From positions 864,001 through 928,000 of the forward strand of contig OZ245033.1 of NCBI GenBank assembly GCA_965224025.1: 64,000 bases of DNA, given 5' to 3'. Of this stretch, positions 1-64,000 are shown piece after piece; the first letter of the stretch is position 1; each line of letters begins with the position of its first letter. The notes below the pieces were generated by a model. The model saw only the letters and a program-made list of their open reading frames with translations. It did no database searches and was not told the origin of the DNA. Source of the stretch: Candidatus Multivorans sp. (GTDB lineage Bacteria > Acidobacteriota > Thermoanaerobaculia > Multivoradales > Multivoraceae). A program made the position numbers and the translations under genes.

Positions 1-885
1 GGCGCTGGGCCGCACGTGGTCGATGTGCGCGAGGAGCAGGATCTCCTCCTCGCTCCGGCTGGTGCCAGGGATCACCGCAGTCACCACCTCCTGGGCGCCG
101 GCAGCCAGCTCGGCGTCGATCAGGACGGTGGCCAGCAGGCGTCGGCCCGCCCGCAGCTCCCGCCTCAGCCGCTCTCCCTCCGCCGCCGAGATCGAGAACG
201 CGAACGTCGGCTCCCGACCGTCCACCGGGCGCGGCGCGAGCACCTGCCAGGTGACCATGTGGGGGTAGCCCCAGCCCTTGTGGACGTTGTACGACTCGCC
301 GCCGCTCACCACCACGCCGGCGGCGCCGTAGCGCCCGACCGCCAGCGCCTCCACCGCGCTCGAGAAGCCGGTCGCCAGCACCAGCTTGCCTCGGACATCG
401 AGGCCATCGTAGTGGTCCGGACTGGTGCCTCTGCCGATGTCGACGAGCTCGGCCGTGACGGAGGCGGGCCGCGAGTAACGGGCGAGAGCGATCGGTAACT
501 GGTCGTACGAGGCAACGAGATGCTCGAACGGCTCCACCACTCGCAGCTCGGCGGTGCGTACCAGCCAGCGCGGCAGGGGAGATGGGGCGCCCTTCCGGTA
601 GCGGGCGGGCTGCTCCGGTCCGTAGCGCTCCAGTTCGGCATTCGCGATGCCAAGGCCCTTCAGTTCGCCGAGCAGCCAGTCCGCGGCGTCGCGAAAGCCT
701 GGCGACGCCGAGATCCGGTCCCAGGCGGCCAGGCGAACGACGTACCGCTTCGCTTCCACCCCCGAGAGCTCGCGGTGGATGAGGCCGGCGACGCGCTCGT
801 CCAGGAGGACGGGCGACTGTGCCGCGGCGATGGCCGGGAGAGCCGCCGCAGCGAGCGCGAGGATCGCGGAACGGGACCTGGTCAC
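1..885 (-). CDS. Secreted M28-family (PA-domain) peptidase, partial (runs off window start)
   Basis: Manual translation from GTG 885, which overlaps the upstream stop: signal peptide MTRSRSAILALAAAALPAIAAAQ, PA-like 'AELVDIGRGTSPDHYDGLDVRGKLVL' and 'EEILLLAHIDH' metal-ligand motif. Confidence 0.75.
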   Translation of the reverse strand, partial: MTRSRSAILALAAAALPAIAAAQSPVLLDERVAGLIHRELSGVEAKRYVVRLAAWDRISASPGFRDAADWLLGELKGLGIANAELERYGPEQPARYRKGAPSPLPRWLVRTAELRVVEPFEHLVASYDQLPIALARYSRPASVTAELVDIGRGTSPDHYDGLDVRGKLVLATGFSSAVEALAVGRYGAAGVVVSGGESYNVHKGWGYPHMVTWQVLAPRPVDGREPTFAFSISAAEGERLRRELRAGRRLLATVLIDAELAAGAQEVVTAVIPGTSRSEEEILLLAHIDHVRPSA

Positions 886-2120
886 TCGCTCGGCATCCGT
901 TTGCCGTTGATGAACACGTGGAGCACCTGGGAACGAGGGTCCAACGGGGGGCCCGACAGGACGACCACATCGCCGTCCATCCCGGGTCGCAGGCGTCCCA
1001 GTCGGTCGGCGACGCCGAGAAGCTCTGCCGGCCAGGACGTAACCGCCCGCAACGCGTCCTCCCGGGAGAGTCCGTGCTTGAGCAGATAGCCGGCGTTGAA
1101 CAGGAGATCACCGCTGCCGTAGGGGTTGCCTTCGCCGAGCTGGAGCGCGATGCGCACTCCGGCGTCGAGCAGCCGCGCCGCGTTCCGTTCGCTGAAGCTC
1201 TCCTTTTCGTACCGGTACCACAGGCCCTTGATCGAGGCCAGGACGACCGGCACGTCGCGACGCGCCAACTCCTCGGCGATCAGGTGCGCTTCGGTTGCGT
1301 AGGCGAGGATCACGTCGAAGTCGAACTCGTCGCTCAGCCGCAGCGCGTTGGCGATGTCCTTGGTCGTGTAGGCCTGCACCAACGCGGGCAGCTCGCCGCG
1401 CAGCAGCGTGGCGGTTGTCTCGAACTCGGCGTCGACGGCCTGACGTTCGCCGTTCTGTTCGGCCTGCCTGCGGCTTTCCTCATACACCCGCGCGCGGTTC
1501 AGGTGCTCGCGCAGCAGTGCGACCTCGCCCATGCGGGTCTTGGGCGCCGCGTTCGTGCGCTTCGGCTCATCTCCGAGGCTCATCTTGAGGACCGCCGGCT
1601 GCCGCACGACGTTCTCGCTCCCCACGGCCGGCGCGGTCTTGACAAGGACGCCACTGCCGCCGATGAGGTTCTTGCCGCCGGGCGCCGCCAGCAGCGTGGT
1701 GATGCCGGAGCGACGTGCGGACGCCACGTCCGCGGCAAACGCGTAGAAGGCGTCGAGGGCGTGGAGGTCGGCCGTGATCGGCCTGGTGTCCTCGTCGGTG
1801 TCCCAGCCGACGCCGTCGCCGTGAAGGCCGGTTTGGGAGTGCGCCTCGATCATCCCGGGCAGGATGAACCCGTCGGGCACCTCGATCACCTCGACATCGT
1901 CCGTGGCCGTCAGGTCACGCCCCACCGCCTCGATCCTGCCGTCCCGCAGCAGTACCTGACCGCCGGCGACGAAGCCACTCCCGTCGCTCCACAGCGTTCC
2001 CGCACGCACGAGCCAGCCGGCCGGCTGGTCGGAGACAACCTCCTGACCGACCGAGGGTCCCGACCACAGCATCCCGGCCAGGACCGGGATGCACCAGCTA
2101 CTCAGCCGCTGCACGCTCAT
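882..2120 (-). CDS. Amidohydrolase family protein (secreted)
   Basis: PGMIEAHSQ (degenerate HxH), 'LGRLRPGMDGDVVV' C-terminal motif, signal peptide. Confidence 0.85.
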   Translation of the reverse strand: MSVQRLSSWCIPVLAGMLWSGPSVGQEVVSDQPAGWLVRAGTLWSDGSGFVAGGQVLLRDGRIEAVGRDLTATDDVEVIEVPDGFILPGMIEAHSQTGLHGDGVGWDTDEDTRPITADLHALDAFYAFAADVASARRSGITTLLAAPGGKNLIGGSGVLVKTAPAVGSENVVRQPAVLKMSLGDEPKRTNAAPKTRMGEVALLREHLNRARVYEESRRQAEQNGERQAVDAEFETTATLLRGELPALVQAYTTKDIANALRLSDEFDFDVILAYATEAHLIAEELARRDVPVVLASIKGLWYRYEKESFSERNAARLLDAGVRIALQLGEGNPYGSGDLLFNAGYLLKHGLSREDALRAVTSWPAELLGVADRLGRLRPGMDGDVVVLSGPPLDPRSQVLHVFINGKRMPSE

Positions 2121-3327
2121 AGACGGTCTCCCCTTCGATCAGGACGCGGACGACGTTGGTCGACAGCGCCAGCGGCTCGCCGTCCAGCACGATCAGGTCG
2201 GCGTCCTTGCCAGACTCCAGGCTGCCGACCCGATCCGCGAGGCCGATGGCGCGAGCGGGATTCAGGGTGATGGCACGCAGGGCCTCCTCCTCGCCCAATC
2301 CCAGATGCACCGCGAAGGAGGCCTGCAGAAAGAGGTCAGGCACGTAACTGTCGGTCATGATCGACACTTCGACTCCCGCCTGGCCCATTCGGCCGGCGAC
2401 GTCGACTGGCCGTGGCGGATTCTTGCCCCGGTACCAGCCGTCGAGCTTCGGCCCCACGACGACCGGAATGCCGCTGCGGGCGATCTCGTCGGCCACCAGG
2501 TAGCCCTCGTAGACGTGACCCAGAGAGCCCTCGAGCCCGTGGCTGCGCATGAGGCGGACAGCGGTCAGGATGTCGTCGGCCCGGACCGCATGAATGTGAA
2601 CCAGGGCTTCGCCGGCCACGGTCGCCGCCAGCACTTCGAGCTCCGGGTCGATCTCCCCGGCCACCCTCGGCTCCCCCTGCCGCACCAACCTCGCGGCTTC
2701 CTCGAAGCGCGCCCTCAGCATCGCGCTGGAGCCCATGCGGGTCTTCGGTGAGCGCTCCTTGCGACCGTGCGACGACTTGGGGTTCATGCCGAGCGCCATC
2801 TTCAGCACCGGCCGCGATCCGATCAGCATCCGATCGAGGCCGCCACTTCGGTTCTTGAGCGCCCAGCCCAGCCCGCTCACCAGGTTGCTGCTTCCGGGAA
2901 GCACGAGCAGCGTCGTCGCGCCGAGTCCGCGGACCTTGTCGAACGCCGGATCGTCCGGGTCCAGGGCGTCCCGGACGTCGGCCAGAGGCGTGAACGGCCG
3001 GCTGCTCTCGGCGATGTCGAAACGTCCCGGAGTCAGATGGACGTTGCGGAGTCCGTAGTGGGTGTGAGCATCGACGAGACCGGGCATCACGACCCGGTCG
3101 GAGGCGTCGATCACCGAATAGCCCGGCGGCGTCTCGGTGCCGCTGCGCACTTCTTCGATCTTGCCGTCGACAACGAGGACCATCCCTGGAGACAGGGAGC
3201 CGTGCGAAATCGTGTTCACGGTCTTCGCTACGACTGCCAGCCGCTGCGCCGACACGTCCTCGCTCGGCATCAAGGGGATGGTCGCCGCTGCCAGGACGAG
3301 GACCCGCCACGGCCCCGAGACGCACAT
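2098..3327 (-). CDS. Amidohydrolase family protein (secreted)
   Basis: PGLVDAHTH, 'IHAVRADDI', 'VGSLESGKDADL'. Start is uncertain (ATG 3327 or 3375). Confidence 0.85.
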   Translation of the reverse strand: MCVSGPWRVLVLAAATIPLMPSEDVSAQRLAVVAKTVNTISHGSLSPGMVLVVDGKIEEVRSGTETPPGYSVIDASDRVVMPGLVDAHTHYGLRNVHLTPGRFDIAESSRPFTPLADVRDALDPDDPAFDKVRGLGATTLLVLPGSSNLVSGLGWALKNRSGGLDRMLIGSRPVLKMALGMNPKSSHGRKERSPKTRMGSSAMLRARFEEAARLVRQGEPRVAGEIDPELEVLAATVAGEALVHIHAVRADDILTAVRLMRSHGLEGSLGHVYEGYLVADEIARSGIPVVVGPKLDGWYRGKNPPRPVDVAGRMGQAGVEVSIMTDSYVPDLFLQASFAVHLGLGEEEALRAITLNPARAIGLADRVGSLESGKDADLIVLDGEPLALSTNVVRVLIEGETVYERAAAE

Positions 3328-3475
3328 GGCGAGCCGGTCTCGGCAAGCCCAACGCCGATTCCTGACCGGGCCCATGGCAGCGATGCTGTCGAGGGGGTCG
3401 CGCCAAGTCCCTAAGACTCCTCGAAGGATCCCCCAAGAATCGGCGAAGGGCGACGGCGGACCTGCACCGTGTAGT

Positions 3476-4879
3476 TCAACCCTTGGCGGTGGCGATGACG
3501 TAGAGGCGGTCCGAGATGTCGCGGACCGTCGCCTCCATTTCGGGGTAGAACTCGCCGCGGGTGGTCATCAGACCCTGGTGCTGGTTCTTCTCCTTGCCGG
3601 GCATGGTGTTCGCCGTGTCGATCACTCCGCACATGTGCCAGCCGACGAAGTCGGGACGAGCGGTGGCGTTCTCCATGAACTCTCGCGTCCAGAGGGCGCG
3701 CTCCGCCATGTCGCGCGCATGTTGTCCATGGGGATTGGGCATCGTCTCGGTCGGCGTGGTGTAGGCGGCGTCGCCGTTGAGGAAGGGTTGCCCCACGACG
3801 TCCGTCAGCCGGTCCATCGTGTAGCGCTGACCCTCCCACCGGGCGTAGTGCTGGGTGTTCACGAGGTCGGTGTAACGGCTGGTCACGCCAGCGATGGAGT
3901 CGAGCCCGTCCGTGTCGCCGTTGATCTTGTCGCCGAGGAAGAGGTGGTTCGGGTCGGCGCGGCGGAGGGCGGCCCTGGCCACGGAGTAGTAGCGCTCGAC
4001 GCAGAGCAGCAGGAACGCAGCGTTGTCACGGCGCTCAGCCTGGTTCAAGGGGCCTCGATCGGGTCGCCAGTCTCTTGCGTTGAGCAGATCCGACCACGCG
4101 GCGAAGCGGGTGCCGTAGGTGGCGTTGAAGCCGGACACATCGCCATAGCGCTCGCGCATGCAGTCGACGTAGGCCTGTTTGCCGGGCGCCTCGGCCGCGA
4201 AGTTGCGTAGCCGGCGGGGCCACGTGGTGCTGCCGTTCCACTCCGCCTCGTTGTCGGTCAAGGGAGGGCAATCGGCCATGCAGTACCCCAGCACCATGGG
4301 GTCGTCACGGTAGGGGGCGGCGACTTGCTGGGCCGTGCGCTCGCACAGCGCCTCGAACTCGGGGGCAAAGATGTCCGCGTAGGCATCGGGCTGGGGTTTG
4401 AGGTAGTGGGACAGCACCAGCGGCTCGAACGGAGCGACGAAGGGAAACCGGGCCTGCCCCGGCGGGTGAGTGAGCATCGTGGCGTTCGTGTGAATGCCCA
4501 GGGTGTTGAGGCCCAGCCTTCGCAGATCGGCCAGGGCCGCCTCGCGGAACCCTCTGTTCCAGGTGGGGTCATCCACCTTCCCCGCGCCGAATCGCCGCAG
4601 CCAGTAGTCGCGGTTGTAGTCCTGCGCCCACCAACCCGCGTGGTAGTGGTTGACGCCCCAACTGATGAACGCGTGGCCTTCGGGAGTGACCAACCACCAG
4701 CGCCGCCCGTCGTGCTCCGTGCGGAAGAACCCGGTGGCGTCGAACTTGAGTCCAGTCCAGCCGCCGAAGCGGTCGCGGTCGACGTTGGGTTGAGCGGCCC
4801 AGGACCGCGGTCCAAGGCAAGCGCCAAGCGCAATGAGAGACGACTTGAGAAAGTCGCGGCGGGCAAGGGGAAGAAGCAT
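3476..4879 (-). CDS. Tat-exported glycoside hydrolase (beta-agarase/GH50-like, clan A-like)
   Basis: RRDFLK Tat motif and 'DRFGGW..ATGFFRTEHDGRRWWLVTPEG' agarase-like N-terminus. Likely start is ATG 4879. Confidence 0.7.
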   Translation of the reverse strand: MLLPLARRDFLKSSLIALGACLGPRSWAAQPNVDRDRFGGWTGLKFDATGFFRTEHDGRRWWLVTPEGHAFISWGVNHYHAGWWAQDYNRDYWLRRFGAGKVDDPTWNRGFREAALADLRRLGLNTLGIHTNATMLTHPPGQARFPFVAPFEPLVLSHYLKPQPDAYADIFAPEFEALCERTAQQVAAPYRDDPMVLGYCMADCPPLTDNEAEWNGSTTWPRRLRNFAAEAPGKQAYVDCMRERYGDVSGFNATYGTRFAAWSDLLNARDWRPDRGPLNQAERRDNAAFLLLCVERYYSVARAALRRADPNHLFLGDKINGDTDGLDSIAGVTSRYTDLVNTQHYARWEGQRYTMDRLTDVVGQPFLNGDAAYTTPTETMPNPHGQHARDMAERALWTREFMENATARPDFVGWHMCGVIDTANTMPGKEKNQHQGLMTTRGEFYPEMEATVRDISDRLYVIATAKG

Positions 4880-4957
4880 GGCGCCCGATCGCAGAGGCGC
4901 TTCAACCGGCGCGAGGCCTTCGGCCCAGGCCGAGAGAGCGTTGGTGTCGAGAGTCAA
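4880..4957 (-). pseudogene. N-terminal remnant of a VapC/PIN toxin, fused in frame to the glycoside hydrolase
   Basis: MTLDTNALSAWAEG matches the PIN first-strand 'LDTN' motif. TTGA overlap with the antitoxin stop. Only about 25 codons remain. Confidence 0.6.
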
Positions 4958-5247
4958 GGAATGTCGCCGGGGTCGAGTTTCTCGAACTCCTCGTCGATCG
5001 CCTCGAGGACGATCCGGTGCTCATCGCCAAGGTCGGCAAGTTCTCCGAATCCCTGCATCCAGGGTGGATTCGGAGAGTTGGGGTCGCCGCGGTCCAGATG
5101 GGTATGGACCTGCGAACCGGAGGCGTGTCGACCGAGGTGCAGTTCGACGGCGTCAGTGAAGAAGCGCTTCAGGGTCATGCCGCGGCCCGCGGCGAAGGCC
5201 TTCGCGCGCCGGAAGGTCGTGTCGGGCAGCTCGATCGTGGTCTTCAT
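4954..5247 (-). CDS. VapB-like ribbon-helix-helix antitoxin
   Basis: MKTTIELPDTTFRRAKAFAAGRGMTLKRFFTDAVE is a typical RHH antitoxin N-terminus, with an acidic C-terminus. Confidence 0.75.
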   Translation of the reverse strand: MKTTIELPDTTFRRAKAFAAGRGMTLKRFFTDAVELHLGRHASGSQVHTHLDRGDPNSPNPPWMQGFGELADLGDEHRIVLEAIDEEFEKLDPGDIP

Positions 5248-5392
5248 GGCCCCATATTGCCGTATGTGCGGGCTGTGGCCAGGCACGGGATCCGTGCTTT
5301 GCGCGTCTTGCGGGACCGAATCCGTCCTAGCCGTATAGAAGGGGAGGCTCCTTATGGATCTCGCGGTCAGTCACAACAGGGGCTGAACTCTT

Positions 5393-5426
5393 GGTTGACG
5401 AAGGGTTGCGGTTGACATATGGTTGC
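5393..5426 (+). promoter_or_regulatory. Sigma70-like promoter overlapping a tandem operator of the Xre-RES TA operon
   Basis: TTGACG(5395)-17 bp-TATGGT(5418), with tandem 17-bp repeats GGTTGACnnnnGGTTGC at 5393-5409 and 5410-5426. Confidence 0.55.
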
Positions 5427-5445
5427 GCCCACGAGGAAGTAGTAC

Positions 5446-5934
5446 ATGCCCACGGAAACGGCGTTCCAGAGACTGCGCCCCGAAGAGGCGGCTGAACGCG
5501 TCTTCAGGGCCCGCGAACAGGACAGAGCGTGGCTCGACCGCTTTGCAGAGTGCCTCGCCGTCTACCGCGAGAGTCCGGGCGGAGCAGCAAGCCTCCCTGC
5601 TCGGCAACACGCTGCGGACCTGGTGCGCACGATCGGAGTGTGGCAACTCAGTCAGGCAAAGGCCGCCGCCCTGTTCGGCGTAAGCCGCCAGGCGTTCGCC
5701 AAGTGGCTGCAACGTGGCGTGCCGGCGGATCACGCCGTAGCCGTGGCGGACTTGAGGGCAGCCACCGATCTGCTGGAGCGCTATCTCAAGAGCGATCGGA
5801 TACCCGCCGTGGTGCGCCGGCCGATACCGAAGCTCGACGGCGTCTCCCTGCTGGAGCTGCTGGGCCAAGGCGACACGAACCGGGTGCTGTCCGCATGCCG
5901 CGAGATGTTCGACTTCGAACGGGCGCACGGATGA
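5446..5934 (+). CDS. Antitoxin, Xre/MbcA/ParS-like (HTH plus toxin-binding domain)
   Basis: HTH 'LSQAKAAALFGVSRQAFAKW', C-terminal 'RRPIPKLDGVSLLELL', coupled to the RES gene. Confidence 0.75.
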   Translation: MPTETAFQRLRPEEAAERVFRAREQDRAWLDRFAECLAVYRESPGGAASLPARQHAADLVRTIGVWQLSQAKAAALFGVSRQAFAKWLQRGVPADHAVAVADLRAATDLLERYLKSDRIPAVVRRPIPKLDGVSLLELLGQGDTNRVLSACREMFDFERAHG

Positions 5935-6479
5935 CGCCCGACCTGGTCGTCGAGAGACTCCCCAACGATCACTCTTGGTGGCGCATCGCCGACCCGACCT
6001 GGGCCGACCCGCTTGACTCCGGTTTCGCGCAACGGCGCGGCGGCCGGTGGAATCCGCCTGAGAGCTTCCCGACGCTCTATCTGAACGAAGACAGGGTTAC
6101 GGCGCGCCTGAATCTCCGAACGTTCATCGACGGCTGGCCGTACGAGCCGGAAGAACTTCGGGAAGACAACGGCCCGCTTCTGGTGGAATGCACGTTGCCG
6201 CGCCGGCAGTTCGTATGCGACATGCACACACCCGACGGTGTTCGCGCTGCCGGCATGCCCGCCACCTATCCGCTCGAGGGAGACGGCGCTGTGGTTGGGC
6301 ACGACCGCTGCCAGCTCATCGGAAGGCGGGCCAAGGACCGGGGTTTACTCGGCGTCCGAGCGCGCTCGGCCCAGTCTCGGGGCGGCACGGGGCGGGAACT
6401 GGCATGGTTCCCGGCTTCCGTTCGCAGCCTCGCCCGACGGGTCGCTACATTGGCGTTTCCGATGTGGTTCTGGGGCTAG
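5931..6479 (+). CDS. RES-domain toxin
   Basis: ATG 5931 (ATGA overlap), 'GGRWNPP..FPTLYL', and 'GVRARSA..ELAWF' RES motifs. Confidence 0.8.
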   Translation: MTPDLVVERLPNDHSWWRIADPTWADPLDSGFAQRRGGRWNPPESFPTLYLNEDRVTARLNLRTFIDGWPYEPEELREDNGPLLVECTLPRRQFVCDMHTPDGVRAAGMPATYPLEGDGAVVGHDRCQLIGRRAKDRGLLGVRARSAQSRGGTGRELAWFPASVRSLARRVATLAFPMWFWG

Positions 6480-6495
6480 ACCTGCGGGATCGCGG

Positions 6496-8136
6496 CTACC
6501 GTACCAGCGCGTACAGCAGCACGAGAACACCGACCAGCCCCGCCGCCAACAGCCTCGGATCCAGTGCACCCCTGATCTCCGACCGGGCCAGGAACGCAAG
6601 CGGTGAGTCCCACGTCAGTCCGTCGACCTGCTCGGCCTTCGGGGGCGGCGTCGCCAGGCTGACGATCACGTAGACGACGCTCAGGATGCAGAAGTACCAC
6701 CACGCCTGAAGCAGGAAGGGGATCCCCAGGCCGTTCACGGGATCGGAGACGTACTGGACGCCGCCGAGCCACTCGAAGCCCATGTCGAACAGGAAGATGA
6801 TGAAGCCGGCCAGGAAGCCGAAGAGCAGCGTGAAGGTGCCTGCCTGAGGGGTTCCGCGGCGCCAGAACACGCCCCACAGCAGCACGGTGGCGATGGGGGG
6901 TGCGATGAACTGCGCCGGCATCTTGTTGATCGCTTCGAAAATGGAGCCGAACTTGTCGCCCTGGGTGGACCAGGCGATCGCCACGGTCATGACGACGACC
7001 GAGCTGATCCGCCCGATGCGGACCTGCGACGATTCCGACAGGCCGGGTCGGAAGTGCTTGGCGATGTCCACGGCGACCAGGGTGCCCGTGCTGTTCACGG
7101 CGGCGGCGATGGTGCTCATCAGCGCCGCGAGCAGCGCCGCAGCCATGATGCCGATGAGCCCGGTGGGCAGCAGCTCGGTGATCAGGGTGGGCAGGGCGTC
7201 GGTCGGCTCGGCGATGATGTCGCGGAAGAGGACGTAGGCCAGCACTCCCGGCAGGACCATGAAGAACGGCGGCAGGATCTTGAGCAACGAGGCGAAGAGC
7301 GCGCCGTGCTGCGCGTCGCGCAGGGTCCCTGCTCCGAGCACCCTTTGCACGATGGTCTGGTCGGTACACCAGTACCAGAGGCCGAGGATCGGGAAGCCCA
7401 GCAGGAAGCCGTACCAGACCGACCCGGGATCGAAGCCCTCCTCGCCCGGGACGTGAATCATGCTGAGTTGATTCGGCTTCGTCGCCTCCAGAAGATCGGC
7501 GTATGAGTCGATCCCCACTCCCGGCAGCCTGGTGAGGGCGATCACGGTGATCAGGACGGCGCCGCCTAGCAGGATGACGGTCTGGAGGGTCTCCGTGACG
7601 ACGACCGCCCGCAGGCCGCCGACGGCCGTGTAGATCACCGTGATGATCGAGATCATCGCGATGGACGCCAGGGGCGGAATGCCGAAGAACCGCTCGAACA
7701 CCGCCGCGCCCGCGTACAGGCTGATGCCGATGTGGATCAGCATCGCCGACATGATGAACATGAAGGAGAGCGTGGTCCTGGCGGCCGGGCTGTAGCGCCG
7801 CTCCATGAACTCGGGCAGCGTCGTGATCCGGCTCCGGAAGTAGATGGGCACGAAGACGAGGCTGAGCAGGATGATCGTGAAGCAGGCCATCCACTCGAAG
7901 TTCCCGACCACCATGCCGATTCCGAAGCCGCTCTCCGCGAGCCCGACCAGGTGGATGGTCGAGATGTTCGAGGCGAAGAGCGCGGCGCCGACGACCGGCC
8001 ACTTCAGGTTGCGGTTGGCGAGGAAGTACGACTCGCTGGTATGCCGCTTGATCTTGCGCACCGACCACAGGCCGACGAACAGGATGCCCAGCAGGTAGAC
8101 GACGATGACGAGGAGGTCGACGGGCGCGATGGTCAT
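6496..8136 (-). CDS. Sodium:solute symporter (SSS, SGLT-like)
   Basis: Multi-TM protein, 'ASNISTIHLVGLA', 'YWCTDQTIVQRVL'. Confidence 0.92.
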   Translation of the reverse strand: MTIAPVDLLVIVVYLLGILFVGLWSVRKIKRHTSESYFLANRNLKWPVVGAALFASNISTIHLVGLAESGFGIGMVVGNFEWMACFTIILLSLVFVPIYFRSRITTLPEFMERRYSPAARTTLSFMFIMSAMLIHIGISLYAGAAVFERFFGIPPLASIAMISIITVIYTAVGGLRAVVVTETLQTVILLGGAVLITVIALTRLPGVGIDSYADLLEATKPNQLSMIHVPGEEGFDPGSVWYGFLLGFPILGLWYWCTDQTIVQRVLGAGTLRDAQHGALFASLLKILPPFFMVLPGVLAYVLFRDIIAEPTDALPTLITELLPTGLIGIMAAALLAALMSTIAAAVNSTGTLVAVDIAKHFRPGLSESSQVRIGRISSVVVMTVAIAWSTQGDKFGSIFEAINKMPAQFIAPPIATVLLWGVFWRRGTPQAGTFTLLFGFLAGFIIFLFDMGFEWLGGVQYVSDPVNGLGIPFLLQAWWYFCILSVVYVIVSLATPPPKAEQVDGLTWDSPLAFLARSEIRGALDPRLLAAGLVGVLVLLYALVR

Positions 8137-8169
8137 TTGGGATCGGGGCCGGGCGTGGCGCCCGCGGGC

Positions 8170-9597
8170 TCAAACGATGATGTCGTCGACGACCAGGCCT
8201 TCGACGTCGGTCAGGCGGAAGTCGCGTCCCTGGGCGCGGTACGTCAGCCGCTCGTGGTCGAGGCCCAGCAGATGCAGGATCGTGGCGTGGAGATCGTGGA
8301 TGTGGACCTTGTCCTCGATGGCGTAATAGCCGTAGTCGTCGGTGCGGCCGTGGCTGTGGCCGGGTTTTGTGCCGCCGCCGGCCATGAACATGGTGTAGCC
8401 GTGGGGATTGTGGTCGCGGCCGTTGCGAGCCCCGGCCTCGGCGCCGGGAGTGCGCCCGAACTCGCCGCCCCAGAGCACCAGGGTCTCCTCCAGCAGTCCC
8501 CGTGACTTGAGGTCCTTGATCAGGCCCGCCACCGGGCGGTCGACCTCGGCGCAGCTCTGCGGCAGTCCGGTGATGAGGCCCGAGTGGTGGTCCCACTTGG
8601 AGTCCGGACCGTGGGTCGCCTGCACGAAGCGCACGCCCGATTCCGAGAAGCGGCGCGCGAGCAGGCAGCGGAGCCCGAAGTTCCGGGTCACCGGGTCGTC
8701 GAGCCCGTAGAGGCGTCGCGTGGCCTCGGACTCGCCCTCGATGCTCATCAGCTCGGGCGCCTCGGTCTGCATGCGGAAGGCCAGCTCGAAGGACTCGATG
8801 CGGCCCTCAAGCGCCTGGTCGGGGCCGGTCTGCTCGAGCTGACGCCGCTGCCAGCGCTGCAGGAGATCGAGTTCGCTTCGCTGGACCGCCGGCGACACCG
8901 ACTCGTTGTCGAGGAAGTCGATCGTCGCGTCCTCCGTCTTCATCCGGGTCGTGCCGATCGCCGTGCCGTTGTAGGCGGCGGGCAGGAAGGCCGACGAGTA
9001 GTTCTGCACGCCGCCGTGCTGGTACGAGGGGCAGATCGTGATGAAGCCGGGCAGGTTCTCGTTCTCGGTGCCGAGGCCATACGCGATCCACGAGCCCATC
9101 GACGGGCGCACGAAGCGGTCGCTGCCCGTGTTCATCGCCAGGATGGCGCCGCCGTGGGCGGCGTTGGTGCCCCACATCGAGCGGATGAAACAGAGATCGT
9201 CGACCACGGAGGCGATGTTGGGCATCAGCTCGCTCACCCAGGCGCCGGACTGGCCGTGCTGCTTGAACTCCCAGGGGCTCTTGAACAGGTTGCCGGTCTC
9301 GTTGAACTGCACGCGGGGCTTGGCGAAGGGCAGCGGCTTGTTGTCGTCGCGGATGAGAAGCGGCTTGTACTCGAAAAGGTCGTGCTGCGACGGCCCGCCG
9401 TGCATGTGCAGGAAGATGATCCGCTTGGCCTTCGGCGCGAAGTGCGGTGGACGGGGCGCCAGCGGGTTGCCGGGCTCGGCGGCCAGCAGGTCGCGCTGCA
9501 GCAGGGAAGAGAGCGCCAGGCCGCCGAAGCCGCAGCCGCAGGTCTTCAGCATCTGGCGGCGGGTGAGGGGCGGCGCCTGGTAGTGGGGGTGACGCAT
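8170..9597 (-). CDS. DUF1501 domain protein (Tat-exported)
   Basis: TRRQML Tat motif, 'GGPSQHDLF', 'WGGEFGRTP', 'GRDHNP'. Confidence 0.9.
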   Translation of the reverse strand: MRHPHYQAPPLTRRQMLKTCGCGFGGLALSSLLQRDLLAAEPGNPLAPRPPHFAPKAKRIIFLHMHGGPSQHDLFEYKPLLIRDDNKPLPFAKPRVQFNETGNLFKSPWEFKQHGQSGAWVSELMPNIASVVDDLCFIRSMWGTNAAHGGAILAMNTGSDRFVRPSMGSWIAYGLGTENENLPGFITICPSYQHGGVQNYSSAFLPAAYNGTAIGTTRMKTEDATIDFLDNESVSPAVQRSELDLLQRWQRRQLEQTGPDQALEGRIESFELAFRMQTEAPELMSIEGESEATRRLYGLDDPVTRNFGLRCLLARRFSESGVRFVQATHGPDSKWDHHSGLITGLPQSCAEVDRPVAGLIKDLKSRGLLEETLVLWGGEFGRTPGAEAGARNGRDHNPHGYTMFMAGGGTKPGHSHGRTDDYGYYAIEDKVHIHDLHATILHLLGLDHERLTYRAQGRDFRLTDVEGLVVDDIIV

Positions 9598-9607
9598 CGT
9601 CTGAAAC

Positions 9608-12589
9608 CTAGTTGAGGTAGATGAACTCGCTCGCCGCCAGGATGACGTGGCAGAGCCTCGTCCAGGCGTAGATCTCCGCTTCGTCCGCCGGCCCTTGCGG
9701 ACGCATCTCGTCGAGGAAGGCGAGGCCGTCGGCGACCTCGGCGGGGTCGGCGGGGCGCCCGTAGGCGCGGACGAACGCGGTGTCGATGCGATCCGCGGCG
9801 CTCGCCTCTTCGAGCTCCAGGAGTTGCCGGGCGAAGCCGAGCGCGGCCTTCTCGACGAAGGGGCTGTTCATCATCAGGAGCGCCTGCCGCGGCAGAACCG
9901 TCTCGGATCGATCGCCGACTGAGTCGCTGGCGTCGCCGAAATCGAAGCCGCCGAAGATCCTGTAGATCGCGTTGCGTACCACCGGCATGTAGATCGAGCG
10001 CCGCGGCGCGTCGTAGAAGTCGACCTGGCCGAGGGTGCCGCCTTCGCCGAAGACGTAGCCCCTCGGGTTGTACTCCTCGACCCGTCCGCCGATCGTCAGA
10101 TCGAGGCGGCCGGCGAGCTGCAGCAGGGTGTCGCGAATCGGCTCTATCTCGAGGCGCCGCCGGTTCATGCGCCAGAGCAGGAGGTTCTCCTCGTCGACGG
10201 CGGCGTTTGCCGCGTCGTAGTCGGTCGACAACCGATACGTGCTCGACAGCATGATGTCGCGGTGCAGGTTCTTGAGCGACCAGCCGCCTTCGACGAAGCG
10301 GCGCGCCAGCCAGTCGAGAAGCTGGGGATGGCTGGGAGCGCTGCCGATGGCGCCGAAGTTGCTCGGCGTGTCGACGATGCCGCGGCCGAAGTGCCAGCGC
10401 CAGACGCGGTTGACGATGACCCGTGCGGTGAGCGGGTGCTCGGGGTGGGTGATCCAGCGCGCCAGTTCGAGCCGCCCGCTGGCGCCGCCTGCCACCGGTG
10501 GTGGCGGCACGAGGTGGTCGGTGACCTTCAGGAATCCGCGCGGCTCCGGTTTCTCGGCGAGGTTCAGGTGGCTGCCGCGGATGTGAACCGGCAGATCGAC
10601 GATGTCCGCCTCGTCCACCGCCATGGCGTACGGCGGCGCGGGCGGCGAGGCTCCTTCAAGTTGTTCGACCTCGGCGCGCAACTCGGCGAGCCGCTCCAGC
10701 GCCTCCGGCGGGTAGAGCTTCTCCTCCTCTTCCTGGTCGAGGCAGGGAATGCAGAAGTAGCCGCCGTAAACCAGCCATCGCAACTCCTCCTGCTCGCGCG
10801 GCAGCCTGAAGTCCGAGAGCGCAAGGTCGTCCTCGTCCTTGAGCCCGAGTCGCATCAGGTGCTCTTCCCAGGCGATCTCGATCGTCGCGAAGAGGCTCGC
10901 GTAGCGCCAGGCGACCTCCTCCAGGGTCTTTGGCGCCGGCCCGCGGACGAGGCCGCGGGTCAGGGGCGCCGTCAGCACCTTCTCCGAGGCGATGATCGCC
11001 CGTAGATCCTCGGTCACCTGCTCGTAGCGATCGGGCGAGGCGGCGGCGTAGGCGTTCCAGATCACGAAGACGGTGCTCGGGCTCGGGGCATCGCCCTCGA
11101 CCGGCGGGCCCTCCCGGTACCGGTAGAAGGCCCTGACCCAGCGCTCCAGGACGGCCGGCTCCAGTCCCCGGCCCCCGGCGACGCGGCGAAACGTCTCTCT
11201 GGCCTTCTCCTGCTTCGCCTCGTCCTCGCTCCAGCTCGGGTAGACCTCCTCGGCGGCCAGCAGATACTCGGCGAGCGCCGCCCGTCGAGGCCGCCGCAGG
11301 ATCTCGTTCTGTTCGTCGACCACTTCGTCGACCTTCGCTTGCGCTTCGGCAACGAGCTTCTGCGCCGCCTCGTACCGGGCGAGCGTCTCTTCCGGGACCA
11401 GCGGCCGCTCCAGCCAGCGCATGCCGGCGGCGTCGCTCATCGTCGCGGTCGAGCGCAGGACGCCGGCCATCGCGTAGTAGTCGGCCGTGGGGATGGGGTC
11501 GAACTTGTGGTCGTGGCAGCGGGCACAGCCGACCGGCAGGGCGAGAAAGGCGCGGCCCACGGTGTTGACCTGCTCGTCGACGATGTCGATCAGCATCTTG
11601 TCGACGTCCTGTTCCGCGAGCACCTTGGGTCCCAGCATCAGAAAGCCGGTCCCGGTGATCTGCTCGAAGCGCTGGGCCTCGGTCTCCGCCGGCATCAGGT
11701 CGCCGGCGATCTGTTCGTGGACGAAGCGGTTGAAGGGCTTGTCGCGGTTGAGCGAGTCGACGACGTAGTCGCGATAGCGGAACGCGTTGCGGAAGGCGAT
11801 GTTCTCGTCGAGGCCGTTCGAGTCGGCGTAGCGGGCGATGTCGAGCCAGTGGCGGCCCCAGCGCTCGCCGTAGTGCGGAGATGCGAGGAGGCGGTCGACG
11901 ACCCGGGCGAAGGCGTCGGGGTCCTGGTCGGCGAGGAAGTCCTCGATCTCGGCTTCGGACGGCGCCAGGCCGATGAGATCGAAGGTGGCGCGGCGCAGCA
12001 GGGTGCGCTTGTCGGCCGCGGCCACGGGCGCAAGGTCCTTCTTCTCGAGTCGCGCCAGGATGAAACGGTCGAGGGGATGGCTGATCCACGCCTCGTTCTC
12101 GACCTCGGGCGGTGCAGGGTCTTCGACCCGGCGGTAGGCCCAGTGCTCGCGGCCGGCGGTGTAGTCGAACGACTCGGCCGTTCTGGGCGCAACCACCGTC
12201 TGCTCGGCGCCGGTCCGCGGGTCGGGTGCGCCGCGGCGGATCCACTGCTCGAAGTCGGCGATCACCTGCTCCGGCAGCTTGCCGTCGGGCGGCATCTGGG
12301 TGAGCTCCTCGTAGTGGAGCGCTTCGATGAGCAGGCTGTCCTCGGGCGAACCGGGCACGATCACGGCGCCGCTGTCGCCGCCGGCGCGCAGTCCATCGGC
12401 ATCGAGCAGGGCCAGCCCACCGCGGATCTTCTTCGGATCGCCGCCGTGACACTCGTAGCAGCGCTCGACCAGGACCGGCCGGATCTTCGACTCGAAGAAC
12501 TCGAGATCGGCGGGGTCGGTCTCAGCGGCGCCGGCGACCGTGCCGACCGCCGCCAGCCAGGCCAAAACGAAGGACGCAGCGCGAGTCAT
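9608..12589 (-). CDS. PSD1/planctomycete cytochrome c domain protein (DUF1549/DUF1553)
   Basis: CYECH and CARCHDHKFDP heme motifs, 'GERWGRHWLDIARYADS', 'HPLTARVIVNRVW'. Confidence 0.9.
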   Translation of the reverse strand: MTRAASFVLAWLAAVGTVAGAAETDPADLEFFESKIRPVLVERCYECHGGDPKKIRGGLALLDADGLRAGGDSGAVIVPGSPEDSLLIEALHYEELTQMPPDGKLPEQVIADFEQWIRRGAPDPRTGAEQTVVAPRTAESFDYTAGREHWAYRRVEDPAPPEVENEAWISHPLDRFILARLEKKDLAPVAAADKRTLLRRATFDLIGLAPSEAEIEDFLADQDPDAFARVVDRLLASPHYGERWGRHWLDIARYADSNGLDENIAFRNAFRYRDYVVDSLNRDKPFNRFVHEQIAGDLMPAETEAQRFEQITGTGFLMLGPKVLAEQDVDKMLIDIVDEQVNTVGRAFLALPVGCARCHDHKFDPIPTADYYAMAGVLRSTATMSDAAGMRWLERPLVPEETLARYEAAQKLVAEAQAKVDEVVDEQNEILRRPRRAALAEYLLAAEEVYPSWSEDEAKQEKARETFRRVAGGRGLEPAVLERWVRAFYRYREGPPVEGDAPSPSTVFVIWNAYAAASPDRYEQVTEDLRAIIASEKVLTAPLTRGLVRGPAPKTLEEVAWRYASLFATIEIAWEEHLMRLGLKDEDDLALSDFRLPREQEELRWLVYGGYFCIPCLDQEEEEKLYPPEALERLAELRAEVEQLEGASPPAPPYAMAVDEADIVDLPVHIRGSHLNLAEKPEPRGFLKVTDHLVPPPPVAGGASGRLELARWITHPEHPLTARVIVNRVWRWHFGRGIVDTPSNFGAIGSAPSHPQLLDWLARRFVEGGWSLKNLHRDIMLSSTYRLSTDYDAANAAVDEENLLLWRMNRRRLEIEPIRDTLLQLAGRLDLTIGGRVEEYNPRGYVFGEGGTLGQVDFYDAPRRSIYMPVVRNAIYRIFGGFDFGDASDSVGDRSETVLPRQALLMMNSPFVEKAALGFARQLLELEEASAADRIDTAFVRAYGRPADPAEVADGLAFLDEMRPQGPADEAEIYAWTRLCHVILAASEFIYLN

Positions 12590-12965
12590 GGGAGTCTCTG
12601 AAGTGGACGGTGGAGTTTACTTGATCGACGACCCGCTCAGGCGTCCGCCCGGCCCCCGGGAAGGTACGCTCGGGCCTTCCGAAAAGGAACCGCGTGCCTT
12701 CCACGTCAACGACGAGTTCTGTGCTCCGCACATGGTGCCGCTCAGGCCATGTGGAAGCAGGTTCATCCTTGGCGGTCGAAATTCTCTAAGCCGCCGCTGT
12801 ACTGGCACTACATCCCGCGAGAAGTGATGGAGCAGTTTAGGTAGCTGGAATCCCCGCTACGTACCGGATGGCAAAGATGGGCTGTAGCGGCGGAGGTCAC
12901 ATGACGAACAAGATCATCACCCACGCCGATCGGTTCAAGGCCGCGTCGTCAGGCGCCGGTGCAGT

Positions 12966-13033
12966 GAACCCGGGTGGCGCGGGTCGCGCCACCCGCGAAC
13001 CACTGCGGCCGCGAGTTGACGAGCGCACGGATG
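12966..13033. repeat. GAACC double-hairpin repeat, copy 1 (second hairpin degenerate)
   Basis: GAACC-CGGGTGGCGCG-ggt-CGCGCCACCCG-CGAACC...GCGCACGGATG, homologous to the copies at 16074 and 53826. Confidence 0.75.
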
Positions 13034-13039
13034 ACACTG

Positions 13040-13410
13040 GATCTCGATGTACGGTCAGAGCGACGCGCGGAGCTACCGCACGCCCTGGTTCGGGGGGACG
13101 CCGTGGGAGGAGGACGCCCCGAACGGCGTCTACTGGGAGAACTCGCCGCTCAAGGACATCTACAAGGTGACGACTCCGACGCTCGTCCTGGTAGGCGAGA
13201 ACGATGTCCGCGTACCGCCGCCCCAGTCGGTGGAGCTGTACCGGGCCTTGAAGGCGAACGGCGTGGACACACATCTCTACATTGCCCCGCGCGAACCCCA
13301 CGGCTGGGGCGAACTCCGCCACGAGCTCTTCAAGGTCAACGTGGAGATCGACTGGTTCGAGCGCCACGTCCGGGGCATCGAGTACGAGTGGGAGACCGGT
13401 CCGGGAGACG
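13040..13410 (+). pseudogene. C-terminal fragment of an S9 (prolyl oligopeptidase-family) peptidase
   Basis: 'NSPLKDIYKVTTPTLVLVGENDVRVP..QSVELYRAL..PREPHG' holds the catalytic D and H. The GxSxG motif and N-terminus are absent. Confidence 0.75.
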
Positions 13411-13845
13411 ACCGCGTTTCTGTTCTCGGGGATACCGCTGCGGAGCATTGCTTCGCCGACGGCATGGGCGGACGTCTGGGCAGCGTACTGCGTGTACGAC
13501 GATGCCTACACCGATCGACGGACGTTCGGCTTCAACTGTGACGTTGGCAACGGCTTCGCGACGCCCGTTCCGTCGATGATCCTGTTGGCGTCCATGACCA
13601 CCGGTTTCCTGCCCACAATCGTCGCCGGGATCATCGGCGTAGCGCTGTTCTGGCAGTGGGTCTACGTGAGCTCACTGTACATGGTGAGCTTTTTCATTTC
13701 CGGAGGGCACAAGGCCCTCAGCAGACTGGACCTGTTCGTCTGGGTGTGGATGCCGAACACGGTGTGGATACTCCTACCCCTGCTGGGACTGTACGTATCC
13801 ACTCGCCTGATCCTCGACGGGAGCTACGGCGTGTTGGGCCACTGA
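13400..13845 (+). pseudogene. C-terminal fragment of a membrane protein (EXPERA/emopamil-binding-like)
   Basis: Hydrophobic helices, 'VWAAY..DDAY' and 'PNTVWILLP'. No proper start, and it abuts the S9 fragment. Confidence 0.45.
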
Positions 13846-13863
13846 GGCCGGCGCACCCGGCAA

Positions 13864-13916
13864 GGTCGCCGCTTCGCGGCGCGTTCTCCTCCGCGGGTCA
13901 GAAGACCCGCGGCTAC
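13864..13916. repeat. Composite REP-like palindrome (GTAG-foot type)
   Basis: CGCCGC-TTC-GCGGCG followed by CCGCGGGTC-AGAA-GACCCGCGG-CTAC. Near-identical copy at 61207. Lies between convergent genes. Confidence 0.8.
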
Positions 13917-15280
13917 TGACCGCCGCTCGTCTCGGCTGCCGCGGCTTGCGCCGCTTCCCTCTGCTTACGCCGGAACTCGCGCAGTTGGTCCATCTGCTCC
14001 TTCAACGCATCGGGGACGATGAAAGTGGGCATGTTCGTCTGCTGGCTCGTGTCGGTGAACGTGTAGTGGATGAAGCCGACCATCATCTCGTCGGTCGTCG
14101 CCTCGCCCCACATCACGTTCGCCGTCGGATCCGGGTTCGCCGGGTTGTCGGCCGAGTTGTCGAACGTGGCGTCGACGCGAATCGTCGTGCCGGCCGGGAT
14201 CACCTTGGGCCGCGTCGGCGTGTAGGTGAGCTGCCAGTTGAAGTCGTAGTTCGGCACGTCGAGCAGGACTTCCTTCTCGCCGTCGGGGTACTCGGCCGTG
14301 AACCTCATCGTCTTGCCCCGCAGGTGCATGTGAGGCGTGAAGTCGAAGAGCACCGCCTCGTGCTCGGTGGTGTATGACGACCACGACTGGTAGTTTCTTT
14401 CGCCCGCCGGGATGTTCAGCACCGGATCCACCAGCCACAGGGTCTCCACCACGTTCTCCGGCTTCTCGTCGTGGAAGTAGAGGCCCATCGTCGTCTGGTC
14501 CGTGCCGCCGGTGCCCGCGCCCGGAGTCTTGTGGTAGTGCATCTGGAAGAACATCGTGCTGTTCGGCGGCATGCGCATTCCGTGCCCTTCGGCAAACTGA
14601 AGCGGAGCGACACCGGGTCCCCAGCCGCTCACGAAGGTGAGGTCCAGGGTACCCGTCCGGCTCTGCACGCCCGCGAGTGTGGCGTTGGGCGGCGCGAGGT
14701 AGGTCAACTGGTGATGCACCGCTTCGACGAATCCGGGATGGATCTCGATCGCCCGGATCCAGCGCTCTTCGTCGACCGGGTTGTCGACCTGGAGCCACTC
14801 GTAGTGATCCTCGACGTCATCGGAGACGTGGAACTCCGGGCCCGTGTAGACGGCGTCCGGCGGTCCGAGCTTCCAGTCGGAAGAGAAGCTGGGAGGCTCC
14901 GGCGCCCGGGAAAGTTCGCCGGCCGGCGCGCCCGCGGTCACCCAACGGTTCAGCGTCTCGATCTCGGCGTCGGTGAGGCTCGGGTCCTCCACGAACTCTC
15001 CGTGCTCCGGGTTTGCGAACCATGGCGGCATGGTCCGGTCGCTCGTGACCTTGCGGATCGACTTCGCCCAGGGGCGCGTCTCGTCGTAGGTCAGGAGAGA
15101 CATGGGCGCGGTCTGTCCGGGTCGATGACAACTCACGCAGTTCTCGTGCAGGATCGGAGCGACATGGTCCGACCAGGTCACCTCAGCGGGGTCTGCCGCG
15201 TTGTTGGCTGGCGGCGCCGCGACGACCGCGCTCGCGAGAAACGCGAGGCCGAGAACGAGGTAGGGGAGACGGGACTTCAT
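13913..15280 (-). CDS. Secreted heme-c plus copper type II monooxygenase-like protein
   Basis: Signal peptide from ATG 15280, CVSCH, and the copper-ligand pattern VHH, HYH, HMH, DEMM. Confidence 0.75.
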   Translation of the reverse strand: MKSRLPYLVLGLAFLASAVVAAPPANNAADPAEVTWSDHVAPILHENCVSCHRPGQTAPMSLLTYDETRPWAKSIRKVTSDRTMPPWFANPEHGEFVEDPSLTDAEIETLNRWVTAGAPAGELSRAPEPPSFSSDWKLGPPDAVYTGPEFHVSDDVEDHYEWLQVDNPVDEERWIRAIEIHPGFVEAVHHQLTYLAPPNATLAGVQSRTGTLDLTFVSGWGPGVAPLQFAEGHGMRMPPNSTMFFQMHYHKTPGAGTGGTDQTTMGLYFHDEKPENVVETLWLVDPVLNIPAGERNYQSWSSYTTEHEAVLFDFTPHMHLRGKTMRFTAEYPDGEKEVLLDVPNYDFNWQLTYTPTRPKVIPAGTTIRVDATFDNSADNPANPDPTANVMWGEATTDEMMVGFIHYTFTDTSQQTNMPTFIVPDALKEQMDQLREFRRKQREAAQAAAAETSGGQ

Positions 15281-15339
15281 GGGATTCTCCTTGCCCGGTT
15301 GGAGTCCGGGGGATTGGGGCGAGTGTAGCCCGAGCGCCC

Positions 15340-16073
15340 TCAATCGAAAGCCGTCAGGATCTCCTCGTTGCCACGCCTCCGGCTGGTTGGGGACGCCGCA
15401 CAGGATGATCTCCTTGGCGCCTGCCTCGATACTACTGCAGCAGGTCCTGAATGTAGGAGGCGGTGCCCCAGCAGTACCAGGGCCGGCCGGGCGACTTTGC
15501 GGCTTCCTGGTCGTTGGCGAAGAGCCGGAAGGGCGGGGCGACCGTCCGTTTGATGTCCGCCGGATCGCGGTCGGCGTCCCCGCAGTGACTGTCGAGGACC
15601 TCCTGCCTGTGGCGGAAGACATCGACGCCGCCGGGGTGCCAGAAGTCCAGGTTGCTGATGTCGCCGTACCGGGCGCAGGTGCGGAGCGTCCTCTTCTCGC
15701 CGTTGCCGCCGATCAGGATCGGAATGTGGGCCTTCCGGGTAGAACGCGGCCGGGTCGAACCAGGCGGCGCCGATCCCCAGCTCCATGCGTCCGCCGCTGA
15801 TGTGGTCGACGCTGGCGTATATCTTCGCCAGCAATGCCGGATTGCGGTAGGTGATGCCGCAGGCGAGGGTTCCGAGCCGCACACGTTCGGTCAACACAGC
15901 AGCCGCGGTCACCAGGTCCAGACCTCGATCGCCGACTTGTTTTCGGAGGTGGGATCGGCCGGCGGCAGGAAGTGGTCCGAGAACCACCGGCTGCTCCAAC
16001 TGCCGTTCTCGATCGTCCGAACAGTAGCCTCGATCCGTGGCCACGGCAGGCGGTAGCTGCTGAGCTGGGCGCC
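15340..16073 (-). pseudogene. LLM-class flavin-dependent oxidoreductase, decayed
   Basis: Pieces in several frames ('WFSDHFLP', 'YRNPALLAK..DHISGGRMELGIGAAW', 'PILIGGNGEKRTLR') with internal deletions and a stop. Confidence 0.85.
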
Positions 16074-16138
16074 GAACCCGGTTGGCGCGCCTCGCGCCAA
16101 CCGTGAACCGGTCCGTGCGCCCGTCATCGGGCGCTCGG
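16074..16138. repeat. GAACC double-hairpin repeat, copy 2
   Basis: GAACC-CGGTTGGCGCG-cct-CGCGCCAACCG-TGAACC-G-GTCCGTGCGCCCGtcatCGGGCGCtCGG, with a compensatory G-C to T-A stem change. Confidence 0.8.
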
Positions 16139-16139
16139 C

Positions 16140-16655
16140 TGCACTTCCATGGCCCGAAGCTACTCTGAAGTGGTACGTTGTTCCAAGTCAATCCCTGGTT
16201 CGAGGATCAGTTCGTGCGCGGCAAGCAGACCGGGCTGATCTCGGCCCTGCTCGATGACGATCTGGAGCCGGCGGCTGCCTGCTGGTTCGATCGCATTCCC
16301 GGCGAGACGTCGGGGATCAAGCCCCACTTCGACGCCATCGGGCACCGGCGTAAGGGTGCGACCATGTGGGTCGCCCTCGACCGGGCGGACCGGGAGAACG
16401 GTTGTCTCTACTACGCGAAGGGCGCGCACCGGCAGAAGCTGCCGAGCCAGATCGGCCTGGAGGGCTTCGGCTCGGACTCCGAGGAGGCGGTCGCGATCGA
16501 AGGTCGAGCCGGGCGACGCCGTCATTCACAGCTCGCTCACGGCGCACTGGTCGGAAGCGAACCGCAGCCAGCGTCCGCGCCAGGCGATCACCTCCTTCTA
16601 CTGGGCAGCCTCGTCCCAGGGGGATGCGGGCGGCGCCAACTCGATACGGCGGTAA
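16140..16655 (+). pseudogene. Phytanoyl-CoA dioxygenase (PhyH) family fragment, frameshifted
   Basis: 'PHFD..TMWVALDRADRENGCLYYAKGAH', then in another frame 'PGDAVIHSSLTAHWSEANRSQRPR'. Confidence 0.8.
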
Positions 16656-16689
16656 ATCGACGCGGGAGCCATTCAGGGAGCGGTCACGG

Positions 16690-16928
16690 GCAAGCCGAGT
16701 TTCTACGTCGTCGTGTCCCGCCCTTTCATTGCCGAGAACGAAGACATCTCGACTGTTGTTTGCGCTCCGCTCTATCGAGAGCACCTGGGCCCTTCGACAA
16801 AGGTCGCCGTGGGCGCGGCCGATGGCCTGCCAACAGACTGTTCGATCCGCTGCGACTCCTTAGCTCTGATGTTCAAGTCGAAGCTCACTGACTTCGTTGC
16901 GGAACTGCCGCCCGCCAGGCTGGGTTGA
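16690..16928 (+). pseudogene. PemK/MazF toxin remnant
   Basis: 'FYVVVSRPFI..STVVCAPLY..VAVGAADGL..CSIRCDSL..KSKLTDFV'. N- and C-termini are missing. Confidence 0.65.
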
Positions 16929-17162
16929 TCGCTCCGGTGTCGTCGTAGTCGAAACGAACCCTTGACCCCCCCGAATCCTGCCGCGAGCCTGCTGCTGGGA
17001 AGGTTCGTGGGGCACGCCGAACACGTCGTAGTGGCCGCCCGCGCACAGGGCATCGCCCGGAGCCCCGGGTGCGAGCAGCGTGCTCTTCCCGGCGGCGTCT
17101 GCTGGCGCCGAGCAGGAGTAAACGGTCTCCGTCGGGCGGTGTGCCGGTGCTAGGCTGCCTCT

Positions 17163-17390
17163 GTGAGCGGCGTCGAAGAGCGGTATCGCGAGGCGATTGC
17201 TAGCTGGTCGGGACTGCAGCGGGTCGAGAGGTCGGCAGGCCTGTTCTCGGAGGTGCGGGAGATGCTCGCGCGCAAGATCGTGGCCAGCAATCCGCGGTTG
17301 GCGCCGCCCGAAGTGACGAGGCGAGTTGCCGAACAGCTCTATCGGTCGGACCGCGAGACGCTGCGCCTGCTGTCGCTTCTCGATTCATGA
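17163..17390 (+). CDS. Small hypothetical protein, partner of the nucleotidyltransferase
   Basis: 75 aa, ATGA-coupled to the NTase, as is typical for the small partner in such pairs. Confidence 0.55.
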   Translation: MSGVEERYREAIASWSGLQRVERSAGLFSEVREMLARKIVASNPRLAPPEVTRRVAEQLYRSDRETLRLLSLLDS

Positions 17391-17695
17391 AGGTCGGCGG
17401 GCTGCGCCTCGTCCTGGAGGCGGTGGTCACGGTGCTTCAGGGCCGGAACATCCCGTATCACGTCACTGGCGGACTGGTTTCGTCGTTCTACGGCGAACCG
17501 CGTTTGACCCAGGACGTCGACTTCGTCGTCCGGCTTACGCCGTCGGATGCCGGAGCTCTTTCGGGAGAGCTGAGTCGCGAGTTCTTGCTTGATCGTGAGC
17601 GGGTGGCCCGAGCTGTAGAGGCCGGTGGCATATTCCAGGCCCTTCACCGAGAGCTGATGATCAAGGCCGACGACACGTCATGCTCCGGCGGATAG
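17387..17695 (+). pseudogene. Nucleotidyltransferase (DUF6036/AbiEii-like), internally deleted
   Basis: 'YHVTGGLVSSFYGEPRLTQDVDFVV' motif. Homology stops after 'IKAD' at about 95 aa. Confidence 0.7.
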
Positions 17696-17715
17696 AGGAG
17701 ACAGGAGGCGAACCG

Positions 17716-17928
17716 ATGTCGGCGATCAAGATCAGCTCGAAGGTGGACGAGGCGGCCTGGAGCGAACTCCACGACCTGGCGAAGGAAACCAGGCGGACCG
17801 TTTCAGGACTGCTATCCGAGGCGGTGGAGGAATACCTGGCCCGGCGCCGCGTACGGCCGGATGTGCTCCGGCATCTGGAGGACTCGATGCGCGAGAACGA
17901 CGAGCTGGGAAAGCTCCTCGCGCGGTAG
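17716..17928 (+). CDS. Ribbon-helix-helix antitoxin
   Basis: GGAGG RBS, then MSAIKISSKVDEAAWSELHDLAKETRRTVSGLLSEAVEEYL, directly upstream of doc. Confidence 0.75.
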   Translation: MSAIKISSKVDEAAWSELHDLAKETRRTVSGLLSEAVEEYLARRRVRPDVLRHLEDSMRENDELGKLLAR

Positions 17929-17949
17929 CGCGTTCTCCGTCAGCGATCG

Positions 17950-18105
17950 ATGGACAGGGTCCAGGTCCTTACGCTCGACGAACTGCTGGCGGTCCACGAA
18001 CGCCTCATCGTGCGCTTCGGCGGCTCAACCGGCGCGCGCGACCTTGGTCTGGCTGAGAGTGCGCTCTTCCGGCCGCAGTCGGGCTACTACGAAGACGTGG
18101 TGGCC
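17950..18105 (+). pseudogene. Doc (Fic-family) toxin, truncated
   Basis: 'LTLDELLAVHERLIVRFGGSTGARDLGLAESALFRPQSGYY'. The catalytic HPFxxGNKR motif is missing. Confidence 0.8.
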
Positions 18106-18579
18106 CCTGGACCGGCTCGCCGACCACTACTCGCTCGCCACCATGCAGGCGATCTTCAAGCCGGCCGGGGCGATCCTGTTCTGGTACTGCCTGTCGGCCT
18201 ACCGGAAGGCGATGGAAGAAGCGGGGACGTGGGAGGTGGATTGAGGGGGCGGTGGTGGTCGGGCCGCGACGATCAGAGCACCTCCCAGCGGCGAGCATCA
18301 AGAGCAGGATGGAGCGCCGTGCCCGGCAGAAGAGCCCGCGCATCATTTGGGGGCGTCAGGTTTGGCGTCACCCGTGCAGCGGTCCGGCCCTTTGCGGCTA
18401 TGATCGCCGACAAGGTGCATGTGGCCCGTAGGAGAGTGGAGCGAGCGCTTGGCTGACGAACATGTGTTCCAGGATCCCTGAATCCGCCGTACGCAGCAGT
18501 TGGTCCGATAGAGTCGAGGATTCGCCATGCTCCCGCTGGCGAGCCGCAACAATCCAGCAACTTCCATCACAGAGGCGAC

Positions 18580-18804
18580 ATGAGCAAACCGTCGAATCGG
18601 CGCGTAGCGTCAGGCAGTGCGGCCAAACGGAGACCCTCGCGACCGGCTCAGCCGGACGATTGGTGGCGACAGGATGGGCGTGCGCTTCGCGGCGACTGGG
18701 TGGTAGTCGGGCGGGACATCCGCAAGTCGTTGGAACGCTTCGCGGAGGAGAACGATGCCCAGGAAGAAGCAGGGGTCGCTACAGAGGCAGCGACCTCAGC
18801 GTGA
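18580..18804 (+). CDS. Small hypothetical protein upstream of the DUF2335 gene
   Basis: GAGG RBS and a 'DGRALRGDWVVVGRDIRKSL' motif of the kind seen before DUF2335 genes. Confidence 0.5.
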   Translation: MSKPSNRRVASGSAAKRRPSRPAQPDDWWRQDGRALRGDWVVVGRDIRKSLERFAEENDAQEEAGVATEAATSA

Positions 18805-19120
18805 CGATGGCGTAGCCGTCACGTCTCGGCAGGTTGAGGTCAGCGAGTTCACAGCTGGGCCTCTCCCACATCCAGAGTTGTATGGCGGATACGAGCAGGT
18901 GCTCCCCGGTTCGGCAGATCGAATCGTGGGCATGGCGGAGGACGAGGGCCGGCAACGCCGCCTCCGGAAGATGATTCTGACTGTGGCGGTTGCGGTCGCG
19001 GTGGTGTCCGGAGTTACCGTTGGCGGAATCCTGCTCTACAGAGGCGAAGACTTGGCGGCAGGTCTACCTGTTCTGGGTGTCGCGGTGGTCGCCGTGGCGT
19101 TCAAGGACCTGCTTCACTAG
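18755..19120 (+). CDS. DUF2335-family membrane protein
   Basis: 'AGPLPHPELYGGYEQVLPGSADRIVGMAEDE' followed by two TM helices. Confidence 0.75.
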   Translation: MPRKKQGSLQRQRPQRDDGVAVTSRQVEVSEFTAGPLPHPELYGGYEQVLPGSADRIVGMAEDEGRQRRLRKMILTVAVAVAVVSGVTVGGILLYRGEDLAAGLPVLGVAVVAVAFKDLLH

Positions 19121-19191
19121 CGGCGCGGGTCCCGACACCGGTACCCGGTCGCGGAACCTGTCAACGACTTTGACACAGCGGTGTTCTGGAT

Positions 19192-20190
19192 TTAGTGAGT
19201 CGTCTCTGCAGTCTTGTTGTGGGGCTTGTTGATCCAGACGGTTTGGGGTAGTGGCGTGTGCATCGGTTCGCCGCCGACGAATCGTTCGGGATGGCGTTCC
19301 CAGGCGGCCCGCAGGATGCGCTGGCGGTTCTCGATGACGGCTTGCGCCCGGCCGTAGTGGACGGTCTCTGGTGTGAGCATGGCGATGCCGGCATGGTGGT
19401 GTTCGGTGTTGTACCAGGGGAAGAACGATCTGCAGTAGTCGGTCGCGGCGTCCTGGCAGTTGAAGCGTCTGGGGAAGTCGGGGTGGTACTTGAGGGTCTT
19501 GAACTGGGCTTCGGAGTAGGGGTTGTCGTCGCTGACCCGAGGGCGTCCCAGGGACCGGTTGACGCCGAGGCGGGCGAGCAGTTGGGCGGTACCCTGACTG
19601 GTCATGGGCGATCCTCGATCGGAGTGCAGTGTGAGGATGTCTGGCTTGACGCCGTGCTTGAGGCGGGTTTCCTCGATGAGTCTCTGGGCGAGCGCGGAGT
19701 TCTCGCGGTCGGCGACCATCCAGCCGACCGCGTAGCGGCTGAAGAGGTCGAGCAGGACGTAGAGGTAGTAGTAGGTCCAGGTCTTGGGGCCGAGCAGCCT
19801 GGCGATGTCCCAGGACCAGACCTGGTTGGGCGCCGTGGCGACCAGTTCCGGCTTGGCGTACGACGGGTGGACGCGCTGATTGCGGCGGTCCCTCACCGGG
19901 TGGTTCGCTTCGAGGATGCGGTACATCGTGCGCTCCGAGCACGGGTACCGGCCCTCGTCGAGCAGGGTGGCCACTACTTCTCCCGGCGAACGATCAACGA
20001 AACGAGGCGACGCAAGCGTGGCCTCGACCCGTTTCCGCTCGGCCTTGCTCAGTGCCCGGGCGGGCGTGGGTCGGGGCTGCTGACGCCCGGGAACGGGCCT
20101 CGCTCTGCGGTAGAACGTCGATCGCGACACGCCCAGCGCCCGGCACGCCGGCGCGATGCCGACCTGCCGGGCCAGGGACCTTGCCGCCAT
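19192..20190 (-). CDS. IS3-family transposase OrfB (rve DDE core)
   Basis: 'WSWDI..HSDRGSPM..DNPYSEAQFKTLK'. ATG overlaps the orfA stop (TGATG). Confidence 0.9.
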   Translation of the reverse strand: MAARSLARQVGIAPACRALGVSRSTFYRRARPVPGRQQPRPTPARALSKAERKRVEATLASPRFVDRSPGEVVATLLDEGRYPCSERTMYRILEANHPVRDRRNQRVHPSYAKPELVATAPNQVWSWDIARLLGPKTWTYYYLYVLLDLFSRYAVGWMVADRENSALAQRLIEETRLKHGVKPDILTLHSDRGSPMTSQGTAQLLARLGVNRSLGRPRVSDDNPYSEAQFKTLKYHPDFPRRFNCQDAATDYCRSFFPWYNTEHHHAGIAMLTPETVHYGRAQAVIENRQRILRAAWERHPERFVGGEPMHTPLPQTVWINKPHNKTAETTH

Positions 20191-20676
20191 CAGCAGTCCT
20201 TCCCGTCTTCGAGGCTGAATCCCAGCAGCCCTGCAACTTTTCCCTGGACGTCCAGGATCGTGTGTGCGGCGGCGAGTTCCTTCTCCAGCCGCTTCACCTT
20301 CGCCTCCAGCCGCTTCACCTTCGGCGTCAGAGGGTTGGCCTCGGCCGGCTTGCGGCCCCGCTTCTTCGGACTCAGACCGGATAGCGCGCCCTCTCGACGC
20401 GCCTTGCGCCAGTTGGCCAGATGGGAGCTGTACCAGACCCTCTCGCCGAAGCAGCCGACCCACCTCGCCGCGGTGGGTGCATCGGTCCGCTGCCTCCAGA
20501 ATCCGCAGCCGGTACTCCGCCGTGAACTGCCGCCTGGTCGGTCTCGCCAGCACTTCCGGGTCGGGAACCGCCCCGGCGGGCGCCGCGCCGGCCGGGGGGG
20601 CCTCGTCGCTACGCTCCTCAACCCCCGCGGCCGGGAGCTCCGAGCCGCCGCCAAACCTCTGCTTTCGTCTTGACAT
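20190..20676 (-). pseudogene. IS3-family OrfA with a 1-bp frameshift near 20433
   Basis: 'RRQFTAEYRLRIL..LLRREGL' continues as 'YSSHLANWRK' only after one G is removed (GGT CTG G TAC). Confidence 0.75.
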
Positions 20677-20854
20677 TGATCCTCCTTGCCAACGCGTGCC
20701 CTCCACTATTCAACGGGATGGCCGCTGTGTCATGTACGTTGGCAGAGAGGGGTTCGGGCGTCGGTCGTTGCGTTGGCACCGGGCGTCGCTCGCTCGAAGT
20801 CCACTGGTACCCCTCCCCCACGACGACCGGACGGGCTGAACGGCGTCGAACGCC

Positions 20855-21544
20855 CTACTTCAAGGACTCCGCTTCGCGCCAGAGGGACTTGCCGTCCGCG
20901 TAGTGCTCCCGTTTCCAGATCGGCACTTCGGCTTTGAGACGCTCTAGAGCAAAACGACTCGTCTCGTAGGCCTGCCGGCGGTGAGCGGAGGCGGTGGCGA
21001 TCACCACACTGGCGTCGCCGACTTCCAGCGTTCCCAGACCGTGGACGATCTCGACGCGGGTTCCCGGTTCCTCGACCTCGAGTTCGCGCACGATCCGCTC
21101 CAGGCGGCGTTCGGCCATCGCGGGATAGGCGGAGTAGGTGATCCGCTCGACCGGACGGCCGCCGAAGGAGTTGCGGACGTTGCCGACGAAAACGACGACG
21201 GCTCCTTTGCCCGAGTCTTCGACGCTTGCTCGAACCGCCTCCACAGTGTCCGCGTCGACAGCACCGTCCCGCAGCCGGCCAGCACCAGCGCCGCACGATC
21301 CGCCGGACACCGGCGGCAGGAGGGCGACTTCGGCGCCGTTGTGGAGGGGAGCGGTCCGGTCTCCGGCCACTTCCCCGTCTACGGCAATCGCCAGCCTCGG
21401 CCACAGCGACTCCAGACCCGGATACGCCGCGCTCAGGCGCTCGATCAGGTCGGCGATCGTGTTGCCGTCCGGGAGTTCGACTTCCGTCTCGGCGCCGCCG
21501 ACGGCGTCCAAGGCGGTGGCGAAGCTCAGCACCCGTACGATCAA
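20855..21544 (-). CDS. moaE: MoaD-MoaE fusion (molybdopterin synthase)
   Basis: Ubiquitin-like domain ending PPVSGG, followed by MoaE 'GAVVVFVGNVRN..ERLKAEVPIWKRE'. Confidence 0.88.
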   Translation of the reverse strand: MIVRVLSFATALDAVGGAETEVELPDGNTIADLIERLSAAYPGLESLWPRLAIAVDGEVAGDRTAPLHNGAEVALLPPVSGGSCGAGAGRLRDGAVDADTVEAVRASVEDSGKGAVVVFVGNVRNSFGGRPVERITYSAYPAMAERRLERIVRELEVEEPGTRVEIVHGLGTLEVGDASVVIATASAHRRQAYETSRFALERLKAEVPIWKREHYADGKSLWREAESLK

Positions 21545-21614
21545 GACACGGAAGGCTAACAGTCGCCGCCCCTGCGGATAGTCTCCCCGCCTACTTCTGA
21601 ACTCCGGAAACGCG

Positions 21615-22319
21615 ATGCGGCTCCTGCTCTTCGACATCGACGGCACCCTGGTTCGCTGCGGCCCACAGATCGGGCCCATCTTCATGGGCGCTCTGAAGCG
21701 CACCTTCGGCCAGACGGGCAATGTCCGGGCTTACGACTTCGGCGGCAGGACGGACACCGAAGCGGTGATCGACCTGATGACCGGGGCCGGCATCCCGCGG
21801 GGCGAGGTCGAGGGTCGCATGGACGAAGTGCGTTCGCACTACACCGATCTGCTCGACCGGCTCGATCCAAAGAAGATGAGGCTGCTGCCCGGCGTGGTCG
21901 AACTCCTCGAGGAGCTGGCCCATGTGGAGGACACGTGCGTGGGTCTGCTCACCGGCAATTGGGAGGTCGGCGCCCGGGCCAAGCTCGAACCCTTCGGCCT
22001 GAACCGGTTCTTCGACTTCGGCGCTTTCGGCGAGGACGGCGTGCGGCGCAACGAACTGGTGCCGATTGCGGTCGCGCGAGCCGCTGAGCGGCTGGGCTCG
22101 CCCCCGGAAGCGAGGGATGTCGTGATCATCGGCGACACGGTGCGCGATGTCGCCTGCGGCGAGGCGCACGGCGTGCCCGTGCTGGGCGTAGCCACCGGTT
22201 TCACACCCGACCACCGCCTGCACGAAGCCGGCGCCGATTGGGTGGCACCCGACCTCCGCCACGCAACCGCCCGGAGGCTGCTGCTGGACGGTCGGCATGC
22301 CGGCCCCGAACTGCCATGA
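21615..22319 (+). CDS. HAD-family hydrolase
   Basis: FDIDGTL, LLTGN and IGDTVRD motifs. Confidence 0.9.
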   Translation: MRLLLFDIDGTLVRCGPQIGPIFMGALKRTFGQTGNVRAYDFGGRTDTEAVIDLMTGAGIPRGEVEGRMDEVRSHYTDLLDRLDPKKMRLLPGVVELLEELAHVEDTCVGLLTGNWEVGARAKLEPFGLNRFFDFGAFGEDGVRRNELVPIAVARAAERLGSPPEARDVVIIGDTVRDVACGEAHGVPVLGVATGFTPDHRLHEAGADWVAPDLRHATARRLLLDGRHAGPELP

Positions 22320-23284
22320 GCCTCGAACGCGACTACGAACTGCTGACCACGGCAGCCGCGCTCTGCGACCCGCCGCGGGCCTCTCGGCTCGAACTCATGG
22401 GACCCGACCGCGAACGGTTCTTCGGCGGCATGATCACCGCGGCGGTCGAGGGCCTTGAGCCCGGCCACGGCGCGTTCGGCTTCATCACCGATGTCCGCGG
22501 GCGGGTGCTCGCCAGCGCCATCGTGCTGGCTCTCGAAGACCGCCTCTGGCTCGAGATCCCCAGGGGCCGCGGCCGGACGATCATCGACCACCTGGAGAAG
22601 TACATCGTCACCGACCAGGTCGAGATCCTCCCGCTCGGCGACATGGCCTCCGTCCGGGTCGCCGGCCCGCGGAGCGCCGAGGTCCTGGCGGGCCTTGGCG
22701 CCACCGCTGCCAACGACCTCAACGAACCGTGGAGCCACGCCCAGGTCGAAGTGCTCGACTACCAGGCCCGCCTCTCCCGGGAAGGCCAAAGCGCCGTGCC
22801 CACCTTCTCCCTCTGGCAGTCGTCCGCGATCGCCCCGCTCCTGGCCGAAGACCTCGCCGAGGCCGGCATCCGCCAAGTCGCCGCCGAAGCGACCAAAGCG
22901 CTCCGCATCGAACACGGCTATCCACTTTGGGACGTCGACTACGACGACTCGAACCTGCCCCAGGAAACGGGCATCGAGGACGCCGTCGACTACGAGAAAG
23001 GCTGCTACCTCGGCCAGGAGATCGTCGCCCGCATCCACTACCGCGGCCAGCCGGCCCGCCGCATGTGCCGGCTCTTCTTCGCGCCCGGACACATGCCGGC
23101 CGCCGGCGCCGAGATCGAGTTCGACGACCGCGCCGCCGGCACCGTGACCAGCGTCTGCAGATCGCCCCGCCACGAAACCGCCATCGGCCTCGCCCTCCTG
23201 CCACGCCGCGCCGTAGAGGCGTTGCCAGACGCGAACGTGCTAGTCGAGGGTCGCGACGTGCACTTCGAAGCGCTCGGCACTTGA
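22316..23284 (+). CDS. ygfZ: YgfZ/GcvT-family folate-binding protein
   Basis: KGCYLGQE motif. ATG 22316 overlaps the HAD stop. Confidence 0.85.
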   Translation: MSLERDYELLTTAAALCDPPRASRLELMGPDRERFFGGMITAAVEGLEPGHGAFGFITDVRGRVLASAIVLALEDRLWLEIPRGRGRTIIDHLEKYIVTDQVEILPLGDMASVRVAGPRSAEVLAGLGATAANDLNEPWSHAQVEVLDYQARLSREGQSAVPTFSLWQSSAIAPLLAEDLAEAGIRQVAAEATKALRIEHGYPLWDVDYDDSNLPQETGIEDAVDYEKGCYLGQEIVARIHYRGQPARRMCRLFFAPGHMPAAGAEIEFDDRAAGTVTSVCRSPRHETAIGLALLPRRAVEALPDANVLVEGRDVHFEALGT

Positions 23285-23413
23285 CACGGCCCGCCCCTCG
23301 ACGATGCCGGGCGCTCGACAAGACTGCCTGGTTCTCACCGTGACCTCTTGACGCCGCCAACCGTCCGCATGCCTCACCCGCCGGAGAGTCGTTCCGGGCT
23401 CGAGTCGCAGCCG

Positions 23414-23932
23414 CTACATTTCCGCTCTGAAGACCTCCACGATGCGGTCTCGCAGGTCGGCGATCTCCGGGCAAAGGCTAAAGAACTGACGCCGTCGGGC
23501 TACTGACTTCTCGGTCATCGCGCCTCGGCCGCCACCCGGACGCCGAGGGTCCCCGTACTCCTTGAGGAGGCGTTTGAAGACTGTCTCTTTGAGACGTGGA
23601 TTCGACCGCACGTCACTCCACGAACCCCCAATCTCCTCGCGATAGGCCACACAGGCGTACACCTCAACTTCCGGCTCCGCCGGACAGCAGAGCAGGATCA
23701 CACCCTGACGCCTGAGACGGTCCTCGAGATCGCGCATGGCACTGTCGGCAGCCCTGTCCGCGTCGGGAAAGAACAGCCAAAAATCCATGAAGCCGTAGCG
23801 GGAAGCCAGTTCGTTCCGAACGATCCTGACCGCTTCGTCATAGCCGCCGAGTCGGGGGTTCGTGAGTATCGTCACTCTGGCGTTCGGTTTGGCCGCATCC
23901 GCCAGGATCATCTCCACCAGCGGTTTCAGAAT
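23414..23932 (-). pseudogene. 3' part of an IS-interrupted TOPRIM/DUF4276-like ATPase-partner gene
   Basis: Joins 26521-26579 in frame across the TSD to give MSVRVLVIPEDPTLNGYILKPLVEMIL..WLFFPDADR. Confidence 0.8.
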
Positions 23933-23967
23933 GGGGATTATATACGAGAGTGCCGGGGCCGAACGGC

Positions 23968-24165
23968 TCACCGGCGCACGTTCTTCGGTGACTTGATGTA
24001 GTTGACCTTCACTTCGGCGGCCAGCGCATCGGTCAGTTGCTCGAACGTGGCGTCGATCCGCAAGTCCTTCCGCAACTCCGCAGCGGACGGCTGGTAGTTC
24101 GGATGAACGATGTCCACCGTTGGACGGTTCGGTCCTTTGTCCTTCTCTACTTGCTTTCGAGCCAC
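23968..24165 (-). CDS. Small IS-terminal hypothetical protein (element A)
   Basis: GTG 24165, 65 aa, basic N-terminus and 'DATFEQLTDAL'. Positional counterpart of 47796-47978. Confidence 0.6.
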   Translation of the reverse strand: MARKQVEKDKGPNRPTVDIVHPNYQPSAAELRKDLRIDATFEQLTDALAAEVKVNYIKSPKNVRR

Positions 24166-25458
24166 GCCAGCTTCTCCCTCAGTTCTGAGATCATGTTTGC
24201 TTTGGCGATGCTGTCTTCGCTCGTACCCTTGGCGAGATTGCACGGTCGGCAGAGCAGTTGCAGGTTGTCGAGTTCGTCTCCGCCGCCTTCGGCTTGCGGC
24301 ACGATGTGGTCAACTTCCATGACGTTGAACTGGGTGAAGGTGGAGCACATGGCACACCGCGCTTCCTGCTGGCCGTAGAGCAGGTGCTTGTGACTGGTCG
24401 GCTTCGGCGGCGCTTGCGACTCCGGGACGCTCTCTGCGGTCCAGTACTGGATGTCGTGGAGCACCGTACCCATGAACGAGACTTCGTTCGTCAGCCGCTC
24501 CTTGACGAGCTTGTACGCCATGTCGCTGATGTCCATGCCGATCCACTGGCGGCGCAAACGCTCCGCCGCTACGCAGGCTGTGGCGCAACCGCAGAACGGA
24601 TCCAGGATGATGTCGCCCTCGTTCGACGATGACCGGATGATCCGTTCCAAGAGTGCTAGCGGTTTCTGGGTCGGATAGCCGACGTTCTCGGAGGACTGCG
24701 AGTTCAGGAAGTTGATGTCGAACACATCTGTGTGCCGGTTGCCCTGGGTCGTGTCCACTGCCTTGATGATGTCGAAGTCGTTGCGGTTGATCTTCCCTTT
24801 GGCTTCCTTCCGGGCCAGAACAGCTTCGTCGTAGATGTACAGGTAGCGCTGTCCGTTCATTCGCTTCGTGTTGTAGCCAGCCCGAATGAGTTGCTGCTTC
24901 CGTGGCGACAACTCGGAATCGTAGGTCGCGGTGTAGTGGAACTTCGTGGAGCGCGAGTAGAACAGGACCGTGTCGTGAGCGCGCAGAAACTTCTTGGCCC
25001 GCGAGTTCGCCACCTTCTTGTATGACCACACGATCTCGTTGCGGAACTGGTTCCGCCCGAAGATGGAGTCCATCAGCGTCTTGAGGTAGTGGCTGGCGGT
25101 TGGATCGCAGTGCAGGTACACGCTGGCCGTGGGCTTCATAACACGCCGTAGTTCGAGCAGCCGCACTGCCATGTAGATCAGGTACGCCTTCATGCCCTTC
25201 GAGTGCGCGGTGCCCGCCGCGTCGATGGTCTGGTACAGCGCCGGGTGGTGTTCCGCGAGTTCGCCGTGCCCGCCGCCTTGCTGCCTATCGGCGCAGCGAA
25301 GTTCCGGTTCTTGTTGAACGGCGGATCGAGGTAGACCAGATCTACGCATCCGTCCGCCATTCCGCGCAGGATGTTGAGGTTGTCGCCCGTGTGGATCGCC
25401 CGAACCCAATCCTGCGGTCCGTATCTTGCAGGGACAATTCCGCGCCGTCCGCCGTCAT
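24147..25458 (-). pseudogene. Beta-class N6A/N4C DNA methyltransferase-HNH endonuclease fusion, frameshifted at the 5' end
   Basis: ATG 25458 is coupled to tnp. 'IHTGDNL..YLDPPFN' is in a second frame and 'HGELAE..YLHCDPTASHYLK..GYPTQKP..DPFCGCAT' in a third. C-terminal CxxC..DHIVP..NLQLLCxxCN HNH. Confidence 0.85.
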
Positions 25459-26453
25459 GCCGTCGCTTCCCGTGCGCCCGAAGGCAGGCCGTTGTCGGCG
25501 ATTAGGTCACGGTAGCGGAGGCGCTTGCCATCCATGTCTTCGGCGAAGCGGTCCAGTTGCTCCGCCGTGTCGAACTCGCGGACGTTCTGCCGCCAGCCGA
25601 ACTCGTCCACGTAGCGCTGCAACTGCTTCGGCGAGAGCTTGTGGAACGTGCCTTTGTGCGAACGCTTGAGCATGGACCACAGGGACTCGATGCCATTCGT
25701 GTGGATCTTGCCGTCCACGTACTCGCCGACCGAGTGCTTGACCGTGCCACGCTCATACTCGGTCAGACCCGCGTAGGCCCCGGTGTCGTCGGTGTAGACC
25801 GTCGCGCCGGGTTCGACATGCTCCCGGACGAATGCCTGTAGGGTCTCGCCATCGGTCGAGCGAACCACGCGGGCCGCTACCTGTTTCGTCTCGCGGTCCT
25901 TCACTCCCACCACCGCCGTCTTGCCGACCGTGCCGCGACCTTCCATCGTCTTCCGCTTCTTGGCGTGCATGTTCTTCCGCAACCCGCCGATGTACGTCTC
26001 ATCGGCTTCAACCGGGCCGGGGAACAGGACGTTCGGCCCGTTCGTCTCAAACGCCGCCCGGAGACGCTGCGCCATGAACCACGCGGTCTTCTGAGTGACA
26101 CCGAGGTCGCGGTGCAGCTTCATGCTCGACATGCTCTTGAGGCTGGTCGTCAGCAGGAACGCCGCGAGCATCCACTTCTGGAAGCCGATCTTCGAGCCTT
26201 CCATGACGGTGCCGGTCTTCGCGCTGAACCGCTGGTAGCAACCCTTCTCGCGGCAGCGGTACGGCATCGACTTGTGCTTCGCACCCGTCTGGACATTGTT
26301 GGACCCGCAGGCCGGGCAGGTCGGCCCGACGGGCCAGCGGCGCTTGACGTACCATGCCTCCGCCGTCTTGTTGTCGGGGAATATCCGCATCATCTCCACC
26401 AGAGTGATGCCCTTCCGGTATGCCTTGCCGGGTGCCTTGTGCTCAGTCATCAT
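25455..26453 (-). CDS. IS1595-family transposase (Zn ribbon + HTH + ISXO2-like DDE)
   Basis: CPACG..YRCREKGC, 'VEADETYIGG', 'VYTDD', 'HTNGIESLWSMLKR'. Confidence 0.95.
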   Translation of the reverse strand: MMTEHKAPGKAYRKGITLVEMMRIFPDNKTAEAWYVKRRWPVGPTCPACGSNNVQTGAKHKSMPYRCREKGCYQRFSAKTGTVMEGSKIGFQKWMLAAFLLTTSLKSMSSMKLHRDLGVTQKTAWFMAQRLRAAFETNGPNVLFPGPVEADETYIGGLRKNMHAKKRKTMEGRGTVGKTAVVGVKDRETKQVAARVVRSTDGETLQAFVREHVEPGATVYTDDTGAYAGLTEYERGTVKHSVGEYVDGKIHTNGIESLWSMLKRSHKGTFHKLSPKQLQRYVDEFGWRQNVREFDTAEQLDRFAEDMDGKRLRYRDLIADNGLPSGAREATA

Positions 26454-26460
26454 GCCCAGA

Positions 26461-26490
26461 ATCTTACAGGAGAGTGCCGGGGGAAGTCAA
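26461..26490 (-). promoter_or_regulatory. Transposase promoter of element A, with a TIR-derived operator in the spacer
   Basis: TTGACT-18 bp-TAAGAT, with the -10 box 7 bp before ATG 26453. The spacer contains a copy of the TIR motif GAGAGTGCCG. Confidence 0.6.
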
Positions 26491-26520
26491 GCGCTTTCGG
26501 CACTCTCGTATATAATCCCC

Positions 26521-26579
26521 TTCAGAATGTAGCCATTGAGAGTGGGGTCTTCTGGAATCACCAGAACGCGCACACTCAC
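26521..26579 (-). pseudogene. 5' part of the IS-interrupted TOPRIM/DUF4276-like gene
   Basis: GTG 26579 overlaps the ATPase stop (GTGA) and encodes MSVRVLVIPEDPTLNGYILK. Confidence 0.75.
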
Positions 26580-27799
26580 AAAGCCGCCTCCATCCACCCC
26601 TCCGTGAACAGATCGGCCACACCGCCGGCAGCGACGGCCTTGCGGAAGTCGGGAATGTCCTGCAAGGCCGTGATCGTCGCGTCGCCCTTGTCCGCGTTTC
26701 GCCGGCAGACGTAGGTTGTGGCGTACTCGGTTCTCTTGAGCCACGCGAGAACGGCCGGCGAATGAGTGGTCGCCATCACTTGTGTCGACCGGCGCGCGGC
26801 GTTCGACCGGAGAAGCTCCAGGAGCAGGCGCGTACGGCTCGCGTGAATGCCGTTCTCGATCTCCTCGATCGTCATGATCCGCGGCATGTCGGGCTGAAAG
26901 AAGGCCGCCGCGATTGCAGCGAACCGAAGCGTGCCGTCACTCAACACCGGCGCCGGAAACTCTCTGTTCCCTTCCCGCAACATGAAGAGCGGCTCGCCCA
27001 CGGCACCAGGTAAGGTGGCAACGCTGTCTACTTCCGCCGGCCGCAGCTCGCGCAGCCACTCCAGATAGCCGGCTTCCGTTTCCGGATCCGTGCAGATCGT
27101 CCTGACCAGGGCGGCGAAGTTCTCTCCGCGCTCGCCCATGCGGTCTACCTGCTGCGCCTGTGAGTAGCCTCTCAAGACGGTCGGCGCGGGGTCGATTCGC
27201 TGCGTGTTGACCAATTCGTCCGCCACCCGCGCAGCGTCCGCCCGATGCTGCGGTTCCACCCGCTTCGCCCCTTCGAACTGCCCCAGAACTGGCTGGCTCC
27301 GCTCGAACTCCAAGTGGCGGGGACGGCCAACCTTGCCGTGGTAATACTCCACTCGATGAACGGGACTCCCGATGCCGCCGCGGTCGGCATACCGGGAGTC
27401 AAAGACGGAACGGCCTGCGTACACCAGCCTCTCCTGTGCCACATGCCCCCTCCGGGGAGACACGGTCACCGAGTACCGCCATCGCCTTGTCGCCTTCCCA
27501 ACACTCAGCCTGCCGGCCGCGTCAATCGTGAAAGTCTCCGGCTGTTCGCTCCCTTCGAAACACGCCTTCGCGCTTCCGCCTCGGATTCCCTCCCAGACTT
27601 CACTGGTCGCGCTTCTTGGCTTGCCGTCGAGAATCTCGCTCACCGTGAAGCGGCTACCCACTCCCTGCAGCACGCGAAGTGCATCGAGGAAATTCGACTT
27701 TCCGCTGGCATTGGCACCAACGAACAGGTTCATTCCGCCCAACGCCACGGTCACGTCGCGAAAGCTCTTGAAGTCCCTGATGGTGATTCGGTCGATCAT
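26576..27799 (-). CDS. ABC-type AAA_21 family ATPase (putative defence component)
   Basis: GANASGKS Walker A, LSDGT signature, IEEIENGIH Walker B/D-loop, TTHSP switch, and no TM partner. Confidence 0.88.
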   Translation of the reverse strand: MIDRITIRDFKSFRDVTVALGGMNLFVGANASGKSNFLDALRVLQGVGSRFTVSEILDGKPRSATSEVWEGIRGGSAKACFEGSEQPETFTIDAAGRLSVGKATRRWRYSVTVSPRRGHVAQERLVYAGRSVFDSRYADRGGIGSPVHRVEYYHGKVGRPRHLEFERSQPVLGQFEGAKRVEPQHRADAARVADELVNTQRIDPAPTVLRGYSQAQQVDRMGERGENFAALVRTICTDPETEAGYLEWLRELRPAEVDSVATLPGAVGEPLFMLREGNREFPAPVLSDGTLRFAAIAAAFFQPDMPRIMTIEEIENGIHASRTRLLLELLRSNAARRSTQVMATTHSPAVLAWLKRTEYATTYVCRRNADKGDATITALQDIPDFRKAVAAGGVADLFTEGWMEAAL

Positions 27800-28048
27800 G
27801 GCGTTGCCTGCCCGCTCTATCGCCGCCCGGCCGCACGCTGCCTGAGAACGGGGCTAGGCAGCGCTGGCGCCGCGCCGTCAATCAACGGACGCCACGGAGG
27901 GTAGCAGCGTTCCTCGGCGCCATGGTGCCCCCGTGACAGTCCGCAATCGTGGACTGCACCTACCACTGCTTGACCAGCGGCTGGTCCTTTGGCCCGGGCC
28001 AGCGTCACACGTTGCGAACCGCCCGAGAGCGCCCGCACTCGAGCTCCC

Positions 28049-29506
28049 TCAATACCGCGGCAACGACGGATCTACTTCCTCCGCCCAGGCATCGATTCCG
28101 CCGGCCAAGTTGTACGCCTGCTGGAAGCCGTGGTCGCGGAGGATGTGCGTGGCTCTCGTCGACCGCGGACCGTGGTGGCAGTGGACGACCCACAGGCGCG
28201 ATGGGTCGAGTTCATCGACCCGGCCCTCGAGTTCGGCGACCGGGATCAGGGTCGAGCCGTCGATCCGGCAGATCGCGTACTCCTGCGGACCCCGGACGTC
28301 GAGAATGCTGAACTCGCGGCCGTCGTTCATCCAGGACTGGACCTGGGTCGGCGTCACGTCGATCATCTCGTTTAGGGCCGGTTCCTCAGCGACGGCGGGG
28401 ATGCCGCAGAACTGCTCGTAGTCGATGAGTTCGGTCTGGGTCGGGTTCTCCGAGCAGATCGGGCAGTCCGGGTTCTTGCGCAGCTTGAGTTCGCGGAAGC
28501 TCATGCGGAGCGCATCGAATAGCACCAGACGACCGATCAGGGGATCGCCCTGGCCGATGATCAGCTTGATCACCTCGTTGGCCTGAAGGCTGCCGATGAT
28601 GCCGGGCAGCACGCCGAGGACGCCGCCTTCGGCGCATGAGGGAACGAGTCCCGGCGGCGGCGGCTCGGCGAACAGGCAGCGGTAGCAGGGGCCCCTGGCG
28701 CCCCAGAAGACGGACACCTGGCCCTCGAAGCGGAAGATGGAGCCGTAGACGTTCGGCTTGCCGAGCAGGACGCAGGCGTCGTTGACGAGATAGCGGGTCG
28801 GGAAGTTGTCCGTACCGTCAACGATCAGGTCGTAGTCTGCGAAGATCTCGAGCGCGTTGCTCGAGTCGAGCATGACCGGATGCGGCACGAGTTCGATGTG
28901 GGGGTTCACCTCGCACAGGCGCTCGACCGCGGCGTCGATCTTGGGGCGGCCCACGTCGGCGTTGCTGTAGAGCAACTGGCGGTGCAGGTTCGACTCGTCG
29001 ACGACGTCGAAGTCCACCAGGCCGAGGTGGCCGACTCCGGCGGCGGCGAGGTACATGCCGAGCGGCGAGCCGAGGCCGCCGGTGCCGATCATCAGCACCC
29101 TGGCGGCCTTGAGCTTCAACTGCCCCTCGGAGCCGACCTCGGGCATGATCAGGTGCCGGCTGTAACGGAGGATTTCCTCCGGGCTCAGCTCGGTGGCGGT
29201 CGCCTGGGCCGGGGCCGGTGGTTCCGCCACCGTGCCGCCCGCGATCGACGGGATGATCGCCAGCGTCGCGTCGCCGACGATCGTCGTCGCCTCCCGTCCC
29301 AGGTAGCGCACGTCCTCGTCGTTCAGGAACAGGTTGACGAAGGTCCGCAGCTTGCCGTCGTCGCCGAACAGGTGGGGCCGCAGCCCTTCGTACCGCGTGA
29401 CGAGCTCCTCCATCGCCTCGCCGACGGTCGCTCCGGCCACGGCAACCTCGGCGTTCTCGTCGGCGAAGCCCCGGAGGGGCGTGGGGATTTGTATGAGTAC
29501 GGTCAT
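28049..29506 (-). CDS. moeB: CysO/MoaD-like sulfur carrier fused to MoeB/MoeZ adenylyltransferase-rhodanese
   Basis: Ubiquitin-like domain ending PSIAGG, 'RYSRHL..GTGGLGS..SNLHRQ..CYRC..SCAEGGVLG', and C-terminal rhodanese CHHGPRS. Confidence 0.9.
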   Translation of the reverse strand: MTVLIQIPTPLRGFADENAEVAVAGATVGEAMEELVTRYEGLRPHLFGDDGKLRTFVNLFLNDEDVRYLGREATTIVGDATLAIIPSIAGGTVAEPPAPAQATATELSPEEILRYSRHLIMPEVGSEGQLKLKAARVLMIGTGGLGSPLGMYLAAAGVGHLGLVDFDVVDESNLHRQLLYSNADVGRPKIDAAVERLCEVNPHIELVPHPVMLDSSNALEIFADYDLIVDGTDNFPTRYLVNDACVLLGKPNVYGSIFRFEGQVSVFWGARGPCYRCLFAEPPPPGLVPSCAEGGVLGVLPGIIGSLQANEVIKLIIGQGDPLIGRLVLFDALRMSFRELKLRKNPDCPICSENPTQTELIDYEQFCGIPAVAEEPALNEMIDVTPTQVQSWMNDGREFSILDVRGPQEYAICRIDGSTLIPVAELEGRVDELDPSRLWVVHCHHGPRSTRATHILRDHGFQQAYNLAGGIDAWAEEVDPSLPRY

Positions 29507-29541
29507 CGTCAGTCTCCGTCAGACTCAGTCTTGTACGTGTT

Positions 29542-30000
29542 TCAGGGCGCACCCGTTTCGGGGCACTGGATCGGTTCTTCGTCGAAGCGGGAGCGGTCGT
29601 CACTCAGCCGCCAACTGCGCTCGTCGCTGGCGCGGCCCTCGCGCACCGAGACGATCAGGTAACTGTAGCCCGGCCAGGCATGATCGCGGTCGAAGTCGCT
29701 GGGACGCGATGGATGGTCGGGATGGGAGTGGTAGTAACCGACGACATCCAGGCCGTCCGCCCGCGCCTCCCGCTCGGTCCGCAGGATCACTTCGGGCGGG
29801 ATCAGGTAACGGTTGTGCCGGTTCTCGTCCTCACGCGTGTTCTCGGCGCCCACCAGCCTCACGACCCGGGCCGACACCGAACCGTTCCCGCCCGCGGCCT
29901 TCTCGGTGCGGCCCACCAGGATGCCGCAGCACTCCTCCGGGTAGGTGGCCTCGCCGTGGGCGCGGATGCGGGCCAGGTCGTCTGGGGACAGTTCGATCAT
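29542..30000 (-). CDS. mec: JAB/JAMM metallopeptidase (Mec-like, M67)
   Basis: ATG 30000, 'YPEECCG..YHSHPDHPSRPSDFD' JAMM motif. Confidence 0.88.
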   Translation of the reverse strand: MIELSPDDLARIRAHGEATYPEECCGILVGRTEKAAGGNGSVSARVVRLVGAENTREDENRHNRYLIPPEVILRTEREARADGLDVVGYYHSHPDHPSRPSDFDRDHAWPGYSYLIVSVREGRASDERSWRLSDDRSRFDEEPIQCPETGAP

Positions 30001-30044
30001 CCTCGAGATCTCGGTGCGGTCGTTGCGTGCGCCGGTCCGGCGAC

Positions 30045-31046
30045 TCAGTCTTCGTCCCAGAACGGCTCGGACAGGTACTTGTCCGCGCCGTCGCACAGGA
30101 TGGTGACGACGACGACGCGTTCCCCGCCCTCGGCGGCGCGCTCGGCGATCCGCCGTGCCGCCACCACGTTCGCGCCGGCCGAGATGCCGACCAGCAAACC
30201 GCTCCGCCGGGCGAGCGCCTTGACCTCGGCGTACGCGTCCTCCGTGCTTACCGCCGCCTCCTCGTGGGCGATCCCCGGATCGTAGATCGCGGGCACCAGG
30301 GCGCTCGCCATGTGCTTCATTCCCTCGAGCCCGTGGAACGGTCCGTCGGGCTGCATCGAGATGAGCCGCACCTCCGGCGCCCGCTCGGCCAGGTACCTCG
30401 CCGTGCCGCAGAAGGTGCCGCTGGTTCCCAGGCCGGCGACGAAGTGGGTAAGGCGCCCCTCCGTCTGCAACCAGATCTCCGGGCCCGTGGTTTCGAAGTG
30501 GGCGCGCCAGTTGGCGGCGTTGCTGTACTGATCGACGTAGCAGAAGTCGGCCGGCGTCGCCTCGATCATCCGATGCGCCTCCCGGATCGCGCCGTCCGAG
30601 CCCTCCATCGGATCGGTGAGGACGAGCTCGGCGCCGAACGCGCCCAGGATGCGGCGGCGCTCGATCGACGCGTTCTTCGGCAGGCACAGGGTGACGCCGA
30701 CGTCCATCGCCGCACCGATCATCGCGAGGGCGATGCCCGTGTTGCCGGAGGTCGCGTCCAGGATGCGGCGGCCTTCCTCGAGCTGGCCGACATCGCGCGC
30801 CGCCAGCATCATGTGGCGCGCGGGCCGGTCCTTCACCGAGCCGCCGGGGTTCGCCATCTCCGCCTTGGCCAGCAGTTCGGAGCCCAGCGCCTGTGCCGCC
30901 GGTCCCAGCGCGTGGCTGAGGTCGAGCAGCGGCGTGTTGCCTATCAGGGACAGCAGCCGCCGGGCGGCAGCGCCCAGTTCCGCCGGAAGCGGCGGGCCGG
31001 CCAAGGGGGCGGCGGAAGCCGCGGCGAGAGGAGGTTCAGCGATCAT
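30045..31046 (-). CDS. cysM: PLP-dependent cysteine synthase
   Basis: 'IGNTPL..KAEMANPGGSVKDR..TSGNTG..GLGTSGT'. Confidence 0.9.
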   Translation of the reverse strand: MIAEPPLAAASAAPLAGPPLPAELGAAARRLLSLIGNTPLLDLSHALGPAAQALGSELLAKAEMANPGGSVKDRPARHMMLAARDVGQLEEGRRILDATSGNTGIALAMIGAAMDVGVTLCLPKNASIERRRILGAFGAELVLTDPMEGSDGAIREAHRMIEATPADFCYVDQYSNAANWRAHFETTGPEIWLQTEGRLTHFVAGLGTSGTFCGTARYLAERAPEVRLISMQPDGPFHGLEGMKHMASALVPAIYDPGIAHEEAAVSTEDAYAEVKALARRSGLLVGISAGANVVAARRIAERAAEGGERVVVVTILCDGADKYLSEPFWDED

Positions 31047-31099
31047 TCTGTGGGCACCCGGTCGCGGCTCCAGCACAGGCGGTGGAGCGGCGACCGCGA

Positions 31100-31124
31100 A
31101 TTGTTGACCAGAATACTCACATTT
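31100..31124. promoter_or_regulatory. Candidate Rrf2-family (IscR/CymR-type) operator in the divergent promoter region
   Basis: AT-rich ATTGTTGACCAGAATACTCACATTT resembles the type-1 IscR consensus. Confidence 0.4.
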
Positions 31125-31174
31125 GACAACCGGTAGCCTGCACACGACGCCGCGACCCGGTATTCTCCGCCGCG

Positions 31175-31801
31175 ATGAACGACTCTCCGCACAGCGGCGA
31201 CGACCGCGTGCCCCCCGGCCAGTACGTCACGAAGAAGTGGCCCGTGCTGTCTGTCGGCGACACGCCGGAGGTGGACACGGCCGGGTTCGGGATGCGCCTG
31301 TTCGGCCGTCTCGAAGCGGAGCACTCCTTCGACTGGCAGACGCTCCAGGCGCTGCCGCGCCGGGAAGTCGTCGCCGACTTCCACTGCGTGACCCGCTTCT
31401 CGACCCTGGACAACCCGTGGTCCGGGTTCTCGACCAGGGACGTTCTGGCCGCCGTGCAGCCCACCGCAGGCGCCACCAATGCCATGATCCACTGCTACGG
31501 CGGCTACACGACGAACCTGCCGCTTAAGGACCTGCTCTCCGAGCACGCGCTGTTCGCCGACCGCCACGGCGGCGAACCGCTGGCGCCCGGCCACGGCGGT
31601 CCACTGCGCCTGGTGGTGCCCCATCTCTACGCTTGGAAGAGCGCCAAGTGGGTCTCCGGCATCGAGTTGCTGAACGCCGACGAGCGGGGCTTCTGGGAGG
31701 AGAACGGGTACCACACGTACGGCGATCCTTGGGCGGAGCAGCGCTTCTCGTCGCAGGAGACGCGGGAAGCGTGGCAGGTGCGGCGGGCGGTGGGGGGCTG
31801 A
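31175..31801 (+). CDS. Sulfite-oxidase-like molybdopterin oxidoreductase (YuiH-like)
   Basis: 'PPGQY..DFHCVT..HGGPLRLVVPHLYAWKSAKW..GFWEENGYH'. Confidence 0.9.
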   Translation: MNDSPHSGDDRVPPGQYVTKKWPVLSVGDTPEVDTAGFGMRLFGRLEAEHSFDWQTLQALPRREVVADFHCVTRFSTLDNPWSGFSTRDVLAAVQPTAGATNAMIHCYGGYTTNLPLKDLLSEHALFADRHGGEPLAPGHGGPLRLVVPHLYAWKSAKWVSGIELLNADERGFWEENGYHTYGDPWAEQRFSSQETREAWQVRRAVGG

Positions 31802-31811
31802 GAATTCGCGC

Positions 31812-31945
31812 TCGCCGCTTCGCGGCGGAGCGCCGGATGCGGACCAGAAGGTCCGCGCACCCAGAGAAGGTCGACGGCTTGGCGAAGCGCTCTACGCAAC
31901 TGGTGGGTCGTCGTGCAGGCACCGGATGCGGACCAGAACCCGGGT
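31812..31945. repeat. REP-like cluster: composite REP plus a half-REP joined to the start of a GAACC repeat
   Basis: CGCCGC-TTC-GCGGCG, then GCCGGATGCGGACC-AGAA-GGTCCGCGCACCCAG, then CCGGATGCGGACCA-GAACCCGGGT at 31922. Confidence 0.7.
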
Positions 31946-32403
31946 CAGTCGCCTTCGAGGAGTGCCTCGAGCGACGCGCGGATGCGGTCCCGGTCGCCCG
32001 CGCTCTTGACGACCACGAGGACGGTGTCGTCGCCCGCCAGGGTGCCGGCGACTTCGGGCCAGTCGGTCTGGTCGAGGGCGACGGCGAGGGCGTTGGCGTG
32101 GCCGCTGCGGGTCTTGAGCAGGATCAGCGCTTCGCCTTCGTCGAACCCGGTCACGAACTGGCGCAGGGCGCGTTCGATGTCGCGCCGGGGCGGCGTCGCG
32201 GCCTGGTCCGCGGGCGCGTAGCGCGAACCGCCGCCCGCGAGCGGCACCTTGACCAGGCCGAGACGGCGCACGTCGCGCGACACGGTGGCCTGGGAGACGC
32301 GGATGCCCCGTCGGTCGAGCGCCCGCACGAACTCCTTGTGACTCGACACCGGCCGCTCACCGATGATGTCGAGGATCGCGCCGCGCCGGATCGCCGGACT
32401 CAC
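31945..32403 (-). CDS. argR: Arginine repressor
   Basis: 'VSQATVSRDVRRLGLVK' and 'GTLAGDDT'. GTG 32403 overlaps the argH stop. Confidence 0.92.
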   Translation of the reverse strand: MSPAIRRGAILDIIGERPVSSHKEFVRALDRRGIRVSQATVSRDVRRLGLVKVPLAGGGSRYAPADQAATPPRRDIERALRQFVTGFDEGEALILLKTRSGHANALAVALDQTDWPEVAGTLAGDDTVLVVVKSAGDRDRIRASLEALLEGD

Positions 32404-33920
32404 GCGCCGCCTCCCGGGAGCGCCTCCGCCAGCAGTTCGCCGTCCAGGTGAGCGCGGTAGACCGGCGGCGGCTCCTGTGCCTCCAGCCACCGGCGCTCCT
32501 CCTGCAGACGCGCCGCGGCGAGCTCGATCTGCTCGGCCACCCGCTCCGGGGCCGGCCCGCCGTAGCTCCGGTGGGCGGCGAGCGAGGCTTCCGGCCGCAA
32601 CGCCGCCACGAGTCCGTCGATGTCCTCGATCTCGGGAACGAGGTCCCGAAGCTCCGAGGCCGGGAGCTGCCACAGCTCGACGCCCCGCTCCTCGGCGGCC
32701 CGCACCACTGCGCCGGTCCGTTCGTGGGCGCCGCGGAACGGCACGCCGGCGACGGCGAGCCGGTCGGCCAGGTCGGTGGCGGTGATGTAGGAGCCTTCGA
32801 GCGCGGCCGCCATCGCTTCGCGGTCGAACTCCAGGCTCTCCGCCAGCACGCGGGCCACGCGGAGCGAGGCGCCCACCGTGTCGAAGGCGTCGAACAGCGC
32901 CTCCTTGTCCTCCTGCAGGTCGCTGTTGTAGGTCAGCGGCAGGCCCTTGACCGTGACCAGCAGGGAGACGAGGTCGCCCACCGCGCGCCCCGACTTGCCG
33001 CGCAGGATCTCCGCCGGCTCCGGGTTCTTCTTCTGCGGCATGATGCTCGAACCCTTGGCGGCGCGGTCCTGCAGCCGGGCGAAACCGAACTCGCTCGACG
33101 TCCAGAGCACGACCTCCTCGGCCCAGCGCGACAGGTGCACCATGGTCAGCGCGCACGCGAACAGCGCCTCGGCGGCGTAGTCGCGGTCCGCCACCGCCCA
33201 CATGGTGTTCGGGTAGGGCGCCTCCATGCCGAGCAGCTCGGCGCTCCGCCGAGGGTCGATCCGGTGCGGCGACCCGGCCATGGCACCGGCGCCCAGGGGG
33301 CAGAGTCCCGCCGCCCGGTGCGCCCGCCGCAGCCGCCCGGCGTCGGCGAGAACGGACCAGGCGTGGGCCAGCAGATGCTGCGCCAGGCTGGTCGGCTGGG
33401 CGCGCTGCATGTGCGTGTACCCCGGCAGCGCGGTACCTGTGTGCTGCCGCGCGTGGTCGATGAGGGCGCCGGCGAAGCCCGCGGCCGCGGCGACCGCGCG
33501 CTCGACCTCGGACCGCTGCCACAGCCGCAGCGCCACCGCGGTCTGATCGTTCCGGCTGCGCGCGGTGTGCAGGCGCCGGCCGGCGTCGCCGATCTCTTCC
33601 GTGAGTTGCCGCTCGATCCAGGTGTGAACGTCCTCGTCCCCGCCGCCGACCTCGAGCTCCCCCGCCTCGACCCGCCGCAGCAGGGAACCGAGACCTTCGA
33701 GGATCGCGCAAGACGATTCGCGGTCGATCACGCCGGCCTCGAACAGCATGCGGGCGTGGGCCAGACACCCCACCAGGTCCGCCGCCGCGAGCCGGTGGTC
33801 GAAAGGCAGCGACCGCGTGTACGCGTCAATCACCGGATCGACCTCCGATTCGAAGGCGCCGCCCCACAAGCGAGACGTAGCGGACCGACCCGCCCTTCCT
33901 CCCGGGTCCCGGGCGTTCAA
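32400..33920 (-). CDS. argH: Argininosuccinate lyase
   Basis: 'LWGGAF', 'HTARSRNDQ', 'GSSIMPQKKNP'. Confidence 0.95.
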   Translation of the reverse strand: MNARDPGGRAGRSATSRLWGGAFESEVDPVIDAYTRSLPFDHRLAAADLVGCLAHARMLFEAGVIDRESSCAILEGLGSLLRRVEAGELEVGGGDEDVHTWIERQLTEEIGDAGRRLHTARSRNDQTAVALRLWQRSEVERAVAAAAGFAGALIDHARQHTGTALPGYTHMQRAQPTSLAQHLLAHAWSVLADAGRLRRAHRAAGLCPLGAGAMAGSPHRIDPRRSAELLGMEAPYPNTMWAVADRDYAAEALFACALTMVHLSRWAEEVVLWTSSEFGFARLQDRAAKGSSIMPQKKNPEPAEILRGKSGRAVGDLVSLLVTVKGLPLTYNSDLQEDKEALFDAFDTVGASLRVARVLAESLEFDREAMAAALEGSYITATDLADRLAVAGVPFRGAHERTGAVVRAAEERGVELWQLPASELRDLVPEIEDIDGLVAALRPEASLAAHRSYGGPAPERVAEQIELAAARLQEERRWLEAQEPPPVYRAHLDGELLAEALPGGGA

Positions 33921-35095
33921 GCCGCGGCTTCCTCCAGCGCGTGGGCGAGGATTCCGACCGCGCGCTCGATCTCCGGGTCGTGGACGACGAGCGGCGGCAG
34001 CATGCGAATGCTGTGCGGCCGCGGCGCGTTGACGAGCAGGCCGTTCTCCAGGCAGCGGTTCACCACGTCGGGCGCCGCCGGCGTGCATTCGATCGCGATC
34101 ATCAGCCCCTGGCCGCGCACCTCGGTGACCAGGCCGCCGGCGCCGAGCTGTCCCAGCAGCACGCGCAGGTACTCGCCGGCCCGGTTCACGCGCTCGAGGA
34201 AGGCCGGATCGAGCACCGTCCGGAGCACCGCCGTCACCGCCGCGCAGGCCAGGGGGTTGCCGCCGAAGGTGGTGCCGTGGGTGCCGGGCACGAGCGAGGC
34301 CGCGACCTCTTCCCGCGCCAGGACCGCTCCCACCGGGATTCCGCCGCCCAGACCCTTGGCGAGGGTGATCACATCCGGTTCGAGCCCGTAGTGCTGGAAG
34401 CCGAAGGCGCTGCCGAGACGCCCGATTCCGGTCTGCACCTCGTCGAGGACGAACAGCGCGCCACGCTCGCGGCAGAGAGCCTGCAGGCCCTCCAGGTAGC
34501 CGGCCGGCGGCTCGATCACGCCGGCTTCGCCCTGGATCGCCTCGATGAGCACCGCGCAGGTCGACCCGTCGATCTCGGCCGCGGCCGCCTCAAGGTCGCC
34601 GAACGGCACGCCGACGAAGCCCCCGGGCAGCGGCTTGAAGCCGACCTGGTAGGCGGGTGTGCCGGTCGCCGCAAGCGCGCCGAGGGTGCGGCCGTGAAAG
34701 CCGCCCTCGGCGGTCACGATCTTGTGCCGGTCGCCCGAGCCGTCCTGGTCGTAGCCGTAGCGTCGCACCAGCTTGATCGCCGCCTCGACCGCCTCCGCGC
34801 CGCTGTTGCAGAAGAAGGCCCGGTCCAGGACGCCGCCTGTCGCTTCGACCAACCTCCGGCCCGCCCGTTCCTGCTCCGGAATCCGGTAGAGGTTCGATAC
34901 GTGGAGGTAGCGACGCGCCTGGCGGCTGATGGCGTCGCTCAGCGCGGGATGGTTGTGACCCAGGGACGACACCGCGATGCCGCCCATGAAGTCGAGATAC
35001 TCGCGGCCCCGCTGGTCCCAGAGGAGCACGCCGTCCCCGTGGCTGAACGCCACCGGCGCCCGTTTGTAGTTCGCGAACAGGCTGTCCTCGGTCAT
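33917..35095 (-). CDS. argD: Acetylornithine aminotransferase
   Basis: 'NSGAEAVE..FHGRT..DEVQTG..LAKGLGGG..HGTTFGGNP'. Confidence 0.93.
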   Translation of the reverse strand: MTEDSLFANYKRAPVAFSHGDGVLLWDQRGREYLDFMGGIAVSSLGHNHPALSDAISRQARRYLHVSNLYRIPEQERAGRRLVEATGGVLDRAFFCNSGAEAVEAAIKLVRRYGYDQDGSGDRHKIVTAEGGFHGRTLGALAATGTPAYQVGFKPLPGGFVGVPFGDLEAAAAEIDGSTCAVLIEAIQGEAGVIEPPAGYLEGLQALCRERGALFVLDEVQTGIGRLGSAFGFQHYGLEPDVITLAKGLGGGIPVGAVLAREEVAASLVPGTHGTTFGGNPLACAAVTAVLRTVLDPAFLERVNRAGEYLRVLLGQLGAGGLVTEVRGQGLMIAIECTPAAPDVVNRCLENGLLVNAPRPHSIRMLPPLVVHDPEIERAVGILAHALEEAAA

Positions 35096-35102
35096 CTTGA
35101 AG

Positions 35103-35963
35103 TCACTCCACGGGTTCCGCAGGTTCTTTGATCATCGTGCCGATTCCGCCCTCGGTGAACATCTCCACCAGGAGCCCGTGCGGCTCGCTCGCGGCGAGGA
35201 TGTGGGCGCTCGTGACCCCGGCCTCGAGCGCGCTCAGACAGGCCCGCACCTTGGGCACCATACCGGCCGACACGACGCCGGAGTCGATCAGGTCTTGCGC
35301 CTGCGCGGGCGTCAACCGCGAGCGGAACTGGCCGTTGTCGCTGATGCCGCGCACGTCGGTCAGGAGCAGGAGCTTCTCCGCCGCCACTTCCGCGGCGAGC
35401 GCCGCGGCGGCGGTGTCGGCGTTGATGTTGTAGGTCTCGCCGCCAGGCCCGACGCCGAGCGACCCGATCACCGGCACGTAACCGGAGTTCGTGAGCTGAT
35501 CGAGCAGGGAGGTGTCGACCTTCTCGATCTCGCCGACGAAGCCCAGTTCGTCCGAGCGCGGGTGGGGCCGCACGCGCAGCAGGTCGCCGTCCTTCCCGGT
35601 CAGCCCGACGGCGCGGCCGCCGGCGCGCTGGATCATTCCCACCAGGCGCTTGTTCACGGAGCCGCCGAGCACCATCTCGACGACCCGCATCGTGGCGCCA
35701 TCGGTGACGCGCAGGCCGTCGACGAAGCGCGGTTCGATGCCCATGACCTGGAGCATCTTCGAGATCTCGGCGCCGCCGCCGTGGACGAGCATCGGTCGCA
35801 GCCCGGCGCTCCCGAGCAGCACGATGTCCTCGATCAGCGAGCCGTACTCGTCGCCGGCCATGGCCCGGCCGCCGTACTTGATCACCACCCGCTTGCCGCG
35901 CCACGCCGACGCGTACCGCAGTGCAGCCGCCATCTCCAGGCCCAGATCGCGTTCCGTTCTCAT
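35103..35963 (-). CDS. argB: Acetylglutamate kinase
   Basis: 'VIKYGG..VHGGG..GLRVTD..NINAD..GMVPK'. Confidence 0.95.
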   Translation of the reverse strand: MRTERDLGLEMAAALRYASAWRGKRVVIKYGGRAMAGDEYGSLIEDIVLLGSAGLRPMLVHGGGAEISKMLQVMGIEPRFVDGLRVTDGATMRVVEMVLGGSVNKRLVGMIQRAGGRAVGLTGKDGDLLRVRPHPRSDELGFVGEIEKVDTSLLDQLTNSGYVPVIGSLGVGPGGETYNINADTAAAALAAEVAAEKLLLLTDVRGISDNGQFRSRLTPAQAQDLIDSGVVSAGMVPKVRACLSALEAGVTSAHILAASEPHGLLVEMFTEGGIGTMIKEPAEPVE

Positions 35964-35979
35964 CGCTCCCGCCCGTTCC

Positions 35980-37182
35980 TCAACTGATGTAGCTCGCGTT
36001 GATCTGGATGTAGCCCTCGGACAGATCGCAGGTCCAGACCGTCCACCGGCCGGAACCGAGCCCGAGATCGACATGGAGCACGGAGCGGTCCGCCAGCATC
36101 GCCTGGCCCAGGGGTTCGAGGTCGTCCGTGGCGCCCAGCCCACCGCGCACGACCTCAACCCGTTCGCTCCCGGCGCTCACATCGATCGCGATCCGCTGCT
36201 CGACGATGTCGACACCGGCACGGCCGATCGCCCCCATGAACCGGCCCCAGTTCGGCTGACCCGTGCGGTACGCCGTCTTGACCAGGGGCGAGTTGGCGAT
36301 CGTCGTCGCCACCTGGCGCGCCGCGGCGTCGGTGCGCGCGCCGCCGACACGGATTTCGACCACCCGGTTGGCGCCTTCACCGTCGGCGATGAGGGCGACC
36401 GCGAGACGGCCCAGCAGCCTTTCGAGTGCCTCGGTGAAGCGCTCCAGGTCCTTCCCCGAGGCCGCTTCGACACCGGCTGCGCCGTTGGCTAGAACCAGGA
36501 TGCTGTCGTTCGTGCTTGTGTCGCCGTCGACGGTGACGCTGTTGAAGGTCGGCTCGACCGCTCGCCGCAGCGCGAAGTCGAGCGCCGCCGGCGTCACCTT
36601 GGCGTCCGTGGTGACGAAGGCCAGGGTGGTCGCCATGTCCGGCGCCATCATGCCGGCGCCCTTGGCGATGCCGCCGATCGTCACTTCGCCGCCCGAGAGT
36701 TCCACCGTCTCGACCTCGATCTTGGTCCGCGTATCGGTGGTCAGAATCGCTTCCGCCGCCCGTTCACCGCCGTCCGGACCCAGTTCGGCAGCCGCGAGAT
36801 CGATGCCGGCCAGTACCGTAGGCATCGGCAGCGGAACGCCGATCACCCCGGTCGACGCCACGAGGACGTGTTCGGAGTCGATTTCGAGCGCCGCCCCGGT
36901 ACACGCGGCCATTGCCCAGGTATCGGCCAGACCCGATTCACCCGTACAGGCGTTCGCGTTGCCGCTGTTCGCGACGATCGCCCGCGCCCGACCGGCGGCC
37001 GCCACGTCGCGGCAGTAGAGCACCGGTGCCGCCTGCACCTGGTTGCGCGTGAACACGCCCGCTACCGTTGCCGGCTCCGCGGCCGTCGAAACGATGATCG
37101 CCAGATCGAGCTTCTTCTCCTTCAGGCCGCAGTGGACGCCGGCGGCAACGAAGCCCCGCGGGGCGGTGACGCCGCTGCTCAT
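35980..37182 (-). CDS. argJ: Ornithine acetyltransferase
   Basis: 'NSGNANACTG..STGVIG..KGAGMMAPDMATTL..DGDTSTND..SPLVKTA'. Confidence 0.95.
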   Translation of the reverse strand: MSSGVTAPRGFVAAGVHCGLKEKKLDLAIIVSTAAEPATVAGVFTRNQVQAAPVLYCRDVAAAGRARAIVANSGNANACTGESGLADTWAMAACTGAALEIDSEHVLVASTGVIGVPLPMPTVLAGIDLAAAELGPDGGERAAEAILTTDTRTKIEVETVELSGGEVTIGGIAKGAGMMAPDMATTLAFVTTDAKVTPAALDFALRRAVEPTFNSVTVDGDTSTNDSILVLANGAAGVEAASGKDLERFTEALERLLGRLAVALIADGEGANRVVEIRVGGARTDAAARQVATTIANSPLVKTAYRTGQPNWGRFMGAIGRAGVDIVEQRIAIDVSAGSERVEVVRGGLGATDDLEPLGQAMLADRSVLHVDLGLGSGRWTVWTCDLSEGYIQINASYIS

Positions 37183-38219
37183 GGGAACACCGGGGCGGCC
37201 TGGAGGCCGGTCGTTTCGGGGAGACCCAGCATGACGTTCATGTTCTGTACCGCCTGTCCGGCGGCCCCCTTGACCAGGTTGTCGATGGCCGAAAACACGA
37301 CCGCAAGGCCCCGTTCCCGGTCGACCCGGACCGCGATGTCGCAGTAGTTGGAACCGAGGGTCGCCTTCGTCTGCGGCAGGGCCGCATCAGTCAGCACGCG
37401 GACGAAGGGCTCACCGGCGTAGCGATCGAGGAACGCCGCCTCGAGTTCCTCCCGGCTCGGCGCGTCGACCATCGGCACGTAGCAGGCGGCGAGGATGCCC
37501 CGCGTCATCGGGGCGAGATGCGGCGAGAAGAAGACCTGGGCACCGGCGCCGCCGGTCGCCAACTCCTGCTCGATCTCCGGCTGGTGGCGATGAACACCCG
37601 AGCCGTAGGGCTTGAAGTTCTCGTTCAACTCCGAGTACTGGTAGCCGTCGCGAGGGTTCCTGCCCGCTCCCGAGACGCCGGACTTCGCGTCGATCACGAT
37701 CGCGCCGGTCACCCGGTCGCCGAAGTGTTCGAGCACCGGCTTGAGCGCCATCGACGACGCGGTCGGGTAGCAGCCCGGATTGGCGACCAGGCGCGCGCCC
37801 GCCACCGCGTCGCGATGCCACTCGGTGAGCCCGTAAACCGCCTCCGCAAGCAGGTCGGTCGCCGTGTGTTCCCTGCCGTAGCAGCGGCGGTACGACGCCG
37901 GGTCCCGGAGTCGGAAGTCGGCGCCGAGATCGATGACACGGGCGCCCGCCTCGAGCAGCCGGCCGGCGGCCGCCAGCGCCTCGCCGTGCGGCAGGGCCAG
38001 GAACACGACATCGGCGTCTCTGCCGAGACGATCCCAGTCGGTCGGGGCGAGGTCGCCCTCCGCCACGCCGCCGAGATGCGGGAAGACGGCCTCGACCGGC
38101 TGGCCGGCGCGGCGGCCCGCCGCAAGCGCACCGAGTTCCACGTCCGGGTGGTCGTGCAACCACCGGACCAGTTCCGCCCCGCTGTAGCCGGACGCCCCGG
38201 CGATCGCAGCCCGAATCAC
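37179..38219 (-). CDS. argC: N-acetyl-gamma-glutamyl-phosphate reductase
   Basis: 'GASGYSGAEL..ANPGCYPT..DNLVKGAAGQAVQNMN'. Confidence 0.95.
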   Translation of the reverse strand: MIRAAIAGASGYSGAELVRWLHDHPDVELGALAAGRRAGQPVEAVFPHLGGVAEGDLAPTDWDRLGRDADVVFLALPHGEALAAAGRLLEAGARVIDLGADFRLRDPASYRRCYGREHTATDLLAEAVYGLTEWHRDAVAGARLVANPGCYPTASSMALKPVLEHFGDRVTGAIVIDAKSGVSGAGRNPRDGYQYSELNENFKPYGSGVHRHQPEIEQELATGGAGAQVFFSPHLAPMTRGILAACYVPMVDAPSREELEAAFLDRYAGEPFVRVLTDAALPQTKATLGSNYCDIAVRVDRERGLAVVFSAIDNLVKGAAGQAVQNMNVMLGLPETTGLQAAPVFP

Positions 38220-38224
38220 AAGGC

Positions 38225-38262
38225 GGCGAATAATACACCACAATGGCGCACGATTACTCGCG
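38225..38262. promoter_or_regulatory. Tandem ARG boxes upstream of argC
   Basis: Cores CGAATAATACACCA (38227) and CGCACGATTACTCG (38247) have a 20-bp period and resemble TGMATAATTATKCA. Confidence 0.55.
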
Positions 38263-38267
38263 CGGAA

Positions 38268-39110
38268 TCAGAACGACCAACTGAGAACCGAGAACGGAAC
38301 GGCGAGAACCGAGACGACGAGCAGCACGAGCGCGACCAGCACTTCCCCGGGACTCTCCGGCTTGTCCGGGCTGTACAGGCTCGCCAGCAGGTAGCCGCCC
38401 GCCAGACCGCCGAGGTGAGCCCAATTGTCGATCCCCCGAAGCAACAGTCCGAACAGGACCAGCGGAATGGCCATGCCCAGCACCTGCCTCAGGAACATGC
38501 GGCTGCCGGTCCTCCGCGAGTAGCAGAGCAGCGCCCCCAGCCAACCGAACACCGCCGCCGAAGCGCCCAGGGTCACACCGCGATGCGTGAGCGGTACCCA
38601 CGGAGCGAAGATCGGCAGGGCGCTGGTGACCAGGAAACCCAACGCCGACGAGACCAGGTAGATGATCGCCGCCCGCCCGGTGCCGTAGAGACGCGCCATG
38701 GCCGGACCGAGCTGATACACCCAGTACATGTTGAAGCCGATGTGCAGCAGGCCGCCGTGCAGCCAGCCGGCGCTCAGGATCGTCCACCAGCGGCCGAACT
38801 CGAAGACGATGGGCGCCCCGCTCGCCCCGAGCCGGATAGCGACCTCGAAGTCGGGGGAGAGAAAGCCGAAACCCAGCCCAGTGTTGACCCGCCCCGGCGC
38901 CATCGCCAGCTCGAGCACGAAGATCACCACGCAGATGCCGATCACCACGGTCGAGAACGCGGCCTCGTTGCCGATGCGCTGCAGCACGCGGGAGAACCCG
39001 AACAGGCTGGGCCGGGCGCGGCCGCAGTTCCAGCAGCGCTCGTCCTGAACGCCGACCAACCGACCGCAGCCGGGGCACACGACGGAGCCTGACTGTTGGC
39101 GCTCAAACAT
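38268..39110 (-). CDS. Rhomboid intramembrane serine protease with N-terminal Zn ribbon
   Basis: 'HIGFNM', 'GASA', 'AHLGG', plus CxxC..CxxC. Confidence 0.92.
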   Translation of the reverse strand: MFERQQSGSVVCPGCGRLVGVQDERCWNCGRARPSLFGFSRVLQRIGNEAAFSTVVIGICVVIFVLELAMAPGRVNTGLGFGFLSPDFEVAIRLGASGAPIVFEFGRWWTILSAGWLHGGLLHIGFNMYWVYQLGPAMARLYGTGRAAIIYLVSSALGFLVTSALPIFAPWVPLTHRGVTLGASAAVFGWLGALLCYSRRTGSRMFLRQVLGMAIPLVLFGLLLRGIDNWAHLGGLAGGYLLASLYSPDKPESPGEVLVALVLLVVSVLAVPFSVLSWSF

Positions 39111-39415
39111 CAGAAGGGAATGTCGTCGTCGCCGCTCGATTTGTCGAAGCCGGAAGTCTCCTGGGAATCGGCCGCCGCGCCGCCTGAGTCCTCCGCCTCC
39201 TCCTCGATCGCTTCGACAATCTGCTGAACCTCTACCTCGGCCCGCCGGATCTTCTTCCGGCAGATCTCAAGCAATAGAGCGGCGCGCCCCAACTCCCTGC
39301 CCAGTTGGTCGATGTCGATCTCGTCGCCCTCGATGCGCCGGAGCACACTCTCGAGCTCCTCCATTGCCTGGCTGAAACTCTGTTCGCCCCCGCCGGCGGC
39401 GCCGTCTGCGCTCAT
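39110..39415 (-). CDS. xseB: Exodeoxyribonuclease VII small subunit
   Basis: 'SFSQAMEELESVLRRIE..' directly downstream of xseA. Confidence 0.9.
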   Translation of the reverse strand: MSADGAAGGGEQSFSQAMEELESVLRRIEGDEIDIDQLGRELGRAALLLEICRKKIRRAEVEVQQIVEAIEEEAEDSGGAAADSQETSGFDKSSGDDDIPF

Positions 39416-40746
39416 GTTCGCTCCTCCGTACTCAGCACCCTGCTGCGGATCGTGCCGCCCGAGACCTGGGTCCGCAGTTCGGCGTCTGCCGCTACATCGT
39501 CGACCCTTCGCACGAGACGGCCATCCACCCGCCGGGTCAGGCTGAAACCGCGCGCGAGCGTCCGCTCCGGCGAGAGTTGATCACACAGGCGCCCCTGAGC
39601 CTCCACTTGCACCGCCGCCCGGCGCACGGGCAGGAACGCGCCCCGCAGCAGCCGCGTCCGGCGTTCCTTCTCCTGCTTCCTGGCGTCGGCCAGGAGTCTC
39701 CGACTCGGGCCGGGCAGCCGCGTCGCCGCCGAGCGCAGGCGCTCTCCGACACGGAACACCGCGGTCTCCGCGCGTCGTCCCAGTGCTCGTAGCGTGTCGC
39801 GGACCGACCGCTCCGCGGCGGACAGCGTCCGCTCGGCTGACCGCGCCAGATCGCGCTCCAGCGCACGGCAGTGGGCGTCGGCCTCGCGGACGCGGCCGAC
39901 GAGAGTCTCGGCCGCCTCAGTGGGCGTCTTGCAGGTCGTGTGCGCGACCATGTCCGAAATCGACACGTCGGTCTGGTGGCCGACACCGCAGATAACGGGC
40001 ACGGGCGATTCGGCGACCGCGCGCGCCACGGAGCGACTGTCGAACGTCGCCAGATCGGCCCGCGACCCGCCGCCGCGGATCAGGGCGATTGCATCCAAAC
40101 GGCGGCCGCCGCGCGCGAAGGCGCTCAGCAACTCGAAGGCGCGGCCGATTTCCGCCTCGGCCGCAGCGCCCTGGACGGCCGAGTGGACCAGGGACACCCG
40201 AAAGCCGAACCCGGAGTTCTGGAGCGTGTCGAGGAAGTCGTGGTAGGCGGCGCTCCCCTCCGAGGTCACCAGGCCGATGTCGAACGGCGCCGCCGCCAGC
40301 GGCAACCGCTTGTTCAGTTCGAGCAACCCGGCCGCCTCGAGCGCACGGAGGGTCTCGCGGCGCCGCTTCTCCAGCGCGCCGAGCGAGAACAGGGGGTCGA
40401 TGTTGGCGACGACGAACTGGAACCTGCCCCCGCCGGGCCAGAAGTCGGGCCGGCCGGCGCAACGCAGGACGACGCCCTCCTCCAGGTCGACCCCCGCCTC
40501 CCGCAGCGCCGCCTCGACCCGGGGCCGATCGTCGCCCCAGACCACGCAATCCAGCTTGGCCTGGACCCGGTCTCTCCGCCCCTTCTCGATCAGCTCGAAG
40601 TAGAGCTGGCCCCGAGCGGCCACTCGGAGTCTCTGGACCTCGCCGGCGATCCACACCGACGGATAGGCGTCGCCGATGAGACCCTTCATCTCCCACGCGA
40701 ACTGGGAGACGGTGTACGTGCCGGCCGGGAGTTCGGAACCGAGCAA
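39412..40746 (-). CDS. xseA: Exodeoxyribonuclease VII large subunit
   Basis: OB-fold 'VWIAGEV', 'RGGGSRADL', 'GVGHQTD..TPT'. Confidence 0.92.
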   Translation of the reverse strand: MLGSELPAGTYTVSQFAWEMKGLIGDAYPSVWIAGEVQRLRVAARGQLYFELIEKGRRDRVQAKLDCVVWGDDRPRVEAALREAGVDLEEGVVLRCAGRPDFWPGGGRFQFVVANIDPLFSLGALEKRRRETLRALEAAGLLELNKRLPLAAAPFDIGLVTSEGSAAYHDFLDTLQNSGFGFRVSLVHSAVQGAAAEAEIGRAFELLSAFARGGRRLDAIALIRGGGSRADLATFDSRSVARAVAESPVPVICGVGHQTDVSISDMVAHTTCKTPTEAAETLVGRVREADAHCRALERDLARSAERTLSAAERSVRDTLRALGRRAETAVFRVGERLRSAATRLPGPSRRLLADARKQEKERRTRLLRGAFLPVRRAAVQVEAQGRLCDQLSPERTLARGFSLTRRVDGRLVRRVDDVAADAELRTQVSGGTIRSRVLSTEERT

Positions 40747-40750
40747 CAGC

Positions 40751-41299
40751 TCAGTGGAAGCCCTTGAGCTCGAGCACCGACTCCATGGGAATCGCTTCGG
40801 CCCAGTCGAGGGCGTTCTTGTCGCCGATCGTCAGCTTGTCCAGGAACTGTCGCGCCTCGTCACGGTGGGTGAACAGCCGCCAGATGAAGGTGTGGCCGGC
40901 CGGCGCGGTGAAGTACGTGTAGTTCCGCATCCCCTCGCTCAGATCGAAGCCGAGGTCCGATTCGCCGTTGACGCCGACGCAGGCCATCGCGATCGCCCGG
41001 TACGCGAGTGCGAGCGCCTTGAGCGGCTCCTCGAAGTCGGACAACTCCTCGCGCGACAGCGGCGAGTGGTAGAGGGCGACCCGCGAACCGTCCTCCTCGG
41101 CGAGCACGTTGTACGGCACGTCCGCCCGGTCGAGAGCGTCCCGCGTCTCGCTGGTCATCACGAAGACATCGTCCGTGTCCTCGACCTTGTACGCGATCGC
41201 GAAGGTCTCCGAATCCAGACCGGCGAACGACTCGGCAAGGATGCCCTCATCCTCGATCGTGAAGTAGTAGAGGCGCGAGATCATCCGACGGGTAGCCAT
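40751..41299 (-). CDS. Hypothetical protein
   Basis: 182-aa ORF with host-like codon use and a GGAG RBS, in an operon with xseA. Confidence 0.75.
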   Translation of the reverse strand: MATRRMISRLYYFTIEDEGILAESFAGLDSETFAIAYKVEDTDDVFVMTSETRDALDRADVPYNVLAEEDGSRVALYHSPLSREELSDFEEPLKALALAYRAIAMACVGVNGESDLGFDLSEGMRNYTYFTAPAGHTFIWRLFTHRDEARQFLDKLTIGDKNALDWAEAIPMESVLELKGFH

Positions 41300-41407
41300 G
41301 CGTATTCAACTCCTGGGTCGGCCGGAAGCGGCCGAGCGGCCGGAATCCTACCGGATTCGCGGCCCCGCCGGAGGGTTCCTGACGCGGTTCTTCGGCTCGG
41401 CCTTCCG

Positions 41408-42079
41408 TCAGGACTTCGAGCGCTCCTCAAGAAACCGTTCGAACTCCTCCCGCTCCTCCGGCGTCACATCTTCCAGGCCGATCAGGTACTCGCCACCGGC
41501 TTCCGGCAGCGGCGCCTGGATCAGAGTGACGGCGCGCTCGATCGCGTCGCAGTCGAGGCTGACCAGCACCAGGGCCATCTGCCGGCAGACAGTGAAGAGC
41601 TGCGTGCCCAACTCGCTCTCGATCCTCACCTGGGCCGCTTCCGGCATCCGCTCCGTCGTGATCCAGTAACCCTCCTCGGCCCGCCGCACGGTGACCCGGC
41701 CCTCCAGGTAGAGGGTCTGGCGCGGAACGGTCAGTTCCTGGCTCAGCCGGCTCTCCAGGCTGCCGATGGTGACTTCCGCGTCGATGCGGCCCGAACCGGC
41801 GATCTCCAGTTCGAGCGCGGTTTCGAACACGCCGTCGGGAGCGGGAGTCAGGGTCGCCGCGTGGTGGGTTACCGTCAGGGAGTGCTCGGGCGAGCGCAGC
41901 ATGACCTCGGCGGGGCCGATGTGCACCGGAACCAGATCGTCGATCAGGCGCTCGTAGACCCGGTTGAGACGCTCGAAGGACACCACGCGGGTTCCGGGCT
42001 CTTCCTGAGCCGCCGCCGGCCCGGACAGGAGCAACGGCGCCAGCACCGCCAGCGGCGGCACCGGCAGCAGAGCGCTCAT
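41408..42079 (-). CDS. Hypothetical secreted protein
   Basis: Signal peptide (AAAQ), ATGA-coupled to the VWA gene. Confidence 0.75.
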   Translation of the reverse strand: MSALLPVPPLAVLAPLLLSGPAAAQEEPGTRVVSFERLNRVYERLIDDLVPVHIGPAEVMLRSPEHSLTVTHHAATLTPAPDGVFETALELEIAGSGRIDAEVTIGSLESRLSQELTVPRQTLYLEGRVTVRRAEEGYWITTERMPEAAQVRIESELGTQLFTVCRQMALVLVSLDCDAIERAVTLIQAPLPEAGGEYLIGLEDVTPEEREEFERFLEERSKS

Positions 42080-44673
42080 GGGTAGTAGCCGCTGATCGTC
42101 CGCGCCTTGAACCGGCCCTTGACCTTCACCTCGACCTCGCGGTACTCGTCGCCGTCGCCGGCCCGGTTCGAGTTGTACGCCAGGAGGTACTGCGAGCGCA
42201 GTTCGCGCTCGATCTCGTCATAGACCGGCGCCAGATCCTCGGCCTTGGAGATGAAGAACGACCTGCCGCCGGTGACCTTGGCCAGGCCGCTCAGCTTGTT
42301 GCGCAGGATCATCTGGGTGCGGCCGATGCCCAGCCCGATCGCGTAGATCGCGACCGCCGAGCGCCGTGCGTAATCCTCGACGTCAGGAAACGAGACCGTG
42401 CTCGCCGTGTCTGCGCCGTCGGAGAGCAGGACCAGAGCGCGCCGGCCTCTGACGCCCCGGAAGTAGTACAGGCTGGTGATCAGCGCATCGTGCAATGCGG
42501 TGTTGCCGGCGGCGCGCAGATTCTCGATCGAGGAAGCGACCGCGCTGACGTCGGACGTCCGGCCGATCAGCAGCACCGGACGTGAGGCGAAGGCGACCGC
42601 GAAGGAACGGTCGCGCGGAGTGATCAGGTTGGCCAGAAACTGCGACGCCGTCCGGCGCGCCTCGCCGAGGGACGTTTCCATCGACCCCGAAGTATCGATC
42701 ACGACGCCCAGGGTGAGCGGCAGGTCCTCGACCAGTTCGAACTTCGCGAGCTCCTGCCGGCGCTTGTCTTCCATGACGGTGAAGTCGGTCTCTAGCAGCG
42801 TCGTCACCGGCCTGTTCGCACTGTCGACCACCGTCGTGTAGAGCTCGACCAGGTCGACGTCGACCGTGTCGGTGAACTCGGGAGCGTTCAGGAAGCGCAC
42901 GTCCTCCGCGCGGCTGCCATCGTCCAGCGTGGCGGCGACGGTGAGGTACACGAGCTCCTGATCGCCGGCCGCGGGCACATCGATCTCGGCACGCCACGGC
43001 GGTCTGCGCAGCACCGTCTGAACCTCTTCTCCGACCCGGAACTCGACCTCCTGAACCACGCGCTCCTCGGGCACGATGACCGTGGCGGCGGCATCCACCT
43101 TGCCCGTCACCCGAACACCCCGCCGCGGTTCGTTGATCAGCACCCGCAACTCGCCGCGCTGCTGGTTCAGCACCAGTTCGTCCGCACCCACGACTTCGCC
43201 GTTCTCGTCGAGCCCCTCGACCCGAACCACCTGCTCGGCCGGGTACTTCGCCAGCCGCACCTCGGCGGTGAACGGGGGCCGGCGGCGCGTGACCTGGAGC
43301 ACGCCGTCGACGACGAACCGCATCGCTGTGATCTCGCTCCCGGTCACCAGGGTCTCTGCCCGCCACAACCCGAGCACCACCTCGCTTTCGGGCGGCACCA
43401 GGACCACGCCGCTGTCCGCATCGAGCGTTGTCTCCGGCAGGTCCGCCACCAACTGCTCCGCCGCCAGGATGAGGCGGCGGCGGTCCTCCGAACTCGCCGG
43501 CTCCGTCTGCGGCGCCAGCGGCACCTCGACCGGCACCGCCCCGAAGGCCACGGCGCCGCCGATCTCGTCCCGCACCAGGAACCTCACCAGGACAACCGAA
43601 CCGGGACGCAGCAAGTGCTCCATCGGCAGCGCCAGCGACCGGTCCTCCGGCGGCGTGCCCGAGAGGAAGCGCACCCGGAAGGCATCGAAGATCCGGCCCG
43701 GCTGCTCGACCACGCCTTCCACGTTGATCCGGACCTGCTCTCTGCCGTCGTCGTCCACGAAGGGCTCGTACGCCGCGCCCGGCGGCAGCGAGAAGAGGAT
43801 CCTGGTCAGGATGCGCTGGCCGCTCCGCGCCGGGAAGGTGACGATCGGATCCTCGAGCTCCAGTGCGGGCGGCGCCGCCACTTGGTCGGCCGCGGCCGCC
43901 ACGGCCCAGGCATCCAGATCCTGCGGGGGCCGCAACCACGCATGGAGGCGAGCGGTCGACGGACGTTGCCGCCGGAAGTCGAACAGGCCCCAGACGCCTG
44001 TGGCCCGGTCGACCCGTCGCGCCTCCTCGCAGACCTGCAGGTCGAAACGGCGGGCTCGCAGGAGGCCCCGAAGCTCTTCGTACTGCTCGAGCCAGTACTC
44101 CATCTCGGGCATGTACAGAACCCGCTTCGAGTACTCGGGCAACCAGAGCTGGAACGCCTCGTTCGGCTTGGGCTGGAAGAGGACCAGGTTCTCGTGCTCG
44201 CCCTCCTCCGGCCCGTAACGCCAGATCTCAAGCGGCCGGAAAGTCTGATCGCAGTCGACCGGCTCGATGTCGTCCGGCGCCCCGTGCAGGAACAGCAACT
44301 GCGCGCGGACATCGAAGAACGGCGCACCCGTCTGACGGATCCGCCGCCGACGCTGCTCGATGCCCTCGGCTAGCTGGGCGCGGTTCAGGAAGGTCCCGAT
44401 GTACTCGCGCCGGGACGCCGGGTTGAGGTTCTGGACCCGGTGCAACTCAGCCGACGCCAGCAGGTACTGGGGTCCGTCGAGAAAGAACTCCCGCTCCTCG
44501 TCGCTCCACTCGGAGAGCCGCCAACCCACGTCCTGAGCGACCACCGTCGCCGGGACGAGGCAGGCGGCAACCAGAAGCAGCCGGCGGATCCGCGCCCCGA
44601 TTCCCCCCGGTTTCACCACGACATCCGGTACAGCATCCAGCGCCGCGGTGGCGTTGAGGGTGGACAGGTGCAT
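42076..44673 (-). CDS. GWxTD-like + Ig-like + acidobacterial VWA domain protein
   Basis: 'RAQLLFLHGAPD..EIWRY' and MIDAS 'DTSGSM..TALHDA..LSDGADT'. Start is uncertain. Confidence 0.85.
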   Translation of the reverse strand: MHLSTLNATAALDAVPDVVVKPGGIGARIRRLLLVAACLVPATVVAQDVGWRLSEWSDEEREFFLDGPQYLLASAELHRVQNLNPASRREYIGTFLNRAQLAEGIEQRRRRIRQTGAPFFDVRAQLLFLHGAPDDIEPVDCDQTFRPLEIWRYGPEEGEHENLVLFQPKPNEAFQLWLPEYSKRVLYMPEMEYWLEQYEELRGLLRARRFDLQVCEEARRVDRATGVWGLFDFRRQRPSTARLHAWLRPPQDLDAWAVAAAADQVAAPPALELEDPIVTFPARSGQRILTRILFSLPPGAAYEPFVDDDGREQVRINVEGVVEQPGRIFDAFRVRFLSGTPPEDRSLALPMEHLLRPGSVVLVRFLVRDEIGGAVAFGAVPVEVPLAPQTEPASSEDRRRLILAAEQLVADLPETTLDADSGVVLVPPESEVVLGLWRAETLVTGSEITAMRFVVDGVLQVTRRRPPFTAEVRLAKYPAEQVVRVEGLDENGEVVGADELVLNQQRGELRVLINEPRRGVRVTGKVDAAATVIVPEERVVQEVEFRVGEEVQTVLRRPPWRAEIDVPAAGDQELVYLTVAATLDDGSRAEDVRFLNAPEFTDTVDVDLVELYTTVVDSANRPVTTLLETDFTVMEDKRRQELAKFELVEDLPLTLGVVIDTSGSMETSLGEARRTASQFLANLITPRDRSFAVAFASRPVLLIGRTSDVSAVASSIENLRAAGNTALHDALITSLYYFRGVRGRRALVLLSDGADTASTVSFPDVEDYARRSAVAIYAIGLGIGRTQMILRNKLSGLAKVTGGRSFFISKAEDLAPVYDEIERELRSQYLLAYNSNRAGDGDEYREVEVKVKGRFKARTISGYYP

Positions 44674-44882
44674 CGGGCATGAGCTTAGCCGGGTTCACCG
44701 CACGGACCGTGCCGACTGAATGCGGTCGGGAACCCGCTCGTCTGTTGGACGGCATCGTCGACACCGCCGTACCTCATATCGACCGAGGTCCGCCCGCCGT
44801 TTTGCAACCATATCGTGGACGACTATCTCCTAGCACAGGAGTTCAGGCGCACCCCGAGCGTCGTCACACCATCGGCGAGATT

Positions 44883-44930
44883 GAGTTCCGGTCGCGACAC
44901 TAGGAGTTCCGGTCGCGACACTAGGAGTTC
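44883..44930. repeat. 21-bp tandem repeat (2.3 copies)
   Basis: GAGTTCCGGTCGCGACACTAG x2 plus GAGTTC. Confidence 0.85.
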
Positions 44931-44932
44931 GC

Positions 44933-45066
44933 CAGCGGTGCTCCGCTGCGCTGTCGCGCAGGGAACGAGGCGGCGCCCGGATGCGGGCAGGATGCCCGCG
45001 TTCCCAGGGGCTTGTTCCATGCAAGTAGGGACAGCGGTGGTCCGCTGCGCTGTCGCGCAGGGAACG
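44933..45066. repeat. 35-bp double-hairpin direct repeats flanking a REP palindrome
   Basis: CAGCGGTG(C/G)TCCGCTGCGCTGTCGCGCAGGGAACG at 44933 and 45032, with GCGGGC-AGGAT-GCCCGCGTTCCCAGG between them. Confidence 0.8.
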
Positions 45067-45295
45067 GGTGGTGGATTCTGCGGCCGTTGCAGGAGGCGTA
45101 GAGTTGGGTCGCGCTGGGCAGCGAGGCCGTCGGAGCACTGGTGTGTTTGCACCCGCAATGCAAGTTTGGCCCGGACCGTGATCGGCGTTCTGACGCTGGC
45201 GGCGCGGCTCTTGCCGCGACCCCGTATGCAAGAGTGACGTTTCCGCCGCGGTCTCTGTCCAGCGCGACCATTTGAATGGGGATTATATATTAGGC

Positions 45296-45324
45296 TTGAC
45301 ACGGGCGCTGATTTCCCGTAGTGT
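45296..45324 (+). promoter_or_regulatory. Transposase promoter of element B
   Basis: TTGACA-17 bp-TAGTGT, with the -35 box overlapping the inner TIR. Confidence 0.65.
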
Positions 45325-45352
45325 CTAGGGACACTGGACGGGAGATGAAACG

Positions 45353-46339
45353 ATGAAGCACAAGGCACCCGGCAAGGCTTACCGCAAGGGACTGACGTTC
45401 GTGCAACTGGCGCGGATGTTCCCCGATGAAGCAGCCGCGCGAGACTGGTTCGAGACGTACCTTTGGCCCGATGGAGTGAAGTGGTGCCCGAACTGCGGCG
45501 GCGACAACACGCACGCATGCAAGCACAAGCAGATGCCGTACCGCTGCCGCGACTGCAAGCGGTACTTCAGCGTCAAGACCGGCACGCTCATGGCTGGTTC
45601 GCCGTTGCCTCTGTTGACGTGGCTCTACGCGATCTACCTCGAACTCACATCGCTCAAGGGCGTATCGAGCATGAAACTGCACCGTGACCTAGGCGTCACT
45701 CAGAAGACCGCTTGGCACATGCTCCAGCGCATCCGCGAAGCGTTCGCCGCCGAAGGGCCGGAAGTCCGGTTCGACGGTCCCGCCGAAGTGGACGAGACGT
45801 ACTTCGGCGGTCTGCGGAAGAACATGCCGAAGTGGAAGCGTGCGGAGCTTGAAGGTCGCGGCACGGTCGGCAAGACCGCCGTGGTGGGCATCAAGGACCG
45901 CGAGACCAAGAAGGTCGCGGCGAAGGTGGTCCGCTCCACCGACGGCGAGACCCTACAGGCGTTCGTGCGCGAGCACGTCGAACCCGGCGCGATGGTGTAC
46001 AGCGACGATACCGGGGCGTACAGCGGTCTGACCGAGTACGAGCGTGGCACGGTGAAGCACTCGGTCGGCGAGTACGTGGACGGCAAGGTCCACACGAACT
46101 CGATCGAGAGCTTCTGGTCGATGCTCAAGCGGGCGCACAAGGGTGTGTTCCACAAGATCAGTCCGAAGCACCTGCAACGCTACGTCGATGAGTTCGCGGG
46201 TCGGCAGAACATCCGCGAGTACGACACGCTGGCGCAGATGGTCGCCGTCACGGAGGGACTCGCGGGCAAGCGGCTCCGCTATCGTGACCTGATCGCCGAC
46301 AACGGCCTGCCGTCGGGCGCGCGCGAGGCCGCCGCATGA
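45353..46339 (+). CDS. IS1595-family transposase
   Basis: CPNCG..YRCRDC, 'EVDETYFGG', 'VYSDD', 'HTNSIESFWSMLKR'. Close paralog of 25455-26453. Confidence 0.95.
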   Translation: MKHKAPGKAYRKGLTFVQLARMFPDEAAARDWFETYLWPDGVKWCPNCGGDNTHACKHKQMPYRCRDCKRYFSVKTGTLMAGSPLPLLTWLYAIYLELTSLKGVSSMKLHRDLGVTQKTAWHMLQRIREAFAAEGPEVRFDGPAEVDETYFGGLRKNMPKWKRAELEGRGTVGKTAVVGIKDRETKKVAAKVVRSTDGETLQAFVREHVEPGAMVYSDDTGAYSGLTEYERGTVKHSVGEYVDGKVHTNSIESFWSMLKRAHKGVFHKISPKHLQRYVDEFAGRQNIREYDTLAQMVAVTEGLAGKRLRYRDLIADNGLPSGAREAAA

Positions 46340-47782
46340 CCATCCTCGGTTCGTTCAGTCTGGTTCCAAACAGCCTCTACTACGGCGACTGCCTCGAAGT
46401 CATGGGCGGTTGGCCAGCCGAGTCGGTGGATCTGATCTACCTCGATCCGCCGTTCAACTCGAAGGCGGACTACAACCAGTTGTTCGGCACCGAGAACGGC
46501 GTGCCGGCCCAAGTTCGGGCGTTCACCGACACATGGACATGGAACGACTCGGCGGCCGAGCGGTACGACCGTTTCAGCCGTGCAGTCGCGCATCCCGCGC
46601 ACAAGGCGGTAGTCGGCCTGCACATGGCGCTAGGTCCATCGGGGATGCTCGCGTACCTCACCTACATGGCCGAGCGGCTCGCGGAGTGCAAGCGCCTGCT
46701 CAAGCCGACCGGCTCCATCTACCTGCACTGTGACCACACGGCGGGCGCGTACCTGAAGATGCTCATGGACGCGATCTTCGGAGCGAACAATCGCCGAAGC
46801 GAACTCCACTGGTACTACTACAACAAGATGCACGACAGCCGGAAGAAGCTGTTTGCTGCCGCCACGGACACAATCTTCTTCTATGTCAAGGATGTGGACT
46901 CCGGTTTTTCGTTTGAACAACTTCAAGAACGCCGCGAAAAGCCCGTCAAGCAGCTTGTACGAGCCAAAGTCAACGGCCGCATGGTCAACAAGCGAGACGA
47001 AGACGGTCGGCTGATGTACCAGACCAAGACACATAGAACCATTGACAATGTGTGGCGGATACCCTGTTTGCAACCAGCATCGAGGGAGAGATTAGGCTGT
47101 CCAACACAGAAGCCCCGTGCGCTGTTGGATCGCATCATCAAGGCGTCTTCTAGGGAAGGTGACTTGGTGCTTGACCCGTTCTGCGGTTGTGGCACGACGA
47201 TAGACGCGGCGAATCGACTGCAACGGCAGTGGGTCGGCATCGACCTTTCACCGTTCGCCACTCGCCTTGTGCGTGACCGCAGGCTCAAGGATGCGAGTAT
47301 CCAGATCTTCGGTATCCCGACAGATGTTGAAGGCGCACGGCTCCTGCTACGCAACAACCCGTTCGACTTCGAGGCGTGGATCGTTACGTCGGTGGACGGG
47401 CTGGCGGCGAACGAGGTCCAGGTAGGCGACGGCGGCATCGACGGGCGCGGCAGGATGTTCACCGTGCCGGACGATGAAACAGGCTTGGTGCTCGCTCAGG
47501 TGAAGGGGGGGGTACACCGCATCGGCGCTGCGGGACTTCGAGGGCACGATGGGCCGCGAGAACGCCACGGCGGGCATCTTCGTCACCTTGAAGCGCGTCA
47601 CAACGTCCAGTGCCCGCGCGGCTGCCAAGGCGATGGGCGAGTACCGCGTAGGCGCGACGCGCTACCCTCGGCTCCAGTTCTGGTCCGCAGAGGAGTATCT
47701 GAGGGGCGTCCGTCCTCACCTACCCGCGATGGCCGACCCGTACACCGGCAAAGCAGTTCAGACCGACATGTTCACCGGATAG
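46336..47782 (+). CDS. Beta-class DNA methyltransferase fused to an Mrr-like PD-(D/E/Q)xK endonuclease, frameshifted at G8 (47505-47512)
   Basis: DPPFN, YLHCD, PTQKP and DPFCGCGTT, then 'FDFEAW..GDGGIDGR..AQVKGG'. 'YTASALRDF..ENATAGIFVTL' continues in the next frame to the stop at 47782. Confidence 0.85.
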
Positions 47783-47795
47783 CAGGGAGGAAGCG

Positions 47796-47978
47796 TTGCC
47801 CAAGAAGCCGAAGCGCCACACGGAACACAAGAAGGTGTACAAAGCCGAGTACGGCGGCGCTACGCCCGCGCAGGTCACGCTTGCGCTTCTACGCTACCGT
47901 CCAAACGCACCCGAAGCCGTCACGAAGCGTTTGCCACCGCAGGTTCAAGCCGACCCCGCTATCAAGTCTAGTGTATAA
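47796..47978 (+). CDS. Small IS-terminal hypothetical protein (element B)
   Basis: GGGAGG RBS and TTG start, 60 aa, basic N-terminus and 'GATPAQVTLALLR'. The stop lies inside the TIR. Confidence 0.6.
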   Translation: MPKKPKRHTEHKKVYKAEYGGATPAQVTLALLRYRPNAPEAVTKRLPPQVQADPAIKSSV

Positions 47979-47983
47979 TCCCC

Positions 47984-48359
47984 CTTCCAAGGCACTCCGT
48001 TCGCAGACATCCTCTCTCAGATCGACGATCAGTCCAACCCACTGGCAATTGACCTCGGGCTGTTCTTCCTTGAGCAGAACGAGACCACCGTGCGGAAGTT
48101 CAACGAGCAACTTGAGAAGATCGTGCAGGGCGCTGCGACAGACGGTACTCCCTACCGGTTCGCCTTCGGTGTCGGCAATCGTGGGCCTGCGCTGACAGCG
48201 CACTGCAATCGTCTCCCGAGAGAGGAGGCCGCAGCTCTGTTGAGAGCGGACTGTCGAAGGGCCCTTGACCGGGTCGACTGCAGTTTCGGCATCTCGCTCG
48301 ACCCGGACGGCACCATCAAGACAGTCGAGAAGCTAGTCCGCGCCGAACAAGACCGTTGA
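47984..48359 (+). pseudogene. C-terminal fragment of an unknown protein truncated by element B
   Basis: Open frame from the IS junction: FQGTPFADILSQIDDQSNPLAIDLGLFFLEQNE..SFGISLDPDG. No matching 5' part on the left flank. Confidence 0.55.
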
Positions 48360-48676
48360 CAAGAGGACCACCCACGCTCGCTTATGCCCAACGGACGCGC
48401 CGCCGCCTGCGCAGCCCCGCGCGGCTGCCAGCCGGTCATTGGCCCAGAGAACTTTGAACTTGAGCCCGATGCGGATCATCACGCGCCGCGGGAAAACCGT
48501 AGCCGCTCGGCCTGTACTTCTCGTCCCGTGCCACCATCAACTCCTCCCACCAGTCGTGGGGTGTCTTCATCTGTCGGACAACCGCGTCTCTCCGCTGGCG
48601 CGAACAGCGATGACCCTCTGACCGCCCTACGGGAGAGGACAACGCAACCCCCCCCCCGCCCTCGACACTGCGAGGC

Positions 48677-49333
48677 TCAACAGCGCATCCTCCGCCTCTT
48701 CCCTTCGGACAGATCCGGCGTCGTGCAATCTACGACAGGCACAGGCCGCTGCCGATCGTTGTTGAGCGGGTTCTGACCTCCGCCACCACCCGAACCGCTA
48801 CCACCGCCGTTGACGTGAGGATTCGCATCTTCCGCAGCCGACCAGTCCGTAGTTTGCACGGAAGGGTAGGACGTCGAATCCCTCCACATTACCGTGCGAT
48901 CTTCGCAGCCGGCAGTGCCCACATCGCCGAGATTCAGCACCTGGCCGATCTCGTGAGCGGCGGTACCAGCCAAGTTGCATCCGAGGTCAGGATTGAGAAA
49001 AACCGTCTTGCTAAGCGGATCCGTAAAACCACACTGTCGCCTAGACGTCCTCCTCACTCTCCATGTCTCTCTGTCGCAGTTCACCAAACAGAATGGCGCA
49101 CTCGTGACAAGCTCTGGCAAACCGTAGCTGCTACATGTCCTGCCAGTCCACTGGCCCAGACCGGCATTGAACGCTCTCGTCTCTTCCGCGCCTAGCGAAC
49201 CGTCCACCTTGAACACGATGGTCCCCGCCGAACCGAAACCTGAAGAAACCGGAGGCCTACAGTTCAACGCCTGCGCGTAGACTGAAGGCGCGGCCAGGAG
49301 GACGCATGCCGCCATGATCAGTAGTGACTTCAC
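48677..49333 (-). CDS. Secreted Cys-rich matrixin/metzincin-like protein with degenerate zinc motif
   Basis: GGAGG RBS and GTG 49333, signal peptide, HEIGQVLNLGD plus a Met-turn-like TVM, and a Gly linker. Confidence 0.55.
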   Translation of the reverse strand: MKSLLIMAACVLLAAPSVYAQALNCRPPVSSGFGSAGTIVFKVDGSLGAEETRAFNAGLGQWTGRTCSSYGLPELVTSAPFCLVNCDRETWRVRRTSRRQCGFTDPLSKTVFLNPDLGCNLAGTAAHEIGQVLNLGDVGTAGCEDRTVMWRDSTSYPSVQTTDWSAAEDANPHVNGGGSGSGGGGGQNPLNNDRQRPVPVVDCTTPDLSEGKRRRMRC

Positions 49334-50381
49334 GGTACGTCCTCCCCCCTCTCTCAACTGCATTGGGAGGAAAGAGGCTTGCCTCAATGCCGTACGAACC
49401 ACAGTCCAACTGCCACACGCCCGTCTTCTCGTCGCGAGTCGCTCTGGCCCGACAGCCCGCGTCCCGAGCCGCCTTCCATGCCTTGATGAACTGGTCGCGC
49501 AATTCGGACTCATCATAAGGATCGGACAGTCTAGATTCCACCCATTCAAACAGCCCGCTGGCCTGTAGTTCGTCCATGTATTCATGTAGACCGAGCAGCG
49601 TATTCGCCGGAACGGCTGGCACGGGCGTGTTCCCAATGCCGAAAGCCGTATCCTCTTCGTAGCCAGTGGCCCAATCTAGAGCAGCCTCGCCGGCCTTCGC
49701 CCCCCGCACCACCGAGAACCGCCCCTCGTAGTAGAACCACGGCCGAACGACGTTTTCCGGCACCCACAGCGAGCCGATCAACACCACGCGGTCGCCCACC
49801 TCCGGCCGCTCATAGGCGTACTCACGGCGCAGCTGATCCGCGCAGAATACCCGCCCATGTATCACGACCTGATCCGTCGGAATCAGCGCGTAAGCGGGCA
49901 GTGCCGAACGGTAGTGCAAAGGCACGACTTCGGACAGTTCCAAAAGCAAACCAGGATCACCGTTCGCACGAAAGCCAGTGATCAGATCTGATACTGTCGC
50001 TAACACCGCCACTCTCGACGTCAGAACCGTCAAATCGAAGTCGTCGATTCGAGGGTCATAGAAGATCTTCGAGAGAATGGGCGGTGCCTCCGGATTGAGC
50101 GGCGGAACGCCAGCGCACGGGTCTCGTGGTGGCCGTGCACCCTCTTCTAGGTCCTCGGACAGACCCGCAGTACGCCGCGCGAAGGCCATCGCCTGTCTCT
50201 GAACCTGCTCCCGAATCTCGTCGCCCAAGCCCCACGGTTCCTTGAACGAACCATCGCGGTACAGAACCTCCGAAGCGGCGACCCACGCGGGCGAACTCGG
50301 TTCGCCCACTCTAGTCGGACCTGCAGCGACGGTCAGAGCGAAGAATGGCAACGACGAACAAAGAACAAGAATTCGTCTCAT
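49257..50381 (-). CDS. Hypothetical secreted protein (lower GC)
   Basis: 374-aa ORF with a signal peptide and atypical codon usage. Confidence 0.65.
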   Translation of the reverse strand: MRRILVLCSSLPFFALTVAAGPTRVGEPSSPAWVAASEVLYRDGSFKEPWGLGDEIREQVQRQAMAFARRTAGLSEDLEEGARPPRDPCAGVPPLNPEAPPILSKIFYDPRIDDFDLTVLTSRVAVLATVSDLITGFRANGDPGLLLELSEVVPLHYRSALPAYALIPTDQVVIHGRVFCADQLRREYAYERPEVGDRVVLIGSLWVPENVVRPWFYYEGRFSVVRGAKAGEAALDWATGYEEDTAFGIGNTPVPAVPANTLLGLHEYMDELQASGLFEWVESRLSDPYDESELRDQFIKAWKAARDAGCRARATRDEKTGVWQLDCGSYGIEASLFPPNAVERGGRTYREVTTDHGGMRPPGRAFSLRAGVEL

Positions 50382-50625
50382 AACCTGACCCCCTTGAGAG
50401 TGAGCCTACAACAACGCCCTACCGCCGGTCAAACGCGCGGTCTTGTTCACCGGAAGATGAGCCTGAAGGTGCGTTGCGGATCCACCGAGCAATGAAACCA
50501 AGAGCGACTAGCGTTAGTGGTGGAAGATCATCGGAGAACGATCAGGGCGCAAAAGAACGCACCGTCTTCAGACCTAGAGAACGGAGGACGGAAGTCGGTG
50601 CTTTCTGCTGGTGAGGAAAGTTCCA

Positions 50626-53400
50626 CTAGAACTCAAGCCCCAGGCGGATCATGACCCGGCGCGGCCAGATGTAGTCGTACGGCACATACTCCTCGTCTGG
50701 TGCGACCGTCAACTCCTCCCACGAGTCGAATGAGTCCTCGTTGAAGACGTTGAACAACTGGAGATCGAGTTTGAGCTGCACCGCGCCGACGTCGAAGCGT
50801 CGGCCGAAGGACAGGTCGAGGACGCTCTGGTCCGGCAACCGCGTGTCGTCGCTGGCGGGAATCGCGATTACAGTCTGACCGCCCTGTTCGAGCGGCGCCG
50901 TCGACCTCTCCCCGCCGACGATCAGTTGCTGGTTGTAAGGCGTGCCGGTCAGGAAGCTGTAGGTCGCCGTGCCGACAAGCTGCCACGGCAGTTCGAAACT
51001 GCCCTGGAACTGAAAGACATGCTCGCGGTCGTTCTGCAGCGCCTGGTCGGCGTTGATCCAGTTGTTCGGGTCCCGGCCGTCCGTGTCGGTGTAGAACGGA
51101 CTCCCCTGCGACTGCAGCAGCGGCCGCGGAATGAAGCCGGTCGAGTTCGACCACGTGTAGGAGGACTGCAAGCTCCAGCCGTCGCTGTAGCGCCTGTTGA
51201 AAGTGAGAACCACGCCCTCGTACTCCTGGTGGTAGCGGACTCCCGGCGCCGCCGCCGAGCCCGGTCCGGGACCGTTGCCCTTGCGCGTCGTCGGCTGCTC
51301 GATGATGCTGATCAACTGCTCCGTCTCGCCCGTGAACGGATTCGTCCAGGGCACGCGCTCGGTCTCCCCGTCGTCCAGGATCTCCCAGCCGATCAGGTTC
51401 TTGGCTTCCTTGTAGACGCCCTGGATGCCGAACGTGAAGTTGTCGGCGAAGCGACGCTCCCAGCCCACGGTGTACTGGTCCGTCTGCGGCGCCTTCAGAT
51501 CGGGATGGAACAGGTTTCCGTGGTACTCGAAGGTCGAGGATTCGGTCCAGGGGCCGTCGAGCGAGGGGCCAAACTCCGTGACGTAGATGGGTGGATCAGG
51601 CGGCGGCGCGTACCAGTTGCCGGTGACGTCCGCGTCGTAGAACCTGCCGTAGAAGGCGCGCAGGACCTGCCGGTCGCCGATCTGATACGCCATGCCGACG
51701 CGCGGCGAGACCAGCGACCAGTCGGTCACGTTCCGGACCCCCGGTATGATCTCGGAGGTCGGGCTCCAATCCGGGTTCAGCTTCGGAAAGTCGGGAATGT
51801 CACCGCTGTGCCGGTCGTAGCGGACGCCGAGGTTCAGCGTCAGGTTCGAGTTCACCTGCCAGGAATCGTCCGCGAACGCCGACGCCACCTCGGTGTCGGC
51901 GCCGTAGTGGAACGGTCGCGCCGTGACCCGGTAGTAGTAGACGTACCCAGGGCTGTACTCGTAGCGGTAGAAGTAGACGCCGGTCGGGCCGCCCCCGGTG
52001 CGCGTATCGCCCGTGCCGGTCCCGTACGAGATGCCGAACTTGAAGTCGTGGTCGCCACCCAGGAGGTCGTCGGCGTGGTGCGAGAGCTTGATGTCCACCT
52101 GGTCGCGGCCAAGCGTCCACCGGTACTGGTAGCCCGGGCTGCCGCTGTATTGGGTGGGGCCGCCGTCCGCCGGCGAGTAGTCGGCGTACGGAGGCGCCGT
52201 ACTGCCGGTGGCCGAGAGCAGATTGTCGTCGCTGCTGTAGCCAGCGTACATGACCTCCAGATAGTCGTTCGGGGTCAAGACGGACTGGAACTGGAGCCCC
52301 CAGGCCGGGTTGGTGCCGAACTCGTTCCCGGTGGCGTCCGGCGTCGTGTTGGGGGCCGCGAATGTGAAGTCGTAGTCCTCGTAGTGGTACTTCGCCTCCA
52401 TCAGATTGCTGTCGTTGAATGCCGCGTTGATCTTGACGTCGTAGCGTTCGGTCGGGTACGCCTCCGGGAACGTCGGATTAACCCCCGGCTCGCTGTACGC
52501 GTCCTCCGTGGTCTGCACGGACGCGAAGAACCACGCCTTGTCGCGCGCGAACGGGCCGCCCAGAGTGCCCGTGAGGTCGTCGAACTCGTCGCGATTGAAG
52601 GCAACTCCGTCGATGTCGGCGTTCTCCTCGGTCAGACCGTCGTTCATGTGGTACCAGTCGATCGTGCCGGAGAACTCGTTCGAGCCCGACTTGGTCACTA
52701 CGTTGAACGCTGCCCCGGACATGCTGCCGTACTCCGCCGGCGCGCCGAGTCCGAGCACCTGGACTTCCTCGATCGTCGCCGGATTCAGCCACCAGAACGC
52801 GTGACCGGTGTCCGATGAGGTCGTGTCGAGGCCGTCGATCCGCCATGAGTTGGAGGCCGTACTCGAACCGAAGGCCGACATGCTCGTGTCTCCCTCGGAT
52901 CCGGGACTGATTCCGGGCGACAGTGCCATCACATCCCAGTAGTTGCGGTCCGTCGGCAGATCGTCGATGAAGTCGGCCGCGTAGCTGCTGCCGACGCTCG
53001 AGCTGGTCACGTCCAGAATCGGGGAGGCCGTCACCGTGACCTCATCCTGCACCGCCTCCAGCGAGAGTTCGATGTCGAGCCGGATCGTCGCGCTGATGCC
53101 TACCCGCACCCCTTCGACCCGATGCTCCTGAAAGCCGTCCAAGGCCGCGGTCACGACGTAGTCGTCGACCGGAAGCGACGACATTACGAAGCGGCCGCCG
53201 GCGCCGGCGATCGTGCTCCGCGAGAGGCCGCGATCCTCGATCGTCGCGGTGACCGTGACCCCGGGGAGGGCGTCGCCGTTCGTGTCGCGCACCTCACCGC
53301 GAATGTCGCCCGTGGTCTGGGCGGCGGCCGCCGCCGCAAGCACAAGACCAGCAGAAAAAGAAACCAGAACGCGGCTGGTCGAAGGCTGCCGTTCAGACAT
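50626..53400 (-). CDS. TonB-dependent receptor, Oar-like, with carboxypeptidase-regulatory N-domain
   Basis: ATG 53400, 'ALPGVTVT', 'AEYGSMSGAAFNVVTKSGSN', 'LNLGVRYD', 'SPRVG', and C-terminal F. Confidence 0.92.
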   Translation of the reverse strand: MSERQPSTSRVLVSFSAGLVLAAAAAAQTTGDIRGEVRDTNGDALPGVTVTATIEDRGLSRSTIAGAGGRFVMSSLPVDDYVVTAALDGFQEHRVEGVRVGISATIRLDIELSLEAVQDEVTVTASPILDVTSSSVGSSYAADFIDDLPTDRNYWDVMALSPGISPGSEGDTSMSAFGSSTASNSWRIDGLDTTSSDTGHAFWWLNPATIEEVQVLGLGAPAEYGSMSGAAFNVVTKSGSNEFSGTIDWYHMNDGLTEENADIDGVAFNRDEFDDLTGTLGGPFARDKAWFFASVQTTEDAYSEPGVNPTFPEAYPTERYDVKINAAFNDSNLMEAKYHYEDYDFTFAAPNTTPDATGNEFGTNPAWGLQFQSVLTPNDYLEVMYAGYSSDDNLLSATGSTAPPYADYSPADGGPTQYSGSPGYQYRWTLGRDQVDIKLSHHADDLLGGDHDFKFGISYGTGTGDTRTGGGPTGVYFYRYEYSPGYVYYYRVTARPFHYGADTEVASAFADDSWQVNSNLTLNLGVRYDRHSGDIPDFPKLNPDWSPTSEIIPGVRNVTDWSLVSPRVGMAYQIGDRQVLRAFYGRFYDADVTGNWYAPPPDPPIYVTEFGPSLDGPWTESSTFEYHGNLFHPDLKAPQTDQYTVGWERRFADNFTFGIQGVYKEAKNLIGWEILDDGETERVPWTNPFTGETEQLISIIEQPTTRKGNGPGPGSAAAPGVRYHQEYEGVVLTFNRRYSDGWSLQSSYTWSNSTGFIPRPLLQSQGSPFYTDTDGRDPNNWINADQALQNDREHVFQFQGSFELPWQLVGTATYSFLTGTPYNQQLIVGGERSTAPLEQGGQTVIAIPASDDTRLPDQSVLDLSFGRRFDVGAVQLKLDLQLFNVFNEDSFDSWEELTVAPDEEYVPYDYIWPRRVMIRLGLEF

Positions 53401-53807
53401 CGTCGATCTCCTCGTGGGGCACGGCTGCCCAATCTCTATGCTATGGAACCTACTAACAGCCGATACTAACCCGAACCGCCGTTCCCTGCACCGGCACGAG
53501 GCGGGCGCACCCGATGAGGCCCTGGAAGACGTGGCGGCAGTGGTCAACGGCAACCACCCGTCGGCCGATCTCCGGCAGGCGCCCGAACGGAGATCCCTGG
53601 CCGACTCTTGACGTGGATCCCTGGCAACCACTAGCGTGTGATTGCATCAGAAAACTGCGCAGGAGCATTGCGCAGGAGCAATCGTGTCGCGCATTCACTT
53701 CGTGCCACTTAAGGTTGCCGACAGGTGGGCGCTTCAGGCTCGGCTACCTGTAAACCGGTATCGGAGACACAACACTAGCGCGCCAGAACACCCGGAGGCC
53801 GGTACTT

Positions 53808-53911
53808 CGCGCCGGATGCGGGCCAGAACCCGGGTGGCGCGATCCGCGCCACCCGTGAACCAGTCCGTGCGCCCGCCATCGGGCGCACGGATGGCGGGCT
53901 CTCGCACCCAG
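53808..53911. repeat. REP palindrome interrupted in its loop by a full GAACC double-hairpin repeat (copy 3, 53826-53893)
   Basis: GCCGGATGCGGGCCA[GAACCCGGGTGGCGCGatcCGCGCCACCCGTGAACCAGTCCGTGCGCCCGccatCGGGCGCACGGATGGCG]GGCTCTCGCACCCAG. Confidence 0.75.
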
Positions 53912-53922
53912 TTTCCGCCGCG

Positions 53923-56301
53923 CTAGAACGGGAAGAGCAGCGGCACCATCCAGACGATCACGGTGAGCAGAATCACCGTGAGCGGAGTGCCGACCTTCAG
54001 GTAGTCCATGCTGCGGTAGCCGCCGGCGCCCATGACCAGCAGGTTCGCCTTGTGGCTGAACGGCGTCATGAAGGCCGCGGAGGCCGCGAGCGCCACGCCC
54101 ATCATCAACGGATAGGGAGAAAGGTCGAGGCCGGAAGCCGCCTCGAGCACAACCGGCGTCAGCAACACGACCGCCGGCGCACCGTCCAGGCACTGGCTGA
54201 GCAGGCTTGAGAGAAGGACCAGCGCCGCCAGCACCGCATACGGCCCGGCCGGGCCGGCCAGGTCCATCACGCTGCTCGCCAACAGGGCCGCGGTACCGCT
54301 GCTCTCCATCGCCGACCCCACCGGCAGGATTGCCGCGACCAGGAAGATCGCCCGCCATTCGACCGCGCGGTAGGCCTCCTCCATGGTCAGCGCGCCGCAC
54401 AGCACGATCAGGCTCGCGGAAGCGAAGGCGGCGACCTGAATTGGTGCAGTTCCCGTCACTACCAGCCCCACCATCAAGGCCAGGCATCCGACGGCGAAGG
54501 GCGCCTTGTTGAGCCTGCGCGGCTCCTCCGCGACGTCCGAGAGGACGAGCAGATCGGGCTCCCGGGAAAGGAGAGCCAGCCGTCCCCGGCGGCCCTGCAG
54601 CAGCAATGCGTCGCCGACCCGCAGCGCGAGTTGAGCCAGACCGCTGCGAATGGCCCTTCCCTCGCGCCAGATCGCGAGCACCTGCACGCCGTACCGATCA
54701 CGGAACTCGATCTCCTCGAGATTCCGCCCCGCGAGACCCGATCGGGGCGCCAGCGTGGCCTCGGCCATGCCCACCTCCTCCGACTCGAACGCGGGCGCGG
54801 CAACCCCCGACGTCAACTCGACGCCGCCCATGCGCAGCAGGGCGCGCAGGCGCCGCTCCTTGCCCTTGACGAACAGCCGGTCTCCGGCCTCGAACTCGAG
54901 CTGGGGCCCGGGGCCCCAGAGCACATCGCCAGCCCGTTCGACCGCGACTACCGTGAGTTCCATCAGCCGGCCCATCCACTCGACGCCGGCGCCGCTGGCG
55001 AGAAGAGCCGAGTTCTCGGGTACCCGGATAACGAGCAGGGGTTGATCCTCAAGGCGGTCCAGGGCGGCCGGGCCGCTCTCTTCGATCTCCAGAACGTCGG
55101 AGTCGATCTCCGGCGCGTCGTCGCCGAACAGACCGTAGAGCACGTCTCCTTTCTCGAGCCGAAGCTCGCCGAGCCGGTCGACGCGCACTTCGCCGTCGCG
55201 TTCCACCGCGATCACGAACACGCGCCAACCCTCGCGGAAGCGCGTCGCGGCCAGCGTGCTCCCGGCCAGGGGCGACGCGGCGGCCACCCGCGCCCTGAAC
55301 GCGGTCACGCCCGCGTCCGGGGCGCCGATTTCCCCCGTGGTGGCCGTGCCGAGCGTCGTGGCGGTGCCGAGATCGACGCCCTGGAGCCGCAGCATCTGCT
55401 GCACTTCCTCGGCGTCGCCCTGCACGACCAGCTCGTCCCCGGCCAGCAGCCGCACGTCGTCCTTGGGCGCCAACTGCCAGTCCTCGCCGCGCGCGATGCC
55501 GAGGAGTTGCACTCCCAGGGTGGTTCCCAACCGGGTCTCGCGCAGGGTCGCCCCGTCGAGCTGCGAAGCCGCCGGTATGCGAATCGAGAACAACCCCTCA
55601 TGAAGGCCGTAGAGATCCGCGAGTTCCGATTGACGGCCGGGAGTCGCGGCTCTGCGACCCGGCAGCAGACGGCGACCCGCGGTGAGCATGAAGAGGATGC
55701 CGCCGGCAAGCAGCACCAGGCCGAAGGGCGTGAAGTCGAAGAGTCCGAAGGGCTCGAGTCCGCGGTCCCGCAGCATCGCCGCCGCCAGAATGTTCGGCGG
55801 CGTCCCGACCAGGGTGGCGGTGCCCCCCAGGATGGCCCCGAAGGCCAGCGGCAGGAACAACCGGGACGGCGGAAGGTGCGCGCGCCGACCGAGACTCGCC
55901 ACCGCCGGCATCAGCACCGCGGTCGCCGCGATGTTGTTCATGAACATCGAGAGCACCCCCGCGACCAGCATCACGGCGATCATCAAGGACGTCTCGCGGC
56001 TGCCGACGAAGCGATGGATGGCGCCGCCGACCAGATCCGCGACACCCGTCTGCATCAAGCCCGCGCTGACGATGAAGATCGACAGCATCGTGATCACCGC
56101 CGACGACGCGAAGCCGGTGAAGGCCTGATCGACGGCGACGTAGCCGGTGAAGATCAGCAGGGTCAGACCGAGGAAGGCGGTCAGGTCGATCGGCAGTTTC
56201 TCGGTCAGAAACAGGACGACCATGGCCGCGAGAACGGCAAGCAGGAATGCGATCGCGCCCGGTTCGCCGAACTCGTTGAGGAGCCAAGTCTGGAAAGTCA
56301 T
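53923..56301 (-). CDS. SLC13/CitMHS-family permease with TrkA-C domains
   Basis: 'FMNNIAA..LGGTATLVGTPPN', four RCK_C-like repeats, and 'FMTPFSHKANLLV'. Confidence 0.9.
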   Translation of the reverse strand: MTFQTWLLNEFGEPGAIAFLLAVLAAMVVLFLTEKLPIDLTAFLGLTLLIFTGYVAVDQAFTGFASSAVITMLSIFIVSAGLMQTGVADLVGGAIHRFVGSRETSLMIAVMLVAGVLSMFMNNIAATAVLMPAVASLGRRAHLPPSRLFLPLAFGAILGGTATLVGTPPNILAAAMLRDRGLEPFGLFDFTPFGLVLLAGGILFMLTAGRRLLPGRRAATPGRQSELADLYGLHEGLFSIRIPAASQLDGATLRETRLGTTLGVQLLGIARGEDWQLAPKDDVRLLAGDELVVQGDAEEVQQMLRLQGVDLGTATTLGTATTGEIGAPDAGVTAFRARVAAASPLAGSTLAATRFREGWRVFVIAVERDGEVRVDRLGELRLEKGDVLYGLFGDDAPEIDSDVLEIEESGPAALDRLEDQPLLVIRVPENSALLASGAGVEWMGRLMELTVVAVERAGDVLWGPGPQLEFEAGDRLFVKGKERRLRALLRMGGVELTSGVAAPAFESEEVGMAEATLAPRSGLAGRNLEEIEFRDRYGVQVLAIWREGRAIRSGLAQLALRVGDALLLQGRRGRLALLSREPDLLVLSDVAEEPRRLNKAPFAVGCLALMVGLVVTGTAPIQVAAFASASLIVLCGALTMEEAYRAVEWRAIFLVAAILPVGSAMESSGTAALLASSVMDLAGPAGPYAVLAALVLLSSLLSQCLDGAPAVVLLTPVVLEAASGLDLSPYPLMMGVALAASAAFMTPFSHKANLLVMGAGGYRSMDYLKVGTPLTVILLTVIVWMVPLLFPF

Positions 56302-56355
56302 CGGGGTTCAGATGGCCAGGAAACGCCGCGGAGCGCGCCAGACCGGCCGGGCGGT

Positions 56356-57135
56356 TCAGGCCGGAGGCTCGAACCGCCCGTCGATCGCGGTCCAGCCGCC
56401 GTCGACGAAAAGCACGGCGCCGGTCATGTAGCTCGCGGCGTCCGAGACCAGAAAGGCAGCCGCGTTGCCGATCTCGTCCGGCCGGCCCCAGCGGCCCAGC
56501 GCCGTCTTCTCGGCGTAGGCGCGGTTCCAGCCCTCGTTCTGCTGAATCGGCCTGGTCAACGGCGTGTCGATAACGCCCGGCGCCAGCGCGTTCACCCGCA
56601 CCCCACTGGCGCCGAGTTCAGCCGCGGCGGTGCGCGCAAGCTGGACGATCCCGGCCTTGGTCGCCGCGTAGACGCCCTGTCCCGGCTCGACGACCTGGGA
56701 ACGGATCGACGACAGCAACACGATACTGCCGCCGGCGGCCGACAGCAGGCCCCCGGCGACCTGCAACACGCACATCGCGCCGCCGAGGTTGAGCGTCACG
56801 ACACGGTCGAACTCATCGAGCTGGTAGTCGAGCAGGCGCTTGCGGACATTGACTCCGGGCGTCGCCACCACGCCCCGCAGATTGCTCAGAGCCTCGAGCG
56901 CCGACGCCATCGCCACGGGATCGAGGATGTCGAGCTCGGCCGCTTCGGCCTGACCGCCGGCCGAGACGATCCGGTCCGCCGTCGCCTGCGCGGCCAGCAG
57001 GTTCACGTCGAAGCAGGCGACCAGCGCCCCCTGGCGGCCGCATGCCTCGGCCGCGCCTTCGCCGATCCCCGAGCCGGCGCCGATCACGGCGACGGTGCCG
57101 CCGTCGAGACGAAACGGGTTCTTTGACACGGTCAT
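56356..57135 (-). CDS. SDR-family oxidoreductase
   Basis: GAGSGIG, YAATK, 'VNALAPG'. Confidence 0.92.
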   Translation of the reverse strand: MTVSKNPFRLDGGTVAVIGAGSGIGEGAAEACGRQGALVACFDVNLLAAQATADRIVSAGGQAEAAELDILDPVAMASALEALSNLRGVVATPGVNVRKRLLDYQLDEFDRVVTLNLGGAMCVLQVAGGLLSAAGGSIVLLSSIRSQVVEPGQGVYAATKAGIVQLARTAAAELGASGVRVNALAPGVIDTPLTRPIQQNEGWNRAYAEKTALGRWGRPDEIGNAAAFLVSDAASYMTGAVLFVDGGWTAIDGRFEPPA

Positions 57136-57139
57136 CGCC

Positions 57140-58246
57140 TCACGGCAGGTCGCGGACGGCGAGGATGCCCGGAAGCGACTCGGCATGCCGCACGCTGTTG
57201 AGCACCGCGTCGGCCAGCACCTCGGCCGCGAGGGCGCCGATCCGGCTGACGTCGGCCGGCCCTTCGAGGACGCCGGTGGCGATCGCGAATACGGTGTCGC
57301 CATCGCCCGGCGTGTGGGACGGAACGATCGAGCGGGCAAGACCGTCGTGGGCCATCTGCGCCACCCGGGTCGCCTCGGCCTGGTTCAGGGCGGCGTTGGT
57401 CGCGACCACGGCGATCGTCGTGTTCTCGCGGTTGGCGGCCTCTTGTCGACTGGCGCGGCGGTCGCGGCCGAGGCCGCCGCGGAGCAGCTTGCGGGCGTCG
57501 AGCAGTTCGTTGTTCGGGCCGCGCACGCCCGCGACGACCTGACCGGTAGCCGGATCGATCACGTCGCCCACCGCGTTGACCGCGACCAGCGCCCCGACCA
57601 CCAGACCCGCCGAGGGGCCCTTCTCGAGCCGGTGCGACGCACTGCCCAGGCCGCCCTTCATCCTCGATCCGCGGCCTCCCATCTTCCCCACCGTGGCGCC
57701 GGCGCCGGCGCCCACGTTGCCCTGGGCCACCGGGCCGGTCGTCGCCGCCGCCGAGGCTCGATAGCCGCATTCGGCGTCGGGACGGGGCTTGCTGCTGCCA
57801 CCCATGCCGAGGTCCATCAACGAAGCGCCGACCACGATCGGCACCACTCCGGCGCCGACCCGGTAGCCGACATCCTGCTCTTCGAGGTAACGCATCACGC
57901 CGCCCGCCGCATCGAGACCGTAGGCGCTGCCGCCGGTCAGGACCACGGCGTGGAGTTCCTGGATCATGTTGTGAGGCTGCAAGAGAGCCGTCTCGCGGGT
58001 CGCCGGAGCGCCGCCCCGGACGTCGACGCCGCCGACCGCGCCGCCGAGGGCCAGCACCACCGTGCAGCCGGTCGGCCGCTCCTCGTAGGTGATCTGACCT
58101 ACCCGAATGCCTTCGACCGCGGTCAGGCCGGGATCGTCCGCGGCGGCCTCAGCCAAGCCTGGACCTCCGGCCACGAGCGCAAGCAGCCCGAGTCCCGGCC
58201 ACGCCGACAGCCATCCCGGTTGCGTCAAGGCTAAGATTCTCGCCAT
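57140..58246 (-). CDS. P1-family (DmpA-like) peptidase
   Basis: 'VDVRGGAPATRET..GGSAYGL..ENTTI..DGDTVF'. Confidence 0.9.
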   Translation of the reverse strand: MARILALTQPGWLSAWPGLGLLALVAGGPGLAEAAADDPGLTAVEGIRVGQITYEERPTGCTVVLALGGAVGGVDVRGGAPATRETALLQPHNMIQELHAVVLTGGSAYGLDAAGGVMRYLEEQDVGYRVGAGVVPIVVGASLMDLGMGGSSKPRPDAECGYRASAAATTGPVAQGNVGAGAGATVGKMGGRGSRMKGGLGSASHRLEKGPSAGLVVGALVAVNAVGDVIDPATGQVVAGVRGPNNELLDARKLLRGGLGRDRRASRQEAANRENTTIAVVATNAALNQAEATRVAQMAHDGLARSIVPSHTPGDGDTVFAIATGVLEGPADVSRIGALAAEVLADAVLNSVRHAESLPGILAVRDLP

Positions 58247-58410
58247 AGAACATCTCTCCTGCCATCAGCGGCGGCGCCTGCCCGGCCGCCAACAGCGTCG
58301 GTGACGGCCCTCGTCGGCCGCCGGCCCGCCGACCGGCACAAGCGGCGGGAACATTGTGACAAGAGTCCATCCCCCCCGCAAACGCGCAACCGCCGGGAAC
58401 CTCACTCCCC

Positions 58411-59727
58411 ATGACGTCAGACGCTAGCGGACTCGACCGGCTGCGCGCGCATGTCGTGGACCGCGTCCTCTCCGAGGCGGCCGTCTGCGGCGAGGAAGCA
58501 GCGCACTTCGCGGCCGAGCTGATCCGCGTGCCGACGGTCAACCCGCCCGGCGACGCGTACCGTGAGTGCGCCGAGTTGCTCGGGGTCCGGCTTGAGGCGG
58601 ACGGCTTCGAGACCGAGTACGTCGAGGGGCCCGGCGCCGATCCGAAGCGCCCGAAAGTCAACGTGCTCGCCCGGCGCCGGGGACGTGAGTCGCGGCCGTC
58701 GCTGCACCTCAACGGCCACATCGATGTCGTGCCGCCGGGCGAGGGCTGGACGGTCGACCCCTTCGGCGGCGAGATCAAGGGCGGCTGGCTCCACGGCCGC
58801 GGCTCGGCCGACATGAAGGCCGGCCTCGCCGCCGCGGTGTTCGCCGCCGAAGCGGTTCGGCGCGCCGGCGTCGGTCTGCGCGGAGCTCTCGAGATCAGCG
58901 GCACGGTCGACGAAGAGAGCGGCGGTCTGGCCGGGGTCGCCCACCTGGCCCGGATCGGCCGCGTTACGAGCCGAACGACGGACTACGTAATCATCCCCGA
59001 GCCCTTCGGCCCGACGCGGATCTGCATCGGTCACCGTGGCGTGCTCTGGTTCCGGATCCTGGCGCGCGGCCGCATCGCCCACGGTTCCATGCCCTTTCTC
59101 GGCGTCTCGGCAATCGACGCGGCGGCCGAGGCGGCGCTCGGGCTTCGGGAGGCGCTCGGCGATCTCGTCACCGAACTGCCCGTGGTTCCGGAGGGCGCCC
59201 GCCGGCCGACCCTGAACGTGAACTCGATCGCGGGCGGTCAGGTCATCGAGGGGCTGAATGCGTCCGCCGCGCTGGACGGCCATGGCCAGGGGCTGCCTTC
59301 ACCCTGCGTCGCGGACCAGTGCGAACTCGTCGTCGACCGCCGCTACCTGCTCGAGGAGGGCGCCGACGCGGTGCGCGCCGAGGTCCAGGGGGTGCTCTCG
59401 GCGGTAGAGACCCGCCGGCCCGGCGTTCGATTCGAGGTCGAGGAGGTGCTCAGCGTCGAGCCGACGCATACGCCCGGCGACTGCCGGCTGGTCGAGTCGC
59501 TGAGCCGGGGCATCGAGACGGCGACCGGGAAGTCCGCCGACCTCGTGGCGAGCCCCGGCACGTACGATCACAAGCACTTTCAGCGCATCGGAGGGATCGG
59601 GCAGTGCGTCGCCTACGGACCGGGCGAACTGGAAGAGGCCCATCAGCCCGACGAACGCTGCTCGCTCGCGGACATCACCGGGACCACGCAGGTTCTGGCG
59701 CTCACGATCGTCGATCTATTGAGCTAG
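58411..59727 (+). CDS. M20 ArgE/DapE-family deacylase
   Basis: 'NGHIDVV..GRGSADMK..DEESGG..AHQPDE'. Confidence 0.9.
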   Translation: MTSDASGLDRLRAHVVDRVLSEAAVCGEEAAHFAAELIRVPTVNPPGDAYRECAELLGVRLEADGFETEYVEGPGADPKRPKVNVLARRRGRESRPSLHLNGHIDVVPPGEGWTVDPFGGEIKGGWLHGRGSADMKAGLAAAVFAAEAVRRAGVGLRGALEISGTVDEESGGLAGVAHLARIGRVTSRTTDYVIIPEPFGPTRICIGHRGVLWFRILARGRIAHGSMPFLGVSAIDAAAEAALGLREALGDLVTELPVVPEGARRPTLNVNSIAGGQVIEGLNASAALDGHGQGLPSPCVADQCELVVDRRYLLEEGADAVRAEVQGVLSAVETRRPGVRFEVEEVLSVEPTHTPGDCRLVESLSRGIETATGKSADLVASPGTYDHKHFQRIGGIGQCVAYGPGELEEAHQPDERCSLADITGTTQVLALTIVDLLS

Positions 59728-59816
59728 GGTTGACCGTCACGCCGCCGCGACGGCGAGCGTCCGAAGAGCGAACCACACAGCCGGCCCCAGAGACGGGCCG
59801 CCGAGGAACTGCAACC

Positions 59817-61199
59817 ATGACCGTGGCACTTGACGTCGCGACCCCGACAGGATCCCTGTCCCTGGAACTGCCGCCGTGCAGCCACCGGCCGAAGCCGTAC
59901 ACGGGCGCCACCCGCGAGGAAATCCTCGCCCTGCGCCGGCAGCACGTGAACCCGGCCCTCTTCACCCTGTACAGCGAACCCGTGATGCTGGTCGAAGGCC
60001 GGCGCCAGTACGTCTGGGACGACAGCGGCCGGCGCTACCTCGACCTGTTCGCCGGCATCTGCACCGTCGCCTGCGGCCACTCGCACCCCAGGATCGTCGC
60101 GGCGGTCCAGGAGCAGATGGCGCTCCTTGCCCACAGCTCGACAGCCTTCCTGCATCCGAACATGCCGCGCTTCGCCGAAGCGCTGCTGGCCAAGCTGCCG
60201 CCCGAGCTCGACCGGGTCTACTTCGTGAACAGCGGCAGCGAGGCGAACGACCTGGCCGTCCAGATGGCGCGGCTGTACACCGGCCACTCCGACATCGTCG
60301 GCGTCCGCAACGCCTACCACGGCGGCGGCGCCCCGACCGGCGCCCTGACCGCGATCCACACGTGGAAGTCCTGGGCCCAGCGCGGCGGTCCCGTCCACCA
60401 CGCGATCAACCCCGATCCCTACCGCAACCCGTTCTCCGGCACCCCGGAGCAGATCGCCAGCCAGTGCGCCGAGGATGTCGCGGAACTGATCCGCTACTCC
60501 ACCCCGGGGCAGATCGCCGCCTTCATCTCCGAACCCATCCAGGGCGCCGGCGGCGTCACGATGGGAGCGCCGAACTACCTGGCCGAGGTCTACGGCATCG
60601 TTCGCGCCAGGGGCGGCGTCTGCATCGCCGACGAGGTCCAGACCGGCTTCACCCGCACCGGCGACCACTACTGGGGCTTCGAGCGCTCCGGCGTTCTTCC
60701 CGACATCGCGACGATGGCCAAGGGCATCGGCAACGGCCTGCCTTTAGCCGCCGTCGTGACGACATCGGAGATCGCCGCCACGCTGGCGCAGAACCTCCAC
60801 ATCAACACCTTCGGCGGCAACCCGCTCGTCTCGGCGGCCGGCCTCGCCGTCCTCGAGGTGATCGAGGAGGAGGGCCTCCAGCAGAACGCGCGGATCCTCG
60901 GAAACCGGCTGATCGCCGGTCTGCGAGCCCTGGCCGAGCACCACGAAGCGGTGGGCGACATCCGCGGCCAGGGCCTGATGATCGGCGTCGAACTGGTCGA
61001 GGACCGGCGGTCGAAGACCCCCGCCACCGCCTTCACCGGCCGCGTGCTCGACGAGCTGAAGGGCCTCGGCGCCCTGGCCGGGAAGGGCGGACTGTCCGGC
61101 AACGTGCTCCGGATCAAGCCGCCGCTCTGCCTGACGGACGCCGACGTCGACTTCGCGCTGGCGGCGATGGACGAGGCGCTGACGCGGGCGGCGAGGTAG
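59817..61199 (+). CDS. Class III aminotransferase (AGXT2-like)
   Basis: 'NSGSEAND..AYHG..DEVQTGF..MAKGIGNG..NTFGGNP'. ATG 59817. Confidence 0.9.
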   Translation: MTVALDVATPTGSLSLELPPCSHRPKPYTGATREEILALRRQHVNPALFTLYSEPVMLVEGRRQYVWDDSGRRYLDLFAGICTVACGHSHPRIVAAVQEQMALLAHSSTAFLHPNMPRFAEALLAKLPPELDRVYFVNSGSEANDLAVQMARLYTGHSDIVGVRNAYHGGGAPTGALTAIHTWKSWAQRGGPVHHAINPDPYRNPFSGTPEQIASQCAEDVAELIRYSTPGQIAAFISEPIQGAGGVTMGAPNYLAEVYGIVRARGGVCIADEVQTGFTRTGDHYWGFERSGVLPDIATMAKGIGNGLPLAAVVTTSEIAATLAQNLHINTFGGNPLVSAAGLAVLEVIEEEGLQQNARILGNRLIAGLRALAEHHEAVGDIRGQGLMIGVELVEDRRSKTPATAFTGRVLDELKGLGALAGKGGLSGNVLRIKPPLCLTDADVDFALAAMDEALTRAAR

Positions 61200-61206
61200 G
61201 GGCGGA

Positions 61207-61287
61207 GGTCGCCGCTTCGCGGCGCGCTACTTCTCCGCGGGTCAGAAGACCCGCGGCTACAAGACCCGCGTCACATGCGGGGCCTAC
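61207..61287. repeat. Composite REP-like palindrome cluster (GTAG-foot type)
   Basis: Near-identical to 13864-13916, plus a further degenerate hairpin. Lies between convergent genes. Confidence 0.8.
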
Positions 61288-62459
61288 AGGCCGACCACCG
61301 AGACGAAGCTGACGCAGCGGCCCGGCGCACCGCCGAGGTTGTGGGTCAGGCCGAGCTTGGGATCGGCGATCTGACGCTCGCCGGCCTCGCCGCGGAGCTG
61401 CAGCCACATCTCGTACATCATCCGCAGGCCGGAGGCGCCGATCGGATGGCCGAAGCTCTTCAGGCCACCGTCCGGATTGACCGGCTGGTCGCCGTCGAGA
61501 TCGAAGCGGCCGTCCATCGTGTCCTTCCAGGCCTGGCCGCGCGGCGAGAACCCGAGGTCCTCCATCAGCACCAGCTCGGTCGGCGTGAAGCAGTCGTGGA
61601 CCTCCGCCATGCTGATCTGATCGCGCGCATCCTGGATGCCGGCCTGCTCGTAGGCGTCCCTGGCGCTCTCGACGACTTCGGGGAAGGTGGTGAAGTCGTA
61701 GTCCTGCCGCTTGGCGCCCTCGGCCGGGCCGGCCACGAACGACAGCGCCTTGATGAAGATCGGGTTGTCGTTGTACTTGTGGGCATCCTCGGCGCGGCAG
61801 ATCACCGCCGCCGCGGCGCCGTCGGAGACACCCGAGCAGTCCATGATGCCGAGCATGCCGGCGATCTTGGGCGAGGAGTTGATCTTCTCGACCGGCACTT
61901 CCCGCTGGTACTGCGCCTTCTCGTTGCGGGCGCCGTTGTAGTGGTTCTTGTAGGCGATGCGGGTGAGCACGTCGCGCATCGTCTCCAGGTCGACGCCGTA
62001 CTTCTCGGCGTACGCGGGCGCCAGGAGCGAGAAGTTCGCCGGCGCCGTCATGCCGGACTCGGTGCCGTCGCCCGGAGGGGCGCTGCCCGTCAGACCGGAG
62101 AACCCGGAGTCCTTCAGCTTCTCGACGCCGACCGCCATGACCAGGTCGTAGGCGCCGGAAGCGACGGCGTAGGCCGCGTTGCGCATCGCCTCGCTGCCGG
62201 TGGCGCACATGTTCTCGAGCCGGGTCACCGGCTTGTACTGGATCTTGAGCGGCTCCGAGAGGGTCAGGCCGGAGATGCCGCTGCCAGTGGTGCCGAGCCA
62301 GTAGGCGTCGACGTTGTCCGGCTCGATTCCGGCGGAGCCGTAGGCATCCTGCACGGCATCGACCAGCAGATCGCTGGCGCCGCGGTTCCAGTGTTCGCCG
62401 AACTTGGTGCAGCCCATGCCGACGATGGCTACGCGATCACAGATTCCCTTGCTGGCCAT
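61284..62459 (-). CDS. SCP-x/PhlC-type thiolase (acetyl-CoA acetyltransferase)
   Basis: 'NMCATGSEA', 'EVHDCF', 'GHPIGASG'. Confidence 0.9.
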   Translation of the reverse strand: MASKGICDRVAIVGMGCTKFGEHWNRGASDLLVDAVQDAYGSAGIEPDNVDAYWLGTTGSGISGLTLSEPLKIQYKPVTRLENMCATGSEAMRNAAYAVASGAYDLVMAVGVEKLKDSGFSGLTGSAPPGDGTESGMTAPANFSLLAPAYAEKYGVDLETMRDVLTRIAYKNHYNGARNEKAQYQREVPVEKINSSPKIAGMLGIMDCSGVSDGAAAAVICRAEDAHKYNDNPIFIKALSFVAGPAEGAKRQDYDFTTFPEVVESARDAYEQAGIQDARDQISMAEVHDCFTPTELVLMEDLGFSPRGQAWKDTMDGRFDLDGDQPVNPDGGLKSFGHPIGASGLRMMYEMWLQLRGEAGERQIADPKLGLTHNLGGAPGRCVSFVSVVGL

Positions 62460-62525
62460 TGGTGCTCCTTGGTCGTTCTTCGGACGGGTCCCCGTCCGTA
62501 TCGAGCGTTCGTCCGTATCGAGTGT

Positions 62526-63917
62526 TCAGCGCCTCGGACGCGCCTTCCAGAAGTAGTTGTGTACGCCCCCGGCAGTGTACAGGCGGCGGAATGTCATTTC
62601 CAACTCGTCACCGATCGCGACCTTGTCCGGGTCGACATCGGTGAGCTGGCAGAGCATCCTGCCGCCCTTGTCGAAGTCGACCACCGCGCCGACCACGGGC
62701 GGCTGCAGGGAGTAGGCGAGCCGGTCCAGAGTGTAGGTGCTGATCCGGCACTCGCCGTCGGCGTAGGGCTCGATCGTCGAATCGTCGGACGCCTGGCAGA
62801 CGACGCATACGCGCTGCGGCGGCAGGTTCGTGTTGCCGCAGCGATTGCAGCGGGAGCCCAGGAAACCGAACTTCCAGCGCTCGGCGCGCTGCATCGGCGG
62901 CGCCGCCGGCCGATCGGGGTCGGGGCGCCGCGGCGGTTCGAAGGGCAGCACGTCGCGCCACTTGAGGTACGTCGTGTAGGCGAGATCGTCGCGCTTGGAC
63001 CCGACCCAGGAAGCCACGCTGTGCTTGGGACGGCCGTCGTCTACCTGGTCGGTGACCTCGAACACGGCCACGTCGACGCCGTCGGCAACGCAGGCCACCG
63101 CGATCTTGTCGCCGGCCGACGCACCGTCCAGCGCGCTCGCCAGAACCAGACCGGCGTTGGCGGCGCCCGCGCGGCCCACCGTGCCCGCCATGCCGTCGGC
63201 GAGCTGCGCCGGAGCGAGTCCGGAGGGGCGCATGAAACCGCGGAAGACGCGGGCGTTCGTGCCGTCGAGCACGACCTTGGAGAGATCGGAGGCCGCCAAT
63301 CCGGCGTCGGCCAGGGCGCTGGCGAACGTGTCGACCAGCAGGGGCGTGAAGATGCTCGCGCCGAAGCGCTCCTCCCACTGCTTGGCGAAGGGCATGCCGG
63401 GGCTCCGCCAGACGTCGAGCACCTCTTCGGTGCAGGAAGCCCGGCCGATCAGACGGGCAATCGGCTCTCCGCCGCCGAGGACGAAGGCCGCCGCCGCGTC
63501 GCCGCCGCCCGACTCGCGCGGACCGCTCGGGGCGCCGACGACCACGTCGCTGGCGGCCACCAGGACGGTGCGCCCGGCCGCCGCCATGTCCAGGCCCGCC
63601 AGAAGGGCCGACAGCCCGGCGCGGCTCGAACCGCCGAAGTCGAGCGCCGTGACCGCCTTGGGCAGGTTGGTCGCGGCCTGCAGCGTCGCCGCGTTCAGCT
63701 TCTCGCTGTACGGGGCGCTGGTCGAGGCGAACACCACGGTGTCCACGGCGGCCCCGTCGGGCAACTCGCGCAGCGCCTCGCGCGAAGCCTCGACCGCCAT
63801 CGAGGCCGAGTCTTCGTCGTAGCTCGCGGCGGCGCGCTCGCCGCGGCCTCCGCCCATGGCCGACCGCTGGATGCGAGAGAACGGTACATAGCTGCCGTAA
63901 CGAAGGATTCCGGACAT
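62526..63917 (-). CDS. HMG-CoA-synthase-like domain fused to DUF35 (Zn ribbon + OB fold)
   Basis: 'ASYDEDSASMAVEA..GGDAAAA', with C-terminal CNRC..CVVC and OB fold. Confidence 0.85.
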   Translation of the reverse strand: MSGILRYGSYVPFSRIQRSAMGGGRGERAAASYDEDSASMAVEASREALRELPDGAAVDTVVFASTSAPYSEKLNAATLQAATNLPKAVTALDFGGSSRAGLSALLAGLDMAAAGRTVLVAASDVVVGAPSGPRESGGGDAAAAFVLGGGEPIARLIGRASCTEEVLDVWRSPGMPFAKQWEERFGASIFTPLLVDTFASALADAGLAASDLSKVVLDGTNARVFRGFMRPSGLAPAQLADGMAGTVGRAGAANAGLVLASALDGASAGDKIAVACVADGVDVAVFEVTDQVDDGRPKHSVASWVGSKRDDLAYTTYLKWRDVLPFEPPRRPDPDRPAAPPMQRAERWKFGFLGSRCNRCGNTNLPPQRVCVVCQASDDSTIEPYADGECRISTYTLDRLAYSLQPPVVGAVVDFDKGGRMLCQLTDVDPDKVAIGDELEMTFRRLYTAGGVHNYFWKARPRR

Positions 63918-64000
63918 GGAAGCGGGTCTCCTGGTCTATGAGAACGTTGTCTGCCGACCGGTCGGTAGGTGGAAGGGATGCAGTCTAGCAGCGATCGGGA

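Follow-up and report, generated by a model that had tools for sequence, protein, structure and literature searches.

The insertion elements A (positions 23933–26520, minus strand) and B (45278–47983, plus strand), both IS1595-family and both found in the window, the 64,000-nucleotide stretch of contig OZ245033.1 of Candidatus Multivorans sp. analysed here, are in our judgement likely to belong to one family of IS1595-type "transporter" insertion sequences with exchangeable methyltransferase–nuclease cargo, which would act as a one-protein restriction-modification (R-M) or epigenetic module and be switchable in several lineages. The host genome (5.14 Mb, 67.6% GC) contains 12 copies of the transposase, which fall into four types (four B, four C, three D and one A). 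The cargo of both window copies is damaged; sister copies with intact cargo suggest a module for defence or epigenetic marking that is mobile and possibly switchable.

The proposed backbone would comprise 22–27-bp inverted repeats beginning GGGGATTAT, a transposase with zinc-ribbon and DDE domains and a small basic open reading frame (ORF) set against the right repeat, with an 8-bp duplication arising on insertion. Passengers would occupy the stretch from the stop of the transposase to the small ORF, the first of them usually starting on the stop codon itself (ATGA or GTGA). The features of the two window copies are collected in Table 1.

Table 1. Features of elements A and B and their surroundings (window positions).
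Feature	Position	Strand	Detail
Host gene, 3′ part, interrupted by A	23414..23932	-	Frame resumes from 26529 across the duplicated 8-mer
Target-site duplication of A, beyond right end	23925..23932		ATTCTGAA on minus strand, same 8 bases as 26521-26528
Right terminal inverted repeat of A	23933..23955	-	23/23 bases complementary to 26498-26520; begins GGGGATTATA
Small right-end ORF of A	23968..24117	-	49 aa from GTG at 24117; start uncertain
Cargo of A, broken	24147..25458	-	Beta-class methyltransferase + HNH; N6_N4_Mtase 6.5e-43, HNH 6.6e-12 (Pfam)
Transposase of A, IS1595 family	25455..26453	-	332 aa; DDE_Tnp_IS1595 3.4e-42 (Pfam)
Sigma-70-like promoter match upstream of A transposase	26461..26490	-	TTGACT, 18 nt, TAAGAT; 9/12
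Left terminal inverted repeat of A	26498..26520	-	Perfect 23-bp pair with 23933-23955
Target-site duplication of A, beyond left end	26521..26528		8-bp direct duplication ATTCTGAA
AAA ATPase upstream of interrupted gene (outside element)	26576..27799	-	AAA_21 7.1e-32; PADLOC candidate-system model PDC-M07A 1.1e-68
Left terminal inverted repeat of B	45278..45299	+	19/22 bases match right end (imperfect)
Transposase of B, IS1595 family	45353..46339	+	328 aa; DDE_Tnp_IS1595 1e-39, Zn_ribbon_IS1595 3.1e-7 (Pfam)
Cargo of B, frameshifted in nuclease	46336..47782	+	Beta-class methyltransferase + Mrr-like nuclease; N6_N4_Mtase, Mrr_cat
G8 homopolymer at B frameshift	47505..47512	+	L123 reads K-G-G-G-Y here; B two bases short of that frame
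Small right-end ORF of B	47796..47978	+	60 aa; TTG start behind GGAGGA
Right terminal inverted repeat of B	47962..47983	-	19/22 bases match left end

The two elements share the layout that an earlier note on this DNA had described, with terminal inverted repeats, a transposase, a cargo gene whose ATG overlaps the TGA stop of the transposase and a small right-end ORF. The sequence GGGGATTATA, said to begin all four ends, occurs exactly four times in the window, at those ends (0.32 occurrences expected; 0 of 100 shuffles reach four), and both transposases end in ...KRLRYRDLIADNGLPSGAREA(T/A)A, as claimed. Pfam matches likewise bear out a beta-class methyltransferase with an HNH nuclease in A and an Mrr-like one in B. 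For the promoter included in that layout, a sigma-70-like scan, for which 0.5 sites per region are expected by chance, yielded one site in A, not significant alone, and no passing site in B. The length of 60–65 residues stated there for the small ORF fits B but not A, in which the product has 49 residues or, from an upstream GTG overlapping the cargo, 91.

Element A, whose cargo is dead, interrupts a host gene in the window and is the only copy of its type in the genome. The interrupted gene has no match in Pfam, NCBIfam or PADLOC. The A transposase is 71–75% identical to those of types B, C and D. Relative to the cargo of the D type and of the related locus L018, the A cargo lacks 1 nt after the first ~9 codons and ~40 nt after the DPPF motif, and the segment carrying this motif (25190–25360) is out of frame with the main body. 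The B transposase (NCBIfam transpos_IS1595, 187.5 bits versus a cut-off of 75) is present in the genome as four 100% identical copies. Two B copies have perfect 8-bp duplications; the window copy has none, being flanked by ATTTGAAT and CTTCCAAG. Its cargo matches N6_N4_Mtase over 46336–47500 (1e-48) and Mrr_cat over 47510–47782 (4e-4; 20.9 bits, just below the 21-bit Pfam cut-off), and shares 64% identity with the L123 homologue, which is intact. The methyltransferase part (388 residues) is intact and the frameshift falls within the nuclease domain. The small right-end ORFs have no match in Pfam (A) or in Pfam or NCBIfam (B). That of A contains a motif, ...IVHPNYQPS.AEL..., that a regular expression counts in 12 of 43 elements, one of which (L045) looks spurious, and that of B contains Y-x-GATP-x-QV, common to the C type, L018, L033, L042 and L044 (6/43 elements).

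Elements of this family move as units together with their cargo. The four C-type copies, all with intact cargo, show 100% identity across 2857 bp, and every one has an 8-bp duplication of its own; 36 of 80 relatives catalogued in other genomes have motif-bearing ends and a perfect 8-bp duplication enclosing 1351–5438 bp. As most delimited relatives span 2–5 kb, cargo is the norm in the family, not the exception. Their passengers range from methyltransferases, which belong to three classes, and one complete Type II system to KilA-N/P63C genes and numerous genes of unknown type, and the family itself is found across several phyla.

The fixed cargo slot that the earlier note had postulated, which corresponds to the interval from the stop of the transposase to the small right-end ORF, is supported by the finding that only 7 of the 39 relatives delimited with at most one mismatch in the duplication fall below 1.8 kb. 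Not every element follows the layout: the gene lies on the opposite strand in 5 of the 17 relatives with methyltransferase–nuclease cargo. All four types of this genome show the ATGA overlap. Among the 80 relatives, 38 transposases end in TGA, 24 of these as A/GTGA, and in 14 of the 24 the overlapping frame extends for at least 60 codons, cargo other than methyltransferases included. We infer that cargo and transposase would share a transcript and that translation of the cargo would be coupled to that of the transposase. The further proposal that the conserved 3′ end of the transposase gene serves as a recombination arm for cargo swapping finds no specific support: identity in this segment (51–55 of 60 nt, 12–16 of 20 third positions) does not exceed that of other windows along the transposase. 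The segment encodes a clade-wide C-terminal peptide, which elements carrying KilA-N/P63C genes, a gamma-methyltransferase or no cargo have as well.

Swapping itself is supported. The transposase and methyltransferase trees are incongruent (AU tests, p = 2e-57 and 2.4e-4; apart from nuclease type, the tested groups were named once a first tree was known), and nuclease type requires five changes on the transposase tree versus one on the methyltransferase tree. The C type and L018 have transposases with 93% amino acid and 76–98% nucleotide identity and right ends with 76–82% nucleotide identity, whereas their cargo proteins are 38% identical, with HNH in place of Mrr, a clean replacement. D and D2 are 100% identical except for a ~1-kb middle corresponding to the recognition domain, where identity drops to 41–88%, and L106 is a mosaic with a C-type-like recognition domain in an L018-like HNH-type frame. 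Crossovers within cargo map to the conserved methyltransferase motifs on either side of the recognition domain. Judged from sequence, these comparisons show that cargo has been replaced by recombination at two scales, as whole cargo and as the recognition-domain kilobase alone.

The cargo of this genome is predicted to be one polypeptide, in which a beta-class methyltransferase resembling Type III Mod, with its target-recognition domain in the centre, precedes a C-terminal HNH or Mrr-like PD-(D/E)xK nuclease. A structure model of the C-type protein (mean pLDDT 84) has the Mod chains of EcoP15I as its best Foldseek matches (1e-18); among the solved structures searched, none combines these two domains. 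Mrr_cat matches of the family lie at or under the Pfam cut-off. Both nuclease types keep their predicted catalytic residues, CxxC, DH, N and CxxC-N-K being invariant in 10 of 10 HNH sequences and E392, D415 and Q435-x-K437 in 30 of 30 of the Mrr type.

Such invariance of catalytic and metal-binding residues would be unexpected of a decayed binding module, and we consider it unlikely that the cargo genes are solitary (orphan) methyltransferases whose HNH or Mrr-like domain only binds or senses DNA, spreading an epigenetic mark and not restriction, even though B reached four copies with an intact methyltransferase and a truncated nuclease, weak Pfam matches to the inactive NA-iREase1 family accompany those to Mrr_cat, and databases label the family only "DNA methyltransferase". 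It would be highly implausible for the fusion to be no passenger but an accessory of transposition or retention, a homing or donor-site nuclease resembling TnpB or IscB in role. The overlap of cargo start and transposase stop and a weak NCBIfam match to the IscB HNH domain (3.7e-7, far under the cut-off) would suit such a role, but 63 of the 80 relatives lack a beta-class methyltransferase–nuclease homologue while keeping intact ends and duplications, unrelated genes also occupy the slot, the cargo of A is dead, and most enzymes of the family lie away from IS1595 transposases (one nearby at 7 of 29 same-phylum and 8 of 79 metagenome loci). Because B multiplied to four copies after its nuclease had been broken, the cargo is dispensable for transposition and may be under weak selection. 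Assembly or base-calling errors would explain the frameshifts if both genes were really intact, and the B lesion does lie in a homopolymer, a classic site of long-read error (contig C1 has 24 G/C runs of at least 8, four of them in the B copies), and the same G8 recurs in all four near-identical B copies. We regard such errors as quite unlikely, as A is ~40 nt short of every homologue, its 1-nt loss lies outside any homopolymer, one B copy has an additional 1-nt insertion in non-repetitive sequence, and B departs from the L123 frame by two bases, not one. Our preferred reading remains that the cargo would be a one-protein R-M or epigenetic module from which its carrier gains a benefit or stability.

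In six cargo genes, a tandem repeat with a 7- or 8-nt unit lies at the 5′ end or immediately before it: D, with (CCAGCGCG) in 7, 7 and 4 units in otherwise identical copies, L018 (7-mer, 9.0 units), L048 (7-mer, 20.4), L053 (8-mer, 15.1), L207 (7-mer, 18.3) and L219 (8-mer, 9.8, upstream of the gene). These repeats, which are new in this analysis, suggest phase variation, whereby slippage just behind the start codon would switch the cargo on and off in several lineages. Somewhat doubtful, in our view, is the alternative that they are neutral, slippage-prone leaders, or else low-complexity N-termini that are translated, carried along by a shared cargo leader, the out-of-frame genes being in decay. 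L018 and L207 share both unit and leader peptide, so the occurrences are not all independent; the three D copies, differing by exactly three units, are all in one out-of-frame phase; and A and B demonstrate that cargo does decay. Against this, five different units occur at the same place, all of 7 or 8 nt and none divisible by 3. Such repeats are very rare elsewhere, with only five in the whole 5.14-Mb genome, three of them in D, and three of the five long repeats (at least 7 units) in the loci of the 80 relatives lie at cargo 5′ ends. Phase is readable at four loci, with L018 in frame and three out of frame, and the gene bodies behind the out-of-frame repeats are open and full-length. For Type III mod genes, the passages of Atack et al. 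(2018; PMC5909438) considered here treat this design as established phase variation, one example being a 7-nt unit that follows the start codon. D also has an in-frame TTG after its repeat, which could start translation whatever the repeat. Among 79 metagenome homologues, no 5′ end bears a 7- or 8-nt unit repeated five times or more, and Logan contigs of the D element from four public runs end inside the repeat, with no length variants among them.

The family probably falls within the IS1595 transporter IS (tIS), ISNwi1/ISNwi1+ subgroup, reportedly described in 2009 by Siguier, Gagnevin and Chandler in Res Microbiol, whose consensus the GGGGATTAT ends presumably fit. Like IS1595 tIS, it combines DDE_Tnp_IS1595 and an N-terminal zinc ribbon with short inverted repeats, an 8-bp duplication and internal passengers. 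Single-chain Type IIG/IIC R-M enzymes of the MmeI/BcgI type also hold nuclease and methyltransferase in one polypeptide, and exchange of their recognition domain alters specificity. To our knowledge these have a gamma-class methyltransferase and an N-terminal PD-(D/E)xK domain; the cargo, in contrast, has a beta-class methyltransferase (Pfam N6_N4_Mtase) and a C-terminal HNH or Mrr-like nuclease.

R-M genes between imperfect inverted repeats with an 8-bp target duplication, one unit with a degenerate transposase-like gene, and allelic diversity of recognition domains were noted by Furuta, Abe & Kobayashi (2010; PMC2853133). In the part of that paper drawn on here these are single cases with no identified active transposase or family, whereas the present elements have an intact transposase, are multi-copy, occur in several phyla and have demonstrably exchanged cargo. 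The phase-variable Type III mod genes of phasevarions, as presented in the portion of PMC5909438 used here, differ from the cargo in that the latter has a fused nuclease domain instead of a res gene, lies inside an insertion sequence in a high-GC host and is only putatively switched. They share with it a beta-class methyltransferase, a central variable recognition domain swapped as alleles between conserved arms and a non-triplet repeat in the 5′ coding region, a likeness that extends to structure, where the C-type model matches Type III Mod subunits best.

Four copies of the decamer GGGGATTATA are present in the 64-kb window, at 23933, 26511–26520, 45278 and 47974–47983, and make up the inverted pairs that delimit the two IS1595-type elements A and B; 0.32 occurrences are expected in the window and none of 100 shuffles attains four. 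Inside these ends we found again the anatomy described in the earlier note: an IS1595 transposase followed by a fused cargo gene (the passenger between the transposase stop and a small right-end ORF, here a methyltransferase–nuclease) whose ATG lies on the transposase stop. The feature is real and its anatomy is confirmed. The two transposases are 71% identical and, as had been claimed, share their C-terminal end (...GKRLRYRDLIADNGLPSGAREA-A). The cargo is broken in both elements. In A, comparison with the D type of the same genome and with the relative locus L018 revealed two breaks near the 5′ end, a 1-nt loss after the first few codons and a loss of ~40 nt after the DPPF motif. In B, a frameshift in a G8 run (47505–47512) lies just past the Q-V-K of the nuclease motif and leaves the 388-aa methyltransferase part intact; the intact homologue at locus L123 in another genome reads K-G-G-G-Y at this site, and B is two bases short of its frame. 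An intact single-chain enzyme is encoded by types C and D, found elsewhere in the same genome, and by relatives, and by neither A nor B.

Elements, genes and repeats (A, B and their neighbours in window positions; C1, contig OZ245033.1; L numbers, fetched loci, with L014 a D-type locus)
Feature	Coordinates	Strand	Size	Description
Element A	23933–26520	minus	2588 bp	inverted repeats 23/23 bases; 8-mer ATTCTGAA flanks both sides
A transposase	25455–26453	minus	332 aa	DDE_Tnp_IS1595 (PF12762) 3.4e-42
A cargo, methyltransferase–HNH		minus		N6_N4_Mtase 6.5e-43, HNH 6.6e-12; ATG overlaps transposase TGA
Small gene interrupted by A	23414–23932 + 26529–26744			directly downstream of AAA_21/AAA_15 ATPase
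AAA ATPase	26576–27799			PADLOC candidate-system model PDC-M07A, 1.1e-68
Element B	45278–47983	plus	2706 bp	inverted repeats 19/22
B transposase	45353–46339	plus	328 aa	DDE_Tnp_IS1595 1e-39; NCBIfam transpos_IS1595 187.5 bits, cut-off 75
B cargo		plus		ATGA overlap; methyltransferase 1e-48, then Mrr-like domain 4e-4, 20.9 bits, just below cut-off
B small ORF		plus	60 aa	stops 5 nt short of right end
Type C			2857 bp	4 copies, 100% identical; each with its own perfect 8-bp duplication, all different
Type C cargo			528 aa	intact methyltransferase–Mrr gene, ATGA-coupled
Type D			4980–5019 bp	27-bp repeats ending GGGGATTATG
D2, D copy with differing middle	C1:1968051–1973030			100% identical to other D at positions 1–2200 and 3195–end
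D extra passenger	L014:3358–4857	minus	499 aa	predicted M48 peptidase with PDZ
D small ORFs	L014:129–572 and 563–955	minus		between left repeat and transposase; no family matches
L018 repeat				(GACGCGG) x9.0, 2 nt after transposase; in frame; L208 likewise 9.0
L048 repeat				(GCGACCG) x20.4, after ATGA start; out of frame; L223 repeats L048
L053 repeat				(TGGACGGG) x15.1, 5′ end of opposite-strand gene; out of frame
L207 (congener) repeat				L018 unit x18.3, adjoins inverted-repeat end; phase unreadable, part masked
L219 (congener) repeat				(GTGAAGCC) x9.8, ~60 nt upstream of gene

All four element types carry a DDE transposase of the IS1595/ISXO2 type (PF12762; 1.2e-39 in C and 3e-40 in D, A and B as tabulated), and the zinc ribbon PF12760 scores 30.7–33.6 bits in B, C and D (cut-off 25.4), with A below it at 18.7 bits. 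The inverted repeats and 8-bp target duplications of the IS1595 family are likewise present, both being perfect in A. Of the nine genomic copies bounded by GGGGATTATA, seven carry perfect 8-bp duplications; the exceptions are B, which has no target duplication, and the C1:2130591 copy. With ends GGGGATTAT and lengths of 2.6–5.0 kb, the elements may conform to the ISfinder consensus of the ISNwi1/ISNwi1+ subgroup, whose “+” forms carry passenger genes and measure roughly 1.7–4.8 kb. Annotated relatives on plasmids, none above 42% identity, bear the label “IS1595 family transposase” and nothing more specific, thus providing no subgroup name. The duplicated target 8-mers, both those of this genome's copies and those of 36 relatives, look AT-rich against a genome of 67.6% G+C and many end in GAA or AAA (for example ATTCTGAA, AATCCGAA, TTGAGGAA and AAACCGAA), which hints at a target preference.

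The 5.14-Mb assembly (67.6% G+C, three contigs) holds 12 transposase copies. Four are identical to B, another four reach 81% (type C) and three reach 74% (type D); the twelfth is A. The four B copies are one substitution and one extra 1-nt insertion apart and all contain the G8 frameshift, indicating that B multiplied after its nuclease was cut. Type D comprises two small opposite-strand ORFs, the transposase, a tandem octamer, an intact methyltransferase–HNH gene (437–450 aa), an opposite-strand M48/PDZ gene and the small right-end ORF. A D junction probe found matches of at most 76% nucleotide identity in congeners (14 of 20 other genomes); as these hold diverged relatives only, the identical multi-copy sets are recent expansions in this lineage. 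The 8-mers flanking the D copies at C1:240863, 1567988 and 1968051 are cyclically permuted, with one pair 1 base apart, and the flanks of B (45270–45277 and 47984–47991) differ, the left one being equal, in inverted orientation, to the right-hand flank of another B copy (C1:2130591–2133297). Homologous recombination between IS copies has therefore apparently rearranged the chromosome, with identical copies marking the places of large rearrangements. A simple inversion between B and the C1:2130591 copy accounts for just one of the two flank pairs.

We scanned one genome per species for transposase relatives and analyzed the best 80 of the 558 found. These are 44–68% identical to A, come from metagenome-assembled genomes and, according to the record titles, belong to Acidobacteriota, Alpha- and Gammaproteobacteria, Chloroflexota, Gemmatimonadota, Thermodesulfobacteriota, Spirochaetia and others. 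A script seeking inverted ends of the GG[GA]...TATA type delimited 48 of the 80. The 8-bp duplication is perfect in 36 of these and deviates by no more than one base in 39. Lengths range from 1351 to 5438 bp, with only seven of the 39 below 1.8 kb, so cargo is the rule in this IS lineage, the opposite of a family that mostly lacks it, the outcome named in the earlier note as contrary to its reading.

The passengers are diverse. In tblastn searches a methyltransferase–nuclease homologue or remnant directly follows the transposase in 17 of the 80 relatives, on the same strand in 12 and on the opposite strand in five (L049, L053, L056, L077 and L084). Four of the 17 (L019, L025, L027 and L081) retain mere fragments, which shows cargo decay; these loci measure 1.6–1.8 kb where delimited, and what remains is the HNH tail, an Mrr portion or part of the N-terminus, so that some “small” members are deletion derivatives of cargo-bearing ones. 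A Pfam run on the 95 ORFs of 39 delimited elements left most ORFs without a match and identified (i) fused N6_N4_Mtase and HNH domains in L026, L048, L053, L056 and L062, (ii) large gamma-class N6_Mtase proteins in L042 and L068, (iii) a complete two-gene Type II system in the same slot, with an N6_N4 methyltransferase and a separate MvaI/BcnI endonuclease (L095, 6908–8496), (iv) a C5 cytosine methyltransferase (L096, 6909–7931) and (v) KilA-N/P63C proteins in L033 and L092, with a few other domains. A further Pfam run added P63C in L022, KilA-N in L046 and another gamma-class enzyme in L066; the gamma-class cargo of L042, L066 and L068 measures 616–860 aa. Judged by these domain matches, proteins with KilA-N and/or P63C constitute a second recurrent passenger class.

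The cargo slot itself has recurrent borders. ATGA stands at the transposase stop in all four own types. Among the best 80 relatives, 38 transposases end in TGA, 24 of these 38 as A/GTGA, and an ORF of at least 60 codons lies behind 14 of the 24, encoding a methyltransferase–HNH, a gamma-methyltransferase, P63C, KilA-N or a product of no recognized kind. Since the overlap precedes different cargo, the stop/start arrangement belongs to the slot rather than to one passenger, which upholds the proposed fixed slot. A small basic ORF closes most elements on the right, with its stop ~5–60 nt from the terminus. By regular expression, 22 of 43 elements have it, split over three motif flavours with 6, 12 and 4 members (one member of the 12 looks spurious), and several more were seen by eye; hhalign probabilities of 67, 57 and 36% do not establish homology among the flavours. 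The shortest elements (L020, L021 and L023) consist of transposase and small ORF only. Transposase stop, passenger, small ORF and inverted repeat together offer IS biology a well-delimited cargo-slot model.

The predicted structure of the type C enzyme (mean pLDDT 84) resembles Type III methyltransferase (Mod) subunits, with EcoP15I as the top Foldseek match (1e-18) followed by 6k0w and Mbo45V. The N6_N4_Mtase motif order, with the DPPF motif N-terminal and an FxGxG-type motif C-terminal, is that of a beta-class Mod, and PADLOC MTase_III models match the cargo down to 5e-36. Elements A, B, C and D hold only transposase, fused gene and small ORF, to which D adds the M48/PDZ protein and two small ORFs; none contains an ORF resembling res, the helicase–nuclease gene, and the absence of such a companion rules out a Type III system. 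The nuclease part of the Mrr-type cargo, a PD-(D/E)xK domain with D...(Q/E)xK, recalls Mrr-type (Type IV) endonucleases: its E, D and Q-x-K are invariant (30/30), with marginal Pfam Mrr_cat scores of 18–29 bits around a cut-off of 21. A stand-alone, modification-dependent Mrr enzyme has its own N-terminal DNA-binding domain, whereas the Mrr-like domain of the cargo forms the C-terminus of a methyltransferase fusion. In the HNH type, all 10 sequences compared keep the zinc and catalytic residues unchanged. The cargo would work more like a single-chain restriction–modification (R-M) enzyme of Type IIG/IIC-like character, with which it shares nuclease and methyltransferase in one polypeptide and intact catalytic residues (in C, D and relatives), and from which it stands apart by combining a beta-class methyltransferase with a C-terminal nuclease. 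Among solved structures, sequence searches returned either methyltransferases on their own or unrelated proteins with an HNH domain, and no chain combining the two domains.

This enzyme family comprises at least 8000 members, all 8000 scored candidates passing E ≤ 0.001, and the best 120 are at least 56% identical over their full length and named only “DNA methyltransferase” in their sources. It is not confined to IS1595: in a scan of the phylum, 55 of 401 genomes have a match at 1e-30 and a transposase lies within 1.5 kb at 7 of the 29 loci fetched from them (both tallies include G024/L117, flagged unpublished), and a transposase is nearby at 8 of 79 metagenome loci of the family. The elements thereby draw attention to a very large unnamed family of Mod-like methyltransferase–nuclease fusions, for which neither a solved structure nor a characterized member was found.

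Our comparisons indicate that cargo is exchanged at two scales, as a whole and as the recognition domain alone. Whole replacement is illustrated by L018, a locus on a chromosome titled Candidatus Multivorans, with an apparently identical counterpart (L208) in G408, of the same genus as the window genome. The L018 and type C transposases are 93% identical in amino acids (76–98% nucleotide identity in 50-nt windows) and the right-end ORF and repeat are 76–82% identical in nucleotides, whereas the cargo shares only 38% of its amino acids, with HNH in L018 for Mrr, and the drop falls between transposase stop and small ORF. Trees of 20 elements agree with the interchangeability that the earlier note had proposed: the methyltransferase-core tree separates an HNH-fused from an Mrr-fused clade (SH-aLRT 98), the transposase tree mixes both, and nuclease type changes five times on the latter and once on the former (labels Pfam-checked for all tree elements but L118). 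AU tests rejected Mrr-type monophyly on transposase data (p = 2e-57) and the pairing of C with L018 on methyltransferase data (p = 2.4e-4), the tested groups except nuclease type having been named after a first tree was seen.

At the smaller scale, D2 is 41–88% identical to the other D copies across the ~1 kb between its identical flanks; no donor for this segment exists in the genome, and the best other match is 74%. Similarly, the relative L106 has a central domain of ~150 aa that is ~80% identical to type C (Mrr type), and its N- and C-terminal parts, including HNH, match L018. An 83-bp stretch around YLHCD...DAIFG is 91.6% identical between D and B, whose proteins are ~44% identical overall. 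Together with the D2 and L106 mosaics, this stretch identifies conserved methyltransferase motifs as the crossover arms inside the cargo. The transposase 3′ end, which the earlier note had put forward as a recombination arm, exhibits nucleotide and third-position identity no higher than other transposase windows, and the C-terminal ADNGL-SGAR tail marks the clade as a whole, accompanying other cargo too; a specific arm at this place is therefore unsupported.

Several cargo genes carry tandem repeats at or close to their 5′ ends. In D, the ATGA start is followed by 14 nt and (CCAGCGCG)n, where n is 7.0 for two copies and 4.0 for the remaining one, the rest being identical. All three copies have the methyltransferase body in frame +2 relative to the ATG; loss of one unit or gain of two would join the frames, and an in-frame TTG just past the repeat is a possible repeat-independent start. 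Element A has the same first five cargo codons without the repeat. A survey of Type III mod genes defines phase-variable ones by a non-triplet unit present in at least three copies in or just before the frame, lists an E. coli case whose 7-nt unit follows the start codon and sets a 9-base threshold for homopolymers (PMC5909438). Repeats of this kind occur in D, L018, L048, L053, L207 and L219 and not in A. The G8 run of B is under the homopolymer threshold of the survey; it may be a former homopolymer switch, now decayed, by which nuclease and methyltransferase would be uncoupled.

Counting repeats with four or more copies and a match of 90% or better, whose unit is no longer than 12 nt and not divisible by 3, the whole genome contains only five, and three of them are those of D; three of the five repeats with at least seven copies in the loci of the best 80 relatives are at cargo 5′ ends. 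Phase could be read as in frame at one repeat locus and out of frame at three. All D copies being in one phase speaks against switching. Public-read contigs placed on the D element (four runs from two studies; Logan) end inside the 8-nt repeat. On this pattern of repeats and frames, we consider phase variation of the repeat-bearing cargo likely. 5′ repeats are not a general trait of the enzyme family, a further point against switching: none of the 79 metagenome homologues has at least five copies of a 7- or 8-nt unit, and nine of these loci have some short repeat within 300 nt, four of them with 3.1–3.7 copies of 7–10-nt units. A heptamer, (CTGACCA) x16.9, was observed at L096:10657–10774, ~1.8 kb beyond the element as delimited.

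Siguier and colleagues reportedly defined the passenger-bearing IS1595 transporter ISs in 2009. Repeat-driven phase variation of methyltransferases has been studied mostly in small-genome host-adapted pathogens. Our search of the full-text literature returned no paper on IS1595 with methyltransferase–HNH/Mrr cargo or on repeat-controlled IS cargo, although ISfinder and the 2009 tables may list such elements; nor did it return the combination seen here, an IS1595 lineage, active, multi-copy and spread across phyla, whose defined slot holds exchangeable Mod-like methyltransferase–nuclease fusions, some with 7-/8-nt 5′ repeats. Transposon-like R-M units with inverted repeats and 8-bp duplications are described by Furuta et al. 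2010 (PMC2853133), and repeat-driven switching and recognition-domain exchange are established for Type III mod genes (PMC5909438). Interchangeable cargo is supported, its R-M function being putative. If the cargo is active, these elements would serve as a small natural carrier by which single-gene R-M or epigenetic modules are moved, multiplied and reshuffled, with relatives, per record titles, across Acidobacteriota, Pseudomonadota, Chloroflexota, Gemmatimonadota and others, and they would extend repeat-driven methyltransferase phase variation to large high-GC genomes and IS-borne genes.

A bolder and, in our judgment, rather doubtful reading is that the elements are mobile “phasevarion cassettes”, in which IS-borne Mod-like one-protein R-M, domain-swapped specificity and repeat- or homopolymer-switched expression make up a combinatorial repertoire. 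The IS would copy itself around the chromosome and between phyla together with its enzyme, recognition-domain exchange would re-assort specificity, and the 7-/8-nt repeat would flip expression or a homopolymer would uncouple nuclease from methyltransferase, as in B. A dozen copies could then generate a combinatorial, stochastically switching methylome and defence repertoire, with the beta-class methyltransferase–HNH/Mrr fusions as an uncharacterized restriction-enzyme architecture.

Within the window, A sits in a small gene downstream of an AAA ATPase, and the interrupted frame continues across the duplicated 8-mer. Given the match of the ATPase to a PADLOC candidate-system model, the insertion probably inactivated a two-gene candidate defence system. 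The other neighbours are housekeeping genes (molybdopterin, arginine, XseA, TonB receptor), at odds with a defence-island context. An unrelated transposase (rve integrase core, 1.2e-20) lies 3 kb from A at 19192–20706 on the minus strand, and a C10 homopolymer, one of 24 G/C runs of at least 8 on the contig, is found 0.7 kb past the right end of B, at ~48648 (G000:C1:912648).
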